From a virus (lineage: Duplodnaviria > Heunggongvirae > Uroviricota > Caudoviricetes), in IMG/VR virus record IMGVR_UViG_3300047444_000299, positions 128,001 to 183,070 of that record: a DNA stretch of 55,070 bases. The stretch is one strand, 5' to 3'. The translations under genes and the position numbers were made by a program. Shown piece after piece: positions 1 to 55,070 of the stretch. The notes under the pieces are model-generated. The model saw only the letters and a list, made by a program, of their open reading frames with translations. It was not told the origin of the DNA and made no database searches. Within the stretch, counting starts at the first letter, position 1, and each line of letters starts with the position of its first letter.

Positions 1-276
1 TACGCGACCGTATTCAGCAGGGGAACCTTTTGGTAGCGTCACCGATACAACACCCTGTAGGGTATTGATGTTATAGGCTTCACCGAAGTCTGGGGTTAGT
101 GTGGAACCATTGGCCCATGACCATGTTTGAAACGCACCCGCTGGGTGGAACTCAGTCCCATCACCCAGCTTGTTATATGCTTCGTCAAAGTTCGACTTGA
201 TTTTGATCCCACCCTGACGAATGTAATCGCCAGTGGAATCATCTACAGCCGCACCTAAAATAATATCTTGTTTCAT
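1..276 (-). CDS. 10: Baseplate wedge subunit/tail pin gp10, 5' part (runs off window)
   Basis: Manual translation from ATG at 276: MKQDIILGAAVDDSTGDYIRQGGIKIKSNFDE..., a T4 gp10-type N-terminus; follows gp9. Confidence 0.85.
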   Translation of the reverse strand, partial: MKQDIILGAAVDDSTGDYIRQGGIKIKSNFDEAYNKLGDGTEFHPAGAFQTWSWANGSTLTPDFGEAYNINTLQGVVSVTLPKGSPAEYGRV

Positions 277-287
277 TTAGCCTACCA

Positions 288-1097
288 TCACAATACGATA
301 CGGGTGAAATCAGTTGATCTAACAGCAACTTTTACTTGTGGTAAAGTTGTGGTTAATGTCATAATGACGGAACCAGACTGAATAGAAAAATCGATGTCAT
401 ATACACGAGTAGGGCCGGTACTAAGAACCGAGGATTCATTATAAACATGCGTTGTTCCGTCATGAGCAAGATGGATTTCTGAGGAAGTAACAGCCGTACC
501 ACCTGTGCGTTGCAGTCCGGTGACGAACAATTGCGCAGATGTAAATGAATCTGTACTACCGATTGTGTATGTAACTGGGGTGGATGGGGTAAACACAAAG
601 ACTGTATCAACCAGTCGAATGGTACGATCCATCAAACTCTTGAGAGAGTAAGTCCAGTTTACTTGTCCGGGTGTATCATTGATACACACAAAGGTTACTT
701 CAATAAAGTTGACGTTCAATACAACCGGAGTCAAGAGACTGTCGATTTCTTCGATACCATCCGCTCTTACAGAAATGGGGTTGGTTGACCACGAACCGAA
801 TGGATCGCGGAGTTTAACCATTTCCCCAATTTTACCGTTTGGTAGTTTGACGGTTAGCACACCGTTACGGGTATCGACGTTCAACATACTACCCGGATCT
901 ACTGGGTAGGTGTAATAGGCGCGAGCCGGTGTTTGGAAATAACCAGTTGAATGAATGTTTTGAGGGTTCGAACCTTGTTCACCAAAGGAGTCGTAAATCT
1001 CGCTTAACATTGCATTGAGCTTGGTTGCACCATTATATAAGGTGTCGCCCGTGGTGTTATCACCAGCAACACCCGTGATAAGCAGGTTTTTACTCAT
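288..1097 (-). CDS. 9: Baseplate wedge tail-fibre connector gp9
   Basis: N-terminal GDTLYNGATKLN motif, 269 aa, synteny 8-9-10. Confidence 0.85.
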   Translation of the reverse strand: MSKNLLITGVAGDNTTGDTLYNGATKLNAMLSEIYDSFGEQGSNPQNIHSTGYFQTPARAYYTYPVDPGSMLNVDTRNGVLTVKLPNGKIGEMVKLRDPFGSWSTNPISVRADGIEEIDSLLTPVVLNVNFIEVTFVCINDTPGQVNWTYSLKSLMDRTIRLVDTVFVFTPSTPVTYTIGSTDSFTSAQLFVTGLQRTGGTAVTSSEIHLAHDGTTHVYNESSVLSTGPTRVYDIDFSIQSGSVIMTLTTTLPQVKVAVRSTDFTRIVL

Positions 1098-1099
1098 TA

Positions 1100-2101
1100 T
1101 TAGAAACTCAAAATAATTCGGATAGATTCGGTTTGATCGCTAGAGCGATAAATCGGTGGGCGGTTCTCGACATAAAGAACTTCACCAGATTCAACCAGAA
1201 GTTGGTCGGGGTTGTAGGAATAATCAGTAGCTTTTACATCGGGGTCACCCTGATGTGCTTTCGCAAGCAACGGGTTCACAATAATTGCTAACTGACGATA
1301 CCCGGTGTTCCCCACCCGGTTTGTGTTTGTGAAGTCTCTATCTGTCAACTGCGCAGATCCCATCAGAGAGCTACAGTTGATGTCAAAGATCGTCCGGCTA
1401 ATTTGGTTGATGTTCCCTAGATCCACAATCCCCCACTTGCTAGGATTTGATTGAATCTCATCTGGGGTCGGAACCACAATGTAGTCATCATTTGTCGAGT
1501 TGATAACTTCATCCGGTGGAATCGTGTACAGGTATGCCCACAGGTAACCATCACCTGTATCAATCGCGGAATTCTTACCCTTGGGGATATTGTCATATTC
1601 ACCCAAGCTGGCGGTTGGAGTCCATGCCCCACCGGCCATTAAACACGCGGTTCTATCTCGAAGTTGGTTAACGCTACAAACACCATCGACTTGAGGCTCT
1701 TGCACACAGCGATAAACCATGTAGCCAGCATCGGATGTTTCATATTTATTCACACCGGTTAGGGAGTTTACAACAACCACATCATCAACATGGAAGGTCA
1801 AACTATCTTGATAATTTGGATTACCCCAGTCTCTGCGAGGGATTACCGGAATCCACGACAACTTGGAAACTTTCATCAACCCAAGCATGTCATCCCAGAG
1901 TGCCGCAATACCGGTGTCGTTGGTCACCGGGTACGGCGGCTTGAAATATGAACTCGATTCGTAGGTAGACCACGGGGTTGCCCTCCCGAACGACATATAA
2001 TATGTGTTCGAGTCGGCATCGTCCGCAATTCTTCCAATAAAGTTCATCATCGCAGTGGTTCTAAATTTAGGGGTTACAACCCCACGATATATAATTGTCA
2101 T
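1100..2101 (-). CDS. 8: Baseplate wedge subunit gp8
   Basis: 333 aa; GDGYLWAYLYTIPP and YVENRPPIYRSSDQTE motifs. Confidence 0.92.
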   Translation of the reverse strand: MTIIYRGVVTPKFRTTAMMNFIGRIADDADSNTYYMSFGRATPWSTYESSSYFKPPYPVTNDTGIAALWDDMLGLMKVSKLSWIPVIPRRDWGNPNYQDSLTFHVDDVVVVNSLTGVNKYETSDAGYMVYRCVQEPQVDGVCSVNQLRDRTACLMAGGAWTPTASLGEYDNIPKGKNSAIDTGDGYLWAYLYTIPPDEVINSTNDDYIVVPTPDEIQSNPSKWGIVDLGNINQISRTIFDINCSSLMGSAQLTDRDFTNTNRVGNTGYRQLAIIVNPLLAKAHQGDPDVKATDYSYNPDQLLVESGEVLYVENRPPIYRSSDQTESIRIILSF

Positions 2102-5100
2102 TAAGAATCTTTCCTTTGTGTCAACCCGTCCTTGAGACGTAGGTTAACCAGTTTGCGTGTGTTGATAAAACGCAGGTTTGAACTATCGAACAGGAATGAA
2201 TCCTTACGGCGTTCATCCGAATCTTGACCATCAATCACTTGTGGGTTATCCGCCATGTACGCTGGGCGTAATGGGAAGTCCTGCCCCGCCAATGGATGGG
2301 CGATCGTTTGAATCTCACCATATTGGGTCAACTTGTATTTACCGTTCGTATCCAAATCTGGAATCGTCATTGGGTATTTACGCGGCAATCCCATATCCCA
2401 TTTCAGGGTCTGTAGGATGTCGATCAAAGTTTCTTGGTGTTTTGTTGACACACCAGAATTTACAAACATGGTAATCATCATGATCCCGACAAACCCGAAT
2501 CCAACAGGGTGTACAAACCGAAGCACATCATCACGATATTTCGAAACTTGCATTTGGGAATAGATTGAAATCGCGTAATACGTTGGTCCGCGTCTCAAAT
2601 AGTCCTGACTGTCAAGCGGGGCTTCCTTACCGACCACACCGCGAATCACGGTGCCGGTGAAGGCTGGGTTTACAGTTGCCGATAGCGTACCGCCTTCGTC
2701 AAACTCCCCTATGATGTTATTTAGTGTCACCTGCCAGTAAGCGGTTCCGTTTGTATCAAAATATCTGTCATAATACACAACATCACCGTAACCAGTGCTG
2801 GATGTTAGGCGGTTGCCGACTAGATCAGAGGTCAGGTTGTCCGACGCAATGATAATGTCGTACTCATACTGCGAATCGGTTTCTGTTGTTACAGTCACTT
2901 CCTCGTTGTACAGAAGTTTGAACAGGAACTTGTAAGAATCCTTCACACCTTTAATCGAATACAAATCCGATGCGCGGTTGTTTACAAACTTCAACAGCTC
3001 TTTCCATTTCGCGGTGTCTAGATAGACGTTACGTTTCGAAAGATCGTTGTAGAACATTTCCAGATATTCGGTTTCGTTCACATCATGGTTTTGTATCAAA
3101 TTGTATAACTGGCCGTAGTCCGATTTTCTGTCGCTAGACAGGAAATTTAGGTATTCTTCAACAAATGATACATAAAGCGGTTCATTCTGAATGAAATGCT
3201 CTGGTAGGAACTGATACACCATTGGATCTAACGGCGGAACAATATCCGATTCGTTGGTCGGAGTTTCATCCGGTACAACTGCATCAATTACATTGGACGC
3301 CAGAATGGCAGTCGCAACTTGTCGATTTGGGGTCCAAGTGAAAATCGCATTATCCCGAGTACGGAAACCAAGGCTGTAATAGCCGATGATATCGCCGGTC
3401 GATTTCTTATAGAACACCATCCCGATAACATATCCGGGGAATCCACTGATATTGAACGAATCCGCGTAGAACGTGAATTTGCCGTTATCTAATGTTTCGG
3501 ATGTGTTAGTTAGGGTATGAACGAAATCGGTGCGCTTGCTAATCAAGGCCAATTTGGCTTTGTAGTTGACCCACATTCTATTTCCTGCAAACCACAGATA
3601 CTGGGATTCGTAGTGATAGTTTTCTTCGCGAGTTACCCAAGTTGTACCATCATCCGAACGCAGCGGGGTTCTGTACCCACGGTTATTGGTTACGATGTTG
3701 TTTGGATCAATTGCATACTTGACCGCGTAGTCCACACGCTCTGGGTCCACACTCCCAACCCCATAACCCGGTGTAGAAGGTTCCACACTACCATCATCCG
3801 CAATTACATCATATGGACGGTTGATACCATCAATTAGGATGTGAGTCGGTGAACGAGACAGGTTGGAAATGACTGGATCAAGGGTTATACGGTCGTATGT
3901 GGTGTTACCAAATACGCGAACCGAGGATGTCAGGTCAGATGCGATCTTATAAACCCCCTCATAGTCCGATGGCGCGACTTTGTACCCACTATCAAGGGCA
4001 ACCCCTGTTGTTGACCTAGTGCCCGGTACAAACGCATACACGCTGTCTCCGAAGCAAACCAGACTCTTAATCAGAACGTTGTTTGTTGTGTCACCGGTTA
4101 CCGATACTGCGACGGTGTTCCATACACGATTGCCACCAATGTCCAAATTGAGTTTTTTCAATTCCAGTGAATATACGGTATTCGCGGAGGCGACATATAG
4201 AACTGCCCCGGCTTCGTCAATCGTAATTGCTTCAATCGACCCCAATCCCAATCCCGGTGGTAAGTCGATCAGTTTGGAAATACGGAATGTTCCTGTGTTG
4301 CCCGGACTGAATGTCTGGGTTACCGAACTTAGCGTAATTTCATTATTTGACCATTTAACATCGGTGGAGAATGTCAGGGTATAGATTCCATCATATCCCA
4401 TGATGTACATGGCGTCATCGGATGTTACAGCAACTTGTGTACCAACCGGGTTCCCCACGCGGCCAAGAATACCGCGATGGAGAATCCATGACGCAGCATT
4501 ATTTTTCGAATAACGAACAATGGATTGTAGCCGCTCGAATGAGAAGAACATATCATTGAAATATGCCGGTAACAGTTTGTATCTGTCACCACATGCTTCC
4601 GAGACATCGCCGTAGAGTTTCAGCGATTCGTCTTGATAAAGGATATACCCCTCAAGTTCTGCGATATTGATTTTCTTGTTATCGAAAACAAAACCTTCTT
4701 TGATCAAAACCCCATCAATCTCATCTTTATTGAAATCGAATGATCCGTTGGCTTTGATAAGCTTTTCGTTGATAAAGTTCTGATAGATCGATACCGACGC
4801 CTGAGAAGTTACTACATACGAATTGCTTGCGAATGTAGTAAATTCTTCGGATAGGGTCCAATCACTTGGGGTGTATTCAGTTGATACAGCACGCACCCGA
4901 TAGATATATTTCGTATTGGGTGTTACATGCTGGTCAAAATATTCAGAGTTGTTTGTAAAATCAACGGCGATGTAGTCACCGCCGTTCGCTGATTTTTGAA
5001 TTTCATAGGTGAATATTCCGCCGAGGTCATCCCATGTAATCATGGCGAAAGTCCCGGCGACATTCTTAATACGAACTATTTCTAATGCTGGTGATTGTGC

Positions 5101-5103
5101 CAT
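2101..5103 (-). CDS. 7: Baseplate wedge initiator gp7
   Basis: 1000 aa; N-terminal FnIII-like region, KG..DSYKFLFKLLYNE and FVHPVGFGF motifs. Confidence 0.9.
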   Translation of the reverse strand: MAQSPALEIVRIKNVAGTFAMITWDDLGGIFTYEIQKSANGGDYIAVDFTNNSEYFDQHVTPNTKYIYRVRAVSTEYTPSDWTLSEEFTTFASNSYVVTSQASVSIYQNFINEKLIKANGSFDFNKDEIDGVLIKEGFVFDNKKINIAELEGYILYQDESLKLYGDVSEACGDRYKLLPAYFNDMFFSFERLQSIVRYSKNNAASWILHRGILGRVGNPVGTQVAVTSDDAMYIMGYDGIYTLTFSTDVKWSNNEITLSSVTQTFSPGNTGTFRISKLIDLPPGLGLGSIEAITIDEAGAVLYVASANTVYSLELKKLNLDIGGNRVWNTVAVSVTGDTTNNVLIKSLVCFGDSVYAFVPGTRSTTGVALDSGYKVAPSDYEGVYKIASDLTSSVRVFGNTTYDRITLDPVISNLSRSPTHILIDGINRPYDVIADDGSVEPSTPGYGVGSVDPERVDYAVKYAIDPNNIVTNNRGYRTPLRSDDGTTWVTREENYHYESQYLWFAGNRMWVNYKAKLALISKRTDFVHTLTNTSETLDNGKFTFYADSFNISGFPGYVIGMVFYKKSTGDIIGYYSLGFRTRDNAIFTWTPNRQVATAILASNVIDAVVPDETPTNESDIVPPLDPMVYQFLPEHFIQNEPLYVSFVEEYLNFLSSDRKSDYGQLYNLIQNHDVNETEYLEMFYNDLSKRNVYLDTAKWKELLKFVNNRASDLYSIKGVKDSYKFLFKLLYNEEVTVTTETDSQYEYDIIIASDNLTSDLVGNRLTSSTGYGDVVYYDRYFDTNGTAYWQVTLNNIIGEFDEGGTLSATVNPAFTGTVIRGVVGKEAPLDSQDYLRRGPTYYAISIYSQMQVSKYRDDVLRFVHPVGFGFVGIMMITMFVNSGVSTKHQETLIDILQTLKWDMGLPRKYPMTIPDLDTNGKYKLTQYGEIQTIAHPLAGQDFPLRPAYMADNPQVIDGQDSDERRKDSFLFDSSNLRFINTRKLVNLRLKDGLTQRKDS

Positions 5104-5112
5104 TTTCTATTA

Positions 5113-6960
5113 TCACAAAATTGGTTGGATAGCAACTGAAATGTATGTCGGACGCAGTAATGGTTCGTATACAATCAGGGAACCGTCTTTGGTATAGATA
5201 TCTGTTTCTTTCGGATTTGCATACATTTGCAGGTTCGCAACAGCAAAGTTGGTGCGAGGCAATCCGAGTGCCCCCAGATTGAAGTATGCATTACCGGAAG
5301 TATGATCAATCGTACCAATCGGGTAATATTTATTGTCAGGACTTGTACCAAGTCTGTTGAAATCAGTTCCAGCATAAACCGGTACAGAAATTCCGGCTGT
5401 AGCCTTGAATGGTCCTACCACCAATTGACCGGAATCTGTACTAACGATGTTCACGTTATACGGATGGGCTGAATCTTTGATGAACGAAATAGGCGAGCTG
5501 ATGAACGTTCTGGTTACCAACGGATTCAGGAAGTTAATCCCGGTGGTTGGGGTTAGATAGTTATCCTCAAGCTCTTTAACCAATCGAATACTGCAACGGG
5601 AACCCAATACAGCGGTATCTGTGTTGTCGATATAGCTTAACAGTTTGGAAACGTGGAAACTTGACGAGAACGTGGTGATGTTCTGATTGTAATAGTTTTC
5701 AACCGATTGCATCAAACTACTGATCAATTGGTCTTCCGATACACTCAATTCCACAACCTTGTAGTCAACCGAAATCGTTTTTTCCACAAACACATAGTCT
5801 GGGGTTACGATTCGCGGGGCGATGGTCACGATGTTGTAGTCTTTCAGGTATTCTTCAATTGCTTGCTTCTGGGCATTGTTCATAACCAGCTCATTGACCG
5901 GTTTAATCGCAATGAACGCATAACCCGGCTTGGTATTGTCACCAAAGCAGCGAATCGCTTCAACAATTGATCCAAACTCTTTGAGCACGAATGCTTCATA
6001 GTCCTGAGCCGTTACACATCGACCTTGAGCCTCAAACACTTTCGGGGCCACGGCTCTGATGCGCTCAATGTCTTCCTTATCCCCACCACCGTCACTGACA
6101 GCATCAGACGCAAGTGTGATTGCAAAATCAAACCCGGATACCGAGTCAACCGCTTTGAAGGTGGTGATACCGTTACCATTGGAACCTTTAACAGAAAGGT
6201 ACTCGATAACCACAGTCTGACCTACAGCGGGTCTTAAACCACCAACGTATTTCATCAAATCGGGCTGACCGGGAATTAATTCTAATTCACCAGTACCGAA
6301 ATAAATTTCGGTCCAACCATCTTGAGTTTCACGGAAGTAGTACACAGAATCTGTCGAGCCTGTTCTAGCGGCGTTGCCTGCAAGGGTGTATTCAATTCCG
6401 TTTACCGTAATGCGGATGTAACGTCTATCGATTGTGGTATCTCGAATAAAGATTCTGGAGATATTATCCCATACATATTGTTGACGGATAATTTTACCCT
6501 GTACAACATTCAAGTCACCGGTATATGTGTTTTGAAGGTTCTTCGATAGAATGGTGTCTTTGAAAGTCACAAATTCAAATTTCGAGTTACCCATTGTACC
6601 GAAGAACTTGAACCCAAACGGTACTTTAGCAGAATTTGGTAATGTTCCGGGTTGGTTGTAAGTTAAGGTTACACCCATATCAATCGAAGCACCACGGATA
6701 GAAGCCGGGATATAACCGATGTTTTGGGCACCCATTACAACCGATCCACGGTTGCGAGCTGATTGTAAGAACGATTCGAACAGTGCAGCGTTGGCAAATG
6801 TACCTTGATACAATGCAGCATAGGCTAAACCGTCGATCAAGGTGTTCATTCTCGAACCTTCAAAATCATAGTCCGCAAAACTTGCGCTGTTTTTGTAATG
6901 ATCGATTAAGCGGTTCTTAACATCCGCGAACGCTAAAGCGGAGAAGTCAGTATTAATCAT
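5113..6960 (-). CDS. 6: Baseplate wedge subunit gp6
   Basis: DYDFEGSRMNTLID, ESFLQSA, RCVTAQDY motifs. Confidence 0.93.
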   Translation of the reverse strand: MINTDFSALAFADVKNRLIDHYKNSASFADYDFEGSRMNTLIDGLAYAALYQGTFANAALFESFLQSARNRGSVVMGAQNIGYIPASIRGASIDMGVTLTYNQPGTLPNSAKVPFGFKFFGTMGNSKFEFVTFKDTILSKNLQNTYTGDLNVVQGKIIRQQYVWDNISRIFIRDTTIDRRYIRITVNGIEYTLAGNAARTGSTDSVYYFRETQDGWTEIYFGTGELELIPGQPDLMKYVGGLRPAVGQTVVIEYLSVKGSNGNGITTFKAVDSVSGFDFAITLASDAVSDGGGDKEDIERIRAVAPKVFEAQGRCVTAQDYEAFVLKEFGSIVEAIRCFGDNTKPGYAFIAIKPVNELVMNNAQKQAIEEYLKDYNIVTIAPRIVTPDYVFVEKTISVDYKVVELSVSEDQLISSLMQSVENYYNQNITTFSSSFHVSKLLSYIDNTDTAVLGSRCSIRLVKELEDNYLTPTTGINFLNPLVTRTFISSPISFIKDSAHPYNVNIVSTDSGQLVVGPFKATAGISVPVYAGTDFNRLGTSPDNKYYPIGTIDHTSGNAYFNLGALGLPRTNFAVANLQMYANPKETDIYTKDGSLIVYEPLLRPTYISVAIQPIL

Positions 6961-7352
6961 GAAGTGGCCTTAGAATTGAGGTTTAGAGACGCAACTTGCA
7001 GCAGCTCTAAGTTGTAAATTGTATAGAATCGGACGGTAATGAAATAGGCGTTATTGTCATAGTCGGCAATTACATCAACCTGTTGTAAAACCGCTCTAGG
7101 TTCCCAGTTGGTGATGACTTCCTGAATTTCTCGTCTGATCATATAAGTTGTTTCATCGGACATTAGTTCGAACAATAGCCCGGAAATATTCCCACCAACC
7201 TCTGGCTGATATAGACGCTCGCCTTTTTCAGTCAGTACCAGATTTATGACAGAATCGATGATTGCTCTGTCATTGATAGCAGCGGATAAATCGTATGTAA
7301 TCGGGTCCATCAACATATTCTTACGAATGTCGGAATAAATTACAGTAGTCAT
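6957..7352 (-). CDS. 25: Baseplate wedge subunit gp25
   Basis: GERLYQPEVG and NWEPRA motifs (GPW/gp25 family); start at MTTVIYS preferred. Confidence 0.9.
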   Translation of the reverse strand: MTTVIYSDIRKNMLMDPITYDLSAAINDRAIIDSVINLVLTEKGERLYQPEVGGNISGLLFELMSDETTYMIRREIQEVITNWEPRAVLQQVDVIADYDNNAYFITVRFYTIYNLELLQVASLNLNSKATS

Positions 7353-7376
7353 ATGTATTCCCATTTGTATATTGTG

Positions 7377-7384
7377 TATTTATA
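7377..7384 (-). promoter_or_regulatory. T4-type late promoter TATAAATA upstream of gene 25
   Basis: TATTTATA on + strand; gp55 is encoded in the window. Confidence 0.8.
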
Positions 7385-7391
7385 AGCAAAT

Positions 7392-7417
7392 AAAAAAGGG
7401 GCCAATTGGCCCCTTTT
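7392..7417 (-). terminator. Intrinsic terminator (possibly bidirectional) after fibre cassette
   Basis: AAAAAA-GGGGCC-AATT-GGCCCC-TTTT. Confidence 0.8.
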
Positions 7418-7424
7418 AGGTTAT

Positions 7425-8006
7425 TTAAATTGCTTTCCACGGGTTGATTCGTGTTGTTTCACCTTTAGGTAGATCAACGGTGCCCTGTTGATCCGGTGAT
7501 ATTTTAAAACCAAATCTCATAACAGATGCATGGGTTTGTGACCATTGTTTGACAAAATAGAACCCGTAATAACTACGACCTTCCAAACTGACCAATTTAA
7601 CAAATTGCCACCCACCCTGACCCGGCTTATCGGCAACATTGTAATCACCTTTATAAGTGATTGTGCTACCGGTAATTGGTGCTTGATATAACTTCAACAT
7701 ACGCATGTTATTGGCTGGGTTGCGAATCGCAGTCCACCAATACATCGCCATGTAGCCGTTTACATCCCAACCGAATGGTGTGTTAGCAGCCCACCACCCG
7801 CGTTTATCCCCTTGTACCCCATCAAAATCATTTCCCCAGAGCCAAGCCCATTTAGGGAGATTGATAATCTTTCTCCCATCATCGACACTGACACTTTCAA
7901 CCCGGAATGGTAGGGCAATTGCTACCATCACCAATCCGAGTAGATCGAAGAAAACATCCGAGAAAAACAAGAATACAAATTGGAATACCGCTTTGATGTA
8001 ATCCAT
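7425..8006 (-). CDS. Trp-rich membrane-associated phage protein of the fibre cassette
   Basis: 193 aa; N-terminal hydrophobic helix, LPKWAWLWGN and WWTAIRNPANN. Confidence 0.65.
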   Translation of the reverse strand: MDYIKAVFQFVFLFFSDVFFDLLGLVMVAIALPFRVESVSVDDGRKIINLPKWAWLWGNDFDGVQGDKRGWWAANTPFGWDVNGYMAMYWWTAIRNPANNMRMLKLYQAPITGSTITYKGDYNVADKPGQGGWQFVKLVSLEGRSYYGFYFVKQWSQTHASVMRFGFKISPDQQGTVDLPKGETTRINPWKAI

Positions 8007-8434
8007 TACACACCATCCGGTGCGACTGGTTTGATTTCCGGGAAATCAGGAGTAGCAGGCCAGTTTCGTAGTAGAACCCGGTACGCCCGCCAGACTGTTG
8101 CGGCTCCGACCATCATAGAACTGTCTTCGATTATGTTAATCTGAATATCAGCCCGATCTAATTCGGTGTCTCTCCATGCCCGACCATTTAGAACCGCAGA
8201 TTCTTCAACCTCGGCTGGTGTCGGCGTCTCTGGGATAGGTTTAGCCGGAATTTCTTCCACAACCCAATCACCCGAAACAAACTTACAAGTTTGTGTGGCA
8301 GAATTAAAATCTGGTGGGGCAATTGTTGTGGTATGGGCCGGGTGGTGAAATACACCCGGCTCCAATGGTGACTCAAATGCATCCGTGAGCCCATTATACT
8401 GTAGTGTATACGAGCTATAGCTATAAACGATCAT
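8006..8434 (-). CDS. Tail fibre assembly chaperone (Tfa-like)
   Basis: ESPLEPGVF..PAHTTTIAPP N-terminus and RAWRD..WRAYR..LRNWP C-terminus; directly downstream of fibre gene. Confidence 0.75.
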   Translation of the reverse strand: MIVYSYSSYTLQYNGLTDAFESPLEPGVFHHPAHTTTIAPPDFNSATQTCKFVSGDWVVEEIPAKPIPETPTPAEVEESAVLNGRAWRDTELDRADIQINIIEDSSMMVGAATVWRAYRVLLRNWPATPDFPEIKPVAPDGV

Positions 8435-8449
8435 AATACATCCAAATGT

Positions 8450-11400
8450 TTAGTATTTAATACATGCAAGAAGTGCAATGTTCTTCATTACAGTTTCTGT
8501 ACCGCCAGTGTTCTGGATAGAGATACCAGTTGCTTTAGAACCAGTGTTAGTTGACCCTGCGATTGCACTGAAAACACCACCGGCTGTGTATGCCGTACCT
8601 GTTGTTACACCCATCGAGTGGAAGTGACCCGGATCGGTTACGCCGTGATTGTGGGACGAGAAAGCATCTGCTTGGTAACTGCCAAGCACCCGGTTTATAT
8701 CAACACCAGCCCCGGCATCCCAGCCGCGTGGCCCTCTACCGCGCATATCGGGAACGTTGAACGTAGTCGAACCGTCACCCACACCAGCCGGACAGATACG
8801 GATCGTGGCCCCGGTTGTAGTAACCGTGGCGTTGGCCGATAGGGTGAAGGTGGTAGTGCCGTTGGCCGCAGTTATCGTGGCCCCCGCTGGAATTCCCGGA
8901 CCACTGACAGGCATACCCACAAACCAACCCGAGTTAAGACTTGTAGCTGTAATGCTGTTGCTACCCGATGTGACGTTGCAAGTAACTGCATATGTAATCG
9001 CGTTAAACAAGTTTGCATATGTGGTACGCGATATTGCCGAACCATCAGATGACAGATAACCAGTTGGTGCCCAAATCATAGCGAAGAACGCTACAGCCCC
9101 CGGTGGTGTCGAACCAGCAGCAGAAACCGCAGTTGTTACAAAAGCAGTTGTTGCAACTTGTGTAGTGTTAGTACCAGCAGTTGCAGTTGGTGCCAACGGA
9201 GTACCTGTTAGGGTTGGGCTAGCAGCAAGTACCAAGTTACCTGTACCGGTTGCTGTACCAGTCCCTGTACCACCTTGAGCAACTGACAATGGTGTAGTCA
9301 ATCCTGTGAGACTTGTAATGCTGGAGTTTGACCCGGCGAAAACAAGTGCCCCCTGATCGGTAGAATCGATGGTTACTTTTAAACCAACTGCCGACCAACC
9401 AATGTATACTTTATTACCAAGCTGTCCAGTACCACCACCCTGTTGAACCGGTGAGAATCCCAAGCTATCTTGTTTAAGATTTAGTGCGGTTTGGGTTGCG
9501 GTCGAAACGGGTTTGCTTGCATCGCTTGTGTTATCGACGTTGCTTAGGGCGACATAGGTTTTGTCCAGTGCTACCCAAGTTTTATCACCTCTCCAAACCT
9601 GAGCTGTAGTACCGGTTGCAATCGACGGTTCTTTTGTCGAGTCTGCAACTGTGATGTTAGCGGTTCCATCAAATGCCACGCCGTTGATGTTTCTTGCAGT
9701 TACCAGTTTGGTTGCAGAGACGGCGTTGGCCGATGCATCTAATTTACTGGTGCTTAATCCTGTGATTTGAGCTTGTAACTTACCAATTGCTACCAGAATC
9801 GTATCAGCCGCCGATGTTGCTGTTGCTGTTGCAACCGATAGACCTGTTAGGATGGACGCACGAACTGTAGTCGCGAAATCGGTCCAAGTTTTATCACCAC
9901 GCCAGAAGCCGCTGGTTGTACCTGTCGAAATAACAGGTTCTTTACCGTCTATTGCCGTCTGTAGACCCACCACAGTGCTGATCGCCTGTGTACCAGTATG
10001 GTTGGCACGGTTCAACAGCACAGCGTCACTAGAGTTGGCTGTAGCGGCTGTAGCGATACCACCTAACTTAGCCTTTTCTGTATCCGTATAGGCGTTGGTA
10101 TTTAGGTTGGATTCATACAATGTTTTTACTTGGGCAGCGGTCATTGGATCTGTTGCGCTGGCAACTACCCACTTGCTATCGTTTGTATCCCAGATGTATT
10201 GTTTCGCATCTGTTCCAGTACCCGCGTCCACATCCGCATAATCACCAGCTACCGGCGAACTTACACCTGATACCATAGCGGCATAGGTAGTAAAATAGCC
10301 TCTGTAATGTGGTGTAGCATATGACAATGCAGCAGCAGCACTTGCAGCAGCATCAGATGCCGAACTTGCGGCAGCAGTCGCAGATCCAGCAGCAGCCGTT
10401 GCACTTGCCGAGGCGGCAGAAGCAGCGTTAGTAGCGGTTGTTGCACTTGCAGCCACAGCGGCTTGTGCATTTGATGCAGTTGTCGCAGATCCAGAAGCAG
10501 CGGTTGCACTTGTTGCAGCAGTTGTCGCAGATCCAGCAGCAGCGGTAGCCGAGCTACCAGCGTTAGTCGCAAATGTCGATGCCGCCGAAGAACTTGTGTT
10601 TGCAGCGGTAGCCGAGTTAGCCGAGTTAGTTGCACTTGTTGCAGCAGCAGTAGCCGATCCAGAAGCAGCGGTAGCCGAGTTAGCCGAGTTGTTTGCACTA
10701 CCCAATGAGTTAGTTGCCGATGTTGCAGCAGCGGATGCAGACCCAGATGCCGCAGATGCCGATCCAGAAGCAGCGGTAGCCGATCCAGAAGCAGCGGTAG
10801 CCGAAGTTGCAGCAGCCGTCTGGCTTGCACTTGCACCGGATGCACTTGTTGCGGCAGCAGTAGCCGAAGTTGCAGCGGCAGTTTTACTAGATGTTGCCGA
10901 TGTTGCCGATGATGATGCATCAGATGCCGATGATGCAGCCGCAGATGCACTTACACCGGCATTAGTTGCCGATGTTGCAGCAGCGACTTTACTGGCGTTG
11001 GCGTTAGTCGCAGAGCTGGTCGCACTGGAAGCCGAAGCCGAAGCCGAAGTTGCCGAAGTTGCAGCATCATTTTTACTGGACATCGCACTTGCCGCGCTGA
11101 TATCAGCAGATGTTGCGGACGCAGCAGCGTTAGTTGCCGAAGTTGCAGCAGCGGTGGCCGATGCGGCAGCAGCGGCGGCATTTGGCCCAGCGGTTAGAGC
11201 TGTAGTTGCAGACGCGGCGGCTTGGTTTGCACTTACCCCAGCAGCGGTAGCCGATCCAGCGGCTGCACTTGCGGACTGACGAGCATCATCGGTTGCAAGA
11301 ACAACGTTAGCCGTAATTGTAGAAACAACAGGCTCAAGGATATCCAGACGATGGGTGGAAGTTGCGATATTGGTATTCGCGGTTGCCATCTGATCGGTTA

Positions 11401-11602
11401 ATGTTGCGATATTACCATCCGATACATCAGCCCGGTCTTTCAGGTAATTGGTACGGTTGGTTAGTTGCTGAGACGCAATGTTAGCAACACCAGAGATAAC
11501 TACGTTGTCCTCGACAATCGGCGTACCACCTAATACTAGGTCTTCTTTCGCGATTCGGTAGATCGAGTTTTCCCATGTGCTACTTTCGAGTATTTCACTC
11601 AT
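8450..11602 (-). CDS. Tail fibre protein with Stf-like Ala/Ser/Thr repeats and C-terminal collar domain
   Basis: ANIASQQLTNRTNYLK N-terminus; SPTLTGTPLAPTA motif; collar ISRTTYANLF...GDGSTTFNVPDMRG. Confidence 0.85.
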   Translation of the reverse strand: MSEILESSTWENSIYRIAKEDLVLGGTPIVEDNVVISGVANIASQQLTNRTNYLKDRADVSDGNIATLTDQMATANTNIATSTHRLDILEPVVSTITANVVLATDDARQSASAAAGSATAAGVSANQAAASATTALTAGPNAAAAAASATAAATSATNAAASATSADISAASAMSSKNDAATSATSASASASSATSSATNANASKVAAATSATNAGVSASAAASSASDASSSATSATSSKTAAATSATAAATSASGASASQTAAATSATAASGSATAASGSASAASGSASAAATSATNSLGSANNSANSATAASGSATAAATSATNSANSATAANTSSSAASTFATNAGSSATAAAGSATTAATSATAASGSATTASNAQAAVAASATTATNAASAASASATAAAGSATAAASSASDAAASAAAALSYATPHYRGYFTTYAAMVSGVSSPVAGDYADVDAGTGTDAKQYIWDTNDSKWVVASATDPMTAAQVKTLYESNLNTNAYTDTEKAKLGGIATAATANSSDAVLLNRANHTGTQAISTVVGLQTAIDGKEPVISTGTTSGFWRGDKTWTDFATTVRASILTGLSVATATATSAADTILVAIGKLQAQITGLSTSKLDASANAVSATKLVTARNINGVAFDGTANITVADSTKEPSIATGTTAQVWRGDKTWVALDKTYVALSNVDNTSDASKPVSTATQTALNLKQDSLGFSPVQQGGGTGQLGNKVYIGWSAVGLKVTIDSTDQGALVFAGSNSSITSLTGLTTPLSVAQGGTGTGTATGTGNLVLAASPTLTGTPLAPTATAGTNTTQVATTAFVTTAVSAAGSTPPGAVAFFAMIWAPTGYLSSDGSAISRTTYANLFNAITYAVTCNVTSGSNSITATSLNSGWFVGMPVSGPGIPAGATITAANGTTTFTLSANATVTTTGATIRICPAGVGDGSTTFNVPDMRGRGPRGWDAGAGVDINRVLGSYQADAFSSHNHGVTDPGHFHSMGVTTGTAYTAGGVFSAIAGSTNTGSKATGISIQNTGGTETVMKNIALLACIKY
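10330..11280 (-). repeat. Low-complexity coding repeats (AASATAAAGS-type) in tail fibre
   Basis: Recurrent GATCCAGAAGCAGCGGTAGCCGA-like units. Confidence 0.85.
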
Positions 11603-11611
11603 GTTAATTCC

Positions 11612-12649
11612 TTATGCATAACTGGTAATTTTTTTCAGACCCGGCGAATAATGGTTTTGATACATCGTCATCACCGACCCCGATGTATTTTTAGGACGAT
11701 TACCGGCCTGATTGAATGAAATGTGAATCCACGGGGCATTTCCATGCTCCCAAAGTAATTGATCGTAATTCAAGTTGGCCTTAACCCATTGGGCAATCGC
11801 AAACATTTGATCGTATGACTTGCCGGGGAATTGTATATCCACAGCCTGACCCTTCTCATGTTGTGACCTGCCATTCTGGTGTGTACGGAATCCACTATTG
11901 ATTCGGAAGCTACCGTATGTTGCCCTGAATGGCTCTAGGATGTTTTCCGCAAGAGCTTTCAAGTTACATACAATCTGAGATTCGGTTAAACCATTTTGAG
12001 CTTTGATGGTGTGTGGGAACAATGCGTTAATACTTAAATGGCGCAGTTTGAAGTTCGCACTTAACTGGAAATCGTAATCAATTGGTGTTGTAATCGCGGA
12101 ACAATCTGAAACCGGTGTACTTGGTGGCTCTGGCTCTGGTACATCGTCTTCCACTTCTACCGGTACTTCTACCGGGATCGGGGTTGGTGGTGATGTTTGC
12201 GGCAAAGGCGGATAGACCGGGGGCATTGGGGTAACACCACCAACACCACTACTAGCACTATTTACTTCAAATTCATCGTCAATACCGGAATACCCAACAT
12301 TGTTAATCAGGGGCTCGGCGTTTTTAAACGAATTTTGATTCGACGGCATTGTTACACCAAAGACCGTAATAAACGATTCATTCGCATAAACCGTTGGCGA
12401 CCCGACGTTAATGATTGACCCAAGATTAGTTAGATCAAATACCCGAGCCACTTGCTTCTTATTGGCATAGACACTTACAGAACCTGTAGATGTTTTATGG
12501 TCTGGGTTTGGTAACACCCACGAATCATCTACCCGGTGAACCGGTAGGTGGTTAGCATTTACGTTAGGCGAACCTGTCAATGCGTTGGTTGCAATACCAC
12601 CGCTTGGACCGGGAACGCATGTATCACCTACGCGGGTTATATTAGTCAT
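11612..12649 (-). CDS. PAAR (gp5.4-like) spike tip fused to peptidase M15-type Zn domain
   Basis: Three PAAR-like repeats (RVGD, HRVDD, ARVFD), Pro-rich linker, SGFR..SQH..AVDI..WIHIS. Confidence 0.8.
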   Translation of the reverse strand: MTNITRVGDTCVPGPSGGIATNALTGSPNVNANHLPVHRVDDSWVLPNPDHKTSTGSVSVYANKKQVARVFDLTNLGSIINVGSPTVYANESFITVFGVTMPSNQNSFKNAEPLINNVGYSGIDDEFEVNSASSGVGGVTPMPPVYPPLPQTSPPTPIPVEVPVEVEDDVPEPEPPSTPVSDCSAITTPIDYDFQLSANFKLRHLSINALFPHTIKAQNGLTESQIVCNLKALAENILEPFRATYGSFRINSGFRTHQNGRSQHEKGQAVDIQFPGKSYDQMFAIAQWVKANLNYDQLLWEHGNAPWIHISFNQAGNRPKNTSGSVMTMYQNHYSPGLKKITSYA

Positions 12650-13242
12650 TAAGGGGTAACACCTGTTTCTGGATCAACTTGAATTGGGTTGATATTAAGT
12701 GGTGGTTTGGATGGGGCCGCGAAGGTTTGAACCTCTGTCGCCGCTGGATTTGTTGTTGGTGGTACAGACGGTTGAATTTTTTTCGCTGTACCCTCATTTG
12801 GAACAACTAACCCATCCACCGCAGGGTCACATATCCCACTGATTGCATCTTGCAGCAATTCTTCTGGGGATTTGTGCATCCACGATGGGAGCATTGCTTC
12901 GACGGAAGACTTTAAGCCTTCAATTTCAGATCGTAATTCCGCGATTACTTCATCAGCAGCACCAATCATTTGTTGTTCAAGGGCTGCGATTTGAGCTTGA
13001 GTTTCTTCGGCAAATTCCATTAGGGTTTGTTCAAATGTTGCAACAGCACCTTTTGCAGATTCCAAGGCACTTGATGCCTCCGACTTTACAGTATTTATAG
13101 CGGAACTTATTTTGGCCCCAATCGAGGCGGCTGTACCGGATGTTGGTGAATTGGTAATTGTATTAACAATTCCATCCACCGCAGCACTAGCCGCCGAGCT
13201 GACTGAATCAACTAAGCTGTCTAAATTTTTACAAGCTGACAT
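12649..13242 (-). CDS. Hypothetical helical/coiled-coil protein between gp5 and PAAR
   Basis: 197 aa ORF coupled to both neighbours. Confidence 0.65.
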   Translation of the reverse strand: MSACKNLDSLVDSVSSAASAAVDGIVNTITNSPTSGTAASIGAKISSAINTVKSEASSALESAKGAVATFEQTLMEFAEETQAQIAALEQQMIGAADEVIAELRSEIEGLKSSVEAMLPSWMHKSPEELLQDAISGICDPAVDGLVVPNEGTAKKIQPSVPPTTNPAATEVQTFAAPSKPPLNINPIQVDPETGVTP

Positions 13243-13250
13243 AAATCACC

Positions 13251-14522
13251 TTAGTTTAAATCGATCCGAGAACCTAAAATAGCGGTCGGACCAGTTGCAT
13301 CAATTGTTGCGGCCCCGGAAACACCAACACTGAATGTTGCACAGGCTAGGCCGTATGCAGACGAAACGTTGATACTGTAACTACCACCAACCATATCGGT
13401 TTTGTTACCACCGGTAATATGGGTGAAATTGGTAGCAGCGGTTTGTGTCCAGTCGCCTAAACATTGAATTGAGTTTTTAGCACCGATTTGGAGCGAGTTG
13501 TTCATCCCAATCGATTCTGTTTTGTTTAGGGCAACAACTTCTGTTCTGTTGGAGCCATCGCGTTGTACTACGTTACCTTGGGTGTTAACAAATGATTCAC
13601 CCAGAATATCGCGAGTATAATTACCCTCGATCTTTTCAGATAGGCTACCCTTAATCAATCTAGTTACATCCCCATTAACCTGTTCCTGCACATCCCCTTG
13701 AACCAGAATCTTTGCATTACCCAAAATAGTTATGGTTTGATCTTTACCGACCAGAATATTTCTACCACCGACGACAATAATAGTTTGATCTTCGGTAATT
13801 TTCTGGGATACAGAACCATCCGGTTGCCATTCTTCATAGGTTCCGGTAGTACCGTGCATCCAATGCATTCTTTCAGCACCCGGCGAATCATCAAATTCTT
13901 CAACATGACCCGATTCTGTTTCGCGTACATGGTTGTACGGGTAGCGGGTGTTGTTGGCCGCAGCCGGTTCATCCCACTTCGGACCAAGGGCGTCTGTAGA
14001 CCCTAGTACCCCAGTAGTCGCTACACTATTCACGGCAGTTGGGATACCTGTAATCCGAGCTGCAATTTTTGATGCAAGTCCCCTATGGGTTCTGAAAGCA
14101 GATCGTGCCAGACGGTTTAGATCCGGTTCGTTCAAAAACTTCGGGTAAACCCCCTTCGGATCGTTGAACCCTTGGGTTTTGTCCGGGGCGGCTACAGGGA
14201 TTCCATCAATTGTCCCGAGGATATACGGAAGCTGGCATAGATGGCCGTCCAAGAAGAACCCAAAGACCATAGAACCCTCTACAGGGCCGTTTGGTGATAT
14301 ACCAACACCACTAACCGATGCAGATTGCACAGAATTGATGGTTTGCGCCCAAAGCAGTTCTTCGGTTGGAATACCCTTGAACTGGTCTTTTACTTTATCG
14401 GCGGTATGTGCGCCGTAAACCCGAACCCGTAGACGACCCATTTCAAGTGGGTCATTACGAGCCTCGACAACTCCGAAGAACCAATTCAACTCAAATTGTG
14501 TATTACTTTTCACGTTTCTCAC
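13251..14522 (-). CDS. 5: Baseplate central spike gp5 (OB-fold + beta-helix, no lysozyme domain)
   Basis: FFGVVEARNDPLEMGRLRVRV, YPYNHVRETESGH, beta-helix repeats; only 423 aa. Confidence 0.9.
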   Translation of the reverse strand: MRNVKSNTQFELNWFFGVVEARNDPLEMGRLRVRVYGAHTADKVKDQFKGIPTEELLWAQTINSVQSASVSGVGISPNGPVEGSMVFGFFLDGHLCQLPYILGTIDGIPVAAPDKTQGFNDPKGVYPKFLNEPDLNRLARSAFRTHRGLASKIAARITGIPTAVNSVATTGVLGSTDALGPKWDEPAAANNTRYPYNHVRETESGHVEEFDDSPGAERMHWMHGTTGTYEEWQPDGSVSQKITEDQTIIVVGGRNILVGKDQTITILGNAKILVQGDVQEQVNGDVTRLIKGSLSEKIEGNYTRDILGESFVNTQGNVVQRDGSNRTEVVALNKTESIGMNNSLQIGAKNSIQCLGDWTQTAATNFTHITGGNKTDMVGGSYSINVSSAYGLACATFSVGVSGAATIDATGPTAILGSRIDLN

Positions 14523-15732
14523 CTTTGATATTCGATTCTTTTCGAATGCTCACTGTCATGTAGTAATCTTTCGATGTAATTTCATGTTTAATTTGGGAAA
14601 TTAGATATTTACCAGAACTAGTGAAATCCACGTCAGGACCAAACTTGAAATCGAAATAAACTGTATCACCAAGTTGTATATCGATGTTTCCGGGAATTTT
14701 CACAATCATTTCAGTTGAATTCAGCAATGTCCGGTTCATAATCCGCTTCAATCGCTGATTCACGGTCGATTCACGGTTGGTGCTGTAAACTGAATTGCCC
14801 GGTTGCACCCGGTAGTGCATATCCTTTGGATACTCTGGTGCGACGGAACCGATGTAAATCTTTTCCGGGTTCATCGTCGGATATGCCGTAACATAGTCGT
14901 CATACCCAATCTGGGAGGTAACAGCTCGCTTCTGGATTGTATCAATTTCATCCAAGGTAATCTGATACCCACCCTCAACCCGATCTATCAAATCGAAATG
15001 AACACCTTTCGAAGCTTGATCAGCCTTCAACCTATCAAACTGAACCAAATTATCAATGTTGGCGTTGATACGTTGTGTGAACGCAGCTTTACCCATCGTA
15101 TACATCGATTTGAAATGCCAACCATTCAGATTTTCATAGAATCTATAATCGCTGGACAAGTTGTCTTTGGATGTCGATTCGTTAGACAATCTATAGATAA
15201 AATCAAATGCAGTTGTGTTTGGGATAATCCAGTCACGCGGGTGTAATGTAGGTTCAACTTCTACGGTCAACCCAAGACATGTCATTATGTCGGTTACAAT
15301 ATCCGACGTAAGAGCTTGTTTATAAGACTTTGAAAATAGATTAGATTGAGACAGCCATTGTGATTCCGACACAAAATCCATAACCAGAAGTTGGTTGTTG
15401 TTGTCTTTTTGCTTCTGTAGGTTGTGAATTTTGGTAATCTTGTATTTCTTTACAAATTCAGTCTTCCCGATAGCACCACCATCCAACCGGGTTTGAAATG
15501 AAACCTCAAGCCATTCCTGACCAACAATCGGTAAATTGATATGTAACCCATTATCATCAAGTACCGCGATGGTTCCATGTTGATATGGAAACTGCCCACT
15601 CAAACTTTCAAAGATAGAAAGTTTCTGCATAACTCTTGAAATGTCATATTTATCACCCTGAAAGTTGATCAGGTTGATATATTTGATGATATGGGAATTT
15701 TGAGGCTGATTTAAACCATTAGGTACGCCCAT
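14503..15732 (-). CDS. Baseplate hub protein (gp27-like)
   Basis: 409 aa between 53 and 5; YRFYENLNGWHF and SGKYLISQIKH motifs. Confidence 0.65.
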   Translation of the reverse strand: MGVPNGLNQPQNSHIIKYINLINFQGDKYDISRVMQKLSIFESLSGQFPYQHGTIAVLDDNGLHINLPIVGQEWLEVSFQTRLDGGAIGKTEFVKKYKITKIHNLQKQKDNNNQLLVMDFVSESQWLSQSNLFSKSYKQALTSDIVTDIMTCLGLTVEVEPTLHPRDWIIPNTTAFDFIYRLSNESTSKDNLSSDYRFYENLNGWHFKSMYTMGKAAFTQRINANIDNLVQFDRLKADQASKGVHFDLIDRVEGGYQITLDEIDTIQKRAVTSQIGYDDYVTAYPTMNPEKIYIGSVAPEYPKDMHYRVQPGNSVYSTNRESTVNQRLKRIMNRTLLNSTEMIVKIPGNIDIQLGDTVYFDFKFGPDVDFTSSGKYLISQIKHEITSKDYYMTVSIRKESNIKGEKREK

Positions 15733-16342
15733 TCTGTTTACTCACAAATGCGTCTACAAACACCCTGATGTCTTCGGGGCGTATAATGAGGATCTTTCGA
15801 AGTTCCTCGTTCTTGTCCATTTCATATTCAACGTTAGTCACTGGGATCAGGGTTCCGATAAATTGAATGTGTTCCAGCGCTGTATCATAGACATTGAACC
15901 ATTTGATGTTATCTGGATCGACGCTGTTATGTTTGATTCTAGCGTTGTACGACTCACTACCATCGTAAAAGAACGTTACCCCAGTTTCTGGAACTACGTT
16001 GTAATACATATCCCCGGTTACCGGGTCAACATGGTGATGGATCGCATCGGCACCGCCGAAATCTGCATACTTCTTTTCAGCATAAGCCCGAATCACATCA
16101 TCCGGGCGAATCCAACCGTGCCACGGATCGATAACCCCATTAATCAGCAACAGAACCCATTCCAAGTTAGGATCGCCGTATAGGCTATAGGCAAGCTGTT
16201 CTGGGCGTGGGGCGCCAATAATCGTATATTGGCGATGAATGAATAGGTGTTTAATTTGGTCATATGACAATCCCAAATCTACAAATAGATTTGGGATTGT
16301 ATAACCTTCATATGTAACCGATCCAAATTTATCTAAAATCAT
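15719..16342 (-). CDS. 53: Baseplate wedge subunit gp53
   Basis: RPEQLAYSLYGDPNLEWVLLLIN LysM-like motif. Confidence 0.88.
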   Translation of the reverse strand: MILDKFGSVTYEGYTIPNLFVDLGLSYDQIKHLFIHRQYTIIGAPRPEQLAYSLYGDPNLEWVLLLINGVIDPWHGWIRPDDVIRAYAEKKYADFGGADAIHHHVDPVTGDMYYNVVPETGVTFFYDGSESYNARIKHNSVDPDNIKWFNVYDTALEHIQFIGTLIPVTNVEYEMDKNEELRKILIIRPEDIRVFVDAFVSKQNGRT

Positions 16343-17229
16343 AGATTAAAATCCTGAATGTCTTCGCGAGTTACAATAGTGTTTTCGATGAATTCTAATG
16401 TCAACTTAATCGCAATTGGATCACCGGTTTCAAAGCTTTTCCACGTACCATCCGGGGTATAGTCGATTTCAACACTGGTTAGGAACGCAGGACCAAATTT
16501 GAACACCGGGATAATACGATTGGACACCCCAGAAGCTTCAACTTCTTCGATATACCATCGACTAGGGACGCGGATGTAATCGTTAGATACCGCACTGGTG
16601 GCCGAGTTTGCCTTAAAGAATTTAATCATCCCGGCAATTTGAACCAATTCAGCTTGATTGCGCGGACGCAGATCAAACGTAAATTTCTGCTTACGAAGGG
16701 CTGTACCAGTAAAGTTTGCCGAATTGTGTTGGTTCCATACCGATCTACCAAAATCCTTCATCAGACTTGGGGCATGTTTGTTCATTTCATATCCAAGCAC
16801 AGCTTTCGCGCCTTCAACCCCGGCCTGTCCAATCAGATGGTCATATCCACCACCCTTTTGAATAGCGTTGTTAAAAACCCATAGAAGCCCCCGACCATCC
16901 TCGTTGAAATGTTGGGTATATGAAGTTTCAAGTTCTGGCATGTAAAGAAATACCGATCCGATATTCTTTTCTCGAATTGTGGTAAGACTCCCGAATATTT
17001 CAGCACGCCTTGATGTTGGCTCATTACCCTGAATAGCATCGGTAGCATTGAAAACTAATCTTGATGTGTGGTGACTACCCTGCAATGTCAGGGGGTACAT
17101 CCATTTCCCTTTAGTTTTGCTGGTGTCGTTTCCAGAACCACCGACCAAACCAGTAATGTCGTCCCATAGCCCGGAAACTTTTTTAGAGGCTTCACCTGCT
17201 AGTTGATTGATGGACGGTATAATCGGCAT
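16339..17229 (-). CDS. 48: Baseplate tail-tube cap gp48
   Basis: RKQKFTFDLRPRN, DYTPDG, LTLEFIE motifs. Confidence 0.8.
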   Translation of the reverse strand: MPIIPSINQLAGEASKKVSGLWDDITGLVGGSGNDTSKTKGKWMYPLTLQGSHHTSRLVFNATDAIQGNEPTSRRAEIFGSLTTIREKNIGSVFLYMPELETSYTQHFNEDGRGLLWVFNNAIQKGGGYDHLIGQAGVEGAKAVLGYEMNKHAPSLMKDFGRSVWNQHNSANFTGTALRKQKFTFDLRPRNQAELVQIAGMIKFFKANSATSAVSNDYIRVPSRWYIEEVEASGVSNRIIPVFKFGPAFLTSVEIDYTPDGTWKSFETGDPIAIKLTLEFIENTIVTREDIQDFNL

Positions 17230-17242
17230 AATTTCACCATAG

Positions 17243-17271
17243 TATAAATAAGTAATAATATAGTATTTATG
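17243..17271. promoter_or_regulatory. Divergent late promoters (TATAAATA on +, CATAAATA on -)
   Basis: TATAAATA at 17243-17250 and TATTTATG at 17264-17271 between divergent genes 48 and 4. Confidence 0.7.
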
Positions 17272-17280
17272 AGGTTGTAT

Positions 17281-17751
17281 ATGGCCGGTTCACAATCCGG
17301 GACTTATCGGGGGAGATATACACCGACCAACAGAAATAAATACAAGGGCAACATAGAGAAAGTTCACTATCGTAGTTCTTGGGAATTGGCTGTTATGAAG
17401 TGGTTAGATTTTTCACCATTGGTCAAGCGATGGAATTCGGAGGATGTTGTAATCCAATACAAGGATACAATGGACCAGAGAATGCATCGGTATTTCATCG
17501 ACTTCTGGGTTGAATTTGAAAATGGGATTATCTATTTGTGGGAAGTAAAACCCTACGCACAGACCCAAGTTCCATTGCCCCCAAAACGAGTTACCCCAGC
17601 GTCCAAGGCGCGACATCTAGAAGAAGTATTCACTTACCAGAAGAATCGGGACAAGTGGATCGCCGCGAAAAAGTTCGCAGATGAACGCAGTTGGATATTC
17701 AAGGTGCTGACCGAAAAAGCACTCCGCAAATATGGGATTCTGACAACATAA
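17281..17751 (+). CDS. 4: Head completion nuclease gp4
   Basis: YRSSWE, HRYFIDF, EVKP (TnsA-like) motifs. Confidence 0.9.
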   Translation: MAGSQSGTYRGRYTPTNRNKYKGNIEKVHYRSSWELAVMKWLDFSPLVKRWNSEDVVIQYKDTMDQRMHRYFIDFWVEFENGIIYLWEVKPYAQTQVPLPPKRVTPASKARHLEEVFTYQKNRDKWIAAKKFADERSWIFKVLTEKALRKYGILTT

Positions 17752-18344
17752 TGGCAGAAACAAAACCAAGGGTTCGTAAAGAGCCTGACAAGGTAGCCCA
17801 GTTTAGAGCCTCATTGGCTGCAATGGACGCCCTACCTAACGCTAAGAAGAACAACAAAAGCATCAAATGGTTCAAGGAGACTGTAGAAGGTATCCCGAAA
17901 TCCAAGATTGCCCCGAAACTACAAGCGGGCAAGATGTACACCTATGTATATGATGCAAAGTACAAAAAGACACTCCCGTACTGGGATCGATTCCCGCTTA
18001 TCATCATGTTGGATGTGACACCAACCCACCAATTGGGTTTGAACCTTCACTACCTCCCACCGAAGGCCAGACAGGCTTTTATGGAGAAAATCCTAGCAAT
18101 GTTAAGCCAAAAGAACCTTGGACCGAAAGCATATTTCAAAATCAACTGGGATGCGGTTAAACGTTATCCGGGTGCTGATAAAATGATCAAGTTATATATT
18201 CGATCACGGATCAAGGGTCATATGGTGGAAATCAATCCAATGTATTGGGCCAACGCAATTTATCTACCAACACAACAATTCTTGGACAAAGACGGCAAAC
18301 GTTTTTCTGCACGGAAAGTTTGGGCGGATGGGAAGACACACTAA
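17751..18344 (+). CDS. 2: DNA end protector gp2
   Basis: YDAKYKKTLPYWDRFPLI and GLNLHYLPP; ATG at 17751. Confidence 0.92.
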   Translation: MAETKPRVRKEPDKVAQFRASLAAMDALPNAKKNNKSIKWFKETVEGIPKSKIAPKLQAGKMYTYVYDAKYKKTLPYWDRFPLIIMLDVTPTHQLGLNLHYLPPKARQAFMEKILAMLSQKNLGPKAYFKINWDAVKRYPGADKMIKLYIRSRIKGHMVEINPMYWANAIYLPTQQFLDKDGKRFSARKVWADGKTH

Positions 18345-19114
18345 TGGCAACAATCGATATCGACAAATTCAGAGCCGCTTTACTGAAAGACGACCTTGGA
18401 CGAGCAAACTTGTTCAAGGTCGAGTTTCCAAGCAAGATTGGTATTAAGATTAAAACAACAGATGGGTATACCGGTAGTAGCATATTCCGATCAATCACAG
18501 ACACCTTATCCAAAGAAGTATTGGCGAGAGCCGAACCGTACAGACATCTAACTGGGTTCTTTAGCCCTGAGATTATCCGAGCGGCTGGACTGGGGGATAT
18601 GTTGGATAAATACCTACAATATCCATATGATTTGGGGATGTATGTAAAGGATGTTGGCGTTCCGGGTAGAACCTTAACAACAACAGATGTACATTCAAAC
18701 CAGATCCCGTATAGCATAGTAACTGGTAGTGAATTTGATTTAATGTCAATGACATTCATCGTAACACCATCCCAAAAAGAGCGTCAGTTCTTTTTAGATT
18801 GGATGAACAAAGCCTGTAATATGGATAATTTCAAATTCGGGTTTTATGAGGATTACGTCGCAAACATCAATATCAAATTCTGCGACCGCCAAGGGAACAT
18901 GGCATCTAAAACTGAGATTGCAGAAGCCTATCCAGTTAGTGTATCGGATATGGCATTGTCATATGACAATAACAATCAGCTTGCGACATTCGATGTTCAA
19001 TTCAAATTCAAGAATGTTGTAACCAAAGAAGCCACGGATTCGGGTGACGGGAATATCTTTACCGAAGCCAAGCATTGGTACGATTCCATCAAACGCATTT
19101 CCAAGATCATTTAA
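18344..19114 (+). CDS. 54: Baseplate tail-tube initiator gp54
   Basis: RANLFKV, EAYPVSVS..LSYD..FDVQF (gp19/gp54 fold). Confidence 0.8.
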   Translation: MATIDIDKFRAALLKDDLGRANLFKVEFPSKIGIKIKTTDGYTGSSIFRSITDTLSKEVLARAEPYRHLTGFFSPEIIRAAGLGDMLDKYLQYPYDLGMYVKDVGVPGRTLTTTDVHSNQIPYSIVTGSEFDLMSMTFIVTPSQKERQFFLDWMNKACNMDNFKFGFYEDYVANINIKFCDRQGNMASKTEIAEAYPVSVSDMALSYDNNNQLATFDVQFKFKNVVTKEATDSGDGNIFTEAKHWYDSIKRISKII

Positions 19115-19126
19115 GAGTATTTTATT

Positions 19127-19930
19127 ATGGGCAAACTTGCCAACCTAGCATTAGATTCGCTACCAACATTCAAATGTTTAGTTCCTAGCTTGGGAAAGAT
19201 GGTTACACTACGATCTTTTGTAACCAAAGAACAAAAACTTTTGCTGATCGCAAAACAATCTGAAGGTGACAAACTCGAAGGTATTGTGAATGCGGTTAGT
19301 CAAGTCATTCAAAACTGCATCACCATTGGTGATGTTGTAGTAAGCGAACTACCAAGTTTTGACATTGAATACATGTTCGTCCAACTGTTCATGCATTCGA
19401 CCGGTACATCCAAATCCAAATCGTTCTACCTGTGCAAAAATCCTGTACTGGATGCCGAGGGGAATCAAACCACGAATGAACAAGGTGAATTAGTCACTTG
19501 CGACCAGCCAAACGGTGTGGTAGTCGAACTCAAAGAAGCTAAAGTGTCCACCAGTGAAATTCAGACTGGGATCATCGAAGTCAAATCCTCGTCCATCGAC
19601 AAACTGATATTGAAGTACCCAAACTTCGAACAGATTACACGTCATGATATTGGAGTTGCCGAAGACGACATTGAAGCCACGATGCAAGTCTATGCCGAAT
19701 GCCTGACCTTTGTTTACAAAGCCGATGGCGTTGTTATGAATAATGGCGAAGACTACAACACAGAAGACGCCCTTGAATTGATGGAATTACTCCCTAAAAA
19801 TATTTTCGACCAAGTTATTGCGTTCTTTGTCAATATCCCATCGGTTACCGGACACGCAGATTTTGCATGTCGGAAATGTGGACATACCGCAAAGATCGAA
19901 CTGCGAGGTCTAAACGATTTTTTCTCTTAA
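19127..19930 (+). CDS. 26: Baseplate hub assembly chaperone gp26
   Basis: RSFVTKEQKLLL, FDIEYMF, C-terminal CxxC..LRGLNDFF. Confidence 0.85.
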   Translation: MGKLANLALDSLPTFKCLVPSLGKMVTLRSFVTKEQKLLLIAKQSEGDKLEGIVNAVSQVIQNCITIGDVVVSELPSFDIEYMFVQLFMHSTGTSKSKSFYLCKNPVLDAEGNQTTNEQGELVTCDQPNGVVVELKEAKVSTSEIQTGIIEVKSSSIDKLILKYPNFEQITRHDIGVAEDDIEATMQVYAECLTFVYKADGVVMNNGEDYNTEDALELMELLPKNIFDQVIAFFVNIPSVTGHADFACRKCGHTAKIELRGLNDFFS

Positions 19931-20124
19931 CTCAGGCCGAAGATAGTCTTGGTGATTACATGAAAACCAACTTCGACCTGCAAAAATACCACCAATATTC
20001 TCTATCCGAATTAGAGTCAATGATGCCTTGGGAAAGAAAAACTTTGATTACCCAAGTTATGCAATGGCTGGATTCGGAAAAGAAACGACTGGACAGAATG
20101 AGAAATGGCCGACAACGACAATGA
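19918..20124 (+). CDS. 51: gp51-like hub assembly catalyst (in -1 frame from the gp26 slippery site; ATG at 19960)
   Basis: YMKTNFDLQKYHQYSLSELESMMPWER motif. Confidence 0.8.
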   Translation, partial: FFLLTQAEDSLGDYMKTNFDLQKYHQYSLSELESMMPWERKTLITQVMQWLDSEKKRLDRMRNGRQRQ

Positions 20125-21835
20125 GTCTGGTCTGGTTAATGTGTTGGGCGATTTAGCCCACGCATTACAAAACCAGAGACTGGATGAGAAACAAGCTAGG
20201 AGAGCCGACAAAGCCATCCTAGAGGAATTAAAACGAAACAGTAGATACGCCAAGAAGTCGGTGCTTAATCGTGCTGGTGGCGTTGCTAAGCGGGCAGCCG
20301 GGGGTGCATTAGGCGCTGTCGGTAAGGCAGCCGGTGGGTTTGTCGCCAAAGAGATTGGGAGTATCCCAATTGCCGGGGCGATATTCAAAATCCTTGGTAA
20401 GAAAATGGGGAATGCAAGCCTCGAACGGAAACAATATAAAAAGACTTTAGTTGTTCGCCGGAAACTTGAAATCAAAGAAATGGAGCGGATGGAAAGAATT
20501 CGCGCCAAACTTACTGAGAAACAAGAAAAGGCCGCTGAAAGATTAGGACCAGCCAATAAAAAGAACGATGGACAAGAGGAACATGGTGGGGATGGCTCCC
20601 CGGCACGTAAATCTGGCGGTGGGATGTCCGTAGCGGTTGAGAAGCTAACCGAAGCTGCAATGCATATGCAGGCAACTTCTATCTCGATGACCCCCGCAAT
20701 TCAAACCTTCCATGAAACTGTCGAAAAGATGGCGGAAGTTGTCGATGCGATGCACGATCAGAAATCAAATGATCCGGGGAAAGTTCGCGATGCAAAATTG
20801 CTTGAATACCTTCATGGCATTGATTACCTGACCCAAGAAAATGCTGCAATTGCTGAAAACTCACTTGAACTAAACAAGTCTGTTGCGAAAGACATTGGTA
20901 ATATCAAATGGCACACTGCTAGACAGAATGGCACAGTTGGTAGAATTGAGAAACTTATTCAACAGAAAGAAAGTGGTGGGGATAACAAGTTAACCGAAGT
21001 TATGGCGAAAGACATTGGCAATATCAAATGGCATGTCGCTAGACTTAATGGTTCTTCCGGTAGAAGCGAGAAATTACTTGCCGCAGCAGCAGCCGACCGG
21101 ATTAAAGAACTGGCAAACCAAGATGCCATGATCAAATTGCAGAAAGAACAATTAGATGCCCAAGAGGAATCGATGGTTATGTCTATGGCAGGTTCCGCAG
21201 CCTCGGCGGTTGGCTCCGCAGTATCTGGACTTGGATCGGCGGCTATGGCGGTTGGTGGGGCGGCGGTAGTTGGCGGTACAGCAATTGCGGGAACTATTGC
21301 GGCGGCATTGCCCGAGATTTTAGCCGGGGCAGCAATTGTTACGGCGGTTGGTGCGTTAGCGTATGGGGTATATAAAGCGGTATCGGCCAGTAGTTGGTTT
21401 AGCGGCAATAGTCAACCCAAAACCCTTAATGGGGCAGACCCGGACGAAAATCTGAAAGCTGCGAATGGTGTTGCTGCGCAAAACGGTACTCAGGATGACC
21501 CATCATACAAAACGCCGGAACAAATCGAATATGCGAAGCAGAATGGTCGTTACGCTGACAAGGCTATGTATATGGCGGCAGACCCAGCCAAACCGGGTTC
21601 ATTCAAAGCATCATCTGAAATGTACCCTTGGGAACATGATCGAATGATGTCGCAACAGGAAACCGGGCAGATCGGGGCAAAATCAGCGGAAGTTGCGGAA
21701 GCATCCGGTACGTTGAATCGTGCTGCGAATGGGAACGTAACCAGTGTGAGTAACAACCATAGCCAAACCACGAATGTTCAAACCTCGCCATTGTCAACCA
21801 GTTCTCCAACAACACCCGGCACCCCAACAAAGTGA
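20105..21835 (+). CDS. 29: Baseplate hub/tape measure protein (gp29-like)
   Basis: 576 aa, helical, Ala/Gly-rich hydrophobic segments, follows 26/51. Confidence 0.7.
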   Translation: MADNDNESGLVNVLGDLAHALQNQRLDEKQARRADKAILEELKRNSRYAKKSVLNRAGGVAKRAAGGALGAVGKAAGGFVAKEIGSIPIAGAIFKILGKKMGNASLERKQYKKTLVVRRKLEIKEMERMERIRAKLTEKQEKAAERLGPANKKNDGQEEHGGDGSPARKSGGGMSVAVEKLTEAAMHMQATSISMTPAIQTFHETVEKMAEVVDAMHDQKSNDPGKVRDAKLLEYLHGIDYLTQENAAIAENSLELNKSVAKDIGNIKWHTARQNGTVGRIEKLIQQKESGGDNKLTEVMAKDIGNIKWHVARLNGSSGRSEKLLAAAAADRIKELANQDAMIKLQKEQLDAQEESMVMSMAGSAASAVGSAVSGLGSAAMAVGGAAVVGGTAIAGTIAAALPEILAGAAIVTAVGALAYGVYKAVSASSWFSGNSQPKTLNGADPDENLKAANGVAAQNGTQDDPSYKTPEQIEYAKQNGRYADKAMYMAADPAKPGSFKASSEMYPWEHDRMMSQQETGQIGAKSAEVAEASGTLNRAANGNVTSVSNNHSQTTNVQTSPLSTSSPTTPGTPTK

Positions 21836-21842
21836 GTAAACG

Positions 21843-22364
21843 ATGACAACTCGTCCTAGCATGATTCAAAACACTTTGTCAAGCACAAACCACAAATTTG
21901 TGCTTCACAAGGCCGACACAAAAATATTTAACTGGCAAGTGCAAAAATTCGATTTGCCTGATATAAATATCAGTACGGCCAAAGCAACATCGAGTCCGAA
22001 AGTGGGATCGTGGAACATCGCAGGTACAGCTATCAATTACGATAGACTCAGGATAGAATTCCTTTTGGATGAAGACCTTGAGGCTTGGGTAGAGATAAAG
22101 CAGTGGATCAAAGAAATCGTTGATCCATACGCCAATCAACCCACGAACCTGTACAACCAAGCTGAAAGCACCGCTGCGATCCACATCATGACAAACAACC
22201 ATAGCCCTACCGGGAAGGTGTTTACGTTCAACAGGCTGTACCCTGTACGCCTTAGCGGTCCATCATATGATGTAACCGTTACAGACCCATCACCGTTGAC
22301 GTGTGTGGTTGAATTCATGTACGATACCTACGATCTTGAAATCGCGATTGGATCGACAATTTAA
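21843..22364 (+). CDS. 3: Tail completion/tube terminator gp3
   Basis: FLLDEDLEAWVEIKQWI and YPVRLSG motifs. Confidence 0.85.
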   Translation: MTTRPSMIQNTLSSTNHKFVLHKADTKIFNWQVQKFDLPDINISTAKATSSPKVGSWNIAGTAINYDRLRIEFLLDEDLEAWVEIKQWIKEIVDPYANQPTNLYNQAESTAAIHIMTNNHSPTGKVFTFNRLYPVRLSGPSYDVTVTDPSPLTCVVEFMYDTYDLEIAIGSTI

Positions 22365-22376
22365 ATTTATCAATTC

Positions 22377-22409
22377 TGTTTAGGTATGGGTCGGTTATGT
22401 GGTATAACT
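22377..22409 (+). promoter_or_regulatory. Early-type promoter TGTTTAG-N19-TATAAC
   Basis: Member of recurring promoter class with extended TGTGG. Confidence 0.65.
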
Positions 22410-22414
22410 GATCC

Positions 22415-23135
22415 ATATGAATTGATTCCCTTTCGAGGGACGTGTCCGGGGCGGTAACCCGGTTCACGTACTACCGACCACAAATGATTAAATCTTACCC
22501 TTTACCGGGCAGTCCATCCACTTTCGACCTGTAGTGAATGCAAACTGTAGAAGAACACGGCAACAGCGGGATGTGTGATACCGCTGACAATTCCTGCATC
22601 AATTCCAAAAGGTGACTATAATGCGCTGGATGTGGAAGATGCAAGCTAATGCTGTGTAAAAGGTCATTCCGATAAAATTGGAGTTGGGTGATCATCAGCC
22701 TCTAGCTGGAAGCCTAAACAATTTCATTCTCCTTTAGGATGACAGCTCTGTGAAACAGATACAACTGTCCCTGCCTCAAGATTGGTCATGCCCGATTTGA
22801 TGCAGTTCCGTAGCGTTGAGAACAGATATAAGAGCCGATAGCGTTACCCCGGCCCCCAAAAATGGGAATCTGGCATGATTATGTACGATGACGAATAGTC
22901 AAATTCGTTTTACGTTTTTCTCCTGTTTAGGAGAATTACGCCTCCAACAAACGTCAATACTTCTAAAGCTCTTAGAAGCTTCTAGATAACCCTTCGGGTT
23001 GATTGTTCCTGCGTCACAATCAATACCATTATCATAGAATCAATAGATTAGCATCGCAGATGCTGGCCGTAGGCCCAACAGAACCCTTCCAAAAATCATT
23101 GTTAAATACTTCTATACAGGTTCGCATGAACCATC
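22415..23135 (+). ncRNA. Candidate long structured non-coding RNA or origin-associated transcript
   Basis: ~720 nt without credible ORF behind a promoter; many short hairpins. Confidence 0.4.
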
Positions 23136-23152
23136 TAGGAGTTTTAAAACCA

Positions 23153-23812
23153 ATGAACATCTATACCCTATCAGCCAAAGCCCGTTGTGGCAAAGACACG
23201 GCTGCATCCCATCTATTGAAAACCATTCCCAATTCCGTTTCATATGCTTTAGCCGCTGGATTCAAAGAATCTATGGCAAAACATTTTTCTGAGTACATGT
23301 CAAGAGCTGATGTGTTCGGTGATGGCGTTGATCGAAATAATTTCATCATTTACATTGACTCTACCGATTTTGAAGAAGCCACCTATAAGGTTTTCGCTGA
23401 TTTCGGATATGATCTAAATAAATACCCACAAATTGATCTAACCCGGTACGACTTCAACGGATGGACCATTCGCAGATTGATGCAAGTCATCGGAACAGAT
23501 ATCGGAGTCAATTTAATCGATTCTCACATCTGGTTGAAAGAATTTGAATCGGATCTGTTTAGGTTGAAGCTAATCTATGATAATGTAGTCGTAACAGATT
23601 GCAGACAGCCCCATGAAATAGAATTCCTGCGTGGCTTGAACAGTACGATCATTCACATCCAGCGAAAAACCGGTTTGAGTGATTCCCATATCACCGAACG
23701 CGGCCTTGAGCCATTGGAAGGTGAATTCATCATCGACAACAATAGCACCCTGAAAGCGCTCTATGAGCAACTGGACTGGGTTGTCAAGACAGTGGATATT
23801 GAAACAGAATGA
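23153..23812 (+). CDS. 1: Deoxynucleoside monophosphate kinase gp1
   Basis: ARCGKDTAA P-loop, RRLMQVIGTD, DCRQPHE, HITE; RBS AGGAG before ATG 23153. Confidence 0.92.
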   Translation: MNIYTLSAKARCGKDTAASHLLKTIPNSVSYALAAGFKESMAKHFSEYMSRADVFGDGVDRNNFIIYIDSTDFEEATYKVFADFGYDLNKYPQIDLTRYDFNGWTIRRLMQVIGTDIGVNLIDSHIWLKEFESDLFRLKLIYDNVVVTDCRQPHEIEFLRGLNSTIIHIQRKTGLSDSHITERGLEPLEGEFIIDNNSTLKALYEQLDWVVKTVDIETE

Positions 23813-23991
23813 TACGTTGGCTACAGGAATATCAGCTACGTCGCCTCGAAAATCGATTGGTTGACGTAGCAATGGCGGATAGATTTGATACAAAGAGTCA
23901 AATCTATGCGGATGTCATCAAAGCGGACATACTCGCTTTGCGTAAAAAACTCGGGTATGAAAACCCGAATTCAACAATCTGGAAAGCATAA
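23809..23991 (+). CDS. Hypothetical protein
   Basis: 60 aa, ATGA overlap with gp1. Confidence 0.55.
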   Translation: MIRWLQEYQLRRLENRLVDVAMADRFDTKSQIYADVIKADILALRKKLGYENPNSTIWKA

Positions 23992-24044
23992 TGAAGAATT
24001 CTAAAGAATCGATCTAGGGATCGAATAAGGAAGCGGTGAATAGC

Positions 24045-24560
24045 ATGGCAGTACAGAAACAGCCCCAAACCTATACCCTGAAAGAACTGGATGTACAGGA
24101 AGTGATTGATGCAATTCAAGCTTCCAGCCAGTCTACCCGCATCTATGTGGGGGCCGACTCCAAGCGAGTGAAGAACAAGGTTGTCTACGTTACTGTCGTT
24201 TGCTTGCACTTTGATGGAAATCATGGTGGTCGAGTCTTTAAAAAGATCGAAGTCGAGCCTTGGTATGGAAACATCAAAGGCCGACTGATGAACGAGGTCT
24301 ACAAAGCAGTTGAAATGGCTTACCACCTTGTTGACCACCTCGAAGGGCGCCCATTTGAAATCCATCTGGATCTAAACCCTGACCAAGCACACAAATCCAA
24401 CTGCGCTGTAAAAGAAGCGGTTGGGTATGTCATGGGTACATTCGGATTCAAACCGAAACTGAAACCAGAGGCATGGTGCGGATCGACTGTAGCTGACCGG
24501 GACACCCTGAAAGCTGGCAAGCGATTTAAAGTTGGAAAAAGGGTTGCAGAACCTGCCTGA
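24045..24560 (+). CDS. RNase H-like YkuK-family protein
   Basis: IYVGADS, RLMNEV, EIHLDLN, STVAD motifs. Confidence 0.8.
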   Translation: MAVQKQPQTYTLKELDVQEVIDAIQASSQSTRIYVGADSKRVKNKVVYVTVVCLHFDGNHGGRVFKKIEVEPWYGNIKGRLMNEVYKAVEMAYHLVDHLEGRPFEIHLDLNPDQAHKSNCAVKEAVGYVMGTFGFKPKLKPEAWCGSTVADRDTLKAGKRFKVGKRVAEPA

Positions 24561-24606
24561 TGTTGATAACCTACGCATATCGAAACAGAATGCGTAGGTT
24601 ATCAAA

Positions 24607-25062
24607 ATGAAATTGAAATCCGCTGATGGCGTTGTAGTTGATATTCCGGTATCCCATTTGAAGCAGCATAGCGATGTGCTGGAACATCTGGGGCTGGTTA
24701 TCAGCGGCATCACCACTGGAAATCAATCCGTCATCAAAGAAGAAATTGATATGGGCCGGGTCATTGGCACAACCGATTGTGTAAAGACAGATCGATTTGA
24801 TGATATTGTCTATGCGCAGCGTGAGGGTCGGCCTTGGACTACTCGATTCGTTCTGGATCGGGAACCGGAACCTTGCAGCCACATCACGGTTGTGATGAAG
24901 CGCAACGGTGATCAGTATAAATTGCTGACTGCCTATATCGGTCGTATGGCCGAAAAGGAACCTGATGACCTGTCGATTCGTGATAACCACGAATACATGC
25001 GGGCAAAACATTACTGGGATTCCCATGCATTGGTCTGGGGTCGTCAAGAGGTTGTATCATAA
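24607..25062 (+). CDS. Hypothetical phage protein
   Basis: 151 aa; TAYIG..AEKEPDD...YWDSHALV. Confidence 0.7.
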   Translation: MKLKSADGVVVDIPVSHLKQHSDVLEHLGLVISGITTGNQSVIKEEIDMGRVIGTTDCVKTDRFDDIVYAQREGRPWTTRFVLDREPEPCSHITVVMKRNGDQYKLLTAYIGRMAEKEPDDLSIRDNHEYMRAKHYWDSHALVWGRQEVVS

Positions 25063-25265
25063 TGGTCTACACAAGTGCTGGTGGTGAATGGTTCACCCAA
25101 TCTGAAATTGATGGATTGGCTCAGGGATACGCCCAAGGTCGTCTATCAGAGTGGATGTTGCTTGATGCACTGGATGATGACGACAAGCTGGTACAAGCCG
25201 TCAAAGAGCGTTCCAAGCAGCTTGATGCTGTAGATACCGGCGAACCTGTTACGGGTTTGATCTAA
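25062..25265 (+). CDS. Hypothetical protein
   Basis: 67 aa, TAATG coupling. Confidence 0.6.
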   Translation: MVYTSAGGEWFTQSEIDGLAQGYAQGRLSEWMLLDALDDDDKLVQAVKERSKQLDAVDTGEPVTGLI

Positions 25266-25273
25266 TTATAAAC

Positions 25274-25349
25274 GCATCGGTAGCTTATTGGTAAAGCGGC
25301 GTGGCTCATAACCGTGAGGATTGGGGTTCGATTCCCTTCCGATGCACCA
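25274..25349 (+). tRNA. tRNA-Met/Ile2 (CAT)
   Basis: GCATCGG/CCGATGC acceptor, loop CTCATAA, TTCGATT, ACCA. Confidence 0.85.
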
Positions 25350-25366
25350 TTTTTCGTGAGAATTTT

Positions 25367-25579
25367 ATGTCAATTCTTCATTGCAAGCATGGCGACAAAA
25401 TCAGATTCACGGGTAACGGTGGTTATGAATCTGATAAATTCCGTGCAGACAAATACCTGACCGTGGATGAAATTTATACCTTGGATATCATCGACATGGG
25501 TGATTACTTTTCCGATGTGTATCTGGTAGAAGTGCCGCACATCGATTTCAACACTTGCATGTTCGAGATTGTAGAATGA
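25367..25579 (+). CDS. Hypothetical protein (paralog A)
   Basis: ATG at 25367 after tRNA; ends VPHIDFNTCMFE. Confidence 0.65.
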   Translation: MSILHCKHGDKIRFTGNGGYESDKFRADKYLTVDEIYTLDIIDMGDYFSDVYLVEVPHIDFNTCMFEIVE

Positions 25580-25809
25580 ATACCCCAATCGTGGCAGGTT
25601 CCAAAGTAAAATTCATTGGTCAATTCGGCCATGCCGGGGAAATCGCGGAAGGCTATCGACTGTTGAAAGCCGATACCGAATACACCGTGAACTATGTTCA
25701 TACCCCGAACCCATTCAACACATTTCTGTTTCTGGACGGTGTACCGGGGCATGGTTTCAATATGGTGATGTTCGAACCGGTGGAGGTTGTTGAATGCATT
25801 TCCCACTGA
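25576..25809 (+). CDS. Hypothetical protein (paralog B)
   Basis: ATGA overlap; ends VPGHGFNMVMFE. Confidence 0.65.
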   Translation: MNTPIVAGSKVKFIGQFGHAGEIAEGYRLLKADTEYTVNYVHTPNPFNTFLFLDGVPGHGFNMVMFEPVEVVECISH

Positions 25810-25928
25810 TGTGTCGCTTGTTCGGGCACAAGTTCATCTTGCGGATGGAATTCATGGGCACTTGCACTGGTCGTGTGGAATTCCATAAATTTGATCGCTG
25901 CCTTCGCTGCGGGTATCTACCAGAATGA
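25809..25928 (+). CDS. Small Cys/His protein (MCRLFGHK...CLRCG)
   Basis: Manual translation, TGATG coupling. Confidence 0.5.
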   Translation: MCRLFGHKFILRMEFMGTCTGRVEFHKFDRCLRCGYLPE

Positions 25929-26227
25929 AATCCAAAAAGATTTCCCAGCAAGAGCGTAACCGCCGAAACCTGCAATCCCTGAATAGCAAGGGGAATGTTC
26001 GGTACGATCTTGACGGCAATTTAATCAAATTCCACTACAACAAATCCAATAAGGGTTATCGGGTGGAACATGAAAATTGATGGAAAACATCCGGTCAGGC
26101 AGCAATGCCGGGATCAAATCCGTCATGTGAAATTACACGGTTCGATTACGCTAACAGAAGCTGAGTTCTGCGCGATGATTGCAAAAATCGAACAAATTGT
26201 CCCCAAGAAAAGGCAACATACATCCTC

Positions 26228-26470
26228 ATGGAAAGGCAATCGTTAGAAAAGATGCACACCCGCCAATTGATTGATAAACTGCGCAGCACCCGTGCCAGTA
26301 TGACTTTGATCAATGGTCTGTATGGCGAACCAACCCCAGAACAGCGGGAAGCTGTTGAAGCCGATGTGAATTTGATTAAATCGGTTCTGGCTACCCGTGA
26401 ACATGTACCGGGTAAGGCCGAAGCGAAACAGATTCGCCAGTACAAACAACACCGGAAGCAAACTCGATGA
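26228..26470 (+). CDS. Hypothetical protein
   Basis: 80 aa; IKSVLATREHVP. Confidence 0.65.
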   Translation: MERQSLEKMHTRQLIDKLRSTRASMTLINGLYGEPTPEQREAVEADVNLIKSVLATREHVPGKAEAKQIRQYKQHRKQTR

Positions 26471-26612
26471 AGAACAAACCAGAAATCGTTGTGCAGAAAC
26501 GCCAAGAGCGAACTGTGGTGGAACCAGTCGGACAGAAATGTAGCTGTGGGAAACGCCCGGTTCACAAGTGTGTCAAGGAATCTGGCACCGGTCACGGTAA
26601 GATGTGTTTCGT

Positions 26613-26819
26613 ATGAGCCTGATCAAAGCAAGCTCTGTGGTCACCAAGACCACCACCGCATCCCTCAATGCCGAAGACATCAAGAAATTGATCGCGGCTG
26701 ATCTGGGGGTTGAACCTCGATGTGTTTCGTTGACGTTCAAATTACAATCCGATGAATGGGATGGCCCCGGCCATTCAACCCATTCATTCAGTTCAATCGA
26801 AGTCAAGGTAGTAGAATGA
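26613..26819 (+). CDS. Hypothetical protein
   Basis: ATG at 26613 in coupled small-ORF run. Confidence 0.6.
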   Translation: MSLIKASSVVTKTTTASLNAEDIKKLIAADLGVEPRCVSLTFKLQSDEWDGPGHSTHSFSSIEVKVVE

Positions 26820-27055
26820 AAACAAGAATTGCAATGATCTGCCTTATGGCAATCGCATTGGTCGGTTGTGATGCGGATGGGACAAGTGCGGCTGGTCGCT
26901 ATGCTACCACCTTGAATAGCACTGCCGGGTATCTGAATGCGAAAGATGTCGGGCGTGGATACGTGATGTATCAAATTGATAATGGCGCGGTGACATGCCG
27001 AGAGCATGTACGTCGTTCCGAACTGACCTGTTGGTTAAACGCTCACGGTGGATAA
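26816..27055 (+). CDS. Putative small lipoprotein
   Basis: MKTRIAMICLMAIALVGC lipobox. Confidence 0.65.
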   Translation: MKTRIAMICLMAIALVGCDADGTSAAGRYATTLNSTAGYLNAKDVGRGYVMYQIDNGAVTCREHVRRSELTCWLNAHGG

Positions 27056-27129
27056 TTTGATCAAATTCATTTACGACAACTATTCTCGATTTTGAAGTTC
27101 AATCCCGAACTTCTCAAGAGAGAATACGC

Positions 27130-27501
27130 ATGTCAAGAACAACACGTCGCGGTAAACCAAGCCGCCAATACCATCGTTACATCGGGTTGGGTGTAATCTG
27201 TCACGAAAACCGTAAGTGGTACTCCTACTGGTCGATGCCACATCACCAAGGACATCTGTACTGGAAAGACGGCGCAGACGATCAGACCACCTACGAAGAA
27301 TACACCGCTCTGGAAATCCGCAAGTACCACATGGATTACAGACCACGTAGCAAATGCCCCGGCTATTACCACCGTGTTGATACGCTTCGCCAGAAACGTC
27401 AACATAAAGCGGCACTGGGTCAGGCAATGCGTACCGGTGATTTCGATGTCGTTTTGGAGTCGTACACCAACGAAGCCAAGCGTATGTGGGAATGGTACTG
27501 A
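27130..27501 (+). CDS. Hypothetical basic protein
   Basis: 123 aa; MSRTTRR N-terminus. Confidence 0.7.
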   Translation: MSRTTRRGKPSRQYHRYIGLGVICHENRKWYSYWSMPHHQGHLYWKDGADDQTTYEEYTALEIRKYHMDYRPRSKCPGYYHRVDTLRQKRQHKAALGQAMRTGDFDVVLESYTNEAKRMWEWY

Positions 27502-27528
27502 AAAATATTTTTCAAAATTTTTGCATTT

Positions 27529-27561
27529 TGTTTAGATTTTGAGAAATTTGTGGTATAAATA
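27529..27561 (+). promoter_or_regulatory. Early-type promoter overlapping late TATAAATA
   Basis: TGTTTAG-N18-TATAAA; TATAAATA at 27554-27561. Confidence 0.75.
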
Positions 27562-27655
27562 GAAGTACAGAAGCAGGAATTGTTGTCTTCGGACTCCCCC
27601 AGCTTCGACACCGGCCCTGTCAGGAATGACATATTATCAATCGTGGCCGGTCTTT

Positions 27656-27729
27656 AGGTTAGTAGTGTAATGGCAACACCAGTGATTCCAAATCACTTAT
27701 TCGCGGTTCGAGTCCGTGCTAACCTGCCA
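27656..27729 (+). tRNA. tRNA-Trp (CCA)
   Basis: AGGTTAG/CTAACCT, loop TTCCAAA, GCCA end. Confidence 0.9.
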
Positions 27730-27741
27730 ACTAAATAGTAC

Positions 27742-28206
27742 ATGAATAAAATTTATGTACTTCCCGACGATCAGTTTCTAACACTGGTCGCGTCTTGCAC
27801 CTCATACACTGAGGTTCTTCAAAAGCTTGGACTATCTCCCCGTGGTGGTACAAGCTCCAAGCTTTTGAAGAAACGCCTAATCGAACTAAAATGTTCGACA
27901 TCCCATTTCAAACCCCAACATGCAAACGCCCAAGCGAAAGCACAGCCGCTATCCACTATTCTTGTGGAGAATTCCGCGTACACGAATATCAATCGTATGA
28001 AAATTCGAATCATCCGCGATGGTTTGATGCAATACGAATGTACTGAATGTGGTCTTGGCCCAGAATGGAACGGGAAACCTATCACTCTGCAATTGGATCA
28101 TATCAACGGTATCCATGACGACCACCGGTTGACTAACCTTCGGTTCCTGTGTCCTAATTGCCATTCCCAGACCGATAGCTTTGCCGGTCGCAACAAACCA
28201 AAATAA
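27742..28206 (+). CDS. HNH endonuclease
   Basis: CTECG...LQLDHING..DHRLTNLRFLCPNCH. Confidence 0.92.
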   Translation: MNKIYVLPDDQFLTLVASCTSYTEVLQKLGLSPRGGTSSKLLKKRLIELKCSTSHFKPQHANAQAKAQPLSTILVENSAYTNINRMKIRIIRDGLMQYECTECGLGPEWNGKPITLQLDHINGIHDDHRLTNLRFLCPNCHSQTDSFAGRNKPK

Positions 28207-28217
28207 ATTTGAAAAAG

Positions 28218-28248
28218 TGTTTAGAATCTGTTTCGATCATGGTATGCT
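28218..28248 (+). promoter_or_regulatory. Early-type promoter for the DUF2828 gene
   Basis: TGTTTAG-N18-TATGCT. Confidence 0.7.
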
Positions 28249-28295
28249 TTGCACATCGAAACAGAATATATTGAATCCATTGTGAGGAATTTGTA

Positions 28296-29696
28296 ATGAG
28301 CTACCAGAACCTGACCCAAACCACTAACGGCATGGCCGCTGTGAAATCGTCCCTGAATGCGTGTGTTGATCTGTTCGCACAGATTGGTAACGCCCGTACC
28401 CGTGACATTACCCCGGCTTTCCTGAAAGCCCTGCGTGAAGACCAGAACATTGCAATGCGTGTTCTGCAATGGTCGCGTGACATTCGCGGTGGTGCCGGTG
28501 AACGTGACACATTCCGTAAGCTTCTGGTTTCACTGACCGATGGTGGGCATACCGATCTGGTTGTTCGACTGATCGCCAAGGTTCCTGAAATTGGCCGTTG
28601 GGATGACCTGTTTGTTCTGATCGGTAAATCGTTGCATATCGATTCCATCATTGCCGAAACCTTCGCACAAGCTCTGGTTGAGAAGAATGGGCTTTGCGCA
28701 AAATGGTTACCGCGTGAAGGCAAGAAGTATTCCCGGTTCTTCATGAATTCGTTTGAATTGACCGAGCGTCAATACCGTAAACTGATCGTCGGTCTGTCCA
28801 AGACTGTTGAACAGCAAATGTGTGCCCAGCAATGGGATCAGATTGAATTCGGTAAAATCCCGTCGCTGGCTGCGAAGAACTACCAGAAGGCGTTCCATCG
28901 TAATGCCCCTGAGCAGTATCAGGAATACATCGACGGTCTGGCCTCGGGTAAAACCAAGATCAATGCCGGTGCGATCTTCCCATATGATGTAATTCGTGGG
29001 TTGAACGGTATTCAGGGTGTTGCGGATGCACAGTGGAAGGCTCTGCCTGACTACATGGCAGAATCGACCGAAAACCTGTTGGCAATCGTTGACGTATCGT
29101 CTTCGATGAACACTCGGGTATCGGACAACCTGACCGCGATGGAAGTTGCTGTGTCGTTGGGTATGTATGTTGCAGAACGCTCTAAAGGCGCGTTCAAAGA
29201 CAAGTTCCTGACATTCGATAGCAATCCTCGTCTGATCGACCTGAGCAACGCACGTAGCCTGACAGAACGTGTACGCATCACTCGATCTGCACCGTGGGGT
29301 GGTTCTACCGATCTGGAAAAAACGTTCAAACTGATTCTGGAAACTGCGGTTCAAAACCGTGTTCCGGCTTCCGATATGCCAACCAAGATCATTCTTTGGT
29401 CTGACATGCAGTTCAATTCTGCAATGAAAGGTGGCGAGTGGGGCAAAGAATCCGCGTACATCATGATCGACAACATGTACGCGAAGCATGGCTACAAACG
29501 TCCTGAAATCATTTTCTGGATCGTTGCTGCCAACCAACCGAATTTCCCAGTGACTTTCGGTGCCGGACGCACTGCCATGCTGTCGGGTTTCAGCCCTGCA
29601 ATCATGAAAGCTGTTCTGGCGAATTCGAGTGTTCCTGAAATGACTCCAATGTCTATGATGTTGGATGCCGTGAACATCGAACGCTACGACTGGTAA
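28296..29696 (+). CDS. DUF2828-family helical domain + C-terminal vWA protein (TROVE/Ro60-like architecture)
   Basis: TxNG start, RDIRGGAGER, GRWDDL, AKWLPREG; MIDAS DVSSS, T in GGSTD, D in WSDMQF. Confidence 0.82.
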   Translation: MSYQNLTQTTNGMAAVKSSLNACVDLFAQIGNARTRDITPAFLKALREDQNIAMRVLQWSRDIRGGAGERDTFRKLLVSLTDGGHTDLVVRLIAKVPEIGRWDDLFVLIGKSLHIDSIIAETFAQALVEKNGLCAKWLPREGKKYSRFFMNSFELTERQYRKLIVGLSKTVEQQMCAQQWDQIEFGKIPSLAAKNYQKAFHRNAPEQYQEYIDGLASGKTKINAGAIFPYDVIRGLNGIQGVADAQWKALPDYMAESTENLLAIVDVSSSMNTRVSDNLTAMEVAVSLGMYVAERSKGAFKDKFLTFDSNPRLIDLSNARSLTERVRITRSAPWGGSTDLEKTFKLILETAVQNRVPASDMPTKIILWSDMQFNSAMKGGEWGKESAYIMIDNMYAKHGYKRPEIIFWIVAANQPNFPVTFGAGRTAMLSGFSPAIMKAVLANSSVPEMTPMSMMLDAVNIERYDW

Positions 29697-29705
29697 TCCT
29701 TTACC

Positions 29706-29726
29706 GGGTGGGGCAACCCACCCTTT
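29706..29726 (+). terminator. Hairpin after DUF2828 gene
   Basis: GGGTGGG-GCAA-CCCACCC-TTT. Confidence 0.55.
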
Positions 29727-29733
29727 AGGTGAT

Positions 29734-30015
29734 TTGATGCAATTGACATTCGTGGAATTCATGATCGGCTACAAGGAATACTTCACCACCCGTGGTGAAA
29801 CTTGGTTAGGCGAATACATGGATGACCTGCTAGAACGCTCTGTAAGCTCGTATGAGCTGATTTCGAATGAAATGCAGGAACTGACACGGGTGATGTGGTT
29901 ACATGGCCCCAGAGACATCGCAAACTACGGCTACGCATGGTCTAAACGGGATCGTTTGGGTTACATGATGGCCGATTGGCTGGTCTATTTGGACACCGAT
30001 AAAAAATATTTTTAA
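29734..30015 (+). CDS. Hypothetical protein
   Basis: 93 aa ORF with AGGT RBS. Confidence 0.6.
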   Translation: MMQLTFVEFMIGYKEYFTTRGETWLGEYMDDLLERSVSSYELISNEMQELTRVMWLHGPRDIANYGYAWSKRDRLGYMMADWLVYLDTDKKYF

Positions 30016-30099
30016 AATATTTCAATTATTTTCGAATTTTTGAAAAACACATCGCTAAATACATATACCAAGTAAAAACTTCTTACTGAGAAATCAAAA

Positions 30100-30240
30100 A
30101 TGTCTGCAATGACTACCTCCCCAAAACGCTCCCTGAATAATGCTGGATATCCGGTACAGGATCGCTTTGCCTTTGATTTCGGCAAGCAAGAAGAATACGA
30201 TGGATTACTTTCGAAAGAGATTGACTGGGATTTGTTTTAA
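30100..30240 (+). CDS. Small hypothetical protein (46 aa)
   Basis: Manual translation MSAMTTSPKR...DWDLF. Confidence 0.4.
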   Translation: MSAMTTSPKRSLNNAGYPVQDRFAFDFGKQEEYDGLLSKEIDWDLF

Positions 30241-30258
30241 CCCGTCATAACGTTTTTC

Positions 30259-30291
30259 AAAAAGGGAATCCAGCAATGGGTTCCCTTTTTT
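30259..30291 (+). terminator. Intrinsic terminator
   Basis: AAAAGGGAATCC-AGCAAT-GGGTTCCCTTTTTT. Confidence 0.75.
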
Positions 30292-30294
30292 ATT

Positions 30295-30370
30295 GCGCTT
30301 AAAGTTCAAATGGATGAACGCCCGATTACGAATCGGGAAGTTGTGGGTTCGAATCCCTCTTGGCGCACCA
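30295..30370 (+). tRNA. tRNA-Arg (ACG), with stem mismatches
   Basis: CCCGA-TTACGAA-TCGGG, TTCGAAT, ACCA. Confidence 0.8.
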
Positions 30371-30385
30371 ATTTTGATGTAAATC

Positions 30386-30469
30386 GGATCAGACGGGACA
30401 CAGGTAGTCCTAGTGGGCTGTAACCCCATGCCGCTGGCGAAGTAGGTTCGATCCCTACCTGATCCACCA
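30386..30469 (+). tRNA. tRNA-Tyr (GTA)
   Basis: GGATCAG/CTGATCC, loop CTGTAAC, variable arm, ACCA. Confidence 0.8.
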
Positions 30470-30474
30470 ATTTT

Positions 30475-30600
30475 AGAATGCTAACAGCAAACTCAATCCT
30501 TTCCCGCCAATCCTTGGGAATATAGCTTAATCGGTAAAGCGTCTGGTCGTGATGACTGGGAGATTTCGGTTCGAGTCCGTCTTATTGAATGCATTCTGTT
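30475..30600 (+). ncRNA. ACAGCA-family RNA copy 1 (permuted tRNA cargo)
   Basis: AGAATGC-TA-ACAGCAA...GCATTCT-GTT. Confidence 0.75.
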
Positions 30601-30603
30601 TAT

Positions 30604-30679
30604 GTGCCTGTAGCTTACATGGTGAAAGCAATGGTCTGAAAAGCCATAGAGGTCGGATCGTTACCGACTGGGCACACCA
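30604..30679 (+). tRNA. tRNA-Phe (GAA)
   Basis: loop CTGAAAA; T-loop ATCGTTA; ACCA. Confidence 0.85.
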
Positions 30680-30760
30680 AATTATTTTGTTCCGAGACTA
30701 TTGAAAACAGAATCGGATCTGGTATGATCCTCCCCACGAACAAAATCATGGGTGACCAGA

Positions 30761-31156
30761 ATGGATCAAATGGTTGTTTACCGGGTTGAATGCCCAAAAA
30801 GCCGTCTCGGAATGTATTTCTCTAGCAGCTTTGCGCATCAGGAAATGTCCACTCGAACCCAGCACCCCGGCCCAACCGCCGATAATCGGTTGATGCTAGA
30901 GCTGCAATTGAAAAAGACCGAGTTGGGCGCAGAGGAAATTCGATTCAACCGGGCATGTCGGTTTGGGTTTGCATCAAAAAAGCAGATGCGTGATTGGATT
31001 TCCGAGGATGACTGGAAACGAAAGCTCGCAGATGAAGGTTTGATTGTAGCTAAATATCAGGTGCCGAAGGAACAAGTGGCTATTGGGCAAACTCAAGCGA
31101 TTTTTCATCCAATGCACGCCAAGCTGGTATCAACCATGTGTCCAACCAAGATTTAA
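30761..31156 (+). CDS. Hypothetical phage protein
   Basis: VYRVE...HPGP...FGFASKKQMRDW. Confidence 0.7.
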   Translation: MDQMVVYRVECPKSRLGMYFSSSFAHQEMSTRTQHPGPTADNRLMLELQLKKTELGAEEIRFNRACRFGFASKKQMRDWISEDDWKRKLADEGLIVAKYQVPKEQVAIGQTQAIFHPMHAKLVSTMCPTKI

Positions 31157-31172
31157 AAATATTTTGTAATTC

Positions 31173-31203
31173 TGTTTAGATTGAATCGAAACAGTGTTAT
31201 AGT
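31173..31203 (+). promoter_or_regulatory. Early-type promoter
   Basis: TGTTTAG-N18-TATAGT. Confidence 0.7.
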
Positions 31204-31209
31204 AGATTC

Positions 31210-31279
31210 ACAAGTCAGGGCAAGCCGGTTACTAGCCGGTCGCAAAGCTTCAAGTTATGCGAAACTGACTTGTTAACCA
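31210..31279 (+). ncRNA. Small structured RNA at transcript start
   Basis: ACAAGTCAG/CTGACTTGT 9-bp closing helix, internal hairpins, ends AACCA. Confidence 0.5.
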
Positions 31280-31340
31280 AATACCTAAACGCCTTGGGTA
31301 TTCGGATAGCGAGAATGTCGGGAGACATGCTTTCTATTTT

Positions 31341-31416
31341 GCGGATGTAGCTCAATTGGTAGAGCTTCTGCCTTCCAAGCAGAATGTTGCGAGTTCAAGT
31401 CTCGTCTTCCGCTCCA
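31341..31416 (+). tRNA. tRNA-Gly (TCC)
   Basis: TCTGC-CTTCCAA-GCAGA, TCCA end. Confidence 0.9.
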
Positions 31417-31435
31417 AATTCTTTGTGAGAATTAC

Positions 31436-31621
31436 ATGCCAAGTAAACAGCATATAATTGATGCAACCTTCCAGATCGCCAGTACGATGTATCGGAACCG
31501 GGAATGGCTTGATACATTAAGCCATGCTCAATTGATGGAATGGGTTGCAAAACAACTTGACGGTGTTGGAATCCCTACTGTGCCATGTGGTGCGTCTTGG
31601 GGCGTTCTGACCAAATCGTGA
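31436..31621 (+). CDS. Hypothetical protein
   Basis: 61 aa, ends PCGASWGVL. Confidence 0.65.
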   Translation: MPSKQHIIDATFQIASTMYRNREWLDTLSHAQLMEWVAKQLDGVGIPTVPCGASWGVLTKS

Positions 31622-31631
31622 GAAACATATT

Positions 31632-31880
31632 ATGAATTGTGGTTGCCCATTCGCTAGCTACGGTGTTAGCACGAAACATCGAGTATTGGTTGACTATCAA
31701 GGTCAGCGAAGCACGATGCTTATCGGTGATGGTCTGTTTCAGAAAATCAAACGCTTGACCGAAGAAACGAAACAAAAGTCTGTAAAGACTCGTATCGTTC
31801 ATGGTCAGACCTTGACGATTGAACAACAACGTAAGAAACAATACGTTGACCACCGAAACAAAATTCTGGGGTTGCACTAA
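31632..31880 (+). CDS. Hypothetical protein
   Basis: 82 aa ORF. Confidence 0.55.
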   Translation: MNCGCPFASYGVSTKHRVLVDYQGQRSTMLIGDGLFQKIKRLTEETKQKSVKTRIVHGQTLTIEQQRKKQYVDHRNKILGLH

Positions 31881-32101
31881 TGGCATTTCCGAAAGAATTG
31901 GCGCAGGTTCAAACAAACCTGACGCAGTTTGAATTGCAAGAAATCCGTGATGCTTTGCAGGTCACTACCCAGCCAAATATCGAATGGATCAAACCAATCT
32001 TTCTGTTGGCTGGTATGTGCCAAGCGGACTTTTTATTCAGGGGTCAGAAGTACACCCTGACCGAAGAATACGAATTGGTTATTTCAATTCGTAGAAAATG
32101 A
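31880..32101 (+). CDS. Hypothetical protein
   Basis: 73 aa, TAATG coupling. Confidence 0.55.
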   Translation: MAFPKELAQVQTNLTQFELQEIRDALQVTTQPNIEWIKPIFLLAGMCQADFLFRGQKYTLTEEYELVISIRRK

Positions 32102-32108
32102 TGTAATT

Positions 32109-32198
32109 GGTGTGTAGCGCCCAAGGGGGCAAACAGACTTGAAATCTGTCGCCACTGGTTAGTAGCCGGTGAGGGTTCGAATCCTTTATGCACCGCCA
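32109..32198 (+). tRNA. tRNA-Ser (TGA)
   Basis: ACAGA-CTTGAAA-TCTGT, long variable arm, GCCA. Confidence 0.88.
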
Positions 32199-32215
32199 AA
32201 TTTTGAGGAATTTTG

Positions 32216-32395
32216 ATGAATATTTTATTTTGGGTTGTGTGGATAATCTTTACCGGCTTTGATATTGGTTTCTTTTCCCAATACCACGAAGGTCGTGAAC
32301 CTGATGGTTGGAAGAAATACGCAATCGCGGTTGTGCCCGGTAGTGGTTTCTACTACAAGTGGCTAGCCGAAAAAGAATCAAAACAAAAATCCTAA
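32216..32395 (+). CDS. Small membrane protein
   Basis: GAGGA RBS; hydrophobic N-terminus. Confidence 0.6.
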   Translation: MNILFWVVWIIFTGFDIGFFSQYHEGREPDGWKKYAIAVVPGSGFYYKWLAEKESKQKS

Positions 32396-32397
32396 AC

Positions 32398-32428
32398 TGT
32401 TTAGGTTGACCCGAAACAGTGGTAGAAT
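32398..32428 (+). promoter_or_regulatory. Early-type promoter
   Basis: TGTTTAG-N18-TAGAAT. Confidence 0.7.
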
Positions 32429-32443
32429 AGATTCAAGTACAAA

Positions 32444-32518
32444 GCATCCGTGGTACAAGGGATGTGCATCGGCCTTCTAATCCGATATATGTTGGTTCGA
32501 ATCCAACCGGGTGCGCCA
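32444..32518 (+). tRNA. tRNA-Arg (TCT)
   Basis: GCATCCG/CGGGTGC, loop CTTCTAA, GCCA. Confidence 0.85.
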
Positions 32519-32523
32519 GTTTT

Positions 32524-32579
32524 TAGTTGCCAACAGCATACAAATTTCTAGGATAAAGAAACCAAAACGGCAACTAGTT
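32524..32579 (+). ncRNA. ACAGCA-family RNA copy 2 (short)
   Basis: TAGTTGCC-A-ACAGCAT...GGCAACTA-GTT. Confidence 0.7.
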
Positions 32580-32597
32580 AAAAGAATTTTGAAATTG

Positions 32598-32628
32598 TGT
32601 TTAGTTCCCCATCAACTTGTGATAGAAT
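32598..32628 (+). promoter_or_regulatory. Early-type promoter
   Basis: TGTTTAG-N18-TAGAAT. Confidence 0.65.
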
Positions 32629-32840
32629 GGTAACATAATGTGCGAATGTAGATGTGAACGAAATCATCGGCAAATAACCAATCAACAGATTTTCGTGATC
32701 GTTGATCGGGCCGAAGCTGCAATTTATTCCGCTGGTAGCGGGAATCGAACCAGCAGCAAGTTGTCGATTGAAAATGCGGTTCGCCAAGCTCTACAGACTG
32801 TTGATGCTCAATTAGCTCCAGCATGTAATTAAAGTTTTTC

Positions 32841-32872
32841 GGGGTTATTGATGGCGGATGCCAGCCCCACCA
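32841..32872 (+). ncRNA. 32-nt CCA-ended minihelix
   Basis: GGGGT...TGGC-GGAT-GCCA-GCCCC-ACCA. Confidence 0.45.
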
Positions 32873-32876
32873 GTTT

Positions 32877-32946
32877 TGGATACCAACAGCAAACCCAAAT
32901 ATATTTCAAACCATTTAATCTTGAAAGATAAAGACGGTATCCAGTT
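32877..32946 (+). ncRNA. ACAGCA-family RNA copy 3 (short)
   Basis: TGGATACC-A-ACAGCAA...GGTATCCA-GTT. Confidence 0.72.
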
Positions 32947-32951
32947 AAAAT

Positions 32952-33027
32952 GGCTCTATAGTGTTAGCGGAAAGCACGCTTGACTGTCTATCAGGAAGGA
33001 GGGATTCGAATTCCCTTAGAGTCGCCA
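32952..33027 (+). tRNA. tRNA-Asp (GTC)
   Basis: CTTGA-CTGTCTA-TCAGG, GCCA. Confidence 0.88.
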
Positions 33028-33048
33028 AATTTGATGTAATAGTTTCAT

Positions 33049-33124
33049 GGGTCGCTAATTCAACGGTTAGAATATCCGCCTTTTAAGCGGAAGGTTCCGA
33101 GTTCGAATCTCGGGCGACCCACCA
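33049..33124 (+). tRNA. tRNA-Lys (TTT)
   Basis: GGGTCGC/GCGACCC, loop CTTTTAA, ACCA. Confidence 0.92.
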
Positions 33125-33260
33125 AATGGAAACTCCCTCAGTTCTAACGCCTTCGGGTATCGACTGGTTTCTGTCAACGCCCAAGGGGATAAGCGTTGAC
33201 CCCCAAAGGTTCAGGGGTTTTGCGGTTTGATGATCACCAATAGAACCCAATCATCGATAT

Positions 33261-33335
33261 GTGGCTTTCGTCTAATGCCTAGGACACCATTCGCTCTGAA
33301 TGGAAATGTTGGTTAGATTCCAGCAAGCCGCACCA
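33261..33335 (+). ncRNA. Atypical tRNA-like RNA (loop CGCTCTG, T-loop TTAGATT)
   Basis: Full cloverleaf with ACCA but lacks U33, D-loop GG and C56. Confidence 0.65.
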
Positions 33336-33341
33336 AATTAT

Positions 33342-33427
33342 GGGTTGTCTGCTATGAGGGACAGCATTATTAACGCAACTTGTTTGTGTTGGTAATCCGG
33401 GTGGTTCGAATCCATCACAACCTACCA
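33342..33427 (+). ncRNA. tRNA-like RNA with elongated anticodon arm
   Basis: GGGTTGT/ACAACCT-ACCA, T arm GTGG-TTCGAAT-CCAT, long ATTATTAACGCAA/TTGTGTTGGTAAT arm. Confidence 0.6.
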
Positions 33428-33435
33428 ATTTTGAG

Positions 33436-33594
33436 GGTGATTCCTCGAAAGCTGTGTCATCGCACGTTAAATAGATGTCCTGACCGGAGGGGATATTTCA
33501 AAGGGGGCTTGCGATTGGTTCGATCAATCGTGCATATGAGAACGTATGCGGTTTTAGTCGAAGTATCTGAAATAGCGATATGGGAATTATCACC
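33436..33594 (+). ncRNA. YrlA-like RNA candidate (permuted T-acceptor-D module in long closing stem)
   Basis: GGTGATTCC...GGAATTATCACC closing stem; CGATTG-GTTCGAT-CAATCG, TGCATA/TATGCG, TATTTCA/TGAAATA. Confidence 0.55.
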
Positions 33595-33618
33595 GGTCTA
33601 ATCAGCCAGTTCGTTAAT

Positions 33619-33711
33619 GGGTTGTTAGCTCAATGTTGGTCAGAGCAATTGATATCACTAGCTAGAAGGGTATCTTTATGGAACGTAGTTCGAATCTGCG
33701 ACAATCCACGA
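33619..33711 (+). ncRNA. tRNA-like RNA with irregular anticodon arm, no encoded CCA
   Basis: GGGTTGT/ACAATCC, canonical D arm TAGCTCAATGTTGGTCAGAGC, T-loop TTCGAAT. Confidence 0.55.
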
Positions 33712-33969
33712 AATTCTCACTGGGTAAACAGTGAAATCCTCTGACATATAGGGATATGTCGGTTGGTCCACCAACCCTTAAATGGCGGCGTTTTCAGGTT
33801 ATCGATAAAACCTCGGCGGTTTTGTGGGTGACGTTACCATCCGATGGAGTTTTCATAGGTTCGACATTATATGAACCAATGTTGACTGACAAAGTGTCCA
33901 GTTATTGCATACTGAGTTCGAGGCGTTGCAACGCCGGACCCGAACTAAGCCTTTACCGGCGCTAACTAC

Positions 33970-34044
33970 GGGGGTGTCGTCTAATGCCTAGGACAACGTT
34001 CGCTATGAACGTGAATGCTGGTTAAATCCCAGCCAACCCCACCA
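33970..34044 (+). ncRNA. Atypical tRNA-like RNA (loop CGCTATG, T-loop TTAAATC), paralog of 33261
   Basis: Identical D arm TCGTCTAATGCCTAGGACA; ACCA end. Confidence 0.65.
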
Positions 34045-34053
34045 AATTAGATA

Positions 34054-34219
34054 GTGGTTCTATCAAATGCGTGTACCCGTCCTACGCTGACAACGGGAGG
34101 CTGACCCTTGCCGTCAACAGGGAAGTGGCAACTAAACATATCTAGTTGTACGCATGATGGGCGTGGTGTTTTGATAGCGATGAAAGTCGCGACGATCATT
34201 CACCGAAGGCTAACCACCA
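34054..34219 (+). ncRNA. CCA-ended multi-hairpin RNA
   Basis: TGGTT/AACCA closure then CCA; ATGCGTGTAC/GTACGCAT helix. Confidence 0.4.
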
Positions 34220-34271
34220 ATTCTTTGAATTCCAGATTGTTGAGCCTTTTGCTCCGATCTAAATAGAACAT

Positions 34272-34352
34272 GGTTCATATGACAAATGGCGCGTCACTCG
34301 GCTGTAACCCGATGCGGAAGCAGACTAGGTTCGATTCCTAGATGAACCACCA
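34272..34352 (+). tRNA. tRNA-Tyr (GTA), second copy
   Basis: GGTTCAT/ATGAACC, loop CTGTAAC, ACCA. Confidence 0.8.
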
Positions 34353-34357
34353 AACAA

Positions 34358-34443
34358 CGGTTGTAACGAATCCCCTGACCGGGGCTGGGTAGACGGTGAA
34401 TTCGTCAATCATCGCAGCGGTTCAAATCCGCAACAATCGACCA
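34358..34443 (+). ncRNA. tRNA-like RNA with non-canonical core
   Basis: CGGTTGT/ACAATCG-ACCA, T arm GCGG-TTCAAAT-CCGC. Confidence 0.55.
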
Positions 34444-34599
34444 AACATGCTGTAGTGCTTAATAGGCGAAGTAGGGCGCGTCAAGGGATTCCATCAAAGG
34501 CTTAGCGGCTTTGGGATCAATAGCCCAATCGGTGTAGCAACAGCCGGTGACAGTATGTACTGCGACCCACGTATGCAGTTTAAAAGAACAGTGGTCAAA

Positions 34600-34674
34600 G
34601 TGGATGTAGCCCAATGTAGAGGCAGCCCCATTTGCGGGGTGACAGTGTTGGTTGAATTCCATCCGTCCGCACCA
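34600..34674 (+). ncRNA. tRNA-like RNA with 6-nt anticodon loop
   Basis: GTGGATG/CGTCCGC-ACCA; GCCCC-ATTTGC-GGGGT. Confidence 0.6.
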
Positions 34675-34699
34675 AATTCGATCTAACGATCAACACGAA

Positions 34700-34779
34700 T
34701 GCTGTTGCTATATCAGGGGTGCAATCCCTCCATCACTGGAACGGTGATGTAATGAGAATGTGATATCTGTAACAGAGCA
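34700..34779 (+). ncRNA. Permuted tRNA-like module
   Basis: CTGTTGC/GTAACAG closure, T-like GGGG-TGCAATC-CCTC, CATCACTG-GAA-CGGTGATG. Confidence 0.45.
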
Positions 34780-34824
34780 GGGAAGTAGACCGCGATACTA
34801 GTCAGTGGTTAACTTCCCGGATCT

Positions 34825-34901
34825 GGGTGCGTAGCTCAGTTAGTAGAGCGGTCGGGTCGAAGCCCGATGCGTCAATGGTGCAATTCCATTCAAACCCACC
34901 A
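34825..34901 (+). ncRNA. tRNA-like RNA with tetraloop anticodon arm
   Basis: TCGGGT-CGAA-GCCCGA; T-loop TGCAATT; ACCA. Confidence 0.55.
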
Positions 34902-34924
34902 AATTTTGATGTAATGATTTCAAT

Positions 34925-35001
34925 TCCGTGTATAGCTCAGTTGGTAGAGCAGGCGGCTGTTAACCGTCAGGTCGTAGGTTCGAGTCCTACTACCGGAGCC
35001 A
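34925..35001 (+). tRNA. tRNA-Asn (GTT)
   Basis: GGCGG-CTGTTAA-CCGTC, GCCA; one bulged base in acceptor. Confidence 0.88.
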
Positions 35002-35069
35002 AATTCGATACCCCGATGTCTAAGGTAACGAACACTCGCTAGACCCGAAGTGTAAGAATCGGGTGACAA

Positions 35070-35149
35070 GGAGTTTTAGCTTAGTTAGTAAAGCAGCAGA
35101 TAACATTGGACACTGCAAGACGGTGGTGCATTTCCATCAGACTCCACCA
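35070..35149 (+). ncRNA. tRNA-like RNA with expanded anticodon loop
   Basis: GGAGTTT/AGACTCC-ACCA; GCAG-13 nt-CTGC. Confidence 0.55.
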
Positions 35150-35168
35150 AATTTATTGTGAGAGCTTT

Positions 35169-35417
35169 ATGTTTGATAAACGATTGCTTGAATTGAATTA
35201 CCCAGTTGTCGGTAAAGCGTTTGTTGAAAATGGCAAACGTCATCAAGTAGGACTTGTCCTAGATGGGTGGCGACGGTCTGGTCATTGGGTAGAAGGTGTT
35301 GCACATTCTGTGTATAAAGTTGGCGAAACTCCATTTTGGGTTAAGTTCTACGATAGACAGGGTGTCGAATATGTTATCGAACACAGTTGTCAATTTGAAC
35401 CCAGAGATTTGATATGA
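35169..35417 (+). CDS. Hypothetical protein
   Basis: ATG 35169 after GAGAG. Confidence 0.6.
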   Translation: MFDKRLLELNYPVVGKAFVENGKRHQVGLVLDGWRRSGHWVEGVAHSVYKVGETPFWVKFYDRQGVEYVIEHSCQFEPRDLI

Positions 35418-35539
35418 CCTTGACAAAGATTCCAATGGATAGCAAGAACCGAATGATTCGCCTTGGTGGTGGATTGAACGATGGTAACTGGTTTGTCCGA
35501 GTTGATTTGTGGTTCGTCGGTTTTCGAGTCACTAAATAA
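35414..35539 (+). CDS. Small hypothetical protein (41 aa)
   Basis: Manual: MTLTKIPMDSKNRMIRLGGG...WFVRVDLWFVGFRVTK. Confidence 0.5.
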   Translation: MTLTKIPMDSKNRMIRLGGGLNDGNWFVRVDLWFVGFRVTK

Positions 35540-35547
35540 GTTTACAT

Positions 35548-35635
35548 TCCAAGATGCGCGGAATTGGTATCGCACCCGACTGTTAATCGGACGACCGTAA
35601 GGTCACTACAGGTTCGAACCCTGTTCTTGGAGCCA
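35548..35635 (+). tRNA. tRNA with Asn anticodon (GTT) and long variable arm
   Basis: TCCAAGA/TCTTGGA-GCCA, loop CTGTTAA, V-arm GACC-GTAA-GGTC. Confidence 0.75.
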
Positions 35636-35739
35636 AATTTGATGCCATTGTTGGATACCCCTTTATTGGGAACCCCGACTTAGTATCAGGTAGCCGTTTA
35701 GGCAAGATTCAGTTCATGGACTGTAAAACCATGACTTAA

Positions 35740-35937
35740 CGTGGGGTAGCTCAGTTGGATTAAATCCCGAATGTTGAAAGCCGGAGAGCGCACCGGGGAT
35801 TAGACGCTAGGAGCCAGTCGGGGTGTGATTTGAAGGATGGGCGTTGCTTCCCGGAGAACAATCACGTCGTTATCGGTTTTTAAGAGCATCGGCATCTAAG
35901 CCGAAGGTCGTTGGTTCGAGTCCGGCCCCCACGACCA
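35740..35937 (+). ncRNA. tRNA body with ~120-nt insertion in D-loop
   Basis: CGTGGGG/CCCCACG-ACCA, TAGCTCAGTTGG...AGAGC, T-loop TTCGAGT. Confidence 0.65.
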
Positions 35938-35952
35938 AATTTGTTTCAAAAG

Positions 35953-35983
35953 TGTTTAGAATCTGTTTCGAGTGTGGTATGAT
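35953..35983 (+). promoter_or_regulatory. Early-type promoter
   Basis: TGTTTAG-N18-TATGAT with TGTGG. Confidence 0.72.
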
Positions 35984-36012
35984 TGATTCATATCCCAAAC
36001 AGAGATACTGAA

Positions 36013-36441
36013 ATGACTAGCGTATACCACCGCATCGGTACAGTTGACATCCAAACGGTTCGACTGGCCCAAGATAGCGAGTATGATCGAATCATCAAGC
36101 CGGGTAAGCAACCACCCGCCAAGGCTGAGTATTTTGGTCAGCGAGTCAAGCTTTTTAGTAAAGGTACTCGATTGAAGACCTTCTACAAGCATGGAACCAA
36201 ATGCTCGGCCTGCGGCCTAGAAGCTCAGTTCTATGCGGTTGAACGTCCATCCCACGAATCCGGTGATTTTCCATATCACCTGAATCTCTGGGGAATTGAT
36301 GTAAATGGTACTGAGGTGTTGTTTACCCATGACCATACCTTGGCACGGTCTGCCGGTGGTGCTGATAATATCGGCAATACCACAACCATGTGTTCGCCAT
36401 GCAATTTTGCTAAATCACTGACAGAGAAACGTGGGAAATGA
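36013..36441 (+). CDS. HNH endonuclease-like protein
   Basis: CSACG...THDHTLARSAGG.D...N....CSPCNFAK. Confidence 0.82.
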   Translation: MTSVYHRIGTVDIQTVRLAQDSEYDRIIKPGKQPPAKAEYFGQRVKLFSKGTRLKTFYKHGTKCSACGLEAQFYAVERPSHESGDFPYHLNLWGIDVNGTEVLFTHDHTLARSAGGADNIGNTTTMCSPCNFAKSLTEKRGK

Positions 36442-36785
36442 TCCTCAGTCACAGAGATATCCCAGAACGGTTTTACGAAGCCGCTCTGATGCACTTCGGA
36501 GTTGATAAGATTTGGTGGAGCAAGCTGAATAAGCCGTTCTTTCAAAATCGAAAGCCCCTTGAGTGGAAGTTTGGATCTTTACGGATGTTGTATCACAAAC
36601 ATCGTGGTTGCTGTTATGCAGTCAAGGTTGTGGTTGATATGCCGGACATGGAACAACTCGCAAGAGAAATTCTGTCGGTCCAACCGATGAATCCAGACTT
36701 GATTAAGAATCTACTGAATGATCCATTAGCTAATACGTTGATGAATCGTTTTGTAATGAGACACAGTTTTAAATCGCCGGAATAG
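36438..36785 (+). CDS. Hypothetical protein
   Basis: ATGA overlap; stop overlaps tRNA-Thr. Confidence 0.55.
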   Translation: MILSHRDIPERFYEAALMHFGVDKIWWSKLNKPFFQNRKPLEWKFGSLRMLYHKHRGCCYAVKVVVDMPDMEQLAREILSVQPMNPDLIKNLLNDPLANTLMNRFVMRHSFKSPE

Positions 36786-36851
36786 CTCCAATGGTAGAGC
36801 GCCTGTTTTGTAATCAGGATGTTGCGGGTTCGAGTCCTGTTTCCGGCACCA
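36776..36851 (+). tRNA. tRNA-Thr (TGT)
   Basis: GCCGGAA/TTCCGGC, loop TTTGTAA, ACCA. Confidence 0.9.
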
Positions 36852-36853
36852 AT

Positions 36854-37307
36854 TTTGAGTCTCCATGACTTTCCATAAAGGAAAGATGGCAGGCGAGTTG
36901 TAACGAGAGTGATCATACCGCCCAATTGGTCTGTGACGAATTTGGTATTTGATCCATACCGAGTCAACGAGACTCAAACAAAATTTATCCGGGCTTCGGC
37001 CCAAGCGAGCGGTTAAGCCAATTTATTGGTCATGGCGTCGGAAGTCGTATGGGGATAATAACCCGGCAAAGACCATACGGGATAGATCAAATTTGAACAA
37101 TGCACAGACTGATGTGCTGCAAGGGTGAAGACAGTAGAAGCCCTGTAGATGTGTGGGTTTTCTGTCGCATCACACAAAGCCGGGATCAGTACCGGTGTTC
37201 AAAACCAATTTGAATCGAAGGCGAAAGCCCTAAAATCAGCTAGCCGGTAAAGCCCTGTAAGATTGGGTGTCCGAAAGGATGTTGCGTAACTGACCCGGTG
37301 ATTCAAA
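36854..37307 (+). ncRNA. Run of four back-to-back structured RNAs
   Basis: Closing helices TTTGAGTCTC/GAGACTCAAA, TATCC/GGATA, TTTGAAC/GTTCAAA-ACCA, TTTGAATC/GATTCAAA. Confidence 0.5.
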
Positions 37308-37325
37308 CTAACTTGTGAGTATTTG

Positions 37326-37667
37326 ATGAATTCATACCAGCAACAACAAGCGATAGCTAAGGCCAAGCAGTATCAGGTTGATTTGGGTAAAGACATTCAA
37401 ATCGGGAATTTGGTTCGGGTAACTTCCGGGTACAAATCCAGCGACGGTATCTGTAAGGTCGTGAAGGTTACTGACAACCCAAAGCATAATACTCTGACTT
37501 TTGAAGTTAGACGGGTGATGAAGCCTAACGATTTGATCGTTAAGAATTCAAAGACCACTTATGCGGTATCCGCTCAAAATGCTGAAAAGGTTGATCCTGA
37601 AAGTCTGTTCCAGAAAGCTTTGGAACATGCCGAAAATATCCGTGCCCACCTGTTAACACTGGTATAA
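37326..37667 (+). CDS. Hypothetical protein (SH3/KOW-like, paralog A)
   Basis: IQIGNLV...FEVRRVMK. Confidence 0.65.
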   Translation: MNSYQQQQAIAKAKQYQVDLGKDIQIGNLVRVTSGYKSSDGICKVVKVTDNPKHNTLTFEVRRVMKPNDLIVKNSKTTYAVSAQNAEKVDPESLFQKALEHAENIRAHLLTLV

Positions 37668-37671
37668 ATAG

Positions 37672-37959
37672 ATGATACAGATTGGAAACGTTGTTTACTG
37701 TAACCATCACTGGAATGATCGAGAAGGTTATTTTGTTGTAGAAGCCGCTGGCTCAAGGGCGGGTACGTTTACATGCCGTCGAATCATGAAAGCTGATGGA
37801 ACTATCATCATGAAGTCGAAACTTCGGCCTACATTTGATGTAAAAGATGTGGTGTTGATGACCCCAGATGCGATGCAAACCCGTTATGACAACAATGTCA
37901 AACGTGCGATTGCACAGGAACAAGCAGAATTAAATCACTTGCTATCCAATATCAAGTGA
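37672..37959 (+). CDS. Hypothetical protein (paralog B)
   Basis: IQIGNVV...FTCRRIMK. Confidence 0.65.
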   Translation: MIQIGNVVYCNHHWNDREGYFVVEAAGSRAGTFTCRRIMKADGTIIMKSKLRPTFDVKDVVLMTPDAMQTRYDNNVKRAIAQEQAELNHLLSNIK

Positions 37960-38019
37960 TACAGAACACAGCCACTCCCCAGTGTCGTGTCGTAGGGATT
38001 ATCTAACCCTACAAAATTT

Positions 38020-38172
38020 AGGATGGAATACAGCAAAACCTCAAAAATACTGATCGCCGTTTAGGCTCCAGTTGTACCGATTAGGCGGAATCCTAAACCG
38101 AACAGTGGGTAATAACTGTGTGAGTATCGAAAATTGACCTCCGATACAAAAGTTAAAGGGTGCCATCCTGTC
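38020..38172 (+). ncRNA. ACAGCA-family RNA copy 4 (multi-hairpin cargo)
   Basis: AGGATGG-AAT-ACAGCAA...CCATCCT-GTC. Confidence 0.68.
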
Positions 38173-38178
38173 TAATTT

Positions 38179-38254
38179 CTTTCCGTAGTGTTCAACGGTA
38201 GCACGTTTCGTTTGGGACGATATAGAGTCAGTTCGAATCTGACCGGGAAGACCA
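38179..38254 (+). tRNA. tRNA-Pro (TGG)
   Basis: CTTTCCG/CGGGAAG, loop TTTGGGA, ACCA. Confidence 0.82.
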
Positions 38255-38267
38255 AATTTTGATACAA

Positions 38268-38341
38268 CCCGCTATAGCATAATGGTAATGCAATCGGCTG
38301 ATAACCGATAGATCGAAGTTCAATTCTTCATAGTGGGACCA
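38268..38341 (+). tRNA. tRNA-Ile (GAT)
   Basis: ATCGG-CTGATAA-CCGAT, ACCA. Confidence 0.87.
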
Positions 38342-38397
38342 AAGATCGCGCTTCATCCCCTGACATCGACTGGTTCTTTGTTACGTTGGAGCCTTCT

Positions 38398-38472
38398 GGT
38401 TCTATAGGCTAGTTGGAAAACCAAGTCCCTCATAAGGACAGATCCCCGGTTCAAAGCCGGGTAGAACCACCA
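38398..38472 (+). tRNA. tRNA-Met/Ile2 (CAT)
   Basis: GGTTCTA/TAGAACC, loop CTCATAA, ACCA. Confidence 0.8.
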
Positions 38473-38473
38473 C

Positions 38474-38548
38474 GGGGCTATGGTAAAGTTGGAAATACGT
38501 CAGCCTTGCACGTTGAAGACCCGAGTTCGAATCTCGGTAGCTCCACCA
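38474..38548 (+). tRNA. tRNA-Ala (TGC)
   Basis: G3:U70 pair, loop CTTGCAC, ACCA. Confidence 0.9.
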
Positions 38549-38565
38549 AATATATGTTTCAAATG

Positions 38566-38596
38566 TGTTTAGATTGTGTTTCAAACATGGTAAAAT
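38566..38596 (+). promoter_or_regulatory. Early-type promoter
   Basis: TGTTTAG-N18-TAAAAT. Confidence 0.7.
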
Positions 38597-38616
38597 AAAC
38601 ACATGTACAACGGTTT

Positions 38617-38689
38617 TAGATGCTAACAGCAAACACATTAAATTGATCTGGGGATACCCCTGAATAATTAAAGAATGATGCATCTAGCT
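38617..38689 (+). ncRNA. ACAGCA-family RNA copy 5 (short)
   Basis: TAGATGC-TA-ACAGCAA...GCATCTA-GCT. Confidence 0.72.
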
Positions 38690-38703
38690 AAAGATTTCAA
38701 AAT

Positions 38704-38788
38704 GCCCCTTTGGTGGAATTGGTAGACACGCCGGACTTAGAATCCGGTGCCGAAAGGCGTGAGAGTTCGAGTCTCTCAGGGGGCACCA
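38704..38788 (+). tRNA. tRNA-Leu (TAG)
   Basis: CCGGA-CTTAGAA-TCCGG, V arm, ACCA. Confidence 0.93.
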
Positions 38789-38798
38789 AAAACAGGAA

Positions 38799-38913
38799 CG
38801 GCTGCTAACAGCAACCAATATACTAAACTTTCCTTTGACGAAAACTATCTGGGTTCGATTCCCAGCAGAGAATCCTAACTCTGGTTTGGTAACTACAGTA
38901 TATGCAGCCAGCT
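38799..38913 (+). ncRNA. ACAGCA-family RNA copy 6 (permuted tRNA cargo)
   Basis: GGCTGC-TA-ACAGCAA...GCAGCC-AGCT; CTGGG-TTCGATT-CCCAG then CAGAG/CTCTG. Confidence 0.72.
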
Positions 38914-38915
38914 TT

Positions 38916-38991
38916 GCAGATATAGTTTAAATGGACAAAACACGCGGCTTTCAACCGCACGATCCGGGTTCGATCCCCGATATCTGCACCA
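38916..38991 (+). tRNA. tRNA-Glu (TTC)
   Basis: GCAGATA/TATCTGC, loop CTTTCAA, ACCA. Confidence 0.85.
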
Positions 38992-39266
38992 AACATATGT
39001 AGGTTTACCGCGCCCTTCCAGTGGCAATCAACTCTGCGGTTTTAGTAAACACTGGATCAAATTCTGCTTTGTGAATGGTCTTGTATTGATGACCTGATTA
39101 AGTTGCCAACGGATCGCTTCCTAAACGCTGGGATAAATTGGCCCGGACAGATAGATACAACGTGGTTCGACTCCGCGACATTGCTCCGAACAATGGGATG
39201 CCCTGATGCCGGGTTTAATAGTTCATGATAAGCCATGAAAACATCCCTCCAGTTTAGTGAATATCT

Positions 39267-39443
39267 ATGTCTACTGATATCAAACAACTTTCTGTTAAAG
39301 AAAATATTGCTTTGCAAATTTTCGTAGCTCGGTTATGTGCCCCAGAATCCAATAAATCGCCTGATGTGGCGGCTGGTATGGCGTTCGAATATGCTGAGGC
39401 ATTTTTGAAAGTTCGAAATTCATATCGACGTGGTGAGAAATAG
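39267..39443 (+). CDS. Hypothetical protein (58 aa)
   Basis: Manual: MSTDIKQLSVKENIALQIF...AFEYAEAFLKVR. Confidence 0.6.
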   Translation: MSTDIKQLSVKENIALQIFVARLCAPESNKSPDVAAGMAFEYAEAFLKVRNSYRRGEK

Positions 39444-39445
39444 TG

Positions 39446-39703
39446 ATGAAATGCGATTACTGTGACCATACCGGAATCCATCTGTGTGCTGGTCGAATCA
39501 AAGCGTACAACGATAGTTTTACCCCAGAACAACGCGAACAACAACAAGCTGAAAGATTGGACCTTCTACAAAAGGCCATCGAAGCCGGGAAATTGTTGAA
39601 AGAGAAATACGGAATTGAAATGGTTTGCTCTGTGAACCAAAATAAACTGGATTATCTCGAATCGACGTATATGTTAGATGCGGTTGAAAATCTGATCGAA
39701 TAA
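39446..39703 (+). CDS. Hypothetical protein
   Basis: MKCDYCDHTGIHLC N-terminal Zn motif. Confidence 0.6.
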   Translation: MKCDYCDHTGIHLCAGRIKAYNDSFTPEQREQQQAERLDLLQKAIEAGKLLKEKYGIEMVCSVNQNKLDYLESTYMLDAVENLIE

Positions 39704-39706
39704 CTT

Positions 39707-39792
39707 GGATACTGATCTGTCAAGGTGACAGCGGCGCTTGCTAAGCGTTTGGACTCTAACGGGTTTGGGATCGATACCTACTGTATCCGCCA
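39707..39792 (+). tRNA. tRNA-Ser (GCT)
   Basis: GGCGC-TTGCTAA-GCGTT, V arm, GCCA. Confidence 0.78.
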
Positions 39793-39816
39793 AAATTAAT
39801 TAAACAGGTAATTGTG

Positions 39817-40023
39817 ATGCCTACAGTTCAAGAACTGAGAGAACGCGCTAAACGTGAACAAGAGAAACGCCGTCGTCAATATTCGCCGTCGTCTCCAACA
39901 CCTTTCGCAACTGATGGATTCTTCGAATCGACTCAATATTACAACACACCCGATACTGGTTGTGGTGGAAATGACTCTGGTTCTACAAGCTCCGATTCAG
40001 GTTCGTGTAGTTTCGACTCATAA
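39817..40023 (+). CDS. Hypothetical protein with Ser/Gly/Asp-rich tail
   Basis: 68 aa ORF. Confidence 0.6.
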   Translation: MPTVQELRERAKREQEKRRRQYSPSSPTPFATDGFFESTQYYNTPDTGCGGNDSGSTSSDSGSCSFDS

Positions 40024-40304
40024 TGTTGTTTGATGTAAAAACTGTCAAGGTACAATGGCACAGAACGGGCATTGCCCATTTTGTCATGAAAGGTACTGTC
40101 AGTGACGCAAAATTTTCTGGGGATTTCCTAGTCCGAAAGGGTGCGAAAACTCCACTGGAAGTTAGGTTTACCAAAGCCGACCTTCTGGAAAAAGAATTGG
40201 ATGCCGAATATCGGTTTGCACTTGCCGGTGCAATTAAAAGCCATGCAAAGATTCTGATCAAGAAATACATTCAGGATATTCCTGATTACGTCAGAATCGA
40301 TTAA
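40023..40304 (+). CDS. Hypothetical protein
   Basis: 93 aa, TAATG coupling. Confidence 0.6.
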   Translation: MLFDVKTVKVQWHRTGIAHFVMKGTVSDAKFSGDFLVRKGAKTPLEVRFTKADLLEKELDAEYRFALAGAIKSHAKILIKKYIQDIPDYVRID

Positions 40305-40311
40305 AGCTTGT

Positions 40312-40385
40312 AGGGGTATGGTGAAATGGTATCACACCGGTCTTTGAAATCGGTATCACAGGATCGTTACCTGTTACCCCCGCCA
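40312..40385 (+). tRNA. tRNA-Gln (TTG)
   Basis: CCGGT-CTTTGAA-ATCGG, GCCA; T-loop ATCGTTA. Confidence 0.85.
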
Positions 40386-40389
40386 ATTT

Positions 40390-40448
40390 AGGTTACAAAC
40401 AGCAATCCAAACTTCTACTACGAACAGAAACCAAGATTGTAACCTGTT
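40390..40448 (+). ncRNA. ACAGCA-family RNA copy 7 (short)
   Basis: AGGTTACAA-ACAGCAA...TTGTAACCT-GTT. Confidence 0.72.
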
Positions 40449-40452
40449 AAAT

Positions 40453-40527
40453 GTTCCTGTAGCTCAAAGGGAGAGCGGTTGCCTTACACGCAACGGGTAG
40501 TCGGATCGTTACCGACCGGGAACACCA
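40453..40527 (+). tRNA. tRNA-Val (TAC)
   Basis: GTTGC-CTTACAC-GCAAC, ACCA; T-loop ATCGTTA. Confidence 0.87.
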
Positions 40528-40541
40528 AATTAGGATTATGC

Positions 40542-40742
40542 ATGTCGGTTAAAGATGATATCAATCGAATACTTGATGTATTCGGTGGTGCGGATGGTGG
40601 GGTTGAATTCGTTAAAATGAAATTCGGCCTCGAAGGTATTGAACAAAAGATGCTCGCTGACATCGATGATGAAGCGGCTAAACAATTGATTGATATCGTA
40701 CATAAGTTCCGTCGTCTGGTTGATGTGTTGTCCAAACGCTAA
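40542..40742 (+). CDS. Hypothetical protein
   Basis: AGGA RBS; MSVKDDINRIL. Confidence 0.6.
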   Translation: MSVKDDINRILDVFGGADGGVEFVKMKFGLEGIEQKMLADIDDEAAKQLIDIVHKFRRLVDVLSKR

Positions 40743-40746
40743 TTGT

Positions 40747-40821
40747 CGCGGGGTGGAGAAGTAGTATCTCACTGGTTTCATACGCCAGAGAACGTTGGTG
40801 CAAATCCAACCCCCGCTACCA
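40747..40821 (+). tRNA. Initiator tRNA-fMet (CAT)
   Basis: CGCGGGG with C1:U72 mismatch, loop TTCATAC, ACCA. Confidence 0.82.
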
Positions 40822-40839
40822 TCTAATGAGAAATTGATT

Positions 40840-41241
40840 ATGTCGCTTTACGATAAAGTGAAAACAATGAGACTTGATGCCCGTAAGGCCAAGAACACTG
40901 TTACCGCTACTGTACTGGGTGTGCTTCTGGGTGAACTGGACAAGGCGTCTGAGAAGGCCCGTAGCCAGTCGAAAGATTTCACGGATACCGATACCATTGG
41001 GTTCGTCAAGAAATTGATCCAATCCAATACCGATAGCCTTAAACACCGGGCGCAGCCGACGCTTATCGAAGAAAACGAAGTCCTTGAAACTCTGTTGCCA
41101 AAACAGCTTACCGAAGATCAGATTCGTTCAATCATCGCCACAAACGAACTATCCGGCGTTCCAGCCGTGATGCAATTTCTGGGTAGCAACTATCCGGGAC
41201 AGTTTGACCGGGCACTAGCCGCGTCTATCGCACGATCATAA
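40840..41241 (+). CDS. GatB/YqeY-domain protein
   Basis: ARKAK...LGVLLGEL...E.EVLETLLPKQLTEDQI...VMQFL. Confidence 0.8.
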   Translation: MSLYDKVKTMRLDARKAKNTVTATVLGVLLGELDKASEKARSQSKDFTDTDTIGFVKKLIQSNTDSLKHRAQPTLIEENEVLETLLPKQLTEDQIRSIIATNELSGVPAVMQFLGSNYPGQFDRALAASIARS

Positions 41242-41255
41242 TTAGATCATTCAAT

Positions 41256-41283
41256 AAAGGGAGCCATTCGGTTCCCTTTTTTA
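41256..41283 (+). terminator. Intrinsic terminator
   Basis: AAAGGGAGCC-ATTC-GGTTCCCTTTTTT. Confidence 0.78.
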
Positions 41284-41320
41284 TTGCCATAAATAAACAA
41301 TATAACCCAATAGTGAGACA

Positions 41321-42208
41321 ATGATGGTTGAATGGAAATCAAAGGCTATTGAACTGGCTAAACAGAACTATTCGTGGCGTAAAATTTCCGAAACCGTTGG
41401 ACAGCCAAAGTCAACAGTTTCTGATTTCCTACGCACAGAATTTGGTAAGCCTACTCAAATCGCCAATGCATCGTTTGCAGTTCGCAAGCTTGATGCTGCA
41501 ATGGAAAACAATGATCGCATTTTGATCATATCTGATATGCATATCCCGTATCAGCACCCGGACGCTCTAGAGTTCCTTGCATATCTGAAAAAGAAATACA
41601 AGCCTACCCGCGTAATTTGTACCGGTGATGAACTAGACAAACACGCCCTGAGCTTCCATGACCATGACCCGGACCTGATGTCTGCCGGTGATGAACTGAA
41701 AAAGAGTCAGGAAGTCATCGCCAAGTTGTATCAAATGTTCCCTAAGATGGACATCATTGAATCCAATCACGGTTCCTTGGTGTGGCGTAAGGCGAAGACC
41801 AACGGCATTCCTAAGCATTACATCAAATCCTATAACGAGGTTTTGGGTGTTGGGCCGAACTGGAAATGGTCGTTTGATCTAACCGTAAAACTCCCGAATG
41901 GGCAGCTTTGCTATTTCCATCACGGTAAAACCTCGCAAGTGGTTCAACTAAGCCAGCAGATGGGCATGAACGCGGTGCAGGGCCATTATCACAACTCATT
42001 CAGTGTTGGGTACTGGGGCAACGCTACCGGCCTTTACTGGGGCTTACAGGTGGGTTGTCTGGTCGATGATGATTCCCTAGCATTTAGTTACAACAACGTC
42101 AATATCCAGCGACCAATTATCGGCACTGGTTTAATCATCAATTCGATGCCGATTCTCGAACCGCTTGTGATGGATTCGGACGGGCGTTGGGTTGGTAGGG
42201 TAAAATAA
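41321..42208 (+). CDS. HTH-fused calcineurin-like metallophosphoesterase
   Basis: N-terminal SWRKISETVGQPKSTVSDFL HTH; SDMH, GDELD, SNHG, GHYH. Confidence 0.85.
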   Translation: MMVEWKSKAIELAKQNYSWRKISETVGQPKSTVSDFLRTEFGKPTQIANASFAVRKLDAAMENNDRILIISDMHIPYQHPDALEFLAYLKKKYKPTRVICTGDELDKHALSFHDHDPDLMSAGDELKKSQEVIAKLYQMFPKMDIIESNHGSLVWRKAKTNGIPKHYIKSYNEVLGVGPNWKWSFDLTVKLPNGQLCYFHHGKTSQVVQLSQQMGMNAVQGHYHNSFSVGYWGNATGLYWGLQVGCLVDDDSLAFSYNNVNIQRPIIGTGLIINSMPILEPLVMDSDGRWVGRVK

Positions 42209-42709
42209 TTGAATTTTATTGAAATGCTCCCCTTCCTAATCGAAGGGGTTCGCGGAACGTATGCTGGGGTTCGATTTGACCAGTACACGATCCGGGATCT
42301 GCGGCTTCTACAAGAAACCCTGATGATCCCAAATCCACTACCGGAACACAAATTCCATAGTACCCTTCTTTATAGTCGCGTACCGTTGCCAAATTATGTT
42401 CCGTTTGGCGAATACCCGGTAGCTCCTACGTCAAATACGAATTGTTTCGAATTGACTGTGTTCAAGACCCAGAGCGGTAAGAATGCTTTGGTCCTGAAAT
42501 ACGATTGCGACTTTCTATCAGCTCGACACAAGGATCTGATGGAAACCCACAACGGAACGTGGGATCACCCTAGCTACATTCCACATATCACCCTTTCCTA
42601 TGACATTGGCGACTTCCCGATCCAGCTTGGCCCGGTATCATTTTTGTCAGACCGCAAAATCGTGATAGAATCGGAATACTCAGAACCAATTGACGCAACA
42701 TGGGGCTAA
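42209..42709 (+). CDS. 57B: gp57B / Acb1-like 2H phosphoesterase (anti-CBASS nuclease family)
   Basis: GTYAG, HSTLLYSR and PHITLSYD 2H motifs. Confidence 0.85.
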   Translation: MNFIEMLPFLIEGVRGTYAGVRFDQYTIRDLRLLQETLMIPNPLPEHKFHSTLLYSRVPLPNYVPFGEYPVAPTSNTNCFELTVFKTQSGKNALVLKYDCDFLSARHKDLMETHNGTWDHPSYIPHITLSYDIGDFPIQLGPVSFLSDRKIVIESEYSEPIDATWG

Positions 42710-42711
42710 TC

Positions 42712-42882
42712 GTGACAGAACAAGATGAGAATTTGATACAACCTCTTGACGAGGAATTACTACCAAAGCCGGTGTATCAGCCACCCGAACCCTACCAATC
42801 CTCTAGCAGCAACTGGGATATTCTGGAAGCTGTGGCCGTTGGTTTCGAGGCTCTTGGGGATATTTTAGATATTTTTGACTGA
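42712..42882 (+). CDS. Small acidic hypothetical protein
   Basis: ORF after 57B. Confidence 0.45.
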   Translation: MTEQDENLIQPLDEELLPKPVYQPPEPYQSSSSNWDILEAVAVGFEALGDILDIFD

Positions 42883-42885
42883 TTG

Positions 42886-42916
42886 TGTTTAGGATCAGAT
42901 GAAAACGTGGTATATT
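42886..42916 (+). promoter_or_regulatory. Early-type promoter
   Basis: TGTTTAG-N18-TATATT. Confidence 0.68.
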
Positions 42917-42967
42917 TGTTTCAAGTCAACGGCAACTGCGACTTGAAACAAAGCAAAATGCTTAATC

Positions 42968-43042
42968 GTGGACCCGTACTGTCTGGATACAGTCTTCCGG
43001 TTGTGACCCGGTTGTCGGAGTTCGAATCTCCAGTTCACCCCA
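42968..43042 (+). tRNA. tRNA-His (GTG)
   Basis: CCGG-TTGTGAC-CCGG, C73 discriminator, CCA. Confidence 0.78.
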
Positions 43043-43057
43043 ATTTTAGGAATCGGT

Positions 43058-43288
43058 ATGATTACCCGGCAAAAGATGAATGCTGTTGCAGTTGAATCAG
43101 CATTGAGAAAGATTCAGTTCGAAAAGATTCTGAATCAGATCGAAGCCCGTGCGAAACTAGGTGAATTCTCACTGGTTGTCGGTATTGGTGATGATTTGAT
43201 TGAACGCCTTAAAGCCGAGCCTTATGGGTTTACTGTAACGGTCGATCATGAAAATCCGTCTGAGCCATCGGTAATTTACTGGAATTAA
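43058..43288 (+). CDS. Hypothetical protein
   Basis: AGGA RBS, 76 aa. Confidence 0.62.
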   Translation: MITRQKMNAVAVESALRKIQFEKILNQIEARAKLGEFSLVVGIGDDLIERLKAEPYGFTVTVDHENPSEPSVIYWN

Positions 43289-43296
43289 AAAGTTTC

Positions 43297-43357
43297 GCCG
43301 GAAATGCAGGTTCGATTCCTGCCCGAAAGGTCGTCTACTATGGCATAGGACACCGGC
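43297..43357 (+). ncRNA. Minimal circularly permuted tRNA elbow
   Basis: GCCGG / T arm GCAGG-TTCGATT-CCTGC / CC-GAAA-GG / D arm GTCT..GG..GGAC / CCGGC. Confidence 0.65.
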
Positions 43358-43366
43358 ACATGTTTT

Positions 43367-43502
43367 TGGATACTGACAGCAATCTATCAGCCTCAAGCCG
43401 CTAATACTGGTTCGATCCCAGTACCTGTGCCATCGTGTGCGGGTTCGTCTAATGGATAGGACAGCGGCCTCAACCCCCGGCGTGAATCGGGCGGTATCCA
43501 GT
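43367..43502 (+). ncRNA. ACAGCA-family RNA copy 8 (YrlA-like permuted tRNA cargo)
   Basis: TGGATACTG-ACAGCAA...CGGTATCCA-GT; order T arm, acceptor, D arm. Confidence 0.8.
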
Positions 43503-43505
43503 AAT

Positions 43506-43626
43506 GTCGATGTAGTGTAAGGCGCACGGCTCCCCTGAAGGAGACAGTTGGTCAACTCAATTTTCTGTACTGCTAGCGAGTACGTTCTGACGGTTGGTAA
43601 GGGTTCGATTCCCCATTTCGGCACCA
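43506..43626 (+). ncRNA. tRNA-like RNA with ~55-nt variable region
   Basis: GTCGA/TCGGC-ACCA, D arm, CTCC-CCTGAA-GGAG, T-loop TTCGATT. Confidence 0.55.
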
Positions 43627-43646
43627 AATTTTGATGTAAAGGTTTT

Positions 43647-43772
43647 AGGATGGTAACAGCAATTTAATCATTCCTTTTGGCGGACGTATATTGGGGGTTC
43701 AAGTCCCCCACCCGGACATTGAGTCGGGTTGGCGGAATTGGTAGACGCGCGTAGATAAAATTCCATCCTGTT
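43647..43772 (+). ncRNA. ACAGCA-family RNA copy 9 (YrlA-like permuted tRNA cargo)
   Basis: AGGATGG-TA-ACAGCAA...CCATCCT-GTT; GGGGG-TTCAAGT-CCCCC, ACCCGG/TCGGGT, TGGCGGAATTGGTAGACGC. Confidence 0.8.
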
Positions 43773-43775
43773 AAA

Positions 43776-43851
43776 GCAGTCTTAGCCAAGTTGGTAAGGC
43801 AGGCGATTCTAAATCCCCTATGCACGGGTTCGAGTCCCGTAGACTGCACCA
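43776..43851 (+). tRNA. tRNA with CTA anticodon (amber suppressor type)
   Basis: GCAGTCT/AGACTGC-ACCA, canonical D and T arms, loop TTCTAAA. Confidence 0.82.
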
Positions 43852-43865
43852 AATTTGAGAGAACT

Positions 43866-44138
43866 ATGAACGAATCGGATTTTAAATCATCGTTAGCCGC
43901 TACATTGATATCCCGTTCTGGGAACCGGTTTGTGGTTAGCTCGAATGATAGGGCTGTATCGTTCTATACTGTTACCGAATGCTTTGTTGAATTCTATTTT
44001 GTCGATCCTACTAGATTGGCAGCCGGGTTCAACCCAATTCGACTAAATTATGGTCAAATCACATACCTGATTCTAAACCCGGACAAAAGAACATTCCCCG
44101 ATGGGATTAGTATCAGCGTCCCTTATCATTATTGGTAA
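43866..44138 (+). CDS. Hypothetical protein
   Basis: ATG 43866 after GAGAG. Confidence 0.58.
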   Translation: MNESDFKSSLAATLISRSGNRFVVSSNDRAVSFYTVTECFVEFYFVDPTRLAAGFNPIRLNYGQITYLILNPDKRTFPDGISISVPYHYW

Positions 44139-44142
44139 AATC

Positions 44143-44472
44143 ATGAAAGAATAGAAAGTAAGCTGTAATTGCAAATCATCCGATTTAGTCTATGGAATAT
44201 TTGACCCAAAGACCAATAAATTGCATCGGGTTTCATTCAGTCGTAGTTTGATGGAATGGATTGTCGAGAAATACTTTCCCGAAATGGAATGTATCAAAAT
44301 GCAATTTACCAGAGGTTTGAAATTAAATGGTGGAACATCCCGTGGCGCGTATGCTATCGTAGGCAGCTCCAAGGACGTGGTATTGCGTGTAGCCCTGAGA
44401 AAAGAGCTGGCGGATATCTACACCGATAATGTTTACCGACACCAAGAAGAAATCTTCTTGGAACGAATTTGA
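44143..44472 (+). CDS. Hypothetical protein with in-frame TAG at codon 4 (readthrough candidate or pseudogene)
   Basis: ATG AAA GAA TAG AAA GTA..., open and in frame with ORF 44221-44472. Confidence 0.5.
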
Positions 44473-44484
44473 GAGAAATAGATT

Positions 44485-44916
44485 ATGATGTATGAAATCA
44501 GCGCAGTAACCGATGGTGGCGTTGGCATAGCCGACAAAATTCGATGGATCAAACAGTTCCGTGAAGAAGTTGGGTGTGGGCTGAGAGAAGCCAAAAACCT
44601 GTGCGATTATATCGATGCGCGAATTCAGCGTGGCGGTAAGATCGTGATTGATACCAAATTTCAAACTCAGTTTGCATATCTGGATAATTATCCACGTATT
44701 CGTCAGGGTTATTCCATTATGGCCCGTATGGTCAATCGTGGATTCAAATCCGAAGACAACGAACTTGATCAAATTTTGAACAAGATTGATGCAAAGATTC
44801 TCAGGAATTCCAAGCCTTCAAAATCCGCTGATGTGATTTTGAAGCAAACCGCAATCACCTTGATTCGCGGTGGTCATATCAAACATGCCAAAGGTGTGCT
44901 TGAGATTTTGATGTAA
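44485..44916 (+). CDS. Protein with ribosomal L7/L12 C-terminal-like motif
   Basis: KIRWIKQFREEVGCGLREAKNLCD. Confidence 0.6.
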   Translation: MMYEISAVTDGGVGIADKIRWIKQFREEVGCGLREAKNLCDYIDARIQRGGKIVIDTKFQTQFAYLDNYPRIRQGYSIMARMVNRGFKSEDNELDQILNKIDAKILRNSKPSKSADVILKQTAITLIRGGHIKHAKGVLEILM

Positions 44917-44926
44917 TAGTAAACAT

Positions 44927-45000
44927 GTCCGGTTGGCCGAGTGGTTAGGCAGTGGATTGCAAATCCACCTAGAGCAGTCCGATTCTGCTACTGGACTCCA
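44927..45000 (+). tRNA. tRNA-Cys (GCA)
   Basis: GTGGA-TTGCAAA-TCCAC, U73, CCA. Confidence 0.87.
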
Positions 45001-45005
45001 AATTT

Positions 45006-45090
45006 GCCAGATTGGCGTAATTGGCAGGCGCAGGAAACTTAAAATTTCCCGGCTACGGTCGTGCGGGTTCGAGTCCCGCATCTGGCACCA
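45006..45090 (+). tRNA. tRNA-Leu (TAA)
   Basis: GGAAA-CTTAAAA-TTTCC, V arm, ACCA. Confidence 0.92.
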
Positions 45091-45101
45091 AATAAGGATG
45101 A

Positions 45102-45539
45102 ATGATGGTATTCTGGAAACGGAAAGCTATTAATAATGGCGATCAAAACGTCACTGAGCTAACCGTACTGGAATGGAAGCCGCTATTCAGCATAAAGCTG
45201 TTTCACTTCCATGAAAGTACAGGTTGTCAAGATCGGTTTCATACCCATTCATTCAATTCGATAAGTCTGTTGCTCAAGGGTAACTACATCGAAGAAAAAA
45301 TAATCGATCAAAAGATTATACCAATGGATCGAAATCGTAGCCGCTTGATCTATATTCCAAACGGCGAATATCATCGAATTACCAAGAGCAATGGTTGTTG
45401 GACACTTCTAATCACCGGCCCTTGGAAATCATATTGGAAAGAATTGATGGAACTCGGAAACGACCGTTACCAAATGGTTGTCATGGGTGAAGGTCGCGTA
45501 CCGATCAGAGCTGGCAAAATCGTGACATTAAAAGACTAA
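45102..45539 (+). CDS. Cupin-fold protein
   Basis: HTHSFN...G.YIEE...YHRI...WTLLITGP. Confidence 0.7.
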   Translation: MMVFWKRKAINNGDQNVTELTVLEWKPLFSIKLFHFHESTGCQDRFHTHSFNSISLLLKGNYIEEKIIDQKIIPMDRNRSRLIYIPNGEYHRITKSNGCWTLLITGPWKSYWKELMELGNDRYQMVVMGEGRVPIRAGKIVTLKD

Positions 45540-45625
45540 GAGGTCGAGAACCAGTATACCGCTGGGGAACGGCTTCAACGGTTCTGGTTAAATTGACCAG
45601 ACGTTCCACTACGAAAGTGTGATAG

Positions 45626-45662
45626 AAGGCCAGATTCAGTTTTGATTGAATCTGGCCTTTTT
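45626..45662 (+). terminator. Intrinsic terminator closing the RNA region
   Basis: AAGGCCAGATTCA...TGAATCTGGCCTTTTT. Confidence 0.8.
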
Positions 45663-45668
45663 GCATTC

Positions 45669-45699
45669 TGTTTAGAATGGCTTGAAACTGTGGTACTAT
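45669..45699 (+). promoter_or_regulatory. Early-type promoter for gene 55 operon
   Basis: TGTTTAG-N18-TACTAT with TGTGG. Confidence 0.75.
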
Positions 45700-45731
45700 A
45701 TGTGATATACACCCCGAAACTGAGAACCTTG

Positions 45732-46238
45732 ATGTCTTATGTAGATAATAAAATTTTATACGCCGAAATGGTTGCATGGCAAGAACGGCGCGCAATAAAC
45801 CCGGATGCAGAAATGAGTCCGTTTATTGCAAATGCCATTCTATCAATCGCTAATGGACTAACCAAGCTGTGGAAGTTTCAGAATTACACTTGGAAGCAGG
45901 AAATGGAAGGGGATGCAATTGAAATTTGCTGCCGATACCTGCACAAGTACGATACCCAATACAAAAACGTTCACGCCTATATTACCAAGACCTGTGAACG
46001 GGCTTTCATCAATCGTTTGAAGAAAGAAAACAAACAACTGAAAGTCAAGTACCGCTATTACCTTGAGGCGATTCCCGACCTTGAGGAATTTGATGAAGAC
46101 GGCAACCCAATACAGTTTGATTACTCATTCTATAAAGATATGGGTGAAAAGCTCAAGGGCGATCCGTTCTCCTACAACAAAGACAAAGACGAACCAGAGT
46201 CGGACGAGTCGATTGGATTAAGTGAGTTTTTAGTTTAA
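45732..46238 (+). CDS. 55: Late transcription sigma factor gp55
   Basis: YVDNKILY, F.NYTWKQEMEGDAIE, AYIT..C..AFI.RLKKE. Confidence 0.92.
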   Translation: MSYVDNKILYAEMVAWQERRAINPDAEMSPFIANAILSIANGLTKLWKFQNYTWKQEMEGDAIEICCRYLHKYDTQYKNVHAYITKTCERAFINRLKKENKQLKVKYRYYLEAIPDLEEFDEDGNPIQFDYSFYKDMGEKLKGDPFSYNKDKDEPESDESIGLSEFLV

Positions 46239-47275
46239 TGGCAAAAATTTTACTACTCGGTGATCTGCATTTCGGTCATCGCAACGGCGATAAAGAGACT
46301 GCCGAATACCAGATGCAGGTATTTGATCAATTCATCTTTCCGCTGATCAAGAAACGCAAGATCAAACACATATTTCAGTCCGGGGACTTTTTCGATTCCC
46401 GGAAGGCTATCCGCCATGATACGATGGAATTGGTTCGTGAGTATTTTATTCCGAAAACCAAAGGTCAAGAATGGCATGTGATCGTGGGCAACCATGATAT
46501 GCACCTACGGGAAAATATATTCCCGAACTCTGTTCAAGAGCTTCTGTCACAATATCAGAACTTCACGGTCTATAACCAACCGAAGACTGTAGAAATTGAT
46601 GGTATTGCGATTGATATGATTCCTTGGATCTGCCGGGATAACCGTCAGGAAATCATGGAATTCATCAATTCCAGTGCCAGCAACCTTTGCCTTGGACACT
46701 TTGAATTGGCTGGGTTTGAGTATTACAAGGGCATCGAATCATCCGGTGAATCATCAAATTTCCTGAATAACTATTCTCAGGTTTGGTCTGGACACTTCCA
46801 CACCATTTCGAAGAATAAGCATATCCAGTACATCGGCACCCCTTACCAGTTGACCTATGGTGATGCGGACGATGATCGCGGGGTTTGGATATTTGACACC
46901 GACGATAGCAGCTTTGAGTTTGTATCAAATAACATGCCGAAATTCAGTCGTATCTATTTCGATGCTGATACATTTGATGCAAAAAAACTGGAACGATACG
47001 CCGGGATGAACATCAAGATTACCGTCAAAAATCGCGGTGATGTCAAGAAGTTCGAAAAGCTGATCGAAGCCATTGCAGCAGTTGCGCATGAAATCTCGGT
47101 AATTGATCGAATCGATGTGAGTCAGGCTACAGCCTCGGGTAAAATCACCGTGTCTGCGATCCGTACAGTCGATGAAATTGTTGACGAATATATTGATGCA
47201 TTGGAAGAAACCGATGCTGATAAGAATAAAATCAAACGTATCATGGCCGGACTACTAGCAGACGCACAGAAATGA
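46238..47275 (+). CDS. 47: Recombination endonuclease gp47 (Mre11-like)
   Basis: GDLHFG, GDFFD, GNHD, SGHFH. Confidence 0.95.
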   Translation: MAKILLLGDLHFGHRNGDKETAEYQMQVFDQFIFPLIKKRKIKHIFQSGDFFDSRKAIRHDTMELVREYFIPKTKGQEWHVIVGNHDMHLRENIFPNSVQELLSQYQNFTVYNQPKTVEIDGIAIDMIPWICRDNRQEIMEFINSSASNLCLGHFELAGFEYYKGIESSGESSNFLNNYSQVWSGHFHTISKNKHIQYIGTPYQLTYGDADDDRGVWIFDTDDSSFEFVSNNMPKFSRIYFDADTFDAKKLERYAGMNIKITVKNRGDVKKFEKLIEAIAAVAHEISVIDRIDVSQATASGKITVSAIRTVDEIVDEYIDALEETDADKNKIKRIMAGLLADAQK

Positions 47276-48981
47276 TCAAATTCACTAAGATCGAAGCCAA
47301 GAACATCATGTCGGTTGGTAACAAGCCAATCACGATAGAATTGGATTCTCATAAGAAAACCCTGATTTCCGGTAAGAACGGCTCGGGTAAGTCAACTATT
47401 CTGGTCGAATCGTTGGCGTTTGCGCTATACGGCAAACCGTATCGTGATATCAATAAGCCACAATTGGTCAATACCTTCAACAAAAAGGGTCTGATGGTCA
47501 ACCTGTGGTTTAGCATTGGTAAGACCGAATTTGAGATTCGCCGGGGTATTGGCCCGAATCTGTTCCAGATTTACAAAGAGGGGATTTTGATCCCGGAAGA
47601 CGCTTCTGTGGGCGACTACCAGACCTACCTAGAGAAAGCCATTCTAGGCATGTCCTACAAGACCTTCAAACAGCTTGTGGTGCTTGGTACGGCTGGGTTC
47701 ACCCCCTTCATGCAGATGAAGACTGCCGACCGCCGTACAGTCGTTGAAGACCTCCTAGAGCTACATCTATTCAGTAAGATGACCGCCGATAACAAGGAAC
47801 TGATTGCAACGATCCAGAACAGCATTACCCAAGCTGACCACAACATTGATTTGCTGGAACAGAAAAATCAATTGCTTGAGCGGCAACAGGCGGAATCCAA
47901 GGATCAAGCAGACGCCAAGATTGTTGAATTGGGTGTGCGACATTCCGATTTGGATCAAATGCTGGGTGGTTCGAGAATCAAGGTAGCATCATCGAAAGCC
48001 TCGATTGAGAAATTGGAATCTGCGGTTAGTGATGGTTCGTACAAAACCGAAATGGCAGTTTTGATGCAAACCCTTGGTAACCAACGGGCACAGGTGGGCG
48101 CTGCTGAAAAGATGCGCGGCTTCCTGTCTGACAACTCCAATTGCCCGGTTTGTACTCAGGCGATTGAACAGGATTTCCGTAACAAGAAAATCTTTGCGTT
48201 GGATATGGAAATCGATCAATTGGGCTTTGAAACCTCGATTGCCACCGAATCGCTGGAAACCCATCGGAAGGTGCAGACCCGCGATCAATTGATCCAATCC
48301 AAGGTTGCTGAATTCAAACAGACCGTGGCGGTAGAATCCGCAAACATCCGCCAGTACGAATCTCAAATCGAATCCATCAAATTGGAAATCGAAAAGATCC
48401 GTGGGAAGGAATTCAAGGACAATTCCGCTGTACTGGTTGCCTTGAAAACCAAGCGTGAACAGCTACGCGAGCAACGTGATGATTTGGTCAATGATAAGTA
48501 TTGCCATGCGGTAATCACGGCCATGCTGAAAGACACGGGTGTGAAATCGGTTGTCATAAACCAATTCATTCCGGTTGTCAATGATTTGATCAACAAATAT
48601 CTAGCTGATTTCGGCGCTCCTTATAGCTTCGAGCTGGATTCGGAATTCAATGAAACCATCAAGACCCGTGGGATGGAGAGCTTTAGCTATAACAGCTTTA
48701 GTCAGGGTCAAAAATTCCGAATCGATCTAGCGATCCTGTTCGCATGGCGGGATTTGATCCATCAACGCACAGGCTCGATGTTGAACCTGATGGTCATGGA
48801 TGAAGTCATGGACTCAGCGGCAGATACCGATGGTATCGAATGTCTGGTCGAGATTCTGGATCGAATCAAGGAATCGGTCTTTATCATAAGTCATAACGAA
48901 AAGCTAGACGCTATGGATTTTGACCGACGAATCGACGTGCGCTTAGTCGGACGTTTTTCTGAAATTGAAGAATCGAAATAA
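47272..48981 (+). CDS. 46: Recombination ATPase gp46 (Rad50-like)
   Basis: GKNGSGKS, CPVC hook, FSQGQ, MDEVMD. Confidence 0.95.
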   Translation: MIKFTKIEAKNIMSVGNKPITIELDSHKKTLISGKNGSGKSTILVESLAFALYGKPYRDINKPQLVNTFNKKGLMVNLWFSIGKTEFEIRRGIGPNLFQIYKEGILIPEDASVGDYQTYLEKAILGMSYKTFKQLVVLGTAGFTPFMQMKTADRRTVVEDLLELHLFSKMTADNKELIATIQNSITQADHNIDLLEQKNQLLERQQAESKDQADAKIVELGVRHSDLDQMLGGSRIKVASSKASIEKLESAVSDGSYKTEMAVLMQTLGNQRAQVGAAEKMRGFLSDNSNCPVCTQAIEQDFRNKKIFALDMEIDQLGFETSIATESLETHRKVQTRDQLIQSKVAEFKQTVAVESANIRQYESQIESIKLEIEKIRGKEFKDNSAVLVALKTKREQLREQRDDLVNDKYCHAVITAMLKDTGVKSVVINQFIPVVNDLINKYLADFGAPYSFELDSEFNETIKTRGMESFSYNSFSQGQKFRIDLAILFAWRDLIHQRTGSMLNLMVMDEVMDSAADTDGIECLVEILDRIKESVFIISHNEKLDAMDFDRRIDVRLVGRFSEIEESK

Positions 48982-48993
48982 AATAGTCGATTG

Positions 48994-49024
48994 TGTTTAG
49001 GAACAAGCGGTTACGGTGTATGAT
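48994..49024 (+). promoter_or_regulatory. Early-type promoter
   Basis: TGTTTAG-N18-TATGAT. Confidence 0.7.
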
Positions 49025-49073
49025 TGCTGACATAACCAGCCGTAACCAACTGTTTCTTGTGAGGATTTTAGTA

Positions 49074-49454
49074 ATGAGCAAAAGTGAATGTTTCGAACAC
49101 GATATCGCCGTTCGTGCTGCTTGGATGGAAAAGCTGACCGAAGATCAGTTGTTCATGCTGCGCGGTGATAAGAAAACCAATGTCGGTGGGATGGTGAAAG
49201 CCCAACGCTTCGAAGTCTACAAAGCAATCGATGAACTCGTTAAAGCTCGGTATCTGGAAACCCTGATCGTAGCGAACAAAGACCTGTTCACCATCCACGT
49301 TAAAGGCTACGGCCCAATCCGCCAGTCGAAAGATCAACTGCCAACCGACCTGAGAATGTCCGGCGTAGCATTTGATGTAATCGCTGAGCTGGATTTCAAA
49401 GCCCTGACCAAACCCAAACCAGTTGCCCCACCCGTTGAGAGTGCCACCGAATAA
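49074..49454 (+). CDS. Hypothetical protein upstream of gene 45 (rpbA position in T4)
   Basis: GAGGA RBS, ATG 49074; homology not recognised. Confidence 0.65.
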   Translation: MSKSECFEHDIAVRAAWMEKLTEDQLFMLRGDKKTNVGGMVKAQRFEVYKAIDELVKARYLETLIVANKDLFTIHVKGYGPIRQSKDQLPTDLRMSGVAFDVIAELDFKALTKPKPVAPPVESATE

Positions 49455-50125
49455 TGCAAATCTGTAAAGCCACCCTTGATACCCTGAAAAATTTCAGCGG
49501 CATCAACCCGTCGATTGTTCTGCGTGCCGGTAACGAAATCAGCACCATGAACAACCACAAATCTGTAATCGCATATGCCATCGTACCTGAAACCTTCCCG
49601 GTTGAATGCGGCATCTACGACTTGAACAACTTCATTTCGACCATCAACCTGTTCGATAATGTTGATATCGCATTCGGAACAGAATTCGCGTCCATCACTG
49701 GTGGTACGTCGCAGTGTACCTACGGGTATTCTGAAAAAGATGTAATTGTTAGTCCGTCGAAAAAAGTATCGTTTCCCGGCGCTGATATCGAATTTGATCT
49801 AACCAAAGACACCTTTGAAAAGATCATGAAGGCTGCATCTACGCTGAGCCTGTCCACCCTGACGATCACCCGCAACAGCAAGGATGAAATTGTCCTGAAA
49901 GCGATTGATCCAAAGAACCCGAACTCCAACGCTTATAGCGTGGTTGTGGGCACGGATTTGAGCGGCCATACCTACGACCTGTCGGTTCCGGTAGACCTGC
50001 TGAAAATGGTTCGTGGTGATTACAAGGTTGGTGTGTCGTACAAACTGATCACCAAATTTGAAGCAACCGATATCGAATATTACGTTGCTCTGGACAAGAC
50101 CAGTACCTTTACCAAGGCTGAATAA
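49454..50125 (+). CDS. 45: Sliding clamp gp45
   Basis: LKNFSGINPSI, GIYDLNNF, YYVALD. Confidence 0.95.
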   Translation: MQICKATLDTLKNFSGINPSIVLRAGNEISTMNNHKSVIAYAIVPETFPVECGIYDLNNFISTINLFDNVDIAFGTEFASITGGTSQCTYGYSEKDVIVSPSKKVSFPGADIEFDLTKDTFEKIMKAASTLSLSTLTITRNSKDEIVLKAIDPKNPNSNAYSVVVGTDLSGHTYDLSVPVDLLKMVRGDYKVGVSYKLITKFEATDIEYYVALDKTSTFTKAE

Positions 50126-51075
50126 TGAGCGTTAATCCGAGAGACTGGCTTTGGGAGACGAAATATCGTCCCCAAACGCTGGAAGAATGCATTCTGCCCG
50201 AACAGATGAAATCGGATTTTAAAGCGATGGTTGCGGGCGGCGAAATCAAAAACATGATTCTCGCTAGCTGCAACCCCGGCACAGGAAAAACGACGGTAGC
50301 CCAAGCAATCTGTAACGAACTCGATGCGGATGTGTTGTTCATCAACGCCTCTAAAGAGTCCGGGATTGACGTGTTCCGAAATGATGTAACCAAGTTCGCA
50401 TCAACGATTTCTATGATGTCGAATTGCAAGGTCATCATTCTGGACGAAGCTGATAACCTGTCTGACGCGGCTCAAAAAGCCTTCCGTGGGATCATCGAAG
50501 AATTCTCGGTATCGTGCCGATTCATTCTGACGTGTAACTACGTGAATCAGATCATTGAGCCGATCCGTAGTCGAATGATGCAATACGAATTCAGCATTCC
50601 ACAAGCTGAGAAAGCTACGATGATGAAAGGCCAGATTATGCGCTGCCTTGACATTCTGGCTAAAGAAGGCATTACGGTTGAAAGCAAAATGGCCGTGGCG
50701 GAACTGGTGAAACGCAAGTTCCCTGACAACCGGGCGATGTTGGTAACGCTGCAAACCTATTCGATGAAAGGTGTGATTGATGAAGGCATTTTAGGTCGGG
50801 TTACTTCCGGGTCTGATGTCGAAGTTATGATTGGGCATTTGAAAGCCAAGAAGTTCAACGAAATTCGGGCATTGGTTCCGAAGTTCGCAAGCGATTATCC
50901 GACTTTCATTCGTGCGATCTACGACACCCTGTATACCTTGGCGAAGCCTGCCAGTATTCCGACCATGATTGAAATCATCGGTATGAATCAGGAAGCGTAT
51001 AGCCGGGTGCCGGATATCGAAATTCACATGAACTGGTTGATGGTGCAATTGATGACCAACGTGGAATTTGTGTGA
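50125..51075 (+). CDS. 44: Clamp loader large subunit gp44
   Basis: KYRPQTLEECILP, PGTGKTT, ILDEAD. Confidence 0.95.
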   Translation: MSVNPRDWLWETKYRPQTLEECILPEQMKSDFKAMVAGGEIKNMILASCNPGTGKTTVAQAICNELDADVLFINASKESGIDVFRNDVTKFASTISMMSNCKVIILDEADNLSDAAQKAFRGIIEEFSVSCRFILTCNYVNQIIEPIRSRMMQYEFSIPQAEKATMMKGQIMRCLDILAKEGITVESKMAVAELVKRKFPDNRAMLVTLQTYSMKGVIDEGILGRVTSGSDVEVMIGHLKAKKFNEIRALVPKFASDYPTFIRAIYDTLYTLAKPASIPTMIEIIGMNQEAYSRVPDIEIHMNWLMVQLMTNVEFV

Positions 51076-51260
51076 GACGGGCTATCAAGTTGACAGGTAC
51101 TGATCTTGTATTGGAACTGTCGAAGGTCACTGCCATTAAGACCGATAAGAAAATGATCCACTTGGATGAACTCCCGGATGGAACATGGCGATTGATTTTT
51201 AATGGCAATATGATCCCGGACTTCACGAAAATCGAAGTTATGGAGATTATTCGTGAGTGA
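51072..51260 (+). CDS. Small hypothetical protein inserted between 44 and 62
   Basis: GTGA overlaps on both sides. Confidence 0.55.
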   Translation: MRRAIKLTGTDLVLELSKVTAIKTDKKMIHLDELPDGTWRLIFNGNMIPDFTKIEVMEIIRE

Positions 51261-51657
51261 GAAATTCTCGCCGTTTGATTTCGTGAATTCGATCAACGAC
51301 AAGAAATATATCATGGTTAGCCCCCAGATTGAACGGCAGTATCTGCCGTTCGTTATTAACAGGACGCTAAGCGCGACGTTAGATTCTATGCCGTATGTCG
51401 AATTTCTGAATAGGCATTCGAAGCTACCTAATAAGATGCAATATGACTATTTGTATCATGGGCTTCGGAAAACTAAGCGATATGGCAAGTGGGTAAAGAA
51501 CGAGAAGCATGAGTATCTGGATGACGTGGTGACCTATTTCAAGGTCAGTATGCAAAAAGCCTCAGAACTGTGTGAGCGACTAAGTACGGAGCAACTTCAA
51601 ATCCTTCGGGCCAAAGTGACAAATATTGGTGGTCGGAACGCTGTAAATACTCGGTGA
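51253..51657 (+). CDS. 62: Clamp loader small subunit gp62
   Basis: PFDFVNSIN, Y.PFVINR.LS, KRYGKW. Confidence 0.92.
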   Translation: MSEKFSPFDFVNSINDKKYIMVSPQIERQYLPFVINRTLSATLDSMPYVEFLNRHSKLPNKMQYDYLYHGLRKTKRYGKWVKNEKHEYLDDVVTYFKVSMQKASELCERLSTEQLQILRAKVTNIGGRNAVNTR

Positions 51658-51673
51658 TTAGGAGTATTTCACA

Positions 51674-52066
51674 ATGATTGAAATTGAACTGAGCCAAGAG
51701 GACAGCTTTCCCAAGATCCGGGAAACCCTGACTCGAATTGGTATTGCAAATAACAAGTCCAAGGTAATTTACCAGTCTTGTCATATTTTGAACAAACGTG
51801 GAAAGGTTTACATCGTCCACTTTAAAGAACTTCTGGAACTGGATGGGCGCATTGCCTTGATGACAGAAGAAGACACCGAACGTCGAAACGACATTGCGAA
51901 ACTCTTACAAGAGTGGAAACTTTGCCGGATTGTCAACCCAAATGAAGCAACATCCGAAAGGCGCAACTTGTTTAGGATTATTTCTTACACAGAAGCAAAT
52001 GAAGGTGGTTGGAAAAAGGTTTACAAGTACAACATCGGCGCAAATAAAACTGAGAGCCGTGTTTAA
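51674..52066 (+). CDS. regA: Translational repressor RegA
   Basis: KIRETLTRIGIA, YQSCHIL, YIVHFKELL.LDG. Confidence 0.95.
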   Translation: MIEIELSQEDSFPKIRETLTRIGIANNKSKVIYQSCHILNKRGKVYIVHFKELLELDGRIALMTEEDTERRNDIAKLLQEWKLCRIVNPNEATSERRNLFRIISYTEANEGGWKKVYKYNIGANKTESRV

Positions 52067-52090
52067 GACACGGCTTTTTTATTGTATAAT
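52053..52090 (+). promoter_or_regulatory. Terminator hairpin overlapping promoter for gene 43
   Basis: AGCCGTGT-TTAAG-ACACGGCT-TTTTT; TGTTTAA-N18-TATAAT. Confidence 0.65.
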
Positions 52091-52127
52091 TGGGTATGCA
52101 TCGCCCTTACGCTTGCAAGGATATTGA

Positions 52128-54650
52128 GTGTCACGATTTTTTACCGCTGTTGACCGTATCGGCCAACACATTTTTGTGCGTGGATATGACAATGGTATCC
52201 CGTTCCGTGAGAAGTACAACTATTCTCCAACCCTGTTTGTACCCACCAACAAACCAACCGGCTATACCGATATCTACGGTGTAAACCAGTTGCCTATGCA
52301 TTTTGACAACATGTATGAAGCCTCGGCTTACATCCGTGATACTCAAGCTGTGTCGAACGGTGTTGTCAATGGGATGGACAACTTTACCCTCGCATTTATT
52401 TCCGACGTGTTTGGCGATCAAAAGCCGGATACCAAGATAGTCCGTATTAAGAACCTCGACATCGAAGTTCATGCCGCAACTTATACCGATCCGAATGACC
52501 CATCAACCGCCAAGGCTGACGGCTTTCCTGACCCGGAAATCTGTAAATGGCCTGTTGATGCAATCACGATGTATGACAACATTGATGATCGATACGACGT
52601 GTATTCGTATCGTACATGGTCAAAGACCAAATCAACGTTGAAACCTGAGTTGCTGGCGAAAGTCCGGTTCCACAAGTTTGTCAACGAAAAGGAAATGCTC
52701 CAAGAGTTTGTACAAGACTGGCGCGAGAATTTCCCGGATATCGTCACCGGTTGGTATTCCAACAGCTTCGATATTCCATATCTGCACCGCCGTATCACAA
52801 TGGTTCTGGGTGAGTCTGTAGCGGATTCCCTGAGCCCGTATGGTCGTACAGAAATCAAGACCATGCAGGACAACCAGAACGGCCAGCGTCAAATCATCAA
52901 ATTGCTAGGCATTGCCCAGCTTGATTACATTGAACTGTACAAGAAGTTTGTTCTTGAGCCGCGTTCTAGTTTCCGGTTGGGTAACATTGCAACCATCGAA
53001 TTAGGTGAAACCAAACTGGACTTTGAGGGTTCTTTGGTCGAATTAGCGATCAACGATCCACAACGGTATCTGGATTACAACATCGTGGACGTGGATCTGG
53101 TTAAACGGATCAACGAGAAACTGTTGCTGATTGACCTCATGATGTACATGACGTATGACGCGGGCATGACATTTGAGGATGGGTTCTCGCCTATCAAACA
53201 ATGGGATTCGATCATTTTCAACCACCTTCGGAAGTTGAAGAAAGTCGTTCCGATGAAACGCCGTAATACCCCATCGAAATTCGAGGGGGCGTTTGTAAAA
53301 GATCCGCTGGTAGGGTTCTGGAAATGGATCATGTCGTTCGACTTGGAATCTCTGTATCCGGGGATTATTCGTCAACTAAATATCAGTCCCGAAACCATCA
53401 TTGATCAATATTACACCGCGAACGTCGATGATTTTGTCAATGGCAAAGTCAAGATGGACAACGAGCAGTATTCGGTCGGTGCTAACGGCACTCGCTACCG
53501 GAAAGATATCCGGGGTGTGATTCCAACCGTAGTTGAACATGTATTCAACCAGCGGAAGGTGTTCAAGAATTTGATGAAAGAGGCCAAGCAGGCTGGTAAC
53601 CATGATGACGTTCGTAAATACGACCTGTTGCAGAAAGCGGCTAAGATCGCGATCAACTCTGCATATGGCGCATTGGGTAACGCGTTCTTCCGGTACTACG
53701 ACCTTCGCAACGCCGAGGCTGTGACCTTAACCGGTCAGGTTATTATCAAATGGTCTGCAAACCACTTCAACGATATGTTGAACAATGCGATTGGTGGCCC
53801 GAAGAAAGATCGGGTTGTGGCGATTGATACCGACTCTTGCTATGTGTGTTTTGATGATTTGGTTCAAAAGTTCTACCCTAACCGGTCGATCAACGACACC
53901 GTAAACATGTTGGATCAATTCGCGGAAAAGAAAGTACAGCCGCTGTTGAACAAATGGTACGCCGAACTAGCTACCTACATGAACCATTACGCATCTGTCA
54001 TGTACATGAAGCGTGAAGCGATTTCTTCAACCGGGTTCTTTATCGCGAAGAAACGCTATGCCCTTTGGGTGTGGGATATGGAAGGTTACCGCTATAAGGA
54101 ACCTGAAACCAAGATCATGGGCATTGAAACCCAGCGTGGTAGTACCCCTGCCTACGTGCGTACTGCATTGAAAGATGCAATTGATATGATCCTTGGGGAA
54201 CAGCGGGATAATTTGATTCAATTGGTTACAACCGTCGAGAAACACTATCAGACGGTGGACTACAGGGAGATTGCTGGGGTTTCCTCCGCAAACAACCTAC
54301 AGAAGTACAGCTTGCCGGGTCTGCTACCGGGATTCAAATGTCCGGGGCACATCAAAGGGGTATTAGCCCACAACCGAATGGCTGCAAAACTTGACGGGGT
54401 TGATCCGATCAAGGAAGGCGAGAAAATCGCTATGGTTCGCCTGAGAACTCCGAATAAATACGGTTCCGAAACGATGGCTTACCTCGCAGGTTCGCGAATC
54501 CCGGAAGCGATGGACCCAGATATGATGCTTCGGTATTTGGATCGGAATTTGATGTATGAGAAATCGTTCATCAAACCACTAGCAACAATTTGTGATGCAA
54601 TTGGATGGAAATACAAAGATTCCATCTGTCTTGAAGACTTCTTTATGTGA
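52128..54650 (+). CDS. 43: Family B DNA polymerase gp43
   Basis: DIE exonuclease, SFDLESLYP, KIAINSAYG, DTDS, KKRYAL. Confidence 0.97.
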   Translation: MSRFFTAVDRIGQHIFVRGYDNGIPFREKYNYSPTLFVPTNKPTGYTDIYGVNQLPMHFDNMYEASAYIRDTQAVSNGVVNGMDNFTLAFISDVFGDQKPDTKIVRIKNLDIEVHAATYTDPNDPSTAKADGFPDPEICKWPVDAITMYDNIDDRYDVYSYRTWSKTKSTLKPELLAKVRFHKFVNEKEMLQEFVQDWRENFPDIVTGWYSNSFDIPYLHRRITMVLGESVADSLSPYGRTEIKTMQDNQNGQRQIIKLLGIAQLDYIELYKKFVLEPRSSFRLGNIATIELGETKLDFEGSLVELAINDPQRYLDYNIVDVDLVKRINEKLLLIDLMMYMTYDAGMTFEDGFSPIKQWDSIIFNHLRKLKKVVPMKRRNTPSKFEGAFVKDPLVGFWKWIMSFDLESLYPGIIRQLNISPETIIDQYYTANVDDFVNGKVKMDNEQYSVGANGTRYRKDIRGVIPTVVEHVFNQRKVFKNLMKEAKQAGNHDDVRKYDLLQKAAKIAINSAYGALGNAFFRYYDLRNAEAVTLTGQVIIKWSANHFNDMLNNAIGGPKKDRVVAIDTDSCYVCFDDLVQKFYPNRSINDTVNMLDQFAEKKVQPLLNKWYAELATYMNHYASVMYMKREAISSTGFFIAKKRYALWVWDMEGYRYKEPETKIMGIETQRGSTPAYVRTALKDAIDMILGEQRDNLIQLVTTVEKHYQTVDYREIAGVSSANNLQKYSLPGLLPGFKCPGHIKGVLAHNRMAAKLDGVDPIKEGEKIAMVRLRTPNKYGSETMAYLAGSRIPEAMDPDMMLRYLDRNLMYEKSFIKPLATICDAIGWKYKDSICLEDFFM

Positions 54651-54656
54651 GTAAGT

Positions 54657-55070
54657 ATGAGCGAAAAATCGAGTTTGATGCAAAGACTGTTGAAAGCCAC
54701 GACCCGCGATGATGTCGCGGTTCTGGGTCAATCGACACTGTTTAATGAAAAAGACTTTGCCCCAACATCCGTGCCAATTTTGAACGTGGCATTGAGTGGG
54801 CGGGTCAAGGGTGGTTTACCATCCGGTATTCTGTCGATTGCGGCGGAATCGAAACACTTTAAAACCAACTTTGCATTGCTGTTGGTTGCGGCATACCTTC
54901 GGAAGCACAAAGACGCGGTATGTATTCTGTTGGACTCCGAATTCGGTATTACCCCTGAATACCTGAAATCGTTTGGTATTGATCCAAATCGTGTGATTCA
55001 CATCCCGATTTACCATATCGAACAATTGACTTTCGAGTTCGCGGCGCAGCTCAAAGAGATTCAGCGTAAC
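54657..55070 (+). CDS. uvsX: RecA-like recombinase UvsX, 5' part (runs off window)
   Basis: Manual: LNVALSG..GGLPSG...AAESKHFKT...LDSEFG. Confidence 0.93.
   Translation, partial: MSEKSSLMQRLLKATTRDDVAVLGQSTLFNEKDFAPTSVPILNVALSGRVKGGLPSGILSIAAESKHFKTNFALLLVAAYLRKHKDAVCILLDSEFGITPEYLKSFGIDPNRVIHIPIYHIEQLTFEFAAQLKEIQRN

What the first reader, a model, noticed from the sequence alone, without database searches (positions are those of the whole stretch)
28296..43772. Candidate phage Ro60/Y-RNA-like system: DUF2828-vWA protein plus nine ACAGCA-box ncRNAs dispersed through the tRNA array
Seen: nine elements share one architecture: a 7-bp helix, 2-3 nt, ACAGCA(A), a variable cargo, the complementary strand, then G(T/C). 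They are at 30475 AGAATGC/GCATTCT, 32524 TAGTTGC/GCAACTA, 32877 TGGATAC/GTATCCA, 38020 AGGATGG/CCATCCT, 38617 TAGATGC/GCATCTA, 38799 cGGCTGC/GCAGCCa, 40390 AGGTTAC/GTAACCT, 43367 TGGATAC/GTATCCA and 43647 AGGATGG/CCATCCT. Helix sequences differ but pairing is kept (covariation), while ACAGCA is invariant. Most abut tRNA genes, so they could be released by tRNA processing. Cargo ranges from ~30 to ~130 nt and is tRNA-derived in several copies. Upstream lies a 466-aa helical + MIDAS-vWA protein with its own promoter. Established: Ro60/Rsr is a helical TROVE ring closed by a vWA domain, and binds Y RNAs through a terminal stem while the distal module (tRNA-like in YrlA) is the effector. Inference: the DUF2828 protein binds the ACAGCA stem, and the nine RNAs are interchangeable payloads (tRNA decoys, nuclease tethers or RNA-repair guides). 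I do not recognise this RNA motif as a described family, but cannot exclude it.
Basis: partly seen in the sequence, partly recalled or inferred. Interest (0 to 1): 0.95.

Follow-up and report, generated by a model that had tools for sequence, protein, structure and literature searches.

The report
Ro60-like phage protein, nine partner RNAs
Nine small RNA genes hidden among this phage's tRNA genes share one "handle" that travels, across very different phages and bacteria, with a ring-shaped Ro60-like protein encoded just upstream, so they are most likely that protein's partner RNAs, several carrying scrambled pieces of tRNA, and I found no published description of this RNA family.

The parts
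28219..28248 (+). Promoter-like site (GTTTAG ... TGGTATGCT) before the gene; function untested
   Evidence: Read from sequence; similar repeats at 32399, 32599, 35954, 38567, 42887
28296..29696 (+). DUF2828 + DUF7788 protein, 466 aa: helical ring domain (about 1-255) and vWA domain with DxSxS (266-270); divergent Ro60-fold protein
   Evidence: Pfam, PHROG 850, AF2 pLDDT 90, Foldseek and VIA-align to Ro60
30475..30598 (+). RNA 1: handle plus tRNA opened between T arm and acceptor (acceptor 3' strand with internal CCA, linker, acceptor 5' strand, D arm, anticodon-position arm, T arm)
   Evidence: acceptor hairpin covaries and CCA is kept in three orthologs
32524..32577 (+). RNA 2: handle (ACAGCAT) plus one short hairpin between A-rich linkers
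32877..32944 (+). RNA 3: handle plus short hairpin; compensatory A-U to G-C change in an ortholog
38020..38170 (+). RNA 4: handle (3-nt spacer) plus multi-hairpin cargo without a T loop; compensatory A-U to U-A change in an ortholog
38617..38687 (+). RNA 5: handle plus one hairpin, about 20 nt behind a promoter-like site and 17 nt before tRNA-Leu
38799..38911 (+). RNA 6: handle (6 bp) plus V-like hairpin, T arm, acceptor-like hairpin and a shrunken D element (YrlA order)
40390..40446 (+). RNA 7: handle plus short hairpin followed by CCA in all six orthologs; weak Rfam match to Dictyostelium Class I RNA
43367..43501 (+). RNA 8: handle plus circularly permuted tRNA (T arm, acceptor-like hairpin, D arm, closing stem) and an extra 3' hairpin
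   Evidence: T stem and closing stem covary in five orthologs
43647..43770 (+). RNA 9: handle plus V-like hairpin and permuted Leu-type tRNA (T arm, acceptor-like hairpin, D arm)

Best explanation
The DUF2828 protein is a divergent Ro60 and the nine elements are genes of its partner RNAs, a Y-RNA-like class with its own handle: a 7-bp end-to-end helix and an unpaired ACAGCA(A) beside its 5' strand. Shown: fold, RNA architecture, covariation, gene-RNA co-occurrence, tRNA-derived cargo. Inferred: (1) the RNAs are transcribed with the tRNA array and released when host enzymes mature the flanking tRNAs; (2) the protein's conserved basic helical ring binds and protects the handle; (3) the cargo presents tRNA surfaces (elbow, acceptor, anticodon-like loop) that act as decoys or tethers for host enzymes that attack or sense tRNA, so the particles serve counter-defence or tRNA repair. 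Odds: partner RNAs about 0.85; counter-defence/repair through tRNA mimicry, given partnership, about 0.55.
Against: No binding or transcript-end data. Identity to Ro60 is only 12-16% and Pfam TROVE does not hit. 37/80 GTDB loci and two phages (ME3, EniLVp02) have the gene without a confident RNA. The short cargos here are not canonical anticodon arms and RNA 4 is not tRNA-like. gp130 function against ppl was restored by gene complementation and the paper did not test RNAs; ppl is proposed there to act on DNA. Within-locus similarity of handles can also come from local duplication.
Confidence: 0.8

Rival explanations
1. The RNAs are partners, but the particle works like the canonical RYPER: it tethers or dampens a host nuclease (PNPase or similar) for RNA turnover, and tRNA decoy action is incidental.
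For: Deinococcus Y RNA tethers Rsr to PNPase (PMC4201824); phage phiLo Ro60-Yrl complexes bind and attenuate host PNPase (PMC12135203); three cargos here have YrlA order; many short RNAs have A-rich single-stranded linkers.
Against: Does not explain the family-wide excess of anticodon-type loops or nine different cargos in one genome.
Confidence: 0.3
2. The elements are cis-acting: operator sites through which the protein controls its own message or the processing of the tRNA transcript, never released as RNAs.
For: In bacteria they lie in tandem within about 700 nt upstream of the gene, sense strand; here they abut tRNA genes.
Against: Here all nine lie 0.8-14 kb downstream behind other promoter-like sites; in Archie and 6ec they follow the stop codon; an operator needs no conserved permuted tRNA.
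Confidence: 0.1
3. The elements are generic spacers or processing signals of phage tRNA arrays, unrelated to the protein.
For: All nine lie within 17 nt of a tRNA or tRNA-like gene.
Against: Absent from ten tRNA-rich phages lacking the gene (8-42 tRNAs each); present beside the gene where no tRNA is near.
Confidence: 0.03
4. The RNAs are guides that direct the protein to complementary targets.
For: Constant handle with variable middle resembles guide architectures (inference).
Against: Longest cargo matches elsewhere in the genome are 12-14 nt, the longest being shared tRNA arms; cargos conserve structure and tRNA motifs rather than varying freely. Host targets were not searched.
Confidence: 0.05

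Closest known systems
Bacterial and phage Ro60 (Rsr) with YrlA/YrlB Y RNAs (Rfam RF02553; Chen et al. 2014, PMC4201824; Thermus phage phiLo Ro60, PMC12135203)
   Same: Helical ring plus vWA fold; RNAs encoded near the gene on the same strand; terminal stem plus distal module; permuted tRNA domain in T, AS, D order (RNAs 6, 8, 9); rtcB as neighbour in some bacteria; family members in other loci score as sub-threshold YrlA (31-42 bits, cut-off 69).
   Different: Protein is PF11443/PF25043, not TROVE, 12-16% identical; handle is a perfect helix plus ACAGCAA, no GNCGAA motif; no YrlA hit in this window; nine copies over 13 kb, up to 14 kb from the gene; cargos include a second permutation, short hairpins and a non-tRNA domain.
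Felixounavirus Bas63 gp130 (PhageMaP, 10.1101/2024.10.10.617714)
   Different: The authors only speculated that some annotated tRNAs might be Y RNAs; they did not identify this RNA, which lies between the tRNA genes.
Dictyostelium Class I RNAs (Rfam RF01414; Kjellin et al. 2021, PMC7919456)
   Same: Short stem joining both ends with sequence free but pairing kept; 11-nt motif beside the 5' strand (Rfam consensus CCUUACAGCAA); variable middle; AAG-type start and UG end; multiple copies; short members about 55-70 nt.
   Different: RNA 7 scores 21.5 bits against a cut-off of 41.5; phage stem is 7 bp, not 6; Class I RNAs are reported only in dictyostelids, use a DUSE promoter, bind the RRM protein Rnp1A, and have no reported tRNA-like cargo or Ro60-like partner.

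Membership tests
Ro60/Rsr protein | Helical-repeat ring closed by a vWA domain | tested here: met
Ro60/Rsr protein | MIDAS DxSxS motif in the vWA domain | tested here: met
   D266, S268, S270 invariant in 117 homologs
Ro60/Rsr protein | Sequence membership of Pfam TROVE / vWA_Ro60 | tested here: not met
   No TROVE hit at E<=10; vWA_Ro60 15.3 bits, cut-off 27.7; no Ro60 chain by phmmer
Ro60/Rsr protein | Binds a non-coding RNA in vivo | not testable with these tools
   Needs RIP-seq or EMSA
YrlA / bacterial Y RNA | GNCGAAN0-1G motif near the 5' end | tested here: not met
   Absent from the first 30 nt of all nine
YrlA / bacterial Y RNA | Permuted tRNA-like domain in T, AS, D order | tested here: met
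   RNAs 8 and 9 fully, RNA 6 without a full D arm; family-wide T before D in 30 cargos, D before T in 6
YrlA / bacterial Y RNA | Rfam RF02553 gathering score | tested here: not met
   No hit in the window; 31-42 bits in related loci against 69
YrlA / bacterial Y RNA | Encoded near a Ro60-type gene on the same strand | tested here: met
   0.8-14 kb here, so six of nine lie beyond or near the usual 4 kb; 149 sense against 5 antisense in 107 loci
YrlA / bacterial Y RNA | Expressed as a discrete RNA, carrying tRNA modifications, bound by Ro60 | not testable with these tools
   Only assembled contigs of related phages were available
Dictyostelium Class I RNA | Terminal stem, 11-nt motif beside the 5' strand, variable middle | tested here: met
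   Architecture and ACAGCAA agree; the conserved U before the box is present in five of nine copies
Dictyostelium Class I RNA | Rfam RF01414 gathering score | tested here: not met
   21.5 bits against 41.5, one copy only
Dictyostelium Class I RNA | Common ancestry or the same protein partner (a DUF2828 protein in dictyostelids) | not testable with these tools
   No eukaryote genome search; atlas and longer-homolog searches gave no amoeba record, which shows nothing either way

The most novel reading that the evidence does not exclude
DUF2828 proteins and ACAGCA-handle RNAs form a second, widespread Ro/Y system in which one protein carries a panel of different tRNA-mimic RNAs, each aimed at a different tRNA-attacking host defence, and the same handle is the ancestor-shared core of Dictyostelium Class I RNAs, which would give those RNAs a missing protein partner.
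Probability: 0.15. Interest if true: 0.92.

Novelty: new variant of a known kind. Interest (0 to 1): 0.7.

Why it matters
The protein occurs in 710 GenBank phage records, including Felix O1-like, KVP40-like, Listeria, Campylobacter, Staphylococcus and mycobacterial phages used as models or in therapy, and in at least 542 GTDB stretches. Its RNA partners appear unannotated. If they are Y-like partners, the Ro/Y world has a second branch with a different recognition code, phage tRNA arrays hide a panel of non-tRNA genes, and the known counter-defence phenotype of Bas63 gp130 gets a directly testable RNA component. The handle also gives a concrete lead on the unexplained Class I RNAs of social amoebae. 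This genome is a good test case because one protein comes with nine RNAs of at least four cargo types.

Tried and rejected
Expression: the only RNA runs hold a related phage as assembled contigs (three peat metatranscriptomes of one study, share 0.06-0.07); they cover parts of the gene and array but cannot show ends, strand or level, so they are not used as evidence. A 97%-complete close relative without the gene (G048) looked like a natural deletion, but its contig ends inside the array. The pair count on alignment A2 is circular, as the rows were chosen for pairing; I rely instead. The shuffle control destroys all hairpins and its anticodon tally includes T loops (CGA); one search is the fairer test. 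The sigma-70 and terminator scans were at chance level. Guide hypothesis: no long match within the phage. Literature: ten searches found no description of the RNA; two 2026 genome-language-model preprints do not mention it. Burroughs and Aravind 2016, Sim et al. 2020 and Avesson et al. 2011 were not held, and the candidate lists of the large structured-RNA surveys (PMC10690425, PMC8040213) were not checked, so novelty is not proven. One search had a wrong coordinate and was discarded; some searches were slips. No complex prediction was run, as an RNA cannot be the partner.
Full report
Setting. The window is the last 55 kb of a complete 183-kb phage genome. Its closest cultured relatives are the T4-like Pseudomonas phages Milchi and Astolliot (58% in the DUF2828 protein, 51% in gp46). 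ARAGORN finds 27 tRNA genes on the + strand between 25274 and 45090. Rfam at gathering score finds only tRNAs.

Observation. All nine elements exist as described. A strict pattern (7 Watson-Crick pairs, 2-3 nt, ACAGCA, 15-200 nt, complement, G) gives eight hits on both strands of the whole genome, all in the array; the ninth (38799) has six pairs. Shuffles give 0.035 hits on average and no unrelated hexamer exceeds three. A covariance model built without window sequence ranks eight copies first and finds nothing else of note. The terminal helix is predicted with probability 0.82-1.0 in every copy.

The RNA follows the protein. Starting from the gene, 22 of 27 phage loci and 43 of 80 GTDB loci carry elements, 149 on the gene's strand and 5 on the other. 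Without selecting for pairing, ACAGCAA occurs 135 times sense and 3 times antisense within 700 nt upstream, and 81 of the 135 close a 7-bp stem; background is about 5%, and the variants GCAGCAA and ACTGCAA also pair often. Starting from the RNA pattern alone, 42 of 113 viral fragments contain the gene, and 19 of 47 further contigs have it elsewhere, including all three near-complete ones. In 22 named phage genomes the model hits 10 of 12 with the gene and none of 10 without it, although the latter have 8-42 tRNAs (p about 1e-4; hand-picked set). In Archie and 6ec three copies lie in tandem right behind the gene, far from tRNAs. This rejects the reading as a tRNA spacer. rtcB follows the gene directly in 12 of 80 GTDB loci, an RNA ligase in one more, echoing the rsr-yrl-rtcB operon (own knowledge).

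Covariation. Copies defined by their flanking tRNAs are conserved in eight relatives. The handle shows compensatory changes at RNAs 3, 4, 6 and 7, with one break at a terminal pair. All six boxes in Milchi, and those in Astolliot, read ACAGCAC where relatives have mostly ACAGCAA, a concerted change across different helices that fits one shared reader (inference). Family-wide there are 71 different 5' strands among 137 elements.

Cargo. RNAs 8 and 9 carry a circularly permuted tRNA in the order T arm, acceptor-like hairpin, D arm, which is the YrlA order (PMC4201824); stems of RNA 8 covary while the acceptor-like hairpin varies in length. RNA 6 has the same order with a shrunken D element. RNA 4 has conserved hairpins but no T loop. 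RNAs 2, 3, 5 and 7 have one short hairpin. Across the family short cargos are enriched for anticodon-type loops (42 of 106, 2.1 expected; Lys UUU commonest), but in this window those loops are non-canonical. Each copy keeps its cargo type across relatives, so the payloads look specialised rather than interchangeable.

Mechanism. Most likely the RNAs are cut from the tRNA transcript during maturation of their neighbours (all within 17 nt), the ring binds the handle, and the cargo presents tRNA surfaces to host enzymes as decoy or tether. Fold, architecture, covariation and co-occurrence are shown; release, binding and function are inferred. Support for a defence role is indirect: the gp130 phenotype, rtcB linkage, the Lys anticodon bias (tRNA-Lys is the target of PrrC and PARIS; own knowledge), and Acb1 in the same array. 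A PNPase-tether role as in phiLo (PMC12135203) remains a serious rival.

Comparison and novelty. The system works like Ro60-Y RNA but fails the membership tests for TROVE, the GNCGAA motif and RF02553, while related members reach sub-threshold YrlA scores with the handle in place of the YrlA stem. The handle resembles Dictyostelium Class I RNA: same layout and ACAGCAA, 21.5 bits against 41.5. A 7-nt box and a short stem can arise twice, so homology is open. I found no paper on the RNA family, but three relevant papers were not held. Earlier agents of this scan reported the same system in other genomes; these are unchecked notes and not independent support. Verdict: real, a new variant of a known kind, interest 0.7.

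Noticed in passing
window 33261-33335, 33971-34045, 34272-34352, 34600-34674, 34825-34901, 35070-35149: Run of degenerate tRNA-like genes with CCA ends but rule-breaking D, T or anticodon loops; missed or mis-called by ARAGORN.
   Followed up: no
window 35741-35936 and 43505-43626: Oversized tRNA frames with large structured inserts (about 195 and 120 nt); Milchi has a 194-nt 'tRNA-OTHER' at a matching place.
   Followed up: no
   Followed up: partly
window 43776-43851: tRNA with CUA (amber) anticodon, present at the same place in all eight relatives examined.
   Followed up: partly
window 40795-42709: YqeY-like protein, metallophosphoesterase and anti-CBASS Acb1 inside the tRNA array; HNH genes at 27742 and 35983.
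   Followed up: partly
window 32399, 32599, 35954, 38567, 42887, 45670, 48995 and 11 sites elsewhere in the genome: Repeated promoter-like motif GTTTAG, about 17 nt, TG-TATAAT-like box, nearly all on the + strand; probably the phage's early promoter.
   Followed up: partly
window 32524-32577, 32877-32944 and orthologs: Cargo of RNAs 2 and 3 can pair in two ways, one exposing a Ser(UGA)-like loop; possibly a switch or pseudoknot.
   Followed up: no
L179:7847-11923, L181: In two Verrucomicrobia loci the RNA array and DUF2828 gene lie 338 nt before a Cas12b (C2c1) gene.
   Followed up: no
L167, L169, L172-L174, L186 (about 150 nt downstream of the gene); L146, L184: DUF2828 gene followed by a class-V aminotransferase in six Clostridia loci, mostly without nearby RNA elements; WYL/WCX regulators adjacent in two loci.
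   Followed up: no
L279:7645-8196 (Listeria phage LP-125): ROOL RNA-like match (87 bits, cut-off 99) about 640 nt from three handle RNAs and near the DUF2828 gene.
   Followed up: no
L203 (Woesearchaeota contig), L250/L027: Handle RNAs also occur beside the gene on an archaeal MAG contig; Felix O1-type, KVP40 and Klebsiella phage copies use GCAGCAA or ACTGCAA variants.
   Followed up: partly
L264:1434-1742 (crAss-like PhiCrAssBcn11): Weak match (E 1.6e-4) to the DUF2828 profile inside a 476-aa open frame; no handle RNAs found; may be a classical or third Ro60-like type.
   Followed up: no

What the first reader, a model, noticed from the sequence alone, without database searches (positions are those of the whole stretch)
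30475..30600. ACAGCA copy 1 uses a different tRNA permutation point
The cargo order is acceptor 3' strand with internal CCA (TTCCC-GCCA), linker, acceptor 5' strand GGGAA, D arm TAGCTTAATCGGTAAAGC, anticodon-like arm TCTGGTC-GTGAT-GACTGGG, then T arm CGG-TTCGAGT-CCG, joined to the scaffold by TCAAT/ATTGA. The break is between T arm and acceptor rather than in the anticodon arm. This looks like the junction of two tandem tRNA genes captured inside the scaffold, which suggests how these RNAs arise.
Basis: partly seen in the sequence, partly recalled or inferred. Interest (0 to 1): 0.72.

Follow-up and report, generated by a model that had tools for sequence, protein, structure and literature searches.

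The report
Handle-clamped tRNA mimic, permuted in acceptor stem
Between two ordinary tRNA genes this soil phage carries a conserved small RNA gene that holds a whole tRNA look-alike with its CCA end sealed into a loop and its parts re-ordered at an unusual point, most likely a partner RNA of the phage's Ro60-shaped protein and a rare fossil of how such RNAs arose from two adjoining tRNA genes.

Summary
At 30475-30597 (+), between tRNA-Tyr and tRNA-Phe, a 7-bp clamp plus ACAGCAA encloses, in this order: acceptor 3' strand, GCCA, a 6-nt loop, acceptor 5' strand, D arm, a non-canonical anticodon-like hairpin and a T arm. Moving the upstream strand behind the T arm makes ARAGORN call a tRNA; the native order gives none. 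Orthologues at the same site in two related viral contigs, plus one metagenome fragment, keep the design through compensatory changes in the acceptor, D and T stems.

One refinement: nucleotides 6-7 pair with the two bases after the T stem, not with the upstream strand. The break therefore lies inside the acceptor 3' strand (about 67/68). Both copies of that strand are half retained, as expected of a tandem tRNA junction, a model already published for YrlA. The TCAAT/ATTGA link is not supported by covariation.

The gene 0.8 kb upstream (DUF2828/DUF7788) models as a Ro60 ring, so a Y-RNA-like role is the best reading; no function is shown.

This scan has noted the ACAGCAA/DUF2828 family before on other DNA (at least 45 genomes). 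This particular topology turned up only in this phage clade. It is a new variant of a known kind.

The parts
30475..30481 (+). clamp (outer handle stem), 5' strand AGAATGC
   Evidence: Perfect 7-bp complement of 30591-30597; identical in L003 and L004; same design in eight other elements of the window
30484..30490 (+). ACAGCAA box, unpaired, on the 5' side of an asymmetric internal loop (30482-30492)
   Evidence: Invariant in the orthologues. 15 of 28 viral loci found by the handle motif alone also encode a DUF2828 homologue
30493..30497 (+). inner link helix, 5' strand TCAAT (weak, A/T-rich)
   Evidence: Pairs with 30584-30588 in the window; aligned columns pair in only 50% of cells in the orthologues
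30501..30505 (+). upstream copy of the acceptor 3' strand (tRNA positions 68-72)
   Evidence: Pairs with 30516-30520; pairs 1:72 and 3:70 change on both sides in the orthologues
30506..30509 (+). discriminator G plus encoded CCA, inside the sealed acceptor loop
   Evidence: CCAATC is invariant in the window, L004, L003 and L182; the discriminator is a purine in all four
30510..30515 (+). loop/spacer ATCCTT joining CCA to nucleotide 1
   Evidence: 5-6 nt in all orthologues; within the range of spacers between neighbouring tRNA genes of this array
30516..30522 (+). acceptor 5' strand (positions 1-7)
   Evidence: nt 1-5 pair upstream; nt 6-7 pair with 30584/30583
30523..30541 (+). U8 A9, D arm (4-bp stem, loop with GG), G26
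   Evidence: Rfam tRNA local alignment; pair 11:24 is C-G in the window and G-C in L003; U8, A14 and GG are kept in all
30542..30560 (+). anticodon-like hairpin, 7 bp (3 G-U) with a 5-nt loop; not a decoding loop
   Evidence: 6 bp/6 nt in L004 and 4 bp/6 nt in L003; base of the stem conserved
30561..30581 (+). 4-nt variable loop and T arm (loop TTCGAGT)
   Evidence: T stem has 3 pairs plus 2 mismatches in the window and L004, and 5 perfect pairs in L003, with 51:63 and 52:62 changed on both sides
30583..30586 (+). remnant of the body's own acceptor 3' strand (positions 66-69, TATT); 30583-30584 pair with nt 7 and 6
   Evidence: Pairs 6:67 and 7:66 are standard in all three orthologues, and both are changed on both sides in L003
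30584..30588 (+). inner link helix, 3' strand ATTGA (overlaps the remnant above, so the two pairings compete)
30591..30597 (+). clamp, 3' strand GCATTCT, followed by GT
30386..30469 (+). tRNA-Tyr(GTA), 5 nt upstream of the element
   Evidence: ARAGORN; same neighbour in L003 and L004
30604..30679 (+). tRNA-Phe(GAA), 6 nt downstream of the element
   Evidence: ARAGORN and Rfam; RNase P cleavage at its 5' end would set the 3' end of the element (inference)
28296..29696 (+). gene of the DUF2828/DUF7788 protein (466 aa), the presumed protein partner
   Evidence: Pfam; PHROG 850 'RNA-binding protein'; AlphaFold model with pLDDT 81 whose 13 best PDB matches are all Ro60/TROVE, TM 0.38-0.62

Best explanation
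Copy 1 is a real, selected small RNA gene of the phage 'clamp + ACAGCAA' family. It is transcribed with the tRNA array and freed when the flanking tRNA-Tyr and tRNA-Phe are processed. The clamp and box are the handle, presumably held by the Ro60-shaped DUF2828 protein encoded 0.8 kb upstream. The cargo is a complete tRNA-shaped body. It keeps the elbow nucleotides (U8, A14, GG in the D loop, a TTCGA-type T loop, 26/44, 15/48), has a degenerate anticodon-like hairpin, and has an acceptor stem sealed by a loop that still encodes purine-CCA. The handle leaves the body through the acceptor 3' strand: pairs 1-5 use an upstream strand and pairs 6-7 use the strand that continues from the T stem. The RNA would then act like a Y RNA of the YrlA/Yrn1 kind, presenting a tRNA mimic that brings a tRNA-binding enzyme or substrate to the ring protein. 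It most likely arose from the junction of two tandem copies of one tRNA gene. Shown: anatomy, conservation, covariation, and the Ro60-like fold of the neighbouring protein. Inferred: transcription and processing, protein binding, function and origin.
For: Anatomy is. Permutation: ARAGORN calls a tRNA only after re-permutation, and this is specific to the true upstream strand; the Rfam tRNA local hit covers model positions 7-64. Orthologues sit at the same site, between tRNA-Tyr and tRNA-Phe, in L004 and L003, with a partial copy in L182. Compensatory changes occur at 1:72, 3:70, 6:67, 7:66, 11:24, 51:63, 52:62 and 30:40, and the tertiary-contact nucleotides are kept, even though the cargo evolves faster than the flanking tRNAs (56-75% against 74-100% identity). 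Covariance model R1 scores only these four above 58 bits in 619 kb of related loci. Nine handle elements lie in the window. The handle motif alone leads to DUF2828 genes in 15 of 28 loci. The DUF2828 model matches Ro60 structures as its top 13 PDB hits. Precedents: YrlA and Yrn1 are tRNA-like Y RNAs with opposite arm orders, and M. smegmatis YrlA is cut by RNase P in its acceptor loop and receives CCA (PMC4201824). A dimeric-tRNA origin has been proposed for YrlA (10.1101/312249).
Against: There is no expression, processing or binding data. The minimum-free-energy fold is no more stable than shuffled sequences (z = 0.01) and does not form the T arm. The cloverleaf models lie 3-4 kcal/mol above the MFE. 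There are only three full orthologues, representing essentially two lineages, so the compensatory changes are few independent events. The link helix is not supported by covariation. The element is missing in the closest relative L002 and in the cultured phage Milchi, so it is dispensable. The handle lacks the GNCGAA-type Ro60 motif of bacterial Y RNAs, and no Rfam Y-RNA model matches. The protein matches DUF2828/DUF7788 in Pfam and has no match to the TROVE family.
Confidence: 0.55

Rival explanations
1. Copy 1 is an RNase P substrate that becomes a two-piece RNA. RNase P cuts 5' of G30516 in the acceptor loop and exonucleases trim the spacer back to the encoded CCA. The result is a handle-tethered tRNA body with a free CCA end, which could be recognised, modified or even charged. 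This could coexist with the Y-RNA reading.
For: Purine-CCA directly follows the acceptor 3' strand and is invariant in four sequences. The composite acceptor has 7 positions stacked on a 5-position T stem. U occupies position -1 in the window and L003. Precedent: M. smegmatis YrlA is cleaved by RNase P and gets CCA in vivo (PMC4201824). CCA also sits in the sealed acceptor loops of about 5 of 14 YrlA-order relatives.
Against: The continuous acceptor helix is only 4-5 bp, and Chen et al. saw no cleavage of YrlAs that lack a 7-bp stem (PMC4201824). The discriminator and the 1:72 pair vary (G/A; G-C, A-U, U-A), so there is no fixed aminoacylation identity. The conservation extends beyond CCA (CCAATC), which fits a loop motif as well as it fits a 3' end. 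The genome encodes no CCA-adding enzyme.
Confidence: 0.2
2. Copy 1 is a free decoy or sponge for a host tRNA-targeting defence nuclease or tRNA-binding toxin. It would work by tRNA shape alone, with the clamp serving only to stabilise the RNA and no role for the DUF2828 protein.
For: The element lies in a 27-tRNA array of a large lytic-type phage that also carries the counter-defence gene Acb1. Many family members carry isolated anticodon-like hairpins with 7-nt loops. The element is dispensable in relatives, as accessory counter-defence genes often are.
Against: The anticodon-like arm of copy 1 is the least conserved part (7, 6 or 4 bp; 5-6-nt loops), which is poor for an anticodon-nuclease decoy. 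The handle is strongly linked to DUF2828 genes, and the invariant ACAGCAA argues for a dedicated binding partner.
Confidence: 0.15
3. Copy 1 is a decaying by-product: a partly deleted tandem tRNA duplication that happens to sit in a handle and has no function of its own.
For: It is absent from L002 and Milchi. The T stem is weakened to 3 pairs in the window and L004, and the anticodon arm is irregular. The fold shows no thermodynamic signal.
Against: At 56-58% cargo identity between lineages, all four arms and the elbow nucleotides persist, with changes on both sides of 6-8 pairs. CCAATC is invariant.
Confidence: 0.07
4. Copy 1 is the precursor of a working, decoding tRNA made from a circularly permuted gene, as in Cyanidioschyzon merolae: the ends are ligated and the acceptor loop is then opened.
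For: The 3' acceptor strand plus CCA precedes the 5' strand, and the clamp brings the ends together. The genome holds a PF09414 ligase-family gene.
Against: There is no canonical 5-bp/7-nt anticodon arm in any orthologue. No RtcB was found in the genome. No tRNA-splicing endonuclease is reported in bacteria (10.1101/312249), and I did not search this genome for one. The break lies inside a helix rather than at a bulge-helix-bulge site. The same handle encloses cargo that is not a tRNA at all.
Confidence: 0.03

Closest known systems
YrlA-type Y RNAs of bacteria and mycobacteriophages (Chen et al. 2014, PMC4201824; structure in Wang et al. 2018, bioRxiv 10.1101/312249)
   Same: Both are small RNAs encoded near a Ro60-fold protein. 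The ends pair into a protein-binding stem, and the rest is a tRNA mimic with D/T elbow contacts and a sealed acceptor. They sit next to tRNA genes, and an origin from dimeric tRNA has been proposed.
   Different: YrlA runs T arm, sealed acceptor, D arm, with the Ro60 stem in place of the anticodon arm. Copy 1 runs sealed acceptor, D arm, anticodon-like arm, T arm, with the handle leaving through the acceptor 3' strand. The handle motif is ACAGCAA, not GNCGAA. No Rfam Y-RNA model matches. The partner is DUF2828/DUF7788, not a Pfam TROVE protein. CCA is encoded in the loop.
Deinococcus radiodurans Yrn1 (PMC4201824)
   Same: The D-like arm, anticodon-like arm and T arm run in the normal tRNA order. 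Chen et al. already note that the T/D orientation differs between Yrn1 and YrlA.
   Different: Yrn1 has no sealed CCA-bearing acceptor hairpin and only a doubtful D arm. Copy 1 has all four arms plus the handle, forming a five-helix junction.
Circularly permuted tRNA genes of Cyanidioschyzon merolae and some Archaea (PMC3978253, PMC3218864)
   Same: The 3' part of the tRNA, with its end, is encoded upstream of the 5' part. The acceptor is first a closed loop. A tandem-duplication origin has been discussed.
   Different: Those genes yield decoding tRNAs through bulge-helix-bulge splicing and ligation. Copy 1 has no canonical anticodon loop and sits in a phage, and its flanks form a conserved handle shared with non-tRNA cargo.
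Class I RNAs of dictyostelid amoebae (Rfam RF01414; Kjellin et al. 2021, PMC7919456)
   Same: Both have a short stem joining the 5' and 3' ends, followed on the 5' side by an unpaired 11-nt motif. Its invariant T3, C6, C9, A10 and A11 fit GCTAACAGCAA of copy 1. The interior is variable.
   Different: Class I RNAs are 42-65 nt and eukaryotic, and a tRNA-like interior is not described for them. The Rfam model gives only 21.5 bits (threshold 41.5), on copy 7, and nothing on copy 1.
Other clamp + ACAGCAA RNAs of DUF2828-encoding phages (uncatalogued; seen in this window, in 25+ viral loci and in Pseudomonas phage Milchi)
   Same: The handle, the position in tRNA arrays and the neighbourhood of the DUF2828 gene are identical.
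   Different: Their cargo is a lone anticodon-like hairpin, T-acceptor-D (copies 8 and 9 and many others), AC-T-acceptor-D (copy 6, L012:7825-7941) or D-AC-T without a sealed acceptor (L013:5223-5317). The copy 1 order was found only in the window, L003, L004 and L182.

Membership tests
Clamp + ACAGCAA handle RNAs of DUF2828 phages (uncatalogued) | 6-9-bp terminal stem, 0-3 nt, ACAGCA(A), variable cargo, complementary strand, then G(T/C) | tested here: met
   7-bp stem, 2 nt, ACAGCAA, 96-nt cargo, complement, GT
Clamp + ACAGCAA handle RNAs of DUF2828 phages (uncatalogued) | Lies near a DUF2828 gene and/or inside a phage tRNA array, on the same strand | tested here: met
   DUF2828 gene ends 779 nt upstream, on the same strand; the element sits between tRNA-Tyr and tRNA-Phe
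YrlA-type Y RNA | Encoded next to a Ro60 (TROVE + vWA) orthologue | tested here: inconclusive
   The neighbouring protein has a Ro60 fold (top 13 PDB hits). By sequence it matches DUF2828/DUF7788, with no Pfam TROVE match and no Ro60 among the PDB sequence hits
YrlA-type Y RNA | GNCGAAN0-1G motif on the 5' strand of the Ro60-binding stem (PMC4201824) | tested here: not met
   The 5' strand and internal loop read AGAATGC-TA-ACAGCAA-AC; there is no CGAA motif
YrlA-type Y RNA | tRNA-like domain in the order T arm, sealed acceptor, D arm | tested here: not met
   The order is sealed acceptor, D arm, anticodon-like arm, T arm
YrlA-type Y RNA | Match to the curated covariance model | tested here: not met
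   No Y-RNA family appears at E up to 10 on 30440-30640 or up to 5 on 30000-45200
YrlA-type Y RNA | Bound by Ro60 in vivo; carries tRNA modifications | not testable with these tools
   Needs immunoprecipitation and modification mapping
tRNA (RF00005) | Cloverleaf in linear order reaching the gathering score, or detection by ARAGORN | tested here: not met
   22.9 bits against a 29-bit threshold, model 7-64 only; no ARAGORN call in the native order
Circularly permuted tRNA gene | 3' segment encoded upstream of the 5' segment, so that re-permutation gives a cloverleaf | tested here: met
   ARAGORN calls a 77-nt tRNA after re-permutation in the window and L004, and in L003 at a relaxed threshold
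Circularly permuted tRNA gene | Canonical anticodon arm (5 bp, 7-nt loop), giving a decoding tRNA | tested here: not met
   7 bp/5 nt, 6 bp/6 nt and 4 bp/6 nt in the three orthologues
Circularly permuted tRNA gene | Bulge-helix-bulge motif at the termini and a splicing endonuclease/ligase pathway | not tested
   No BHB search was run. No RtcB is in the genome; one PF09414 ligase-family gene is present
Dictyostelid Class I RNA (RF01414) | Short terminal stem plus an adjacent 11-nt motif with invariant T3, C6, C9, A10 and A11 (PMC7919456) | tested here: met
   GCTAACAGCAA at 30480-30490 fits all five positions (read against the paper)
Dictyostelid Class I RNA (RF01414) | Length 42-65 nt and a match to the Rfam model at the gathering score | tested here: not met
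   Copy 1 is 123 nt with no hit; only copy 7 gives 21.5 bits against a 41.5 threshold

The most novel reading that the evidence does not exclude
Copy 1 is opened by RNase P at its sealed acceptor and trimmed to the encoded CCA. The Ro60-like ring protein then carries, through the ACAGCAA handle, a complete tRNA body with a free CCA end. This would be a tethered tRNA used as bait, guide or substrate, for example to bring tRNA-repair or tRNA-degrading enzymes to the ring, or to trap a host toxin that acts on tRNA 3' ends. The several permutation points in this family would then be different ways of exposing different faces of a tRNA on one handle.
Probability: 0.15. Interest if true: 0.8.

Novelty: new variant of a known kind. 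Interest (0 to 1): 0.58.

Why it matters
Y RNAs of bacteria are thought to descend from dimeric tRNA transcripts, but the sealed acceptor loops of known YrlAs keep no trace of that origin. Copy 1 and its orthologues keep purine-CCA, a tRNA-sized spacer and two half-decayed copies of the acceptor 3' strand. That is the pattern expected of a captured tandem junction, so the published origin model becomes checkable on sequence.

The finding also shows that one protein-binding handle can be joined to a tRNA body at several different points: the anticodon loop, the D/anticodon junction, the acceptor strand, or an open acceptor. This argues that the tRNA shape is what is selected, not any one connectivity. 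It also offers natural variants for working out which face of the tRNA the unknown effector reads.

For annotation, such genes are invisible to tRNA finders and to Rfam, and they can be mis-called as short ORFs.

Tried and rejected
- **Loose collection scans.** Two loose pattern scans of viral contigs for the copy 1 design with any clamp returned only chance matches.
- **Specific pattern, other collections.** The clamp-specific pattern run on the metagenome collection gave one true fragment, L182, and ten chance hits. The same pattern on the genome collection gave seven chance hits.
- **Cultured phages.** blastn of the region against GenBank phages found only tRNA-level similarity.
- **Donor tRNA.** The best global identities of the re-permuted cargo to 178 phage tRNAs were 64-69%, with no outlier. 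The parent tRNA therefore cannot be named.
- **Thermodynamics.** The single-sequence fold has z = 0.01 and lacks the T arm. Energy evaluation cannot decide between the link helix and the composite acceptor, because 2-bp helices are penalised. My L003 models were mis-built by the script and are not used.
- **Alignment-based folding.** RNAalifold on the MAFFT alignment recovers only the clamp and the acceptor hairpin. The D-loop and anticodon-arm length differences put L003 and L004 out of register. Re-alignment to model R1 did not cure this, so the D and anticodon-arm counts are underestimates; the per-sequence table is the better record.
- **Readings considered and rejected.** An ordinary degenerate tRNA gene is ruled out because no downstream strand closes the acceptor. 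A coding region is ruled out because the only ORF, 30549-30704, runs through tRNA-Phe.

Full report
**Setting.** The window is the last 55 kb of a 183,070-bp IMG/VR phage record with direct terminal repeats. ARAGORN finds 27 tRNA genes, all on the + strand between 25.2 and 45.1 kb. The finding lies in the 134-nt gap between tRNA-Tyr (30386-30469) and tRNA-Phe (30604-30679).

**The observation.**
- A 7-bp clamp (30475-30481 with 30591-30597) is followed by two bases and ACAGCAA (30484-30490).
- TCAAT (30493-30497) faces ATTGA (30584-30588).
- Between them, in order: TTCCC, GCCA, a 6-nt loop, GGGAATA, TA, a 4-bp D arm with GG in its loop, G, a 7-bp hairpin with a 5-nt loop, a 4-nt variable loop, and a T arm with loop TTCGAGT.

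Several tests show this is more than chance.
- Rfam's tRNA model aligns 30522-30582 to model positions 7-64 at 22.9 bits. That is D, anticodon and T arms without an acceptor, and it is below the 29-bit threshold.
- ARAGORN sees no tRNA here in the native order.
- When bases 30499-30509 are placed behind 30516-30581, ARAGORN calls a 77-nt tRNA. The same operation works for L004 at default settings and for L003 at a relaxed setting.
- The effect is specific. Among 66 upstream 11-mers, only the three that overlap the true strand, plus one other, give a call. Random tails do so in 6 of 300 trials. The core with its natural downstream sequence gives none.

**Relatives.** A protein-guided search with the neighbouring DUF2828 gene fetched 25 viral loci.
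- In L004 and L003 the same element lies between tRNA-Tyr and tRNA-Phe, at L004:8140-8265 and L003:8133-8251.
- A metagenome fragment, L182, holds a truncated copy of the L003 type.
- In L002, the closest relative by the DUF2828 protein, tRNA-Tyr and tRNA-Phe are 14 nt apart. In the cultured Pseudomonas phage Milchi, tRNA-Arg and tRNA-Phe are 11 nt apart. Neither shows a remnant of the element.
- On the DUF2828 tree the five genomes form one well-supported clade: (window, L002) beside (Milchi, (L003, L004)). The element was therefore lost at least twice, or it moved. Mosaicism is evident: tRNA-Tyr is 100% identical between the window and L004, while the DUF2828 genes are 70% identical.
- A covariance model of the three orthologues (R1) scores only these four above 58 bits in 619 kb of related loci. 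The next hit, L013:5223-5317 at 38.5 bits, has D, anticodon and T arms but no sealed acceptor.
- Scans of the viral, metagenome and genome collections found no further member.

**Structure from comparison.** A segment-by-segment table and pair lists give the following.

| Helix / pair | Window | L004 | L003 |
|---|---|---|---|
| Sealed acceptor 1:72 | G-C | A-U | U-A |
| Sealed acceptor 3:70 | G-C | G-C | C-G |
| D stem 11:24 | C-G | C-G | G-C |
| T stem | 3 pairs + 2 mismatches | 3 pairs + 2 mismatches | 5 perfect pairs (51:63 and 52:62 changed on both sides) |
| Anticodon-like hairpin | 7 bp / 5-nt loop | 6 bp / 6-nt loop | 4 bp / 6-nt loop |

- U8, A14, GG in the D loop, the TTCGA-type T loop and A44 are kept in all three. 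Positions 15/48 switch together, from A/U to U/A.
- CCAATC in the acceptor loop is invariant in all four sequences, and the discriminator is always a purine.
- The anticodon-like hairpin is conserved at its base but never has the canonical 5-bp stem and 7-nt loop.
- On the model-based alignment, 79% of cells pair, against 33-48% when the partners are slid. Six pairs change on both sides, which 1 of 500 shuffles reaches. D-arm and anticodon-arm counts there are depressed by length differences that the alignment cannot absorb.
- The cargo evolves faster than the flanking tRNAs: 56-75% identity against 74-100%. Its retained pairing is therefore informative.

**A refinement of the break point.** Nucleotides 6 and 7 of the acceptor 5' strand do not pair with the upstream strand in any orthologue. 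They do pair with the two bases that follow the T stem: T-A and A-T in the window and L004 (after a one-base bulge), C-G and G-C in L003.
- In the window, the four bases 30583-30586 are the exact complement of positions 4-7.
- The RNA thus holds two half-decayed copies of the acceptor 3' strand. The upstream copy is good for positions 68-72 and followed by purine-CCA. The downstream copy is good for positions 66-67 (66-69 in the window).
- The acceptor is best read as a composite 7-position helix, and the handle leaves it between positions 67 and 68.
- The TCAAT/ATTGA helix overlaps the downstream remnant. It pairs in only half of the aligned cells in the orthologues, although each orthologue has some A/T-rich complement nearby.
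- Nearest-neighbour energies cannot settle this choice.

**Family and partner.** Nine elements in the window share the clamp, the box and the closing G(T/C).
- An 18-nt handle motif alone retrieves 28 viral loci, with cargo ranging from 20-nt hairpins to tRNA-like bodies. Fifteen of those loci encode a DUF2828 homologue within a few kb, often starting about 20 nt after the RNA.
- The window's 466-aa protein matches Pfam DUF2828 and DUF7788 and PHROG 850 'RNA-binding protein'.
- Its AlphaFold model (pLDDT 81, pTM 0.78) has Ro60/TROVE structures as its 13 best PDB matches, including Ro60 of Thermus phage phiLo (TM 0.38-0.62, alignments of 503-574 columns). Sequence search of the PDB finds only a vWA domain.
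- Homologues occur in 710 GenBank phage records. Pseudomonas phage Milchi carries four handle RNAs in its tRNA array.
- No Rfam family covers the handle. The only hint is a sub-threshold match of copy 7 to the Dictyostelium Class I RNA model (21.5 bits). The published description of that class is a terminal stem plus an 11-nt motif with invariant T3, C6, C9, A10 and A11 (PMC7919456), and the handle here fits it.

**Other permutation points.** The break point varies across the family.
- Copies 8 and 9 of the window, and a dozen elements elsewhere, have a T arm followed directly by a sealed 7-bp acceptor and then a D arm.
- Copy 6 (38800-38909) and L012:7825-7941 add an anticodon-like hairpin in front of the T arm, which places the break between the D and anticodon arms.
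- L013:5223-5317 has D, anticodon and T arms in the normal order, with a canonical Lys-like loop.
- About five of fourteen sealed acceptor loops start with CCA, with or without a discriminator. The chance expectation is near 3% per loop.
- Together these look like different frames cut from tandem tRNA genes.

**How it most likely works.** Published work shows that bacterial Y RNAs bind Ro60 through the stem formed by their ends and use a tRNA-like module as the effector side. YrlA (T-acceptor-D) and Yrn1 (D-anticodon-T) differ in arm order. M. smegmatis YrlA is cut by RNase P in its acceptor loop and then receives CCA (PMC4201824). YrlA folds as an L-shaped tRNA mimic, and a dimeric-tRNA origin was proposed for it (10.1101/312249). 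A phage Ro60 binds phage-encoded Y-like RNAs and host PNPase (PMC12135203).

By analogy, I read copy 1 as a Y-like RNA whose handle is held by the DUF2828 ring protein and whose cargo presents a whole tRNA shape. Release from the array transcript by RNase P at tRNA-Phe and by 3' processing of tRNA-Tyr is inferred from the 5- and 6-nt spacers. Binding, processing and function are all untested.

The rivals are an RNase P-opened two-piece RNA with a free CCA end, a protein-independent decoy, a decaying relic, and a precursor of a real tRNA. They are weighed in the Rival explanations section. The last is excluded for practical purposes by the non-canonical anticodon arm in every orthologue.

**Novelty.** The family has been noted repeatedly by this scan on other DNA, but I found no paper or Rfam entry describing it. 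The tandem-tRNA idea is published for YrlA. What is new here is the topology: a complete four-arm tRNA body, sealed with an encoded purine-CCA, joined to the handle through the acceptor 3' strand, with both copies of that strand still recognisable. I rate it a new variant of a known kind and of moderate interest. It is confined to one small phage clade and is dispensable there.

Noticed in passing
L012:7825-7941 and window 38800-38909: Handle RNAs whose cargo runs anticodon-like hairpin (7-nt loop), T arm, sealed acceptor, D-like arm. This is a third permutation point, between the D and anticodon arms. The L012 element has TCAGCAA instead of ACAGCAA.
   Followed up: partly
L013:5223-5317: Handle RNA with D arm, a canonical Lys-like anticodon arm (loop CTTTTAA) and a T arm in normal order, but no sealed acceptor. 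Its T arm and the bases after it resemble those of copy 1. It is the best non-seed hit of model R1 (38.5 bits).
   Followed up: partly
L013:12769-12906, L018:8062-8152, L028:3901-4034, L033 (rc 665-797), window 43367-43500: In about 5 of 14 YrlA-order elements the sealed acceptor loop begins with CCA, with or without a discriminator base. This is far above chance and suggests that encoded CCA is a recurrent relic or feature of the family.
   Followed up: partly
window 30509-30514 and 38870-38877: The acceptor loops of copy 1 and copy 6 share the hexamer AATCCT. The other sealed acceptor loops listed do not have it.
   Followed up: no
window 30386-30469 versus L004:8051-8134: tRNA-Tyr is 100% identical between the window and L004, although their DUF2828 genes are only 70% identical. 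L003 and L004 have 83.5% identical DUF2828 genes but 74% identical tRNA-Tyr. The tRNA arrays are mosaic.
   Followed up: partly
L190:8303-8830 (Pseudomonas phage Milchi, PQ464597.1): A cultured phage carries four clamp + ACAGCA RNAs with hairpin cargo in its tRNA array. None is annotated as an RNA, and a 'hypothetical protein' CDS (L190:8418-8546) is annotated over one of them. This offers an experimental system for the family, though not for copy 1.
   Followed up: partly
window 40391-40446: Copy 7 gives a sub-threshold, full-length match to Rfam Dicty_Class_I_RNA (21.5 bits, threshold 41.5). The handle fits the published 11-nt motif of that amoebal RNA class.
   Followed up: partly
L036, L040, L041, L043, L045, L048: Many short handle RNAs (50-60 nt) in other phages carry a single 5-bp hairpin with a 7-nt loop of the form CT-NNN-AA. 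The anticodon-like triplet differs between them.
   Followed up: no
window 43776-43851: ARAGORN calls a tRNA with anticodon CTA (an amber-suppressor type, labelled Pyl) that starts 7 nt after handle RNA copy 9. Rfam scores it as a good tRNA (63 bits).
   Followed up: no
window 42209-42709; 27742-28206; 35983-36441: An Acb1 anti-CBASS homologue (Pfam E = 2e-34) and two HNH endonuclease ORFs lie inside the tRNA array.
   Followed up: no
window 30255-30292 and L002:7920-7955: A conserved imperfect hairpin followed by a T run lies just upstream of tRNA-Arg. It is terminator-like, although the array continues on the same strand. The simple terminator scan did not call it.
   Followed up: no
G000:C1:14869-15441 (outside the window): The genome has one PF09414 (RNA_ligase family) ORF of 358 aa, but no RtcB and no CCA-adding enzyme.
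   Followed up: no
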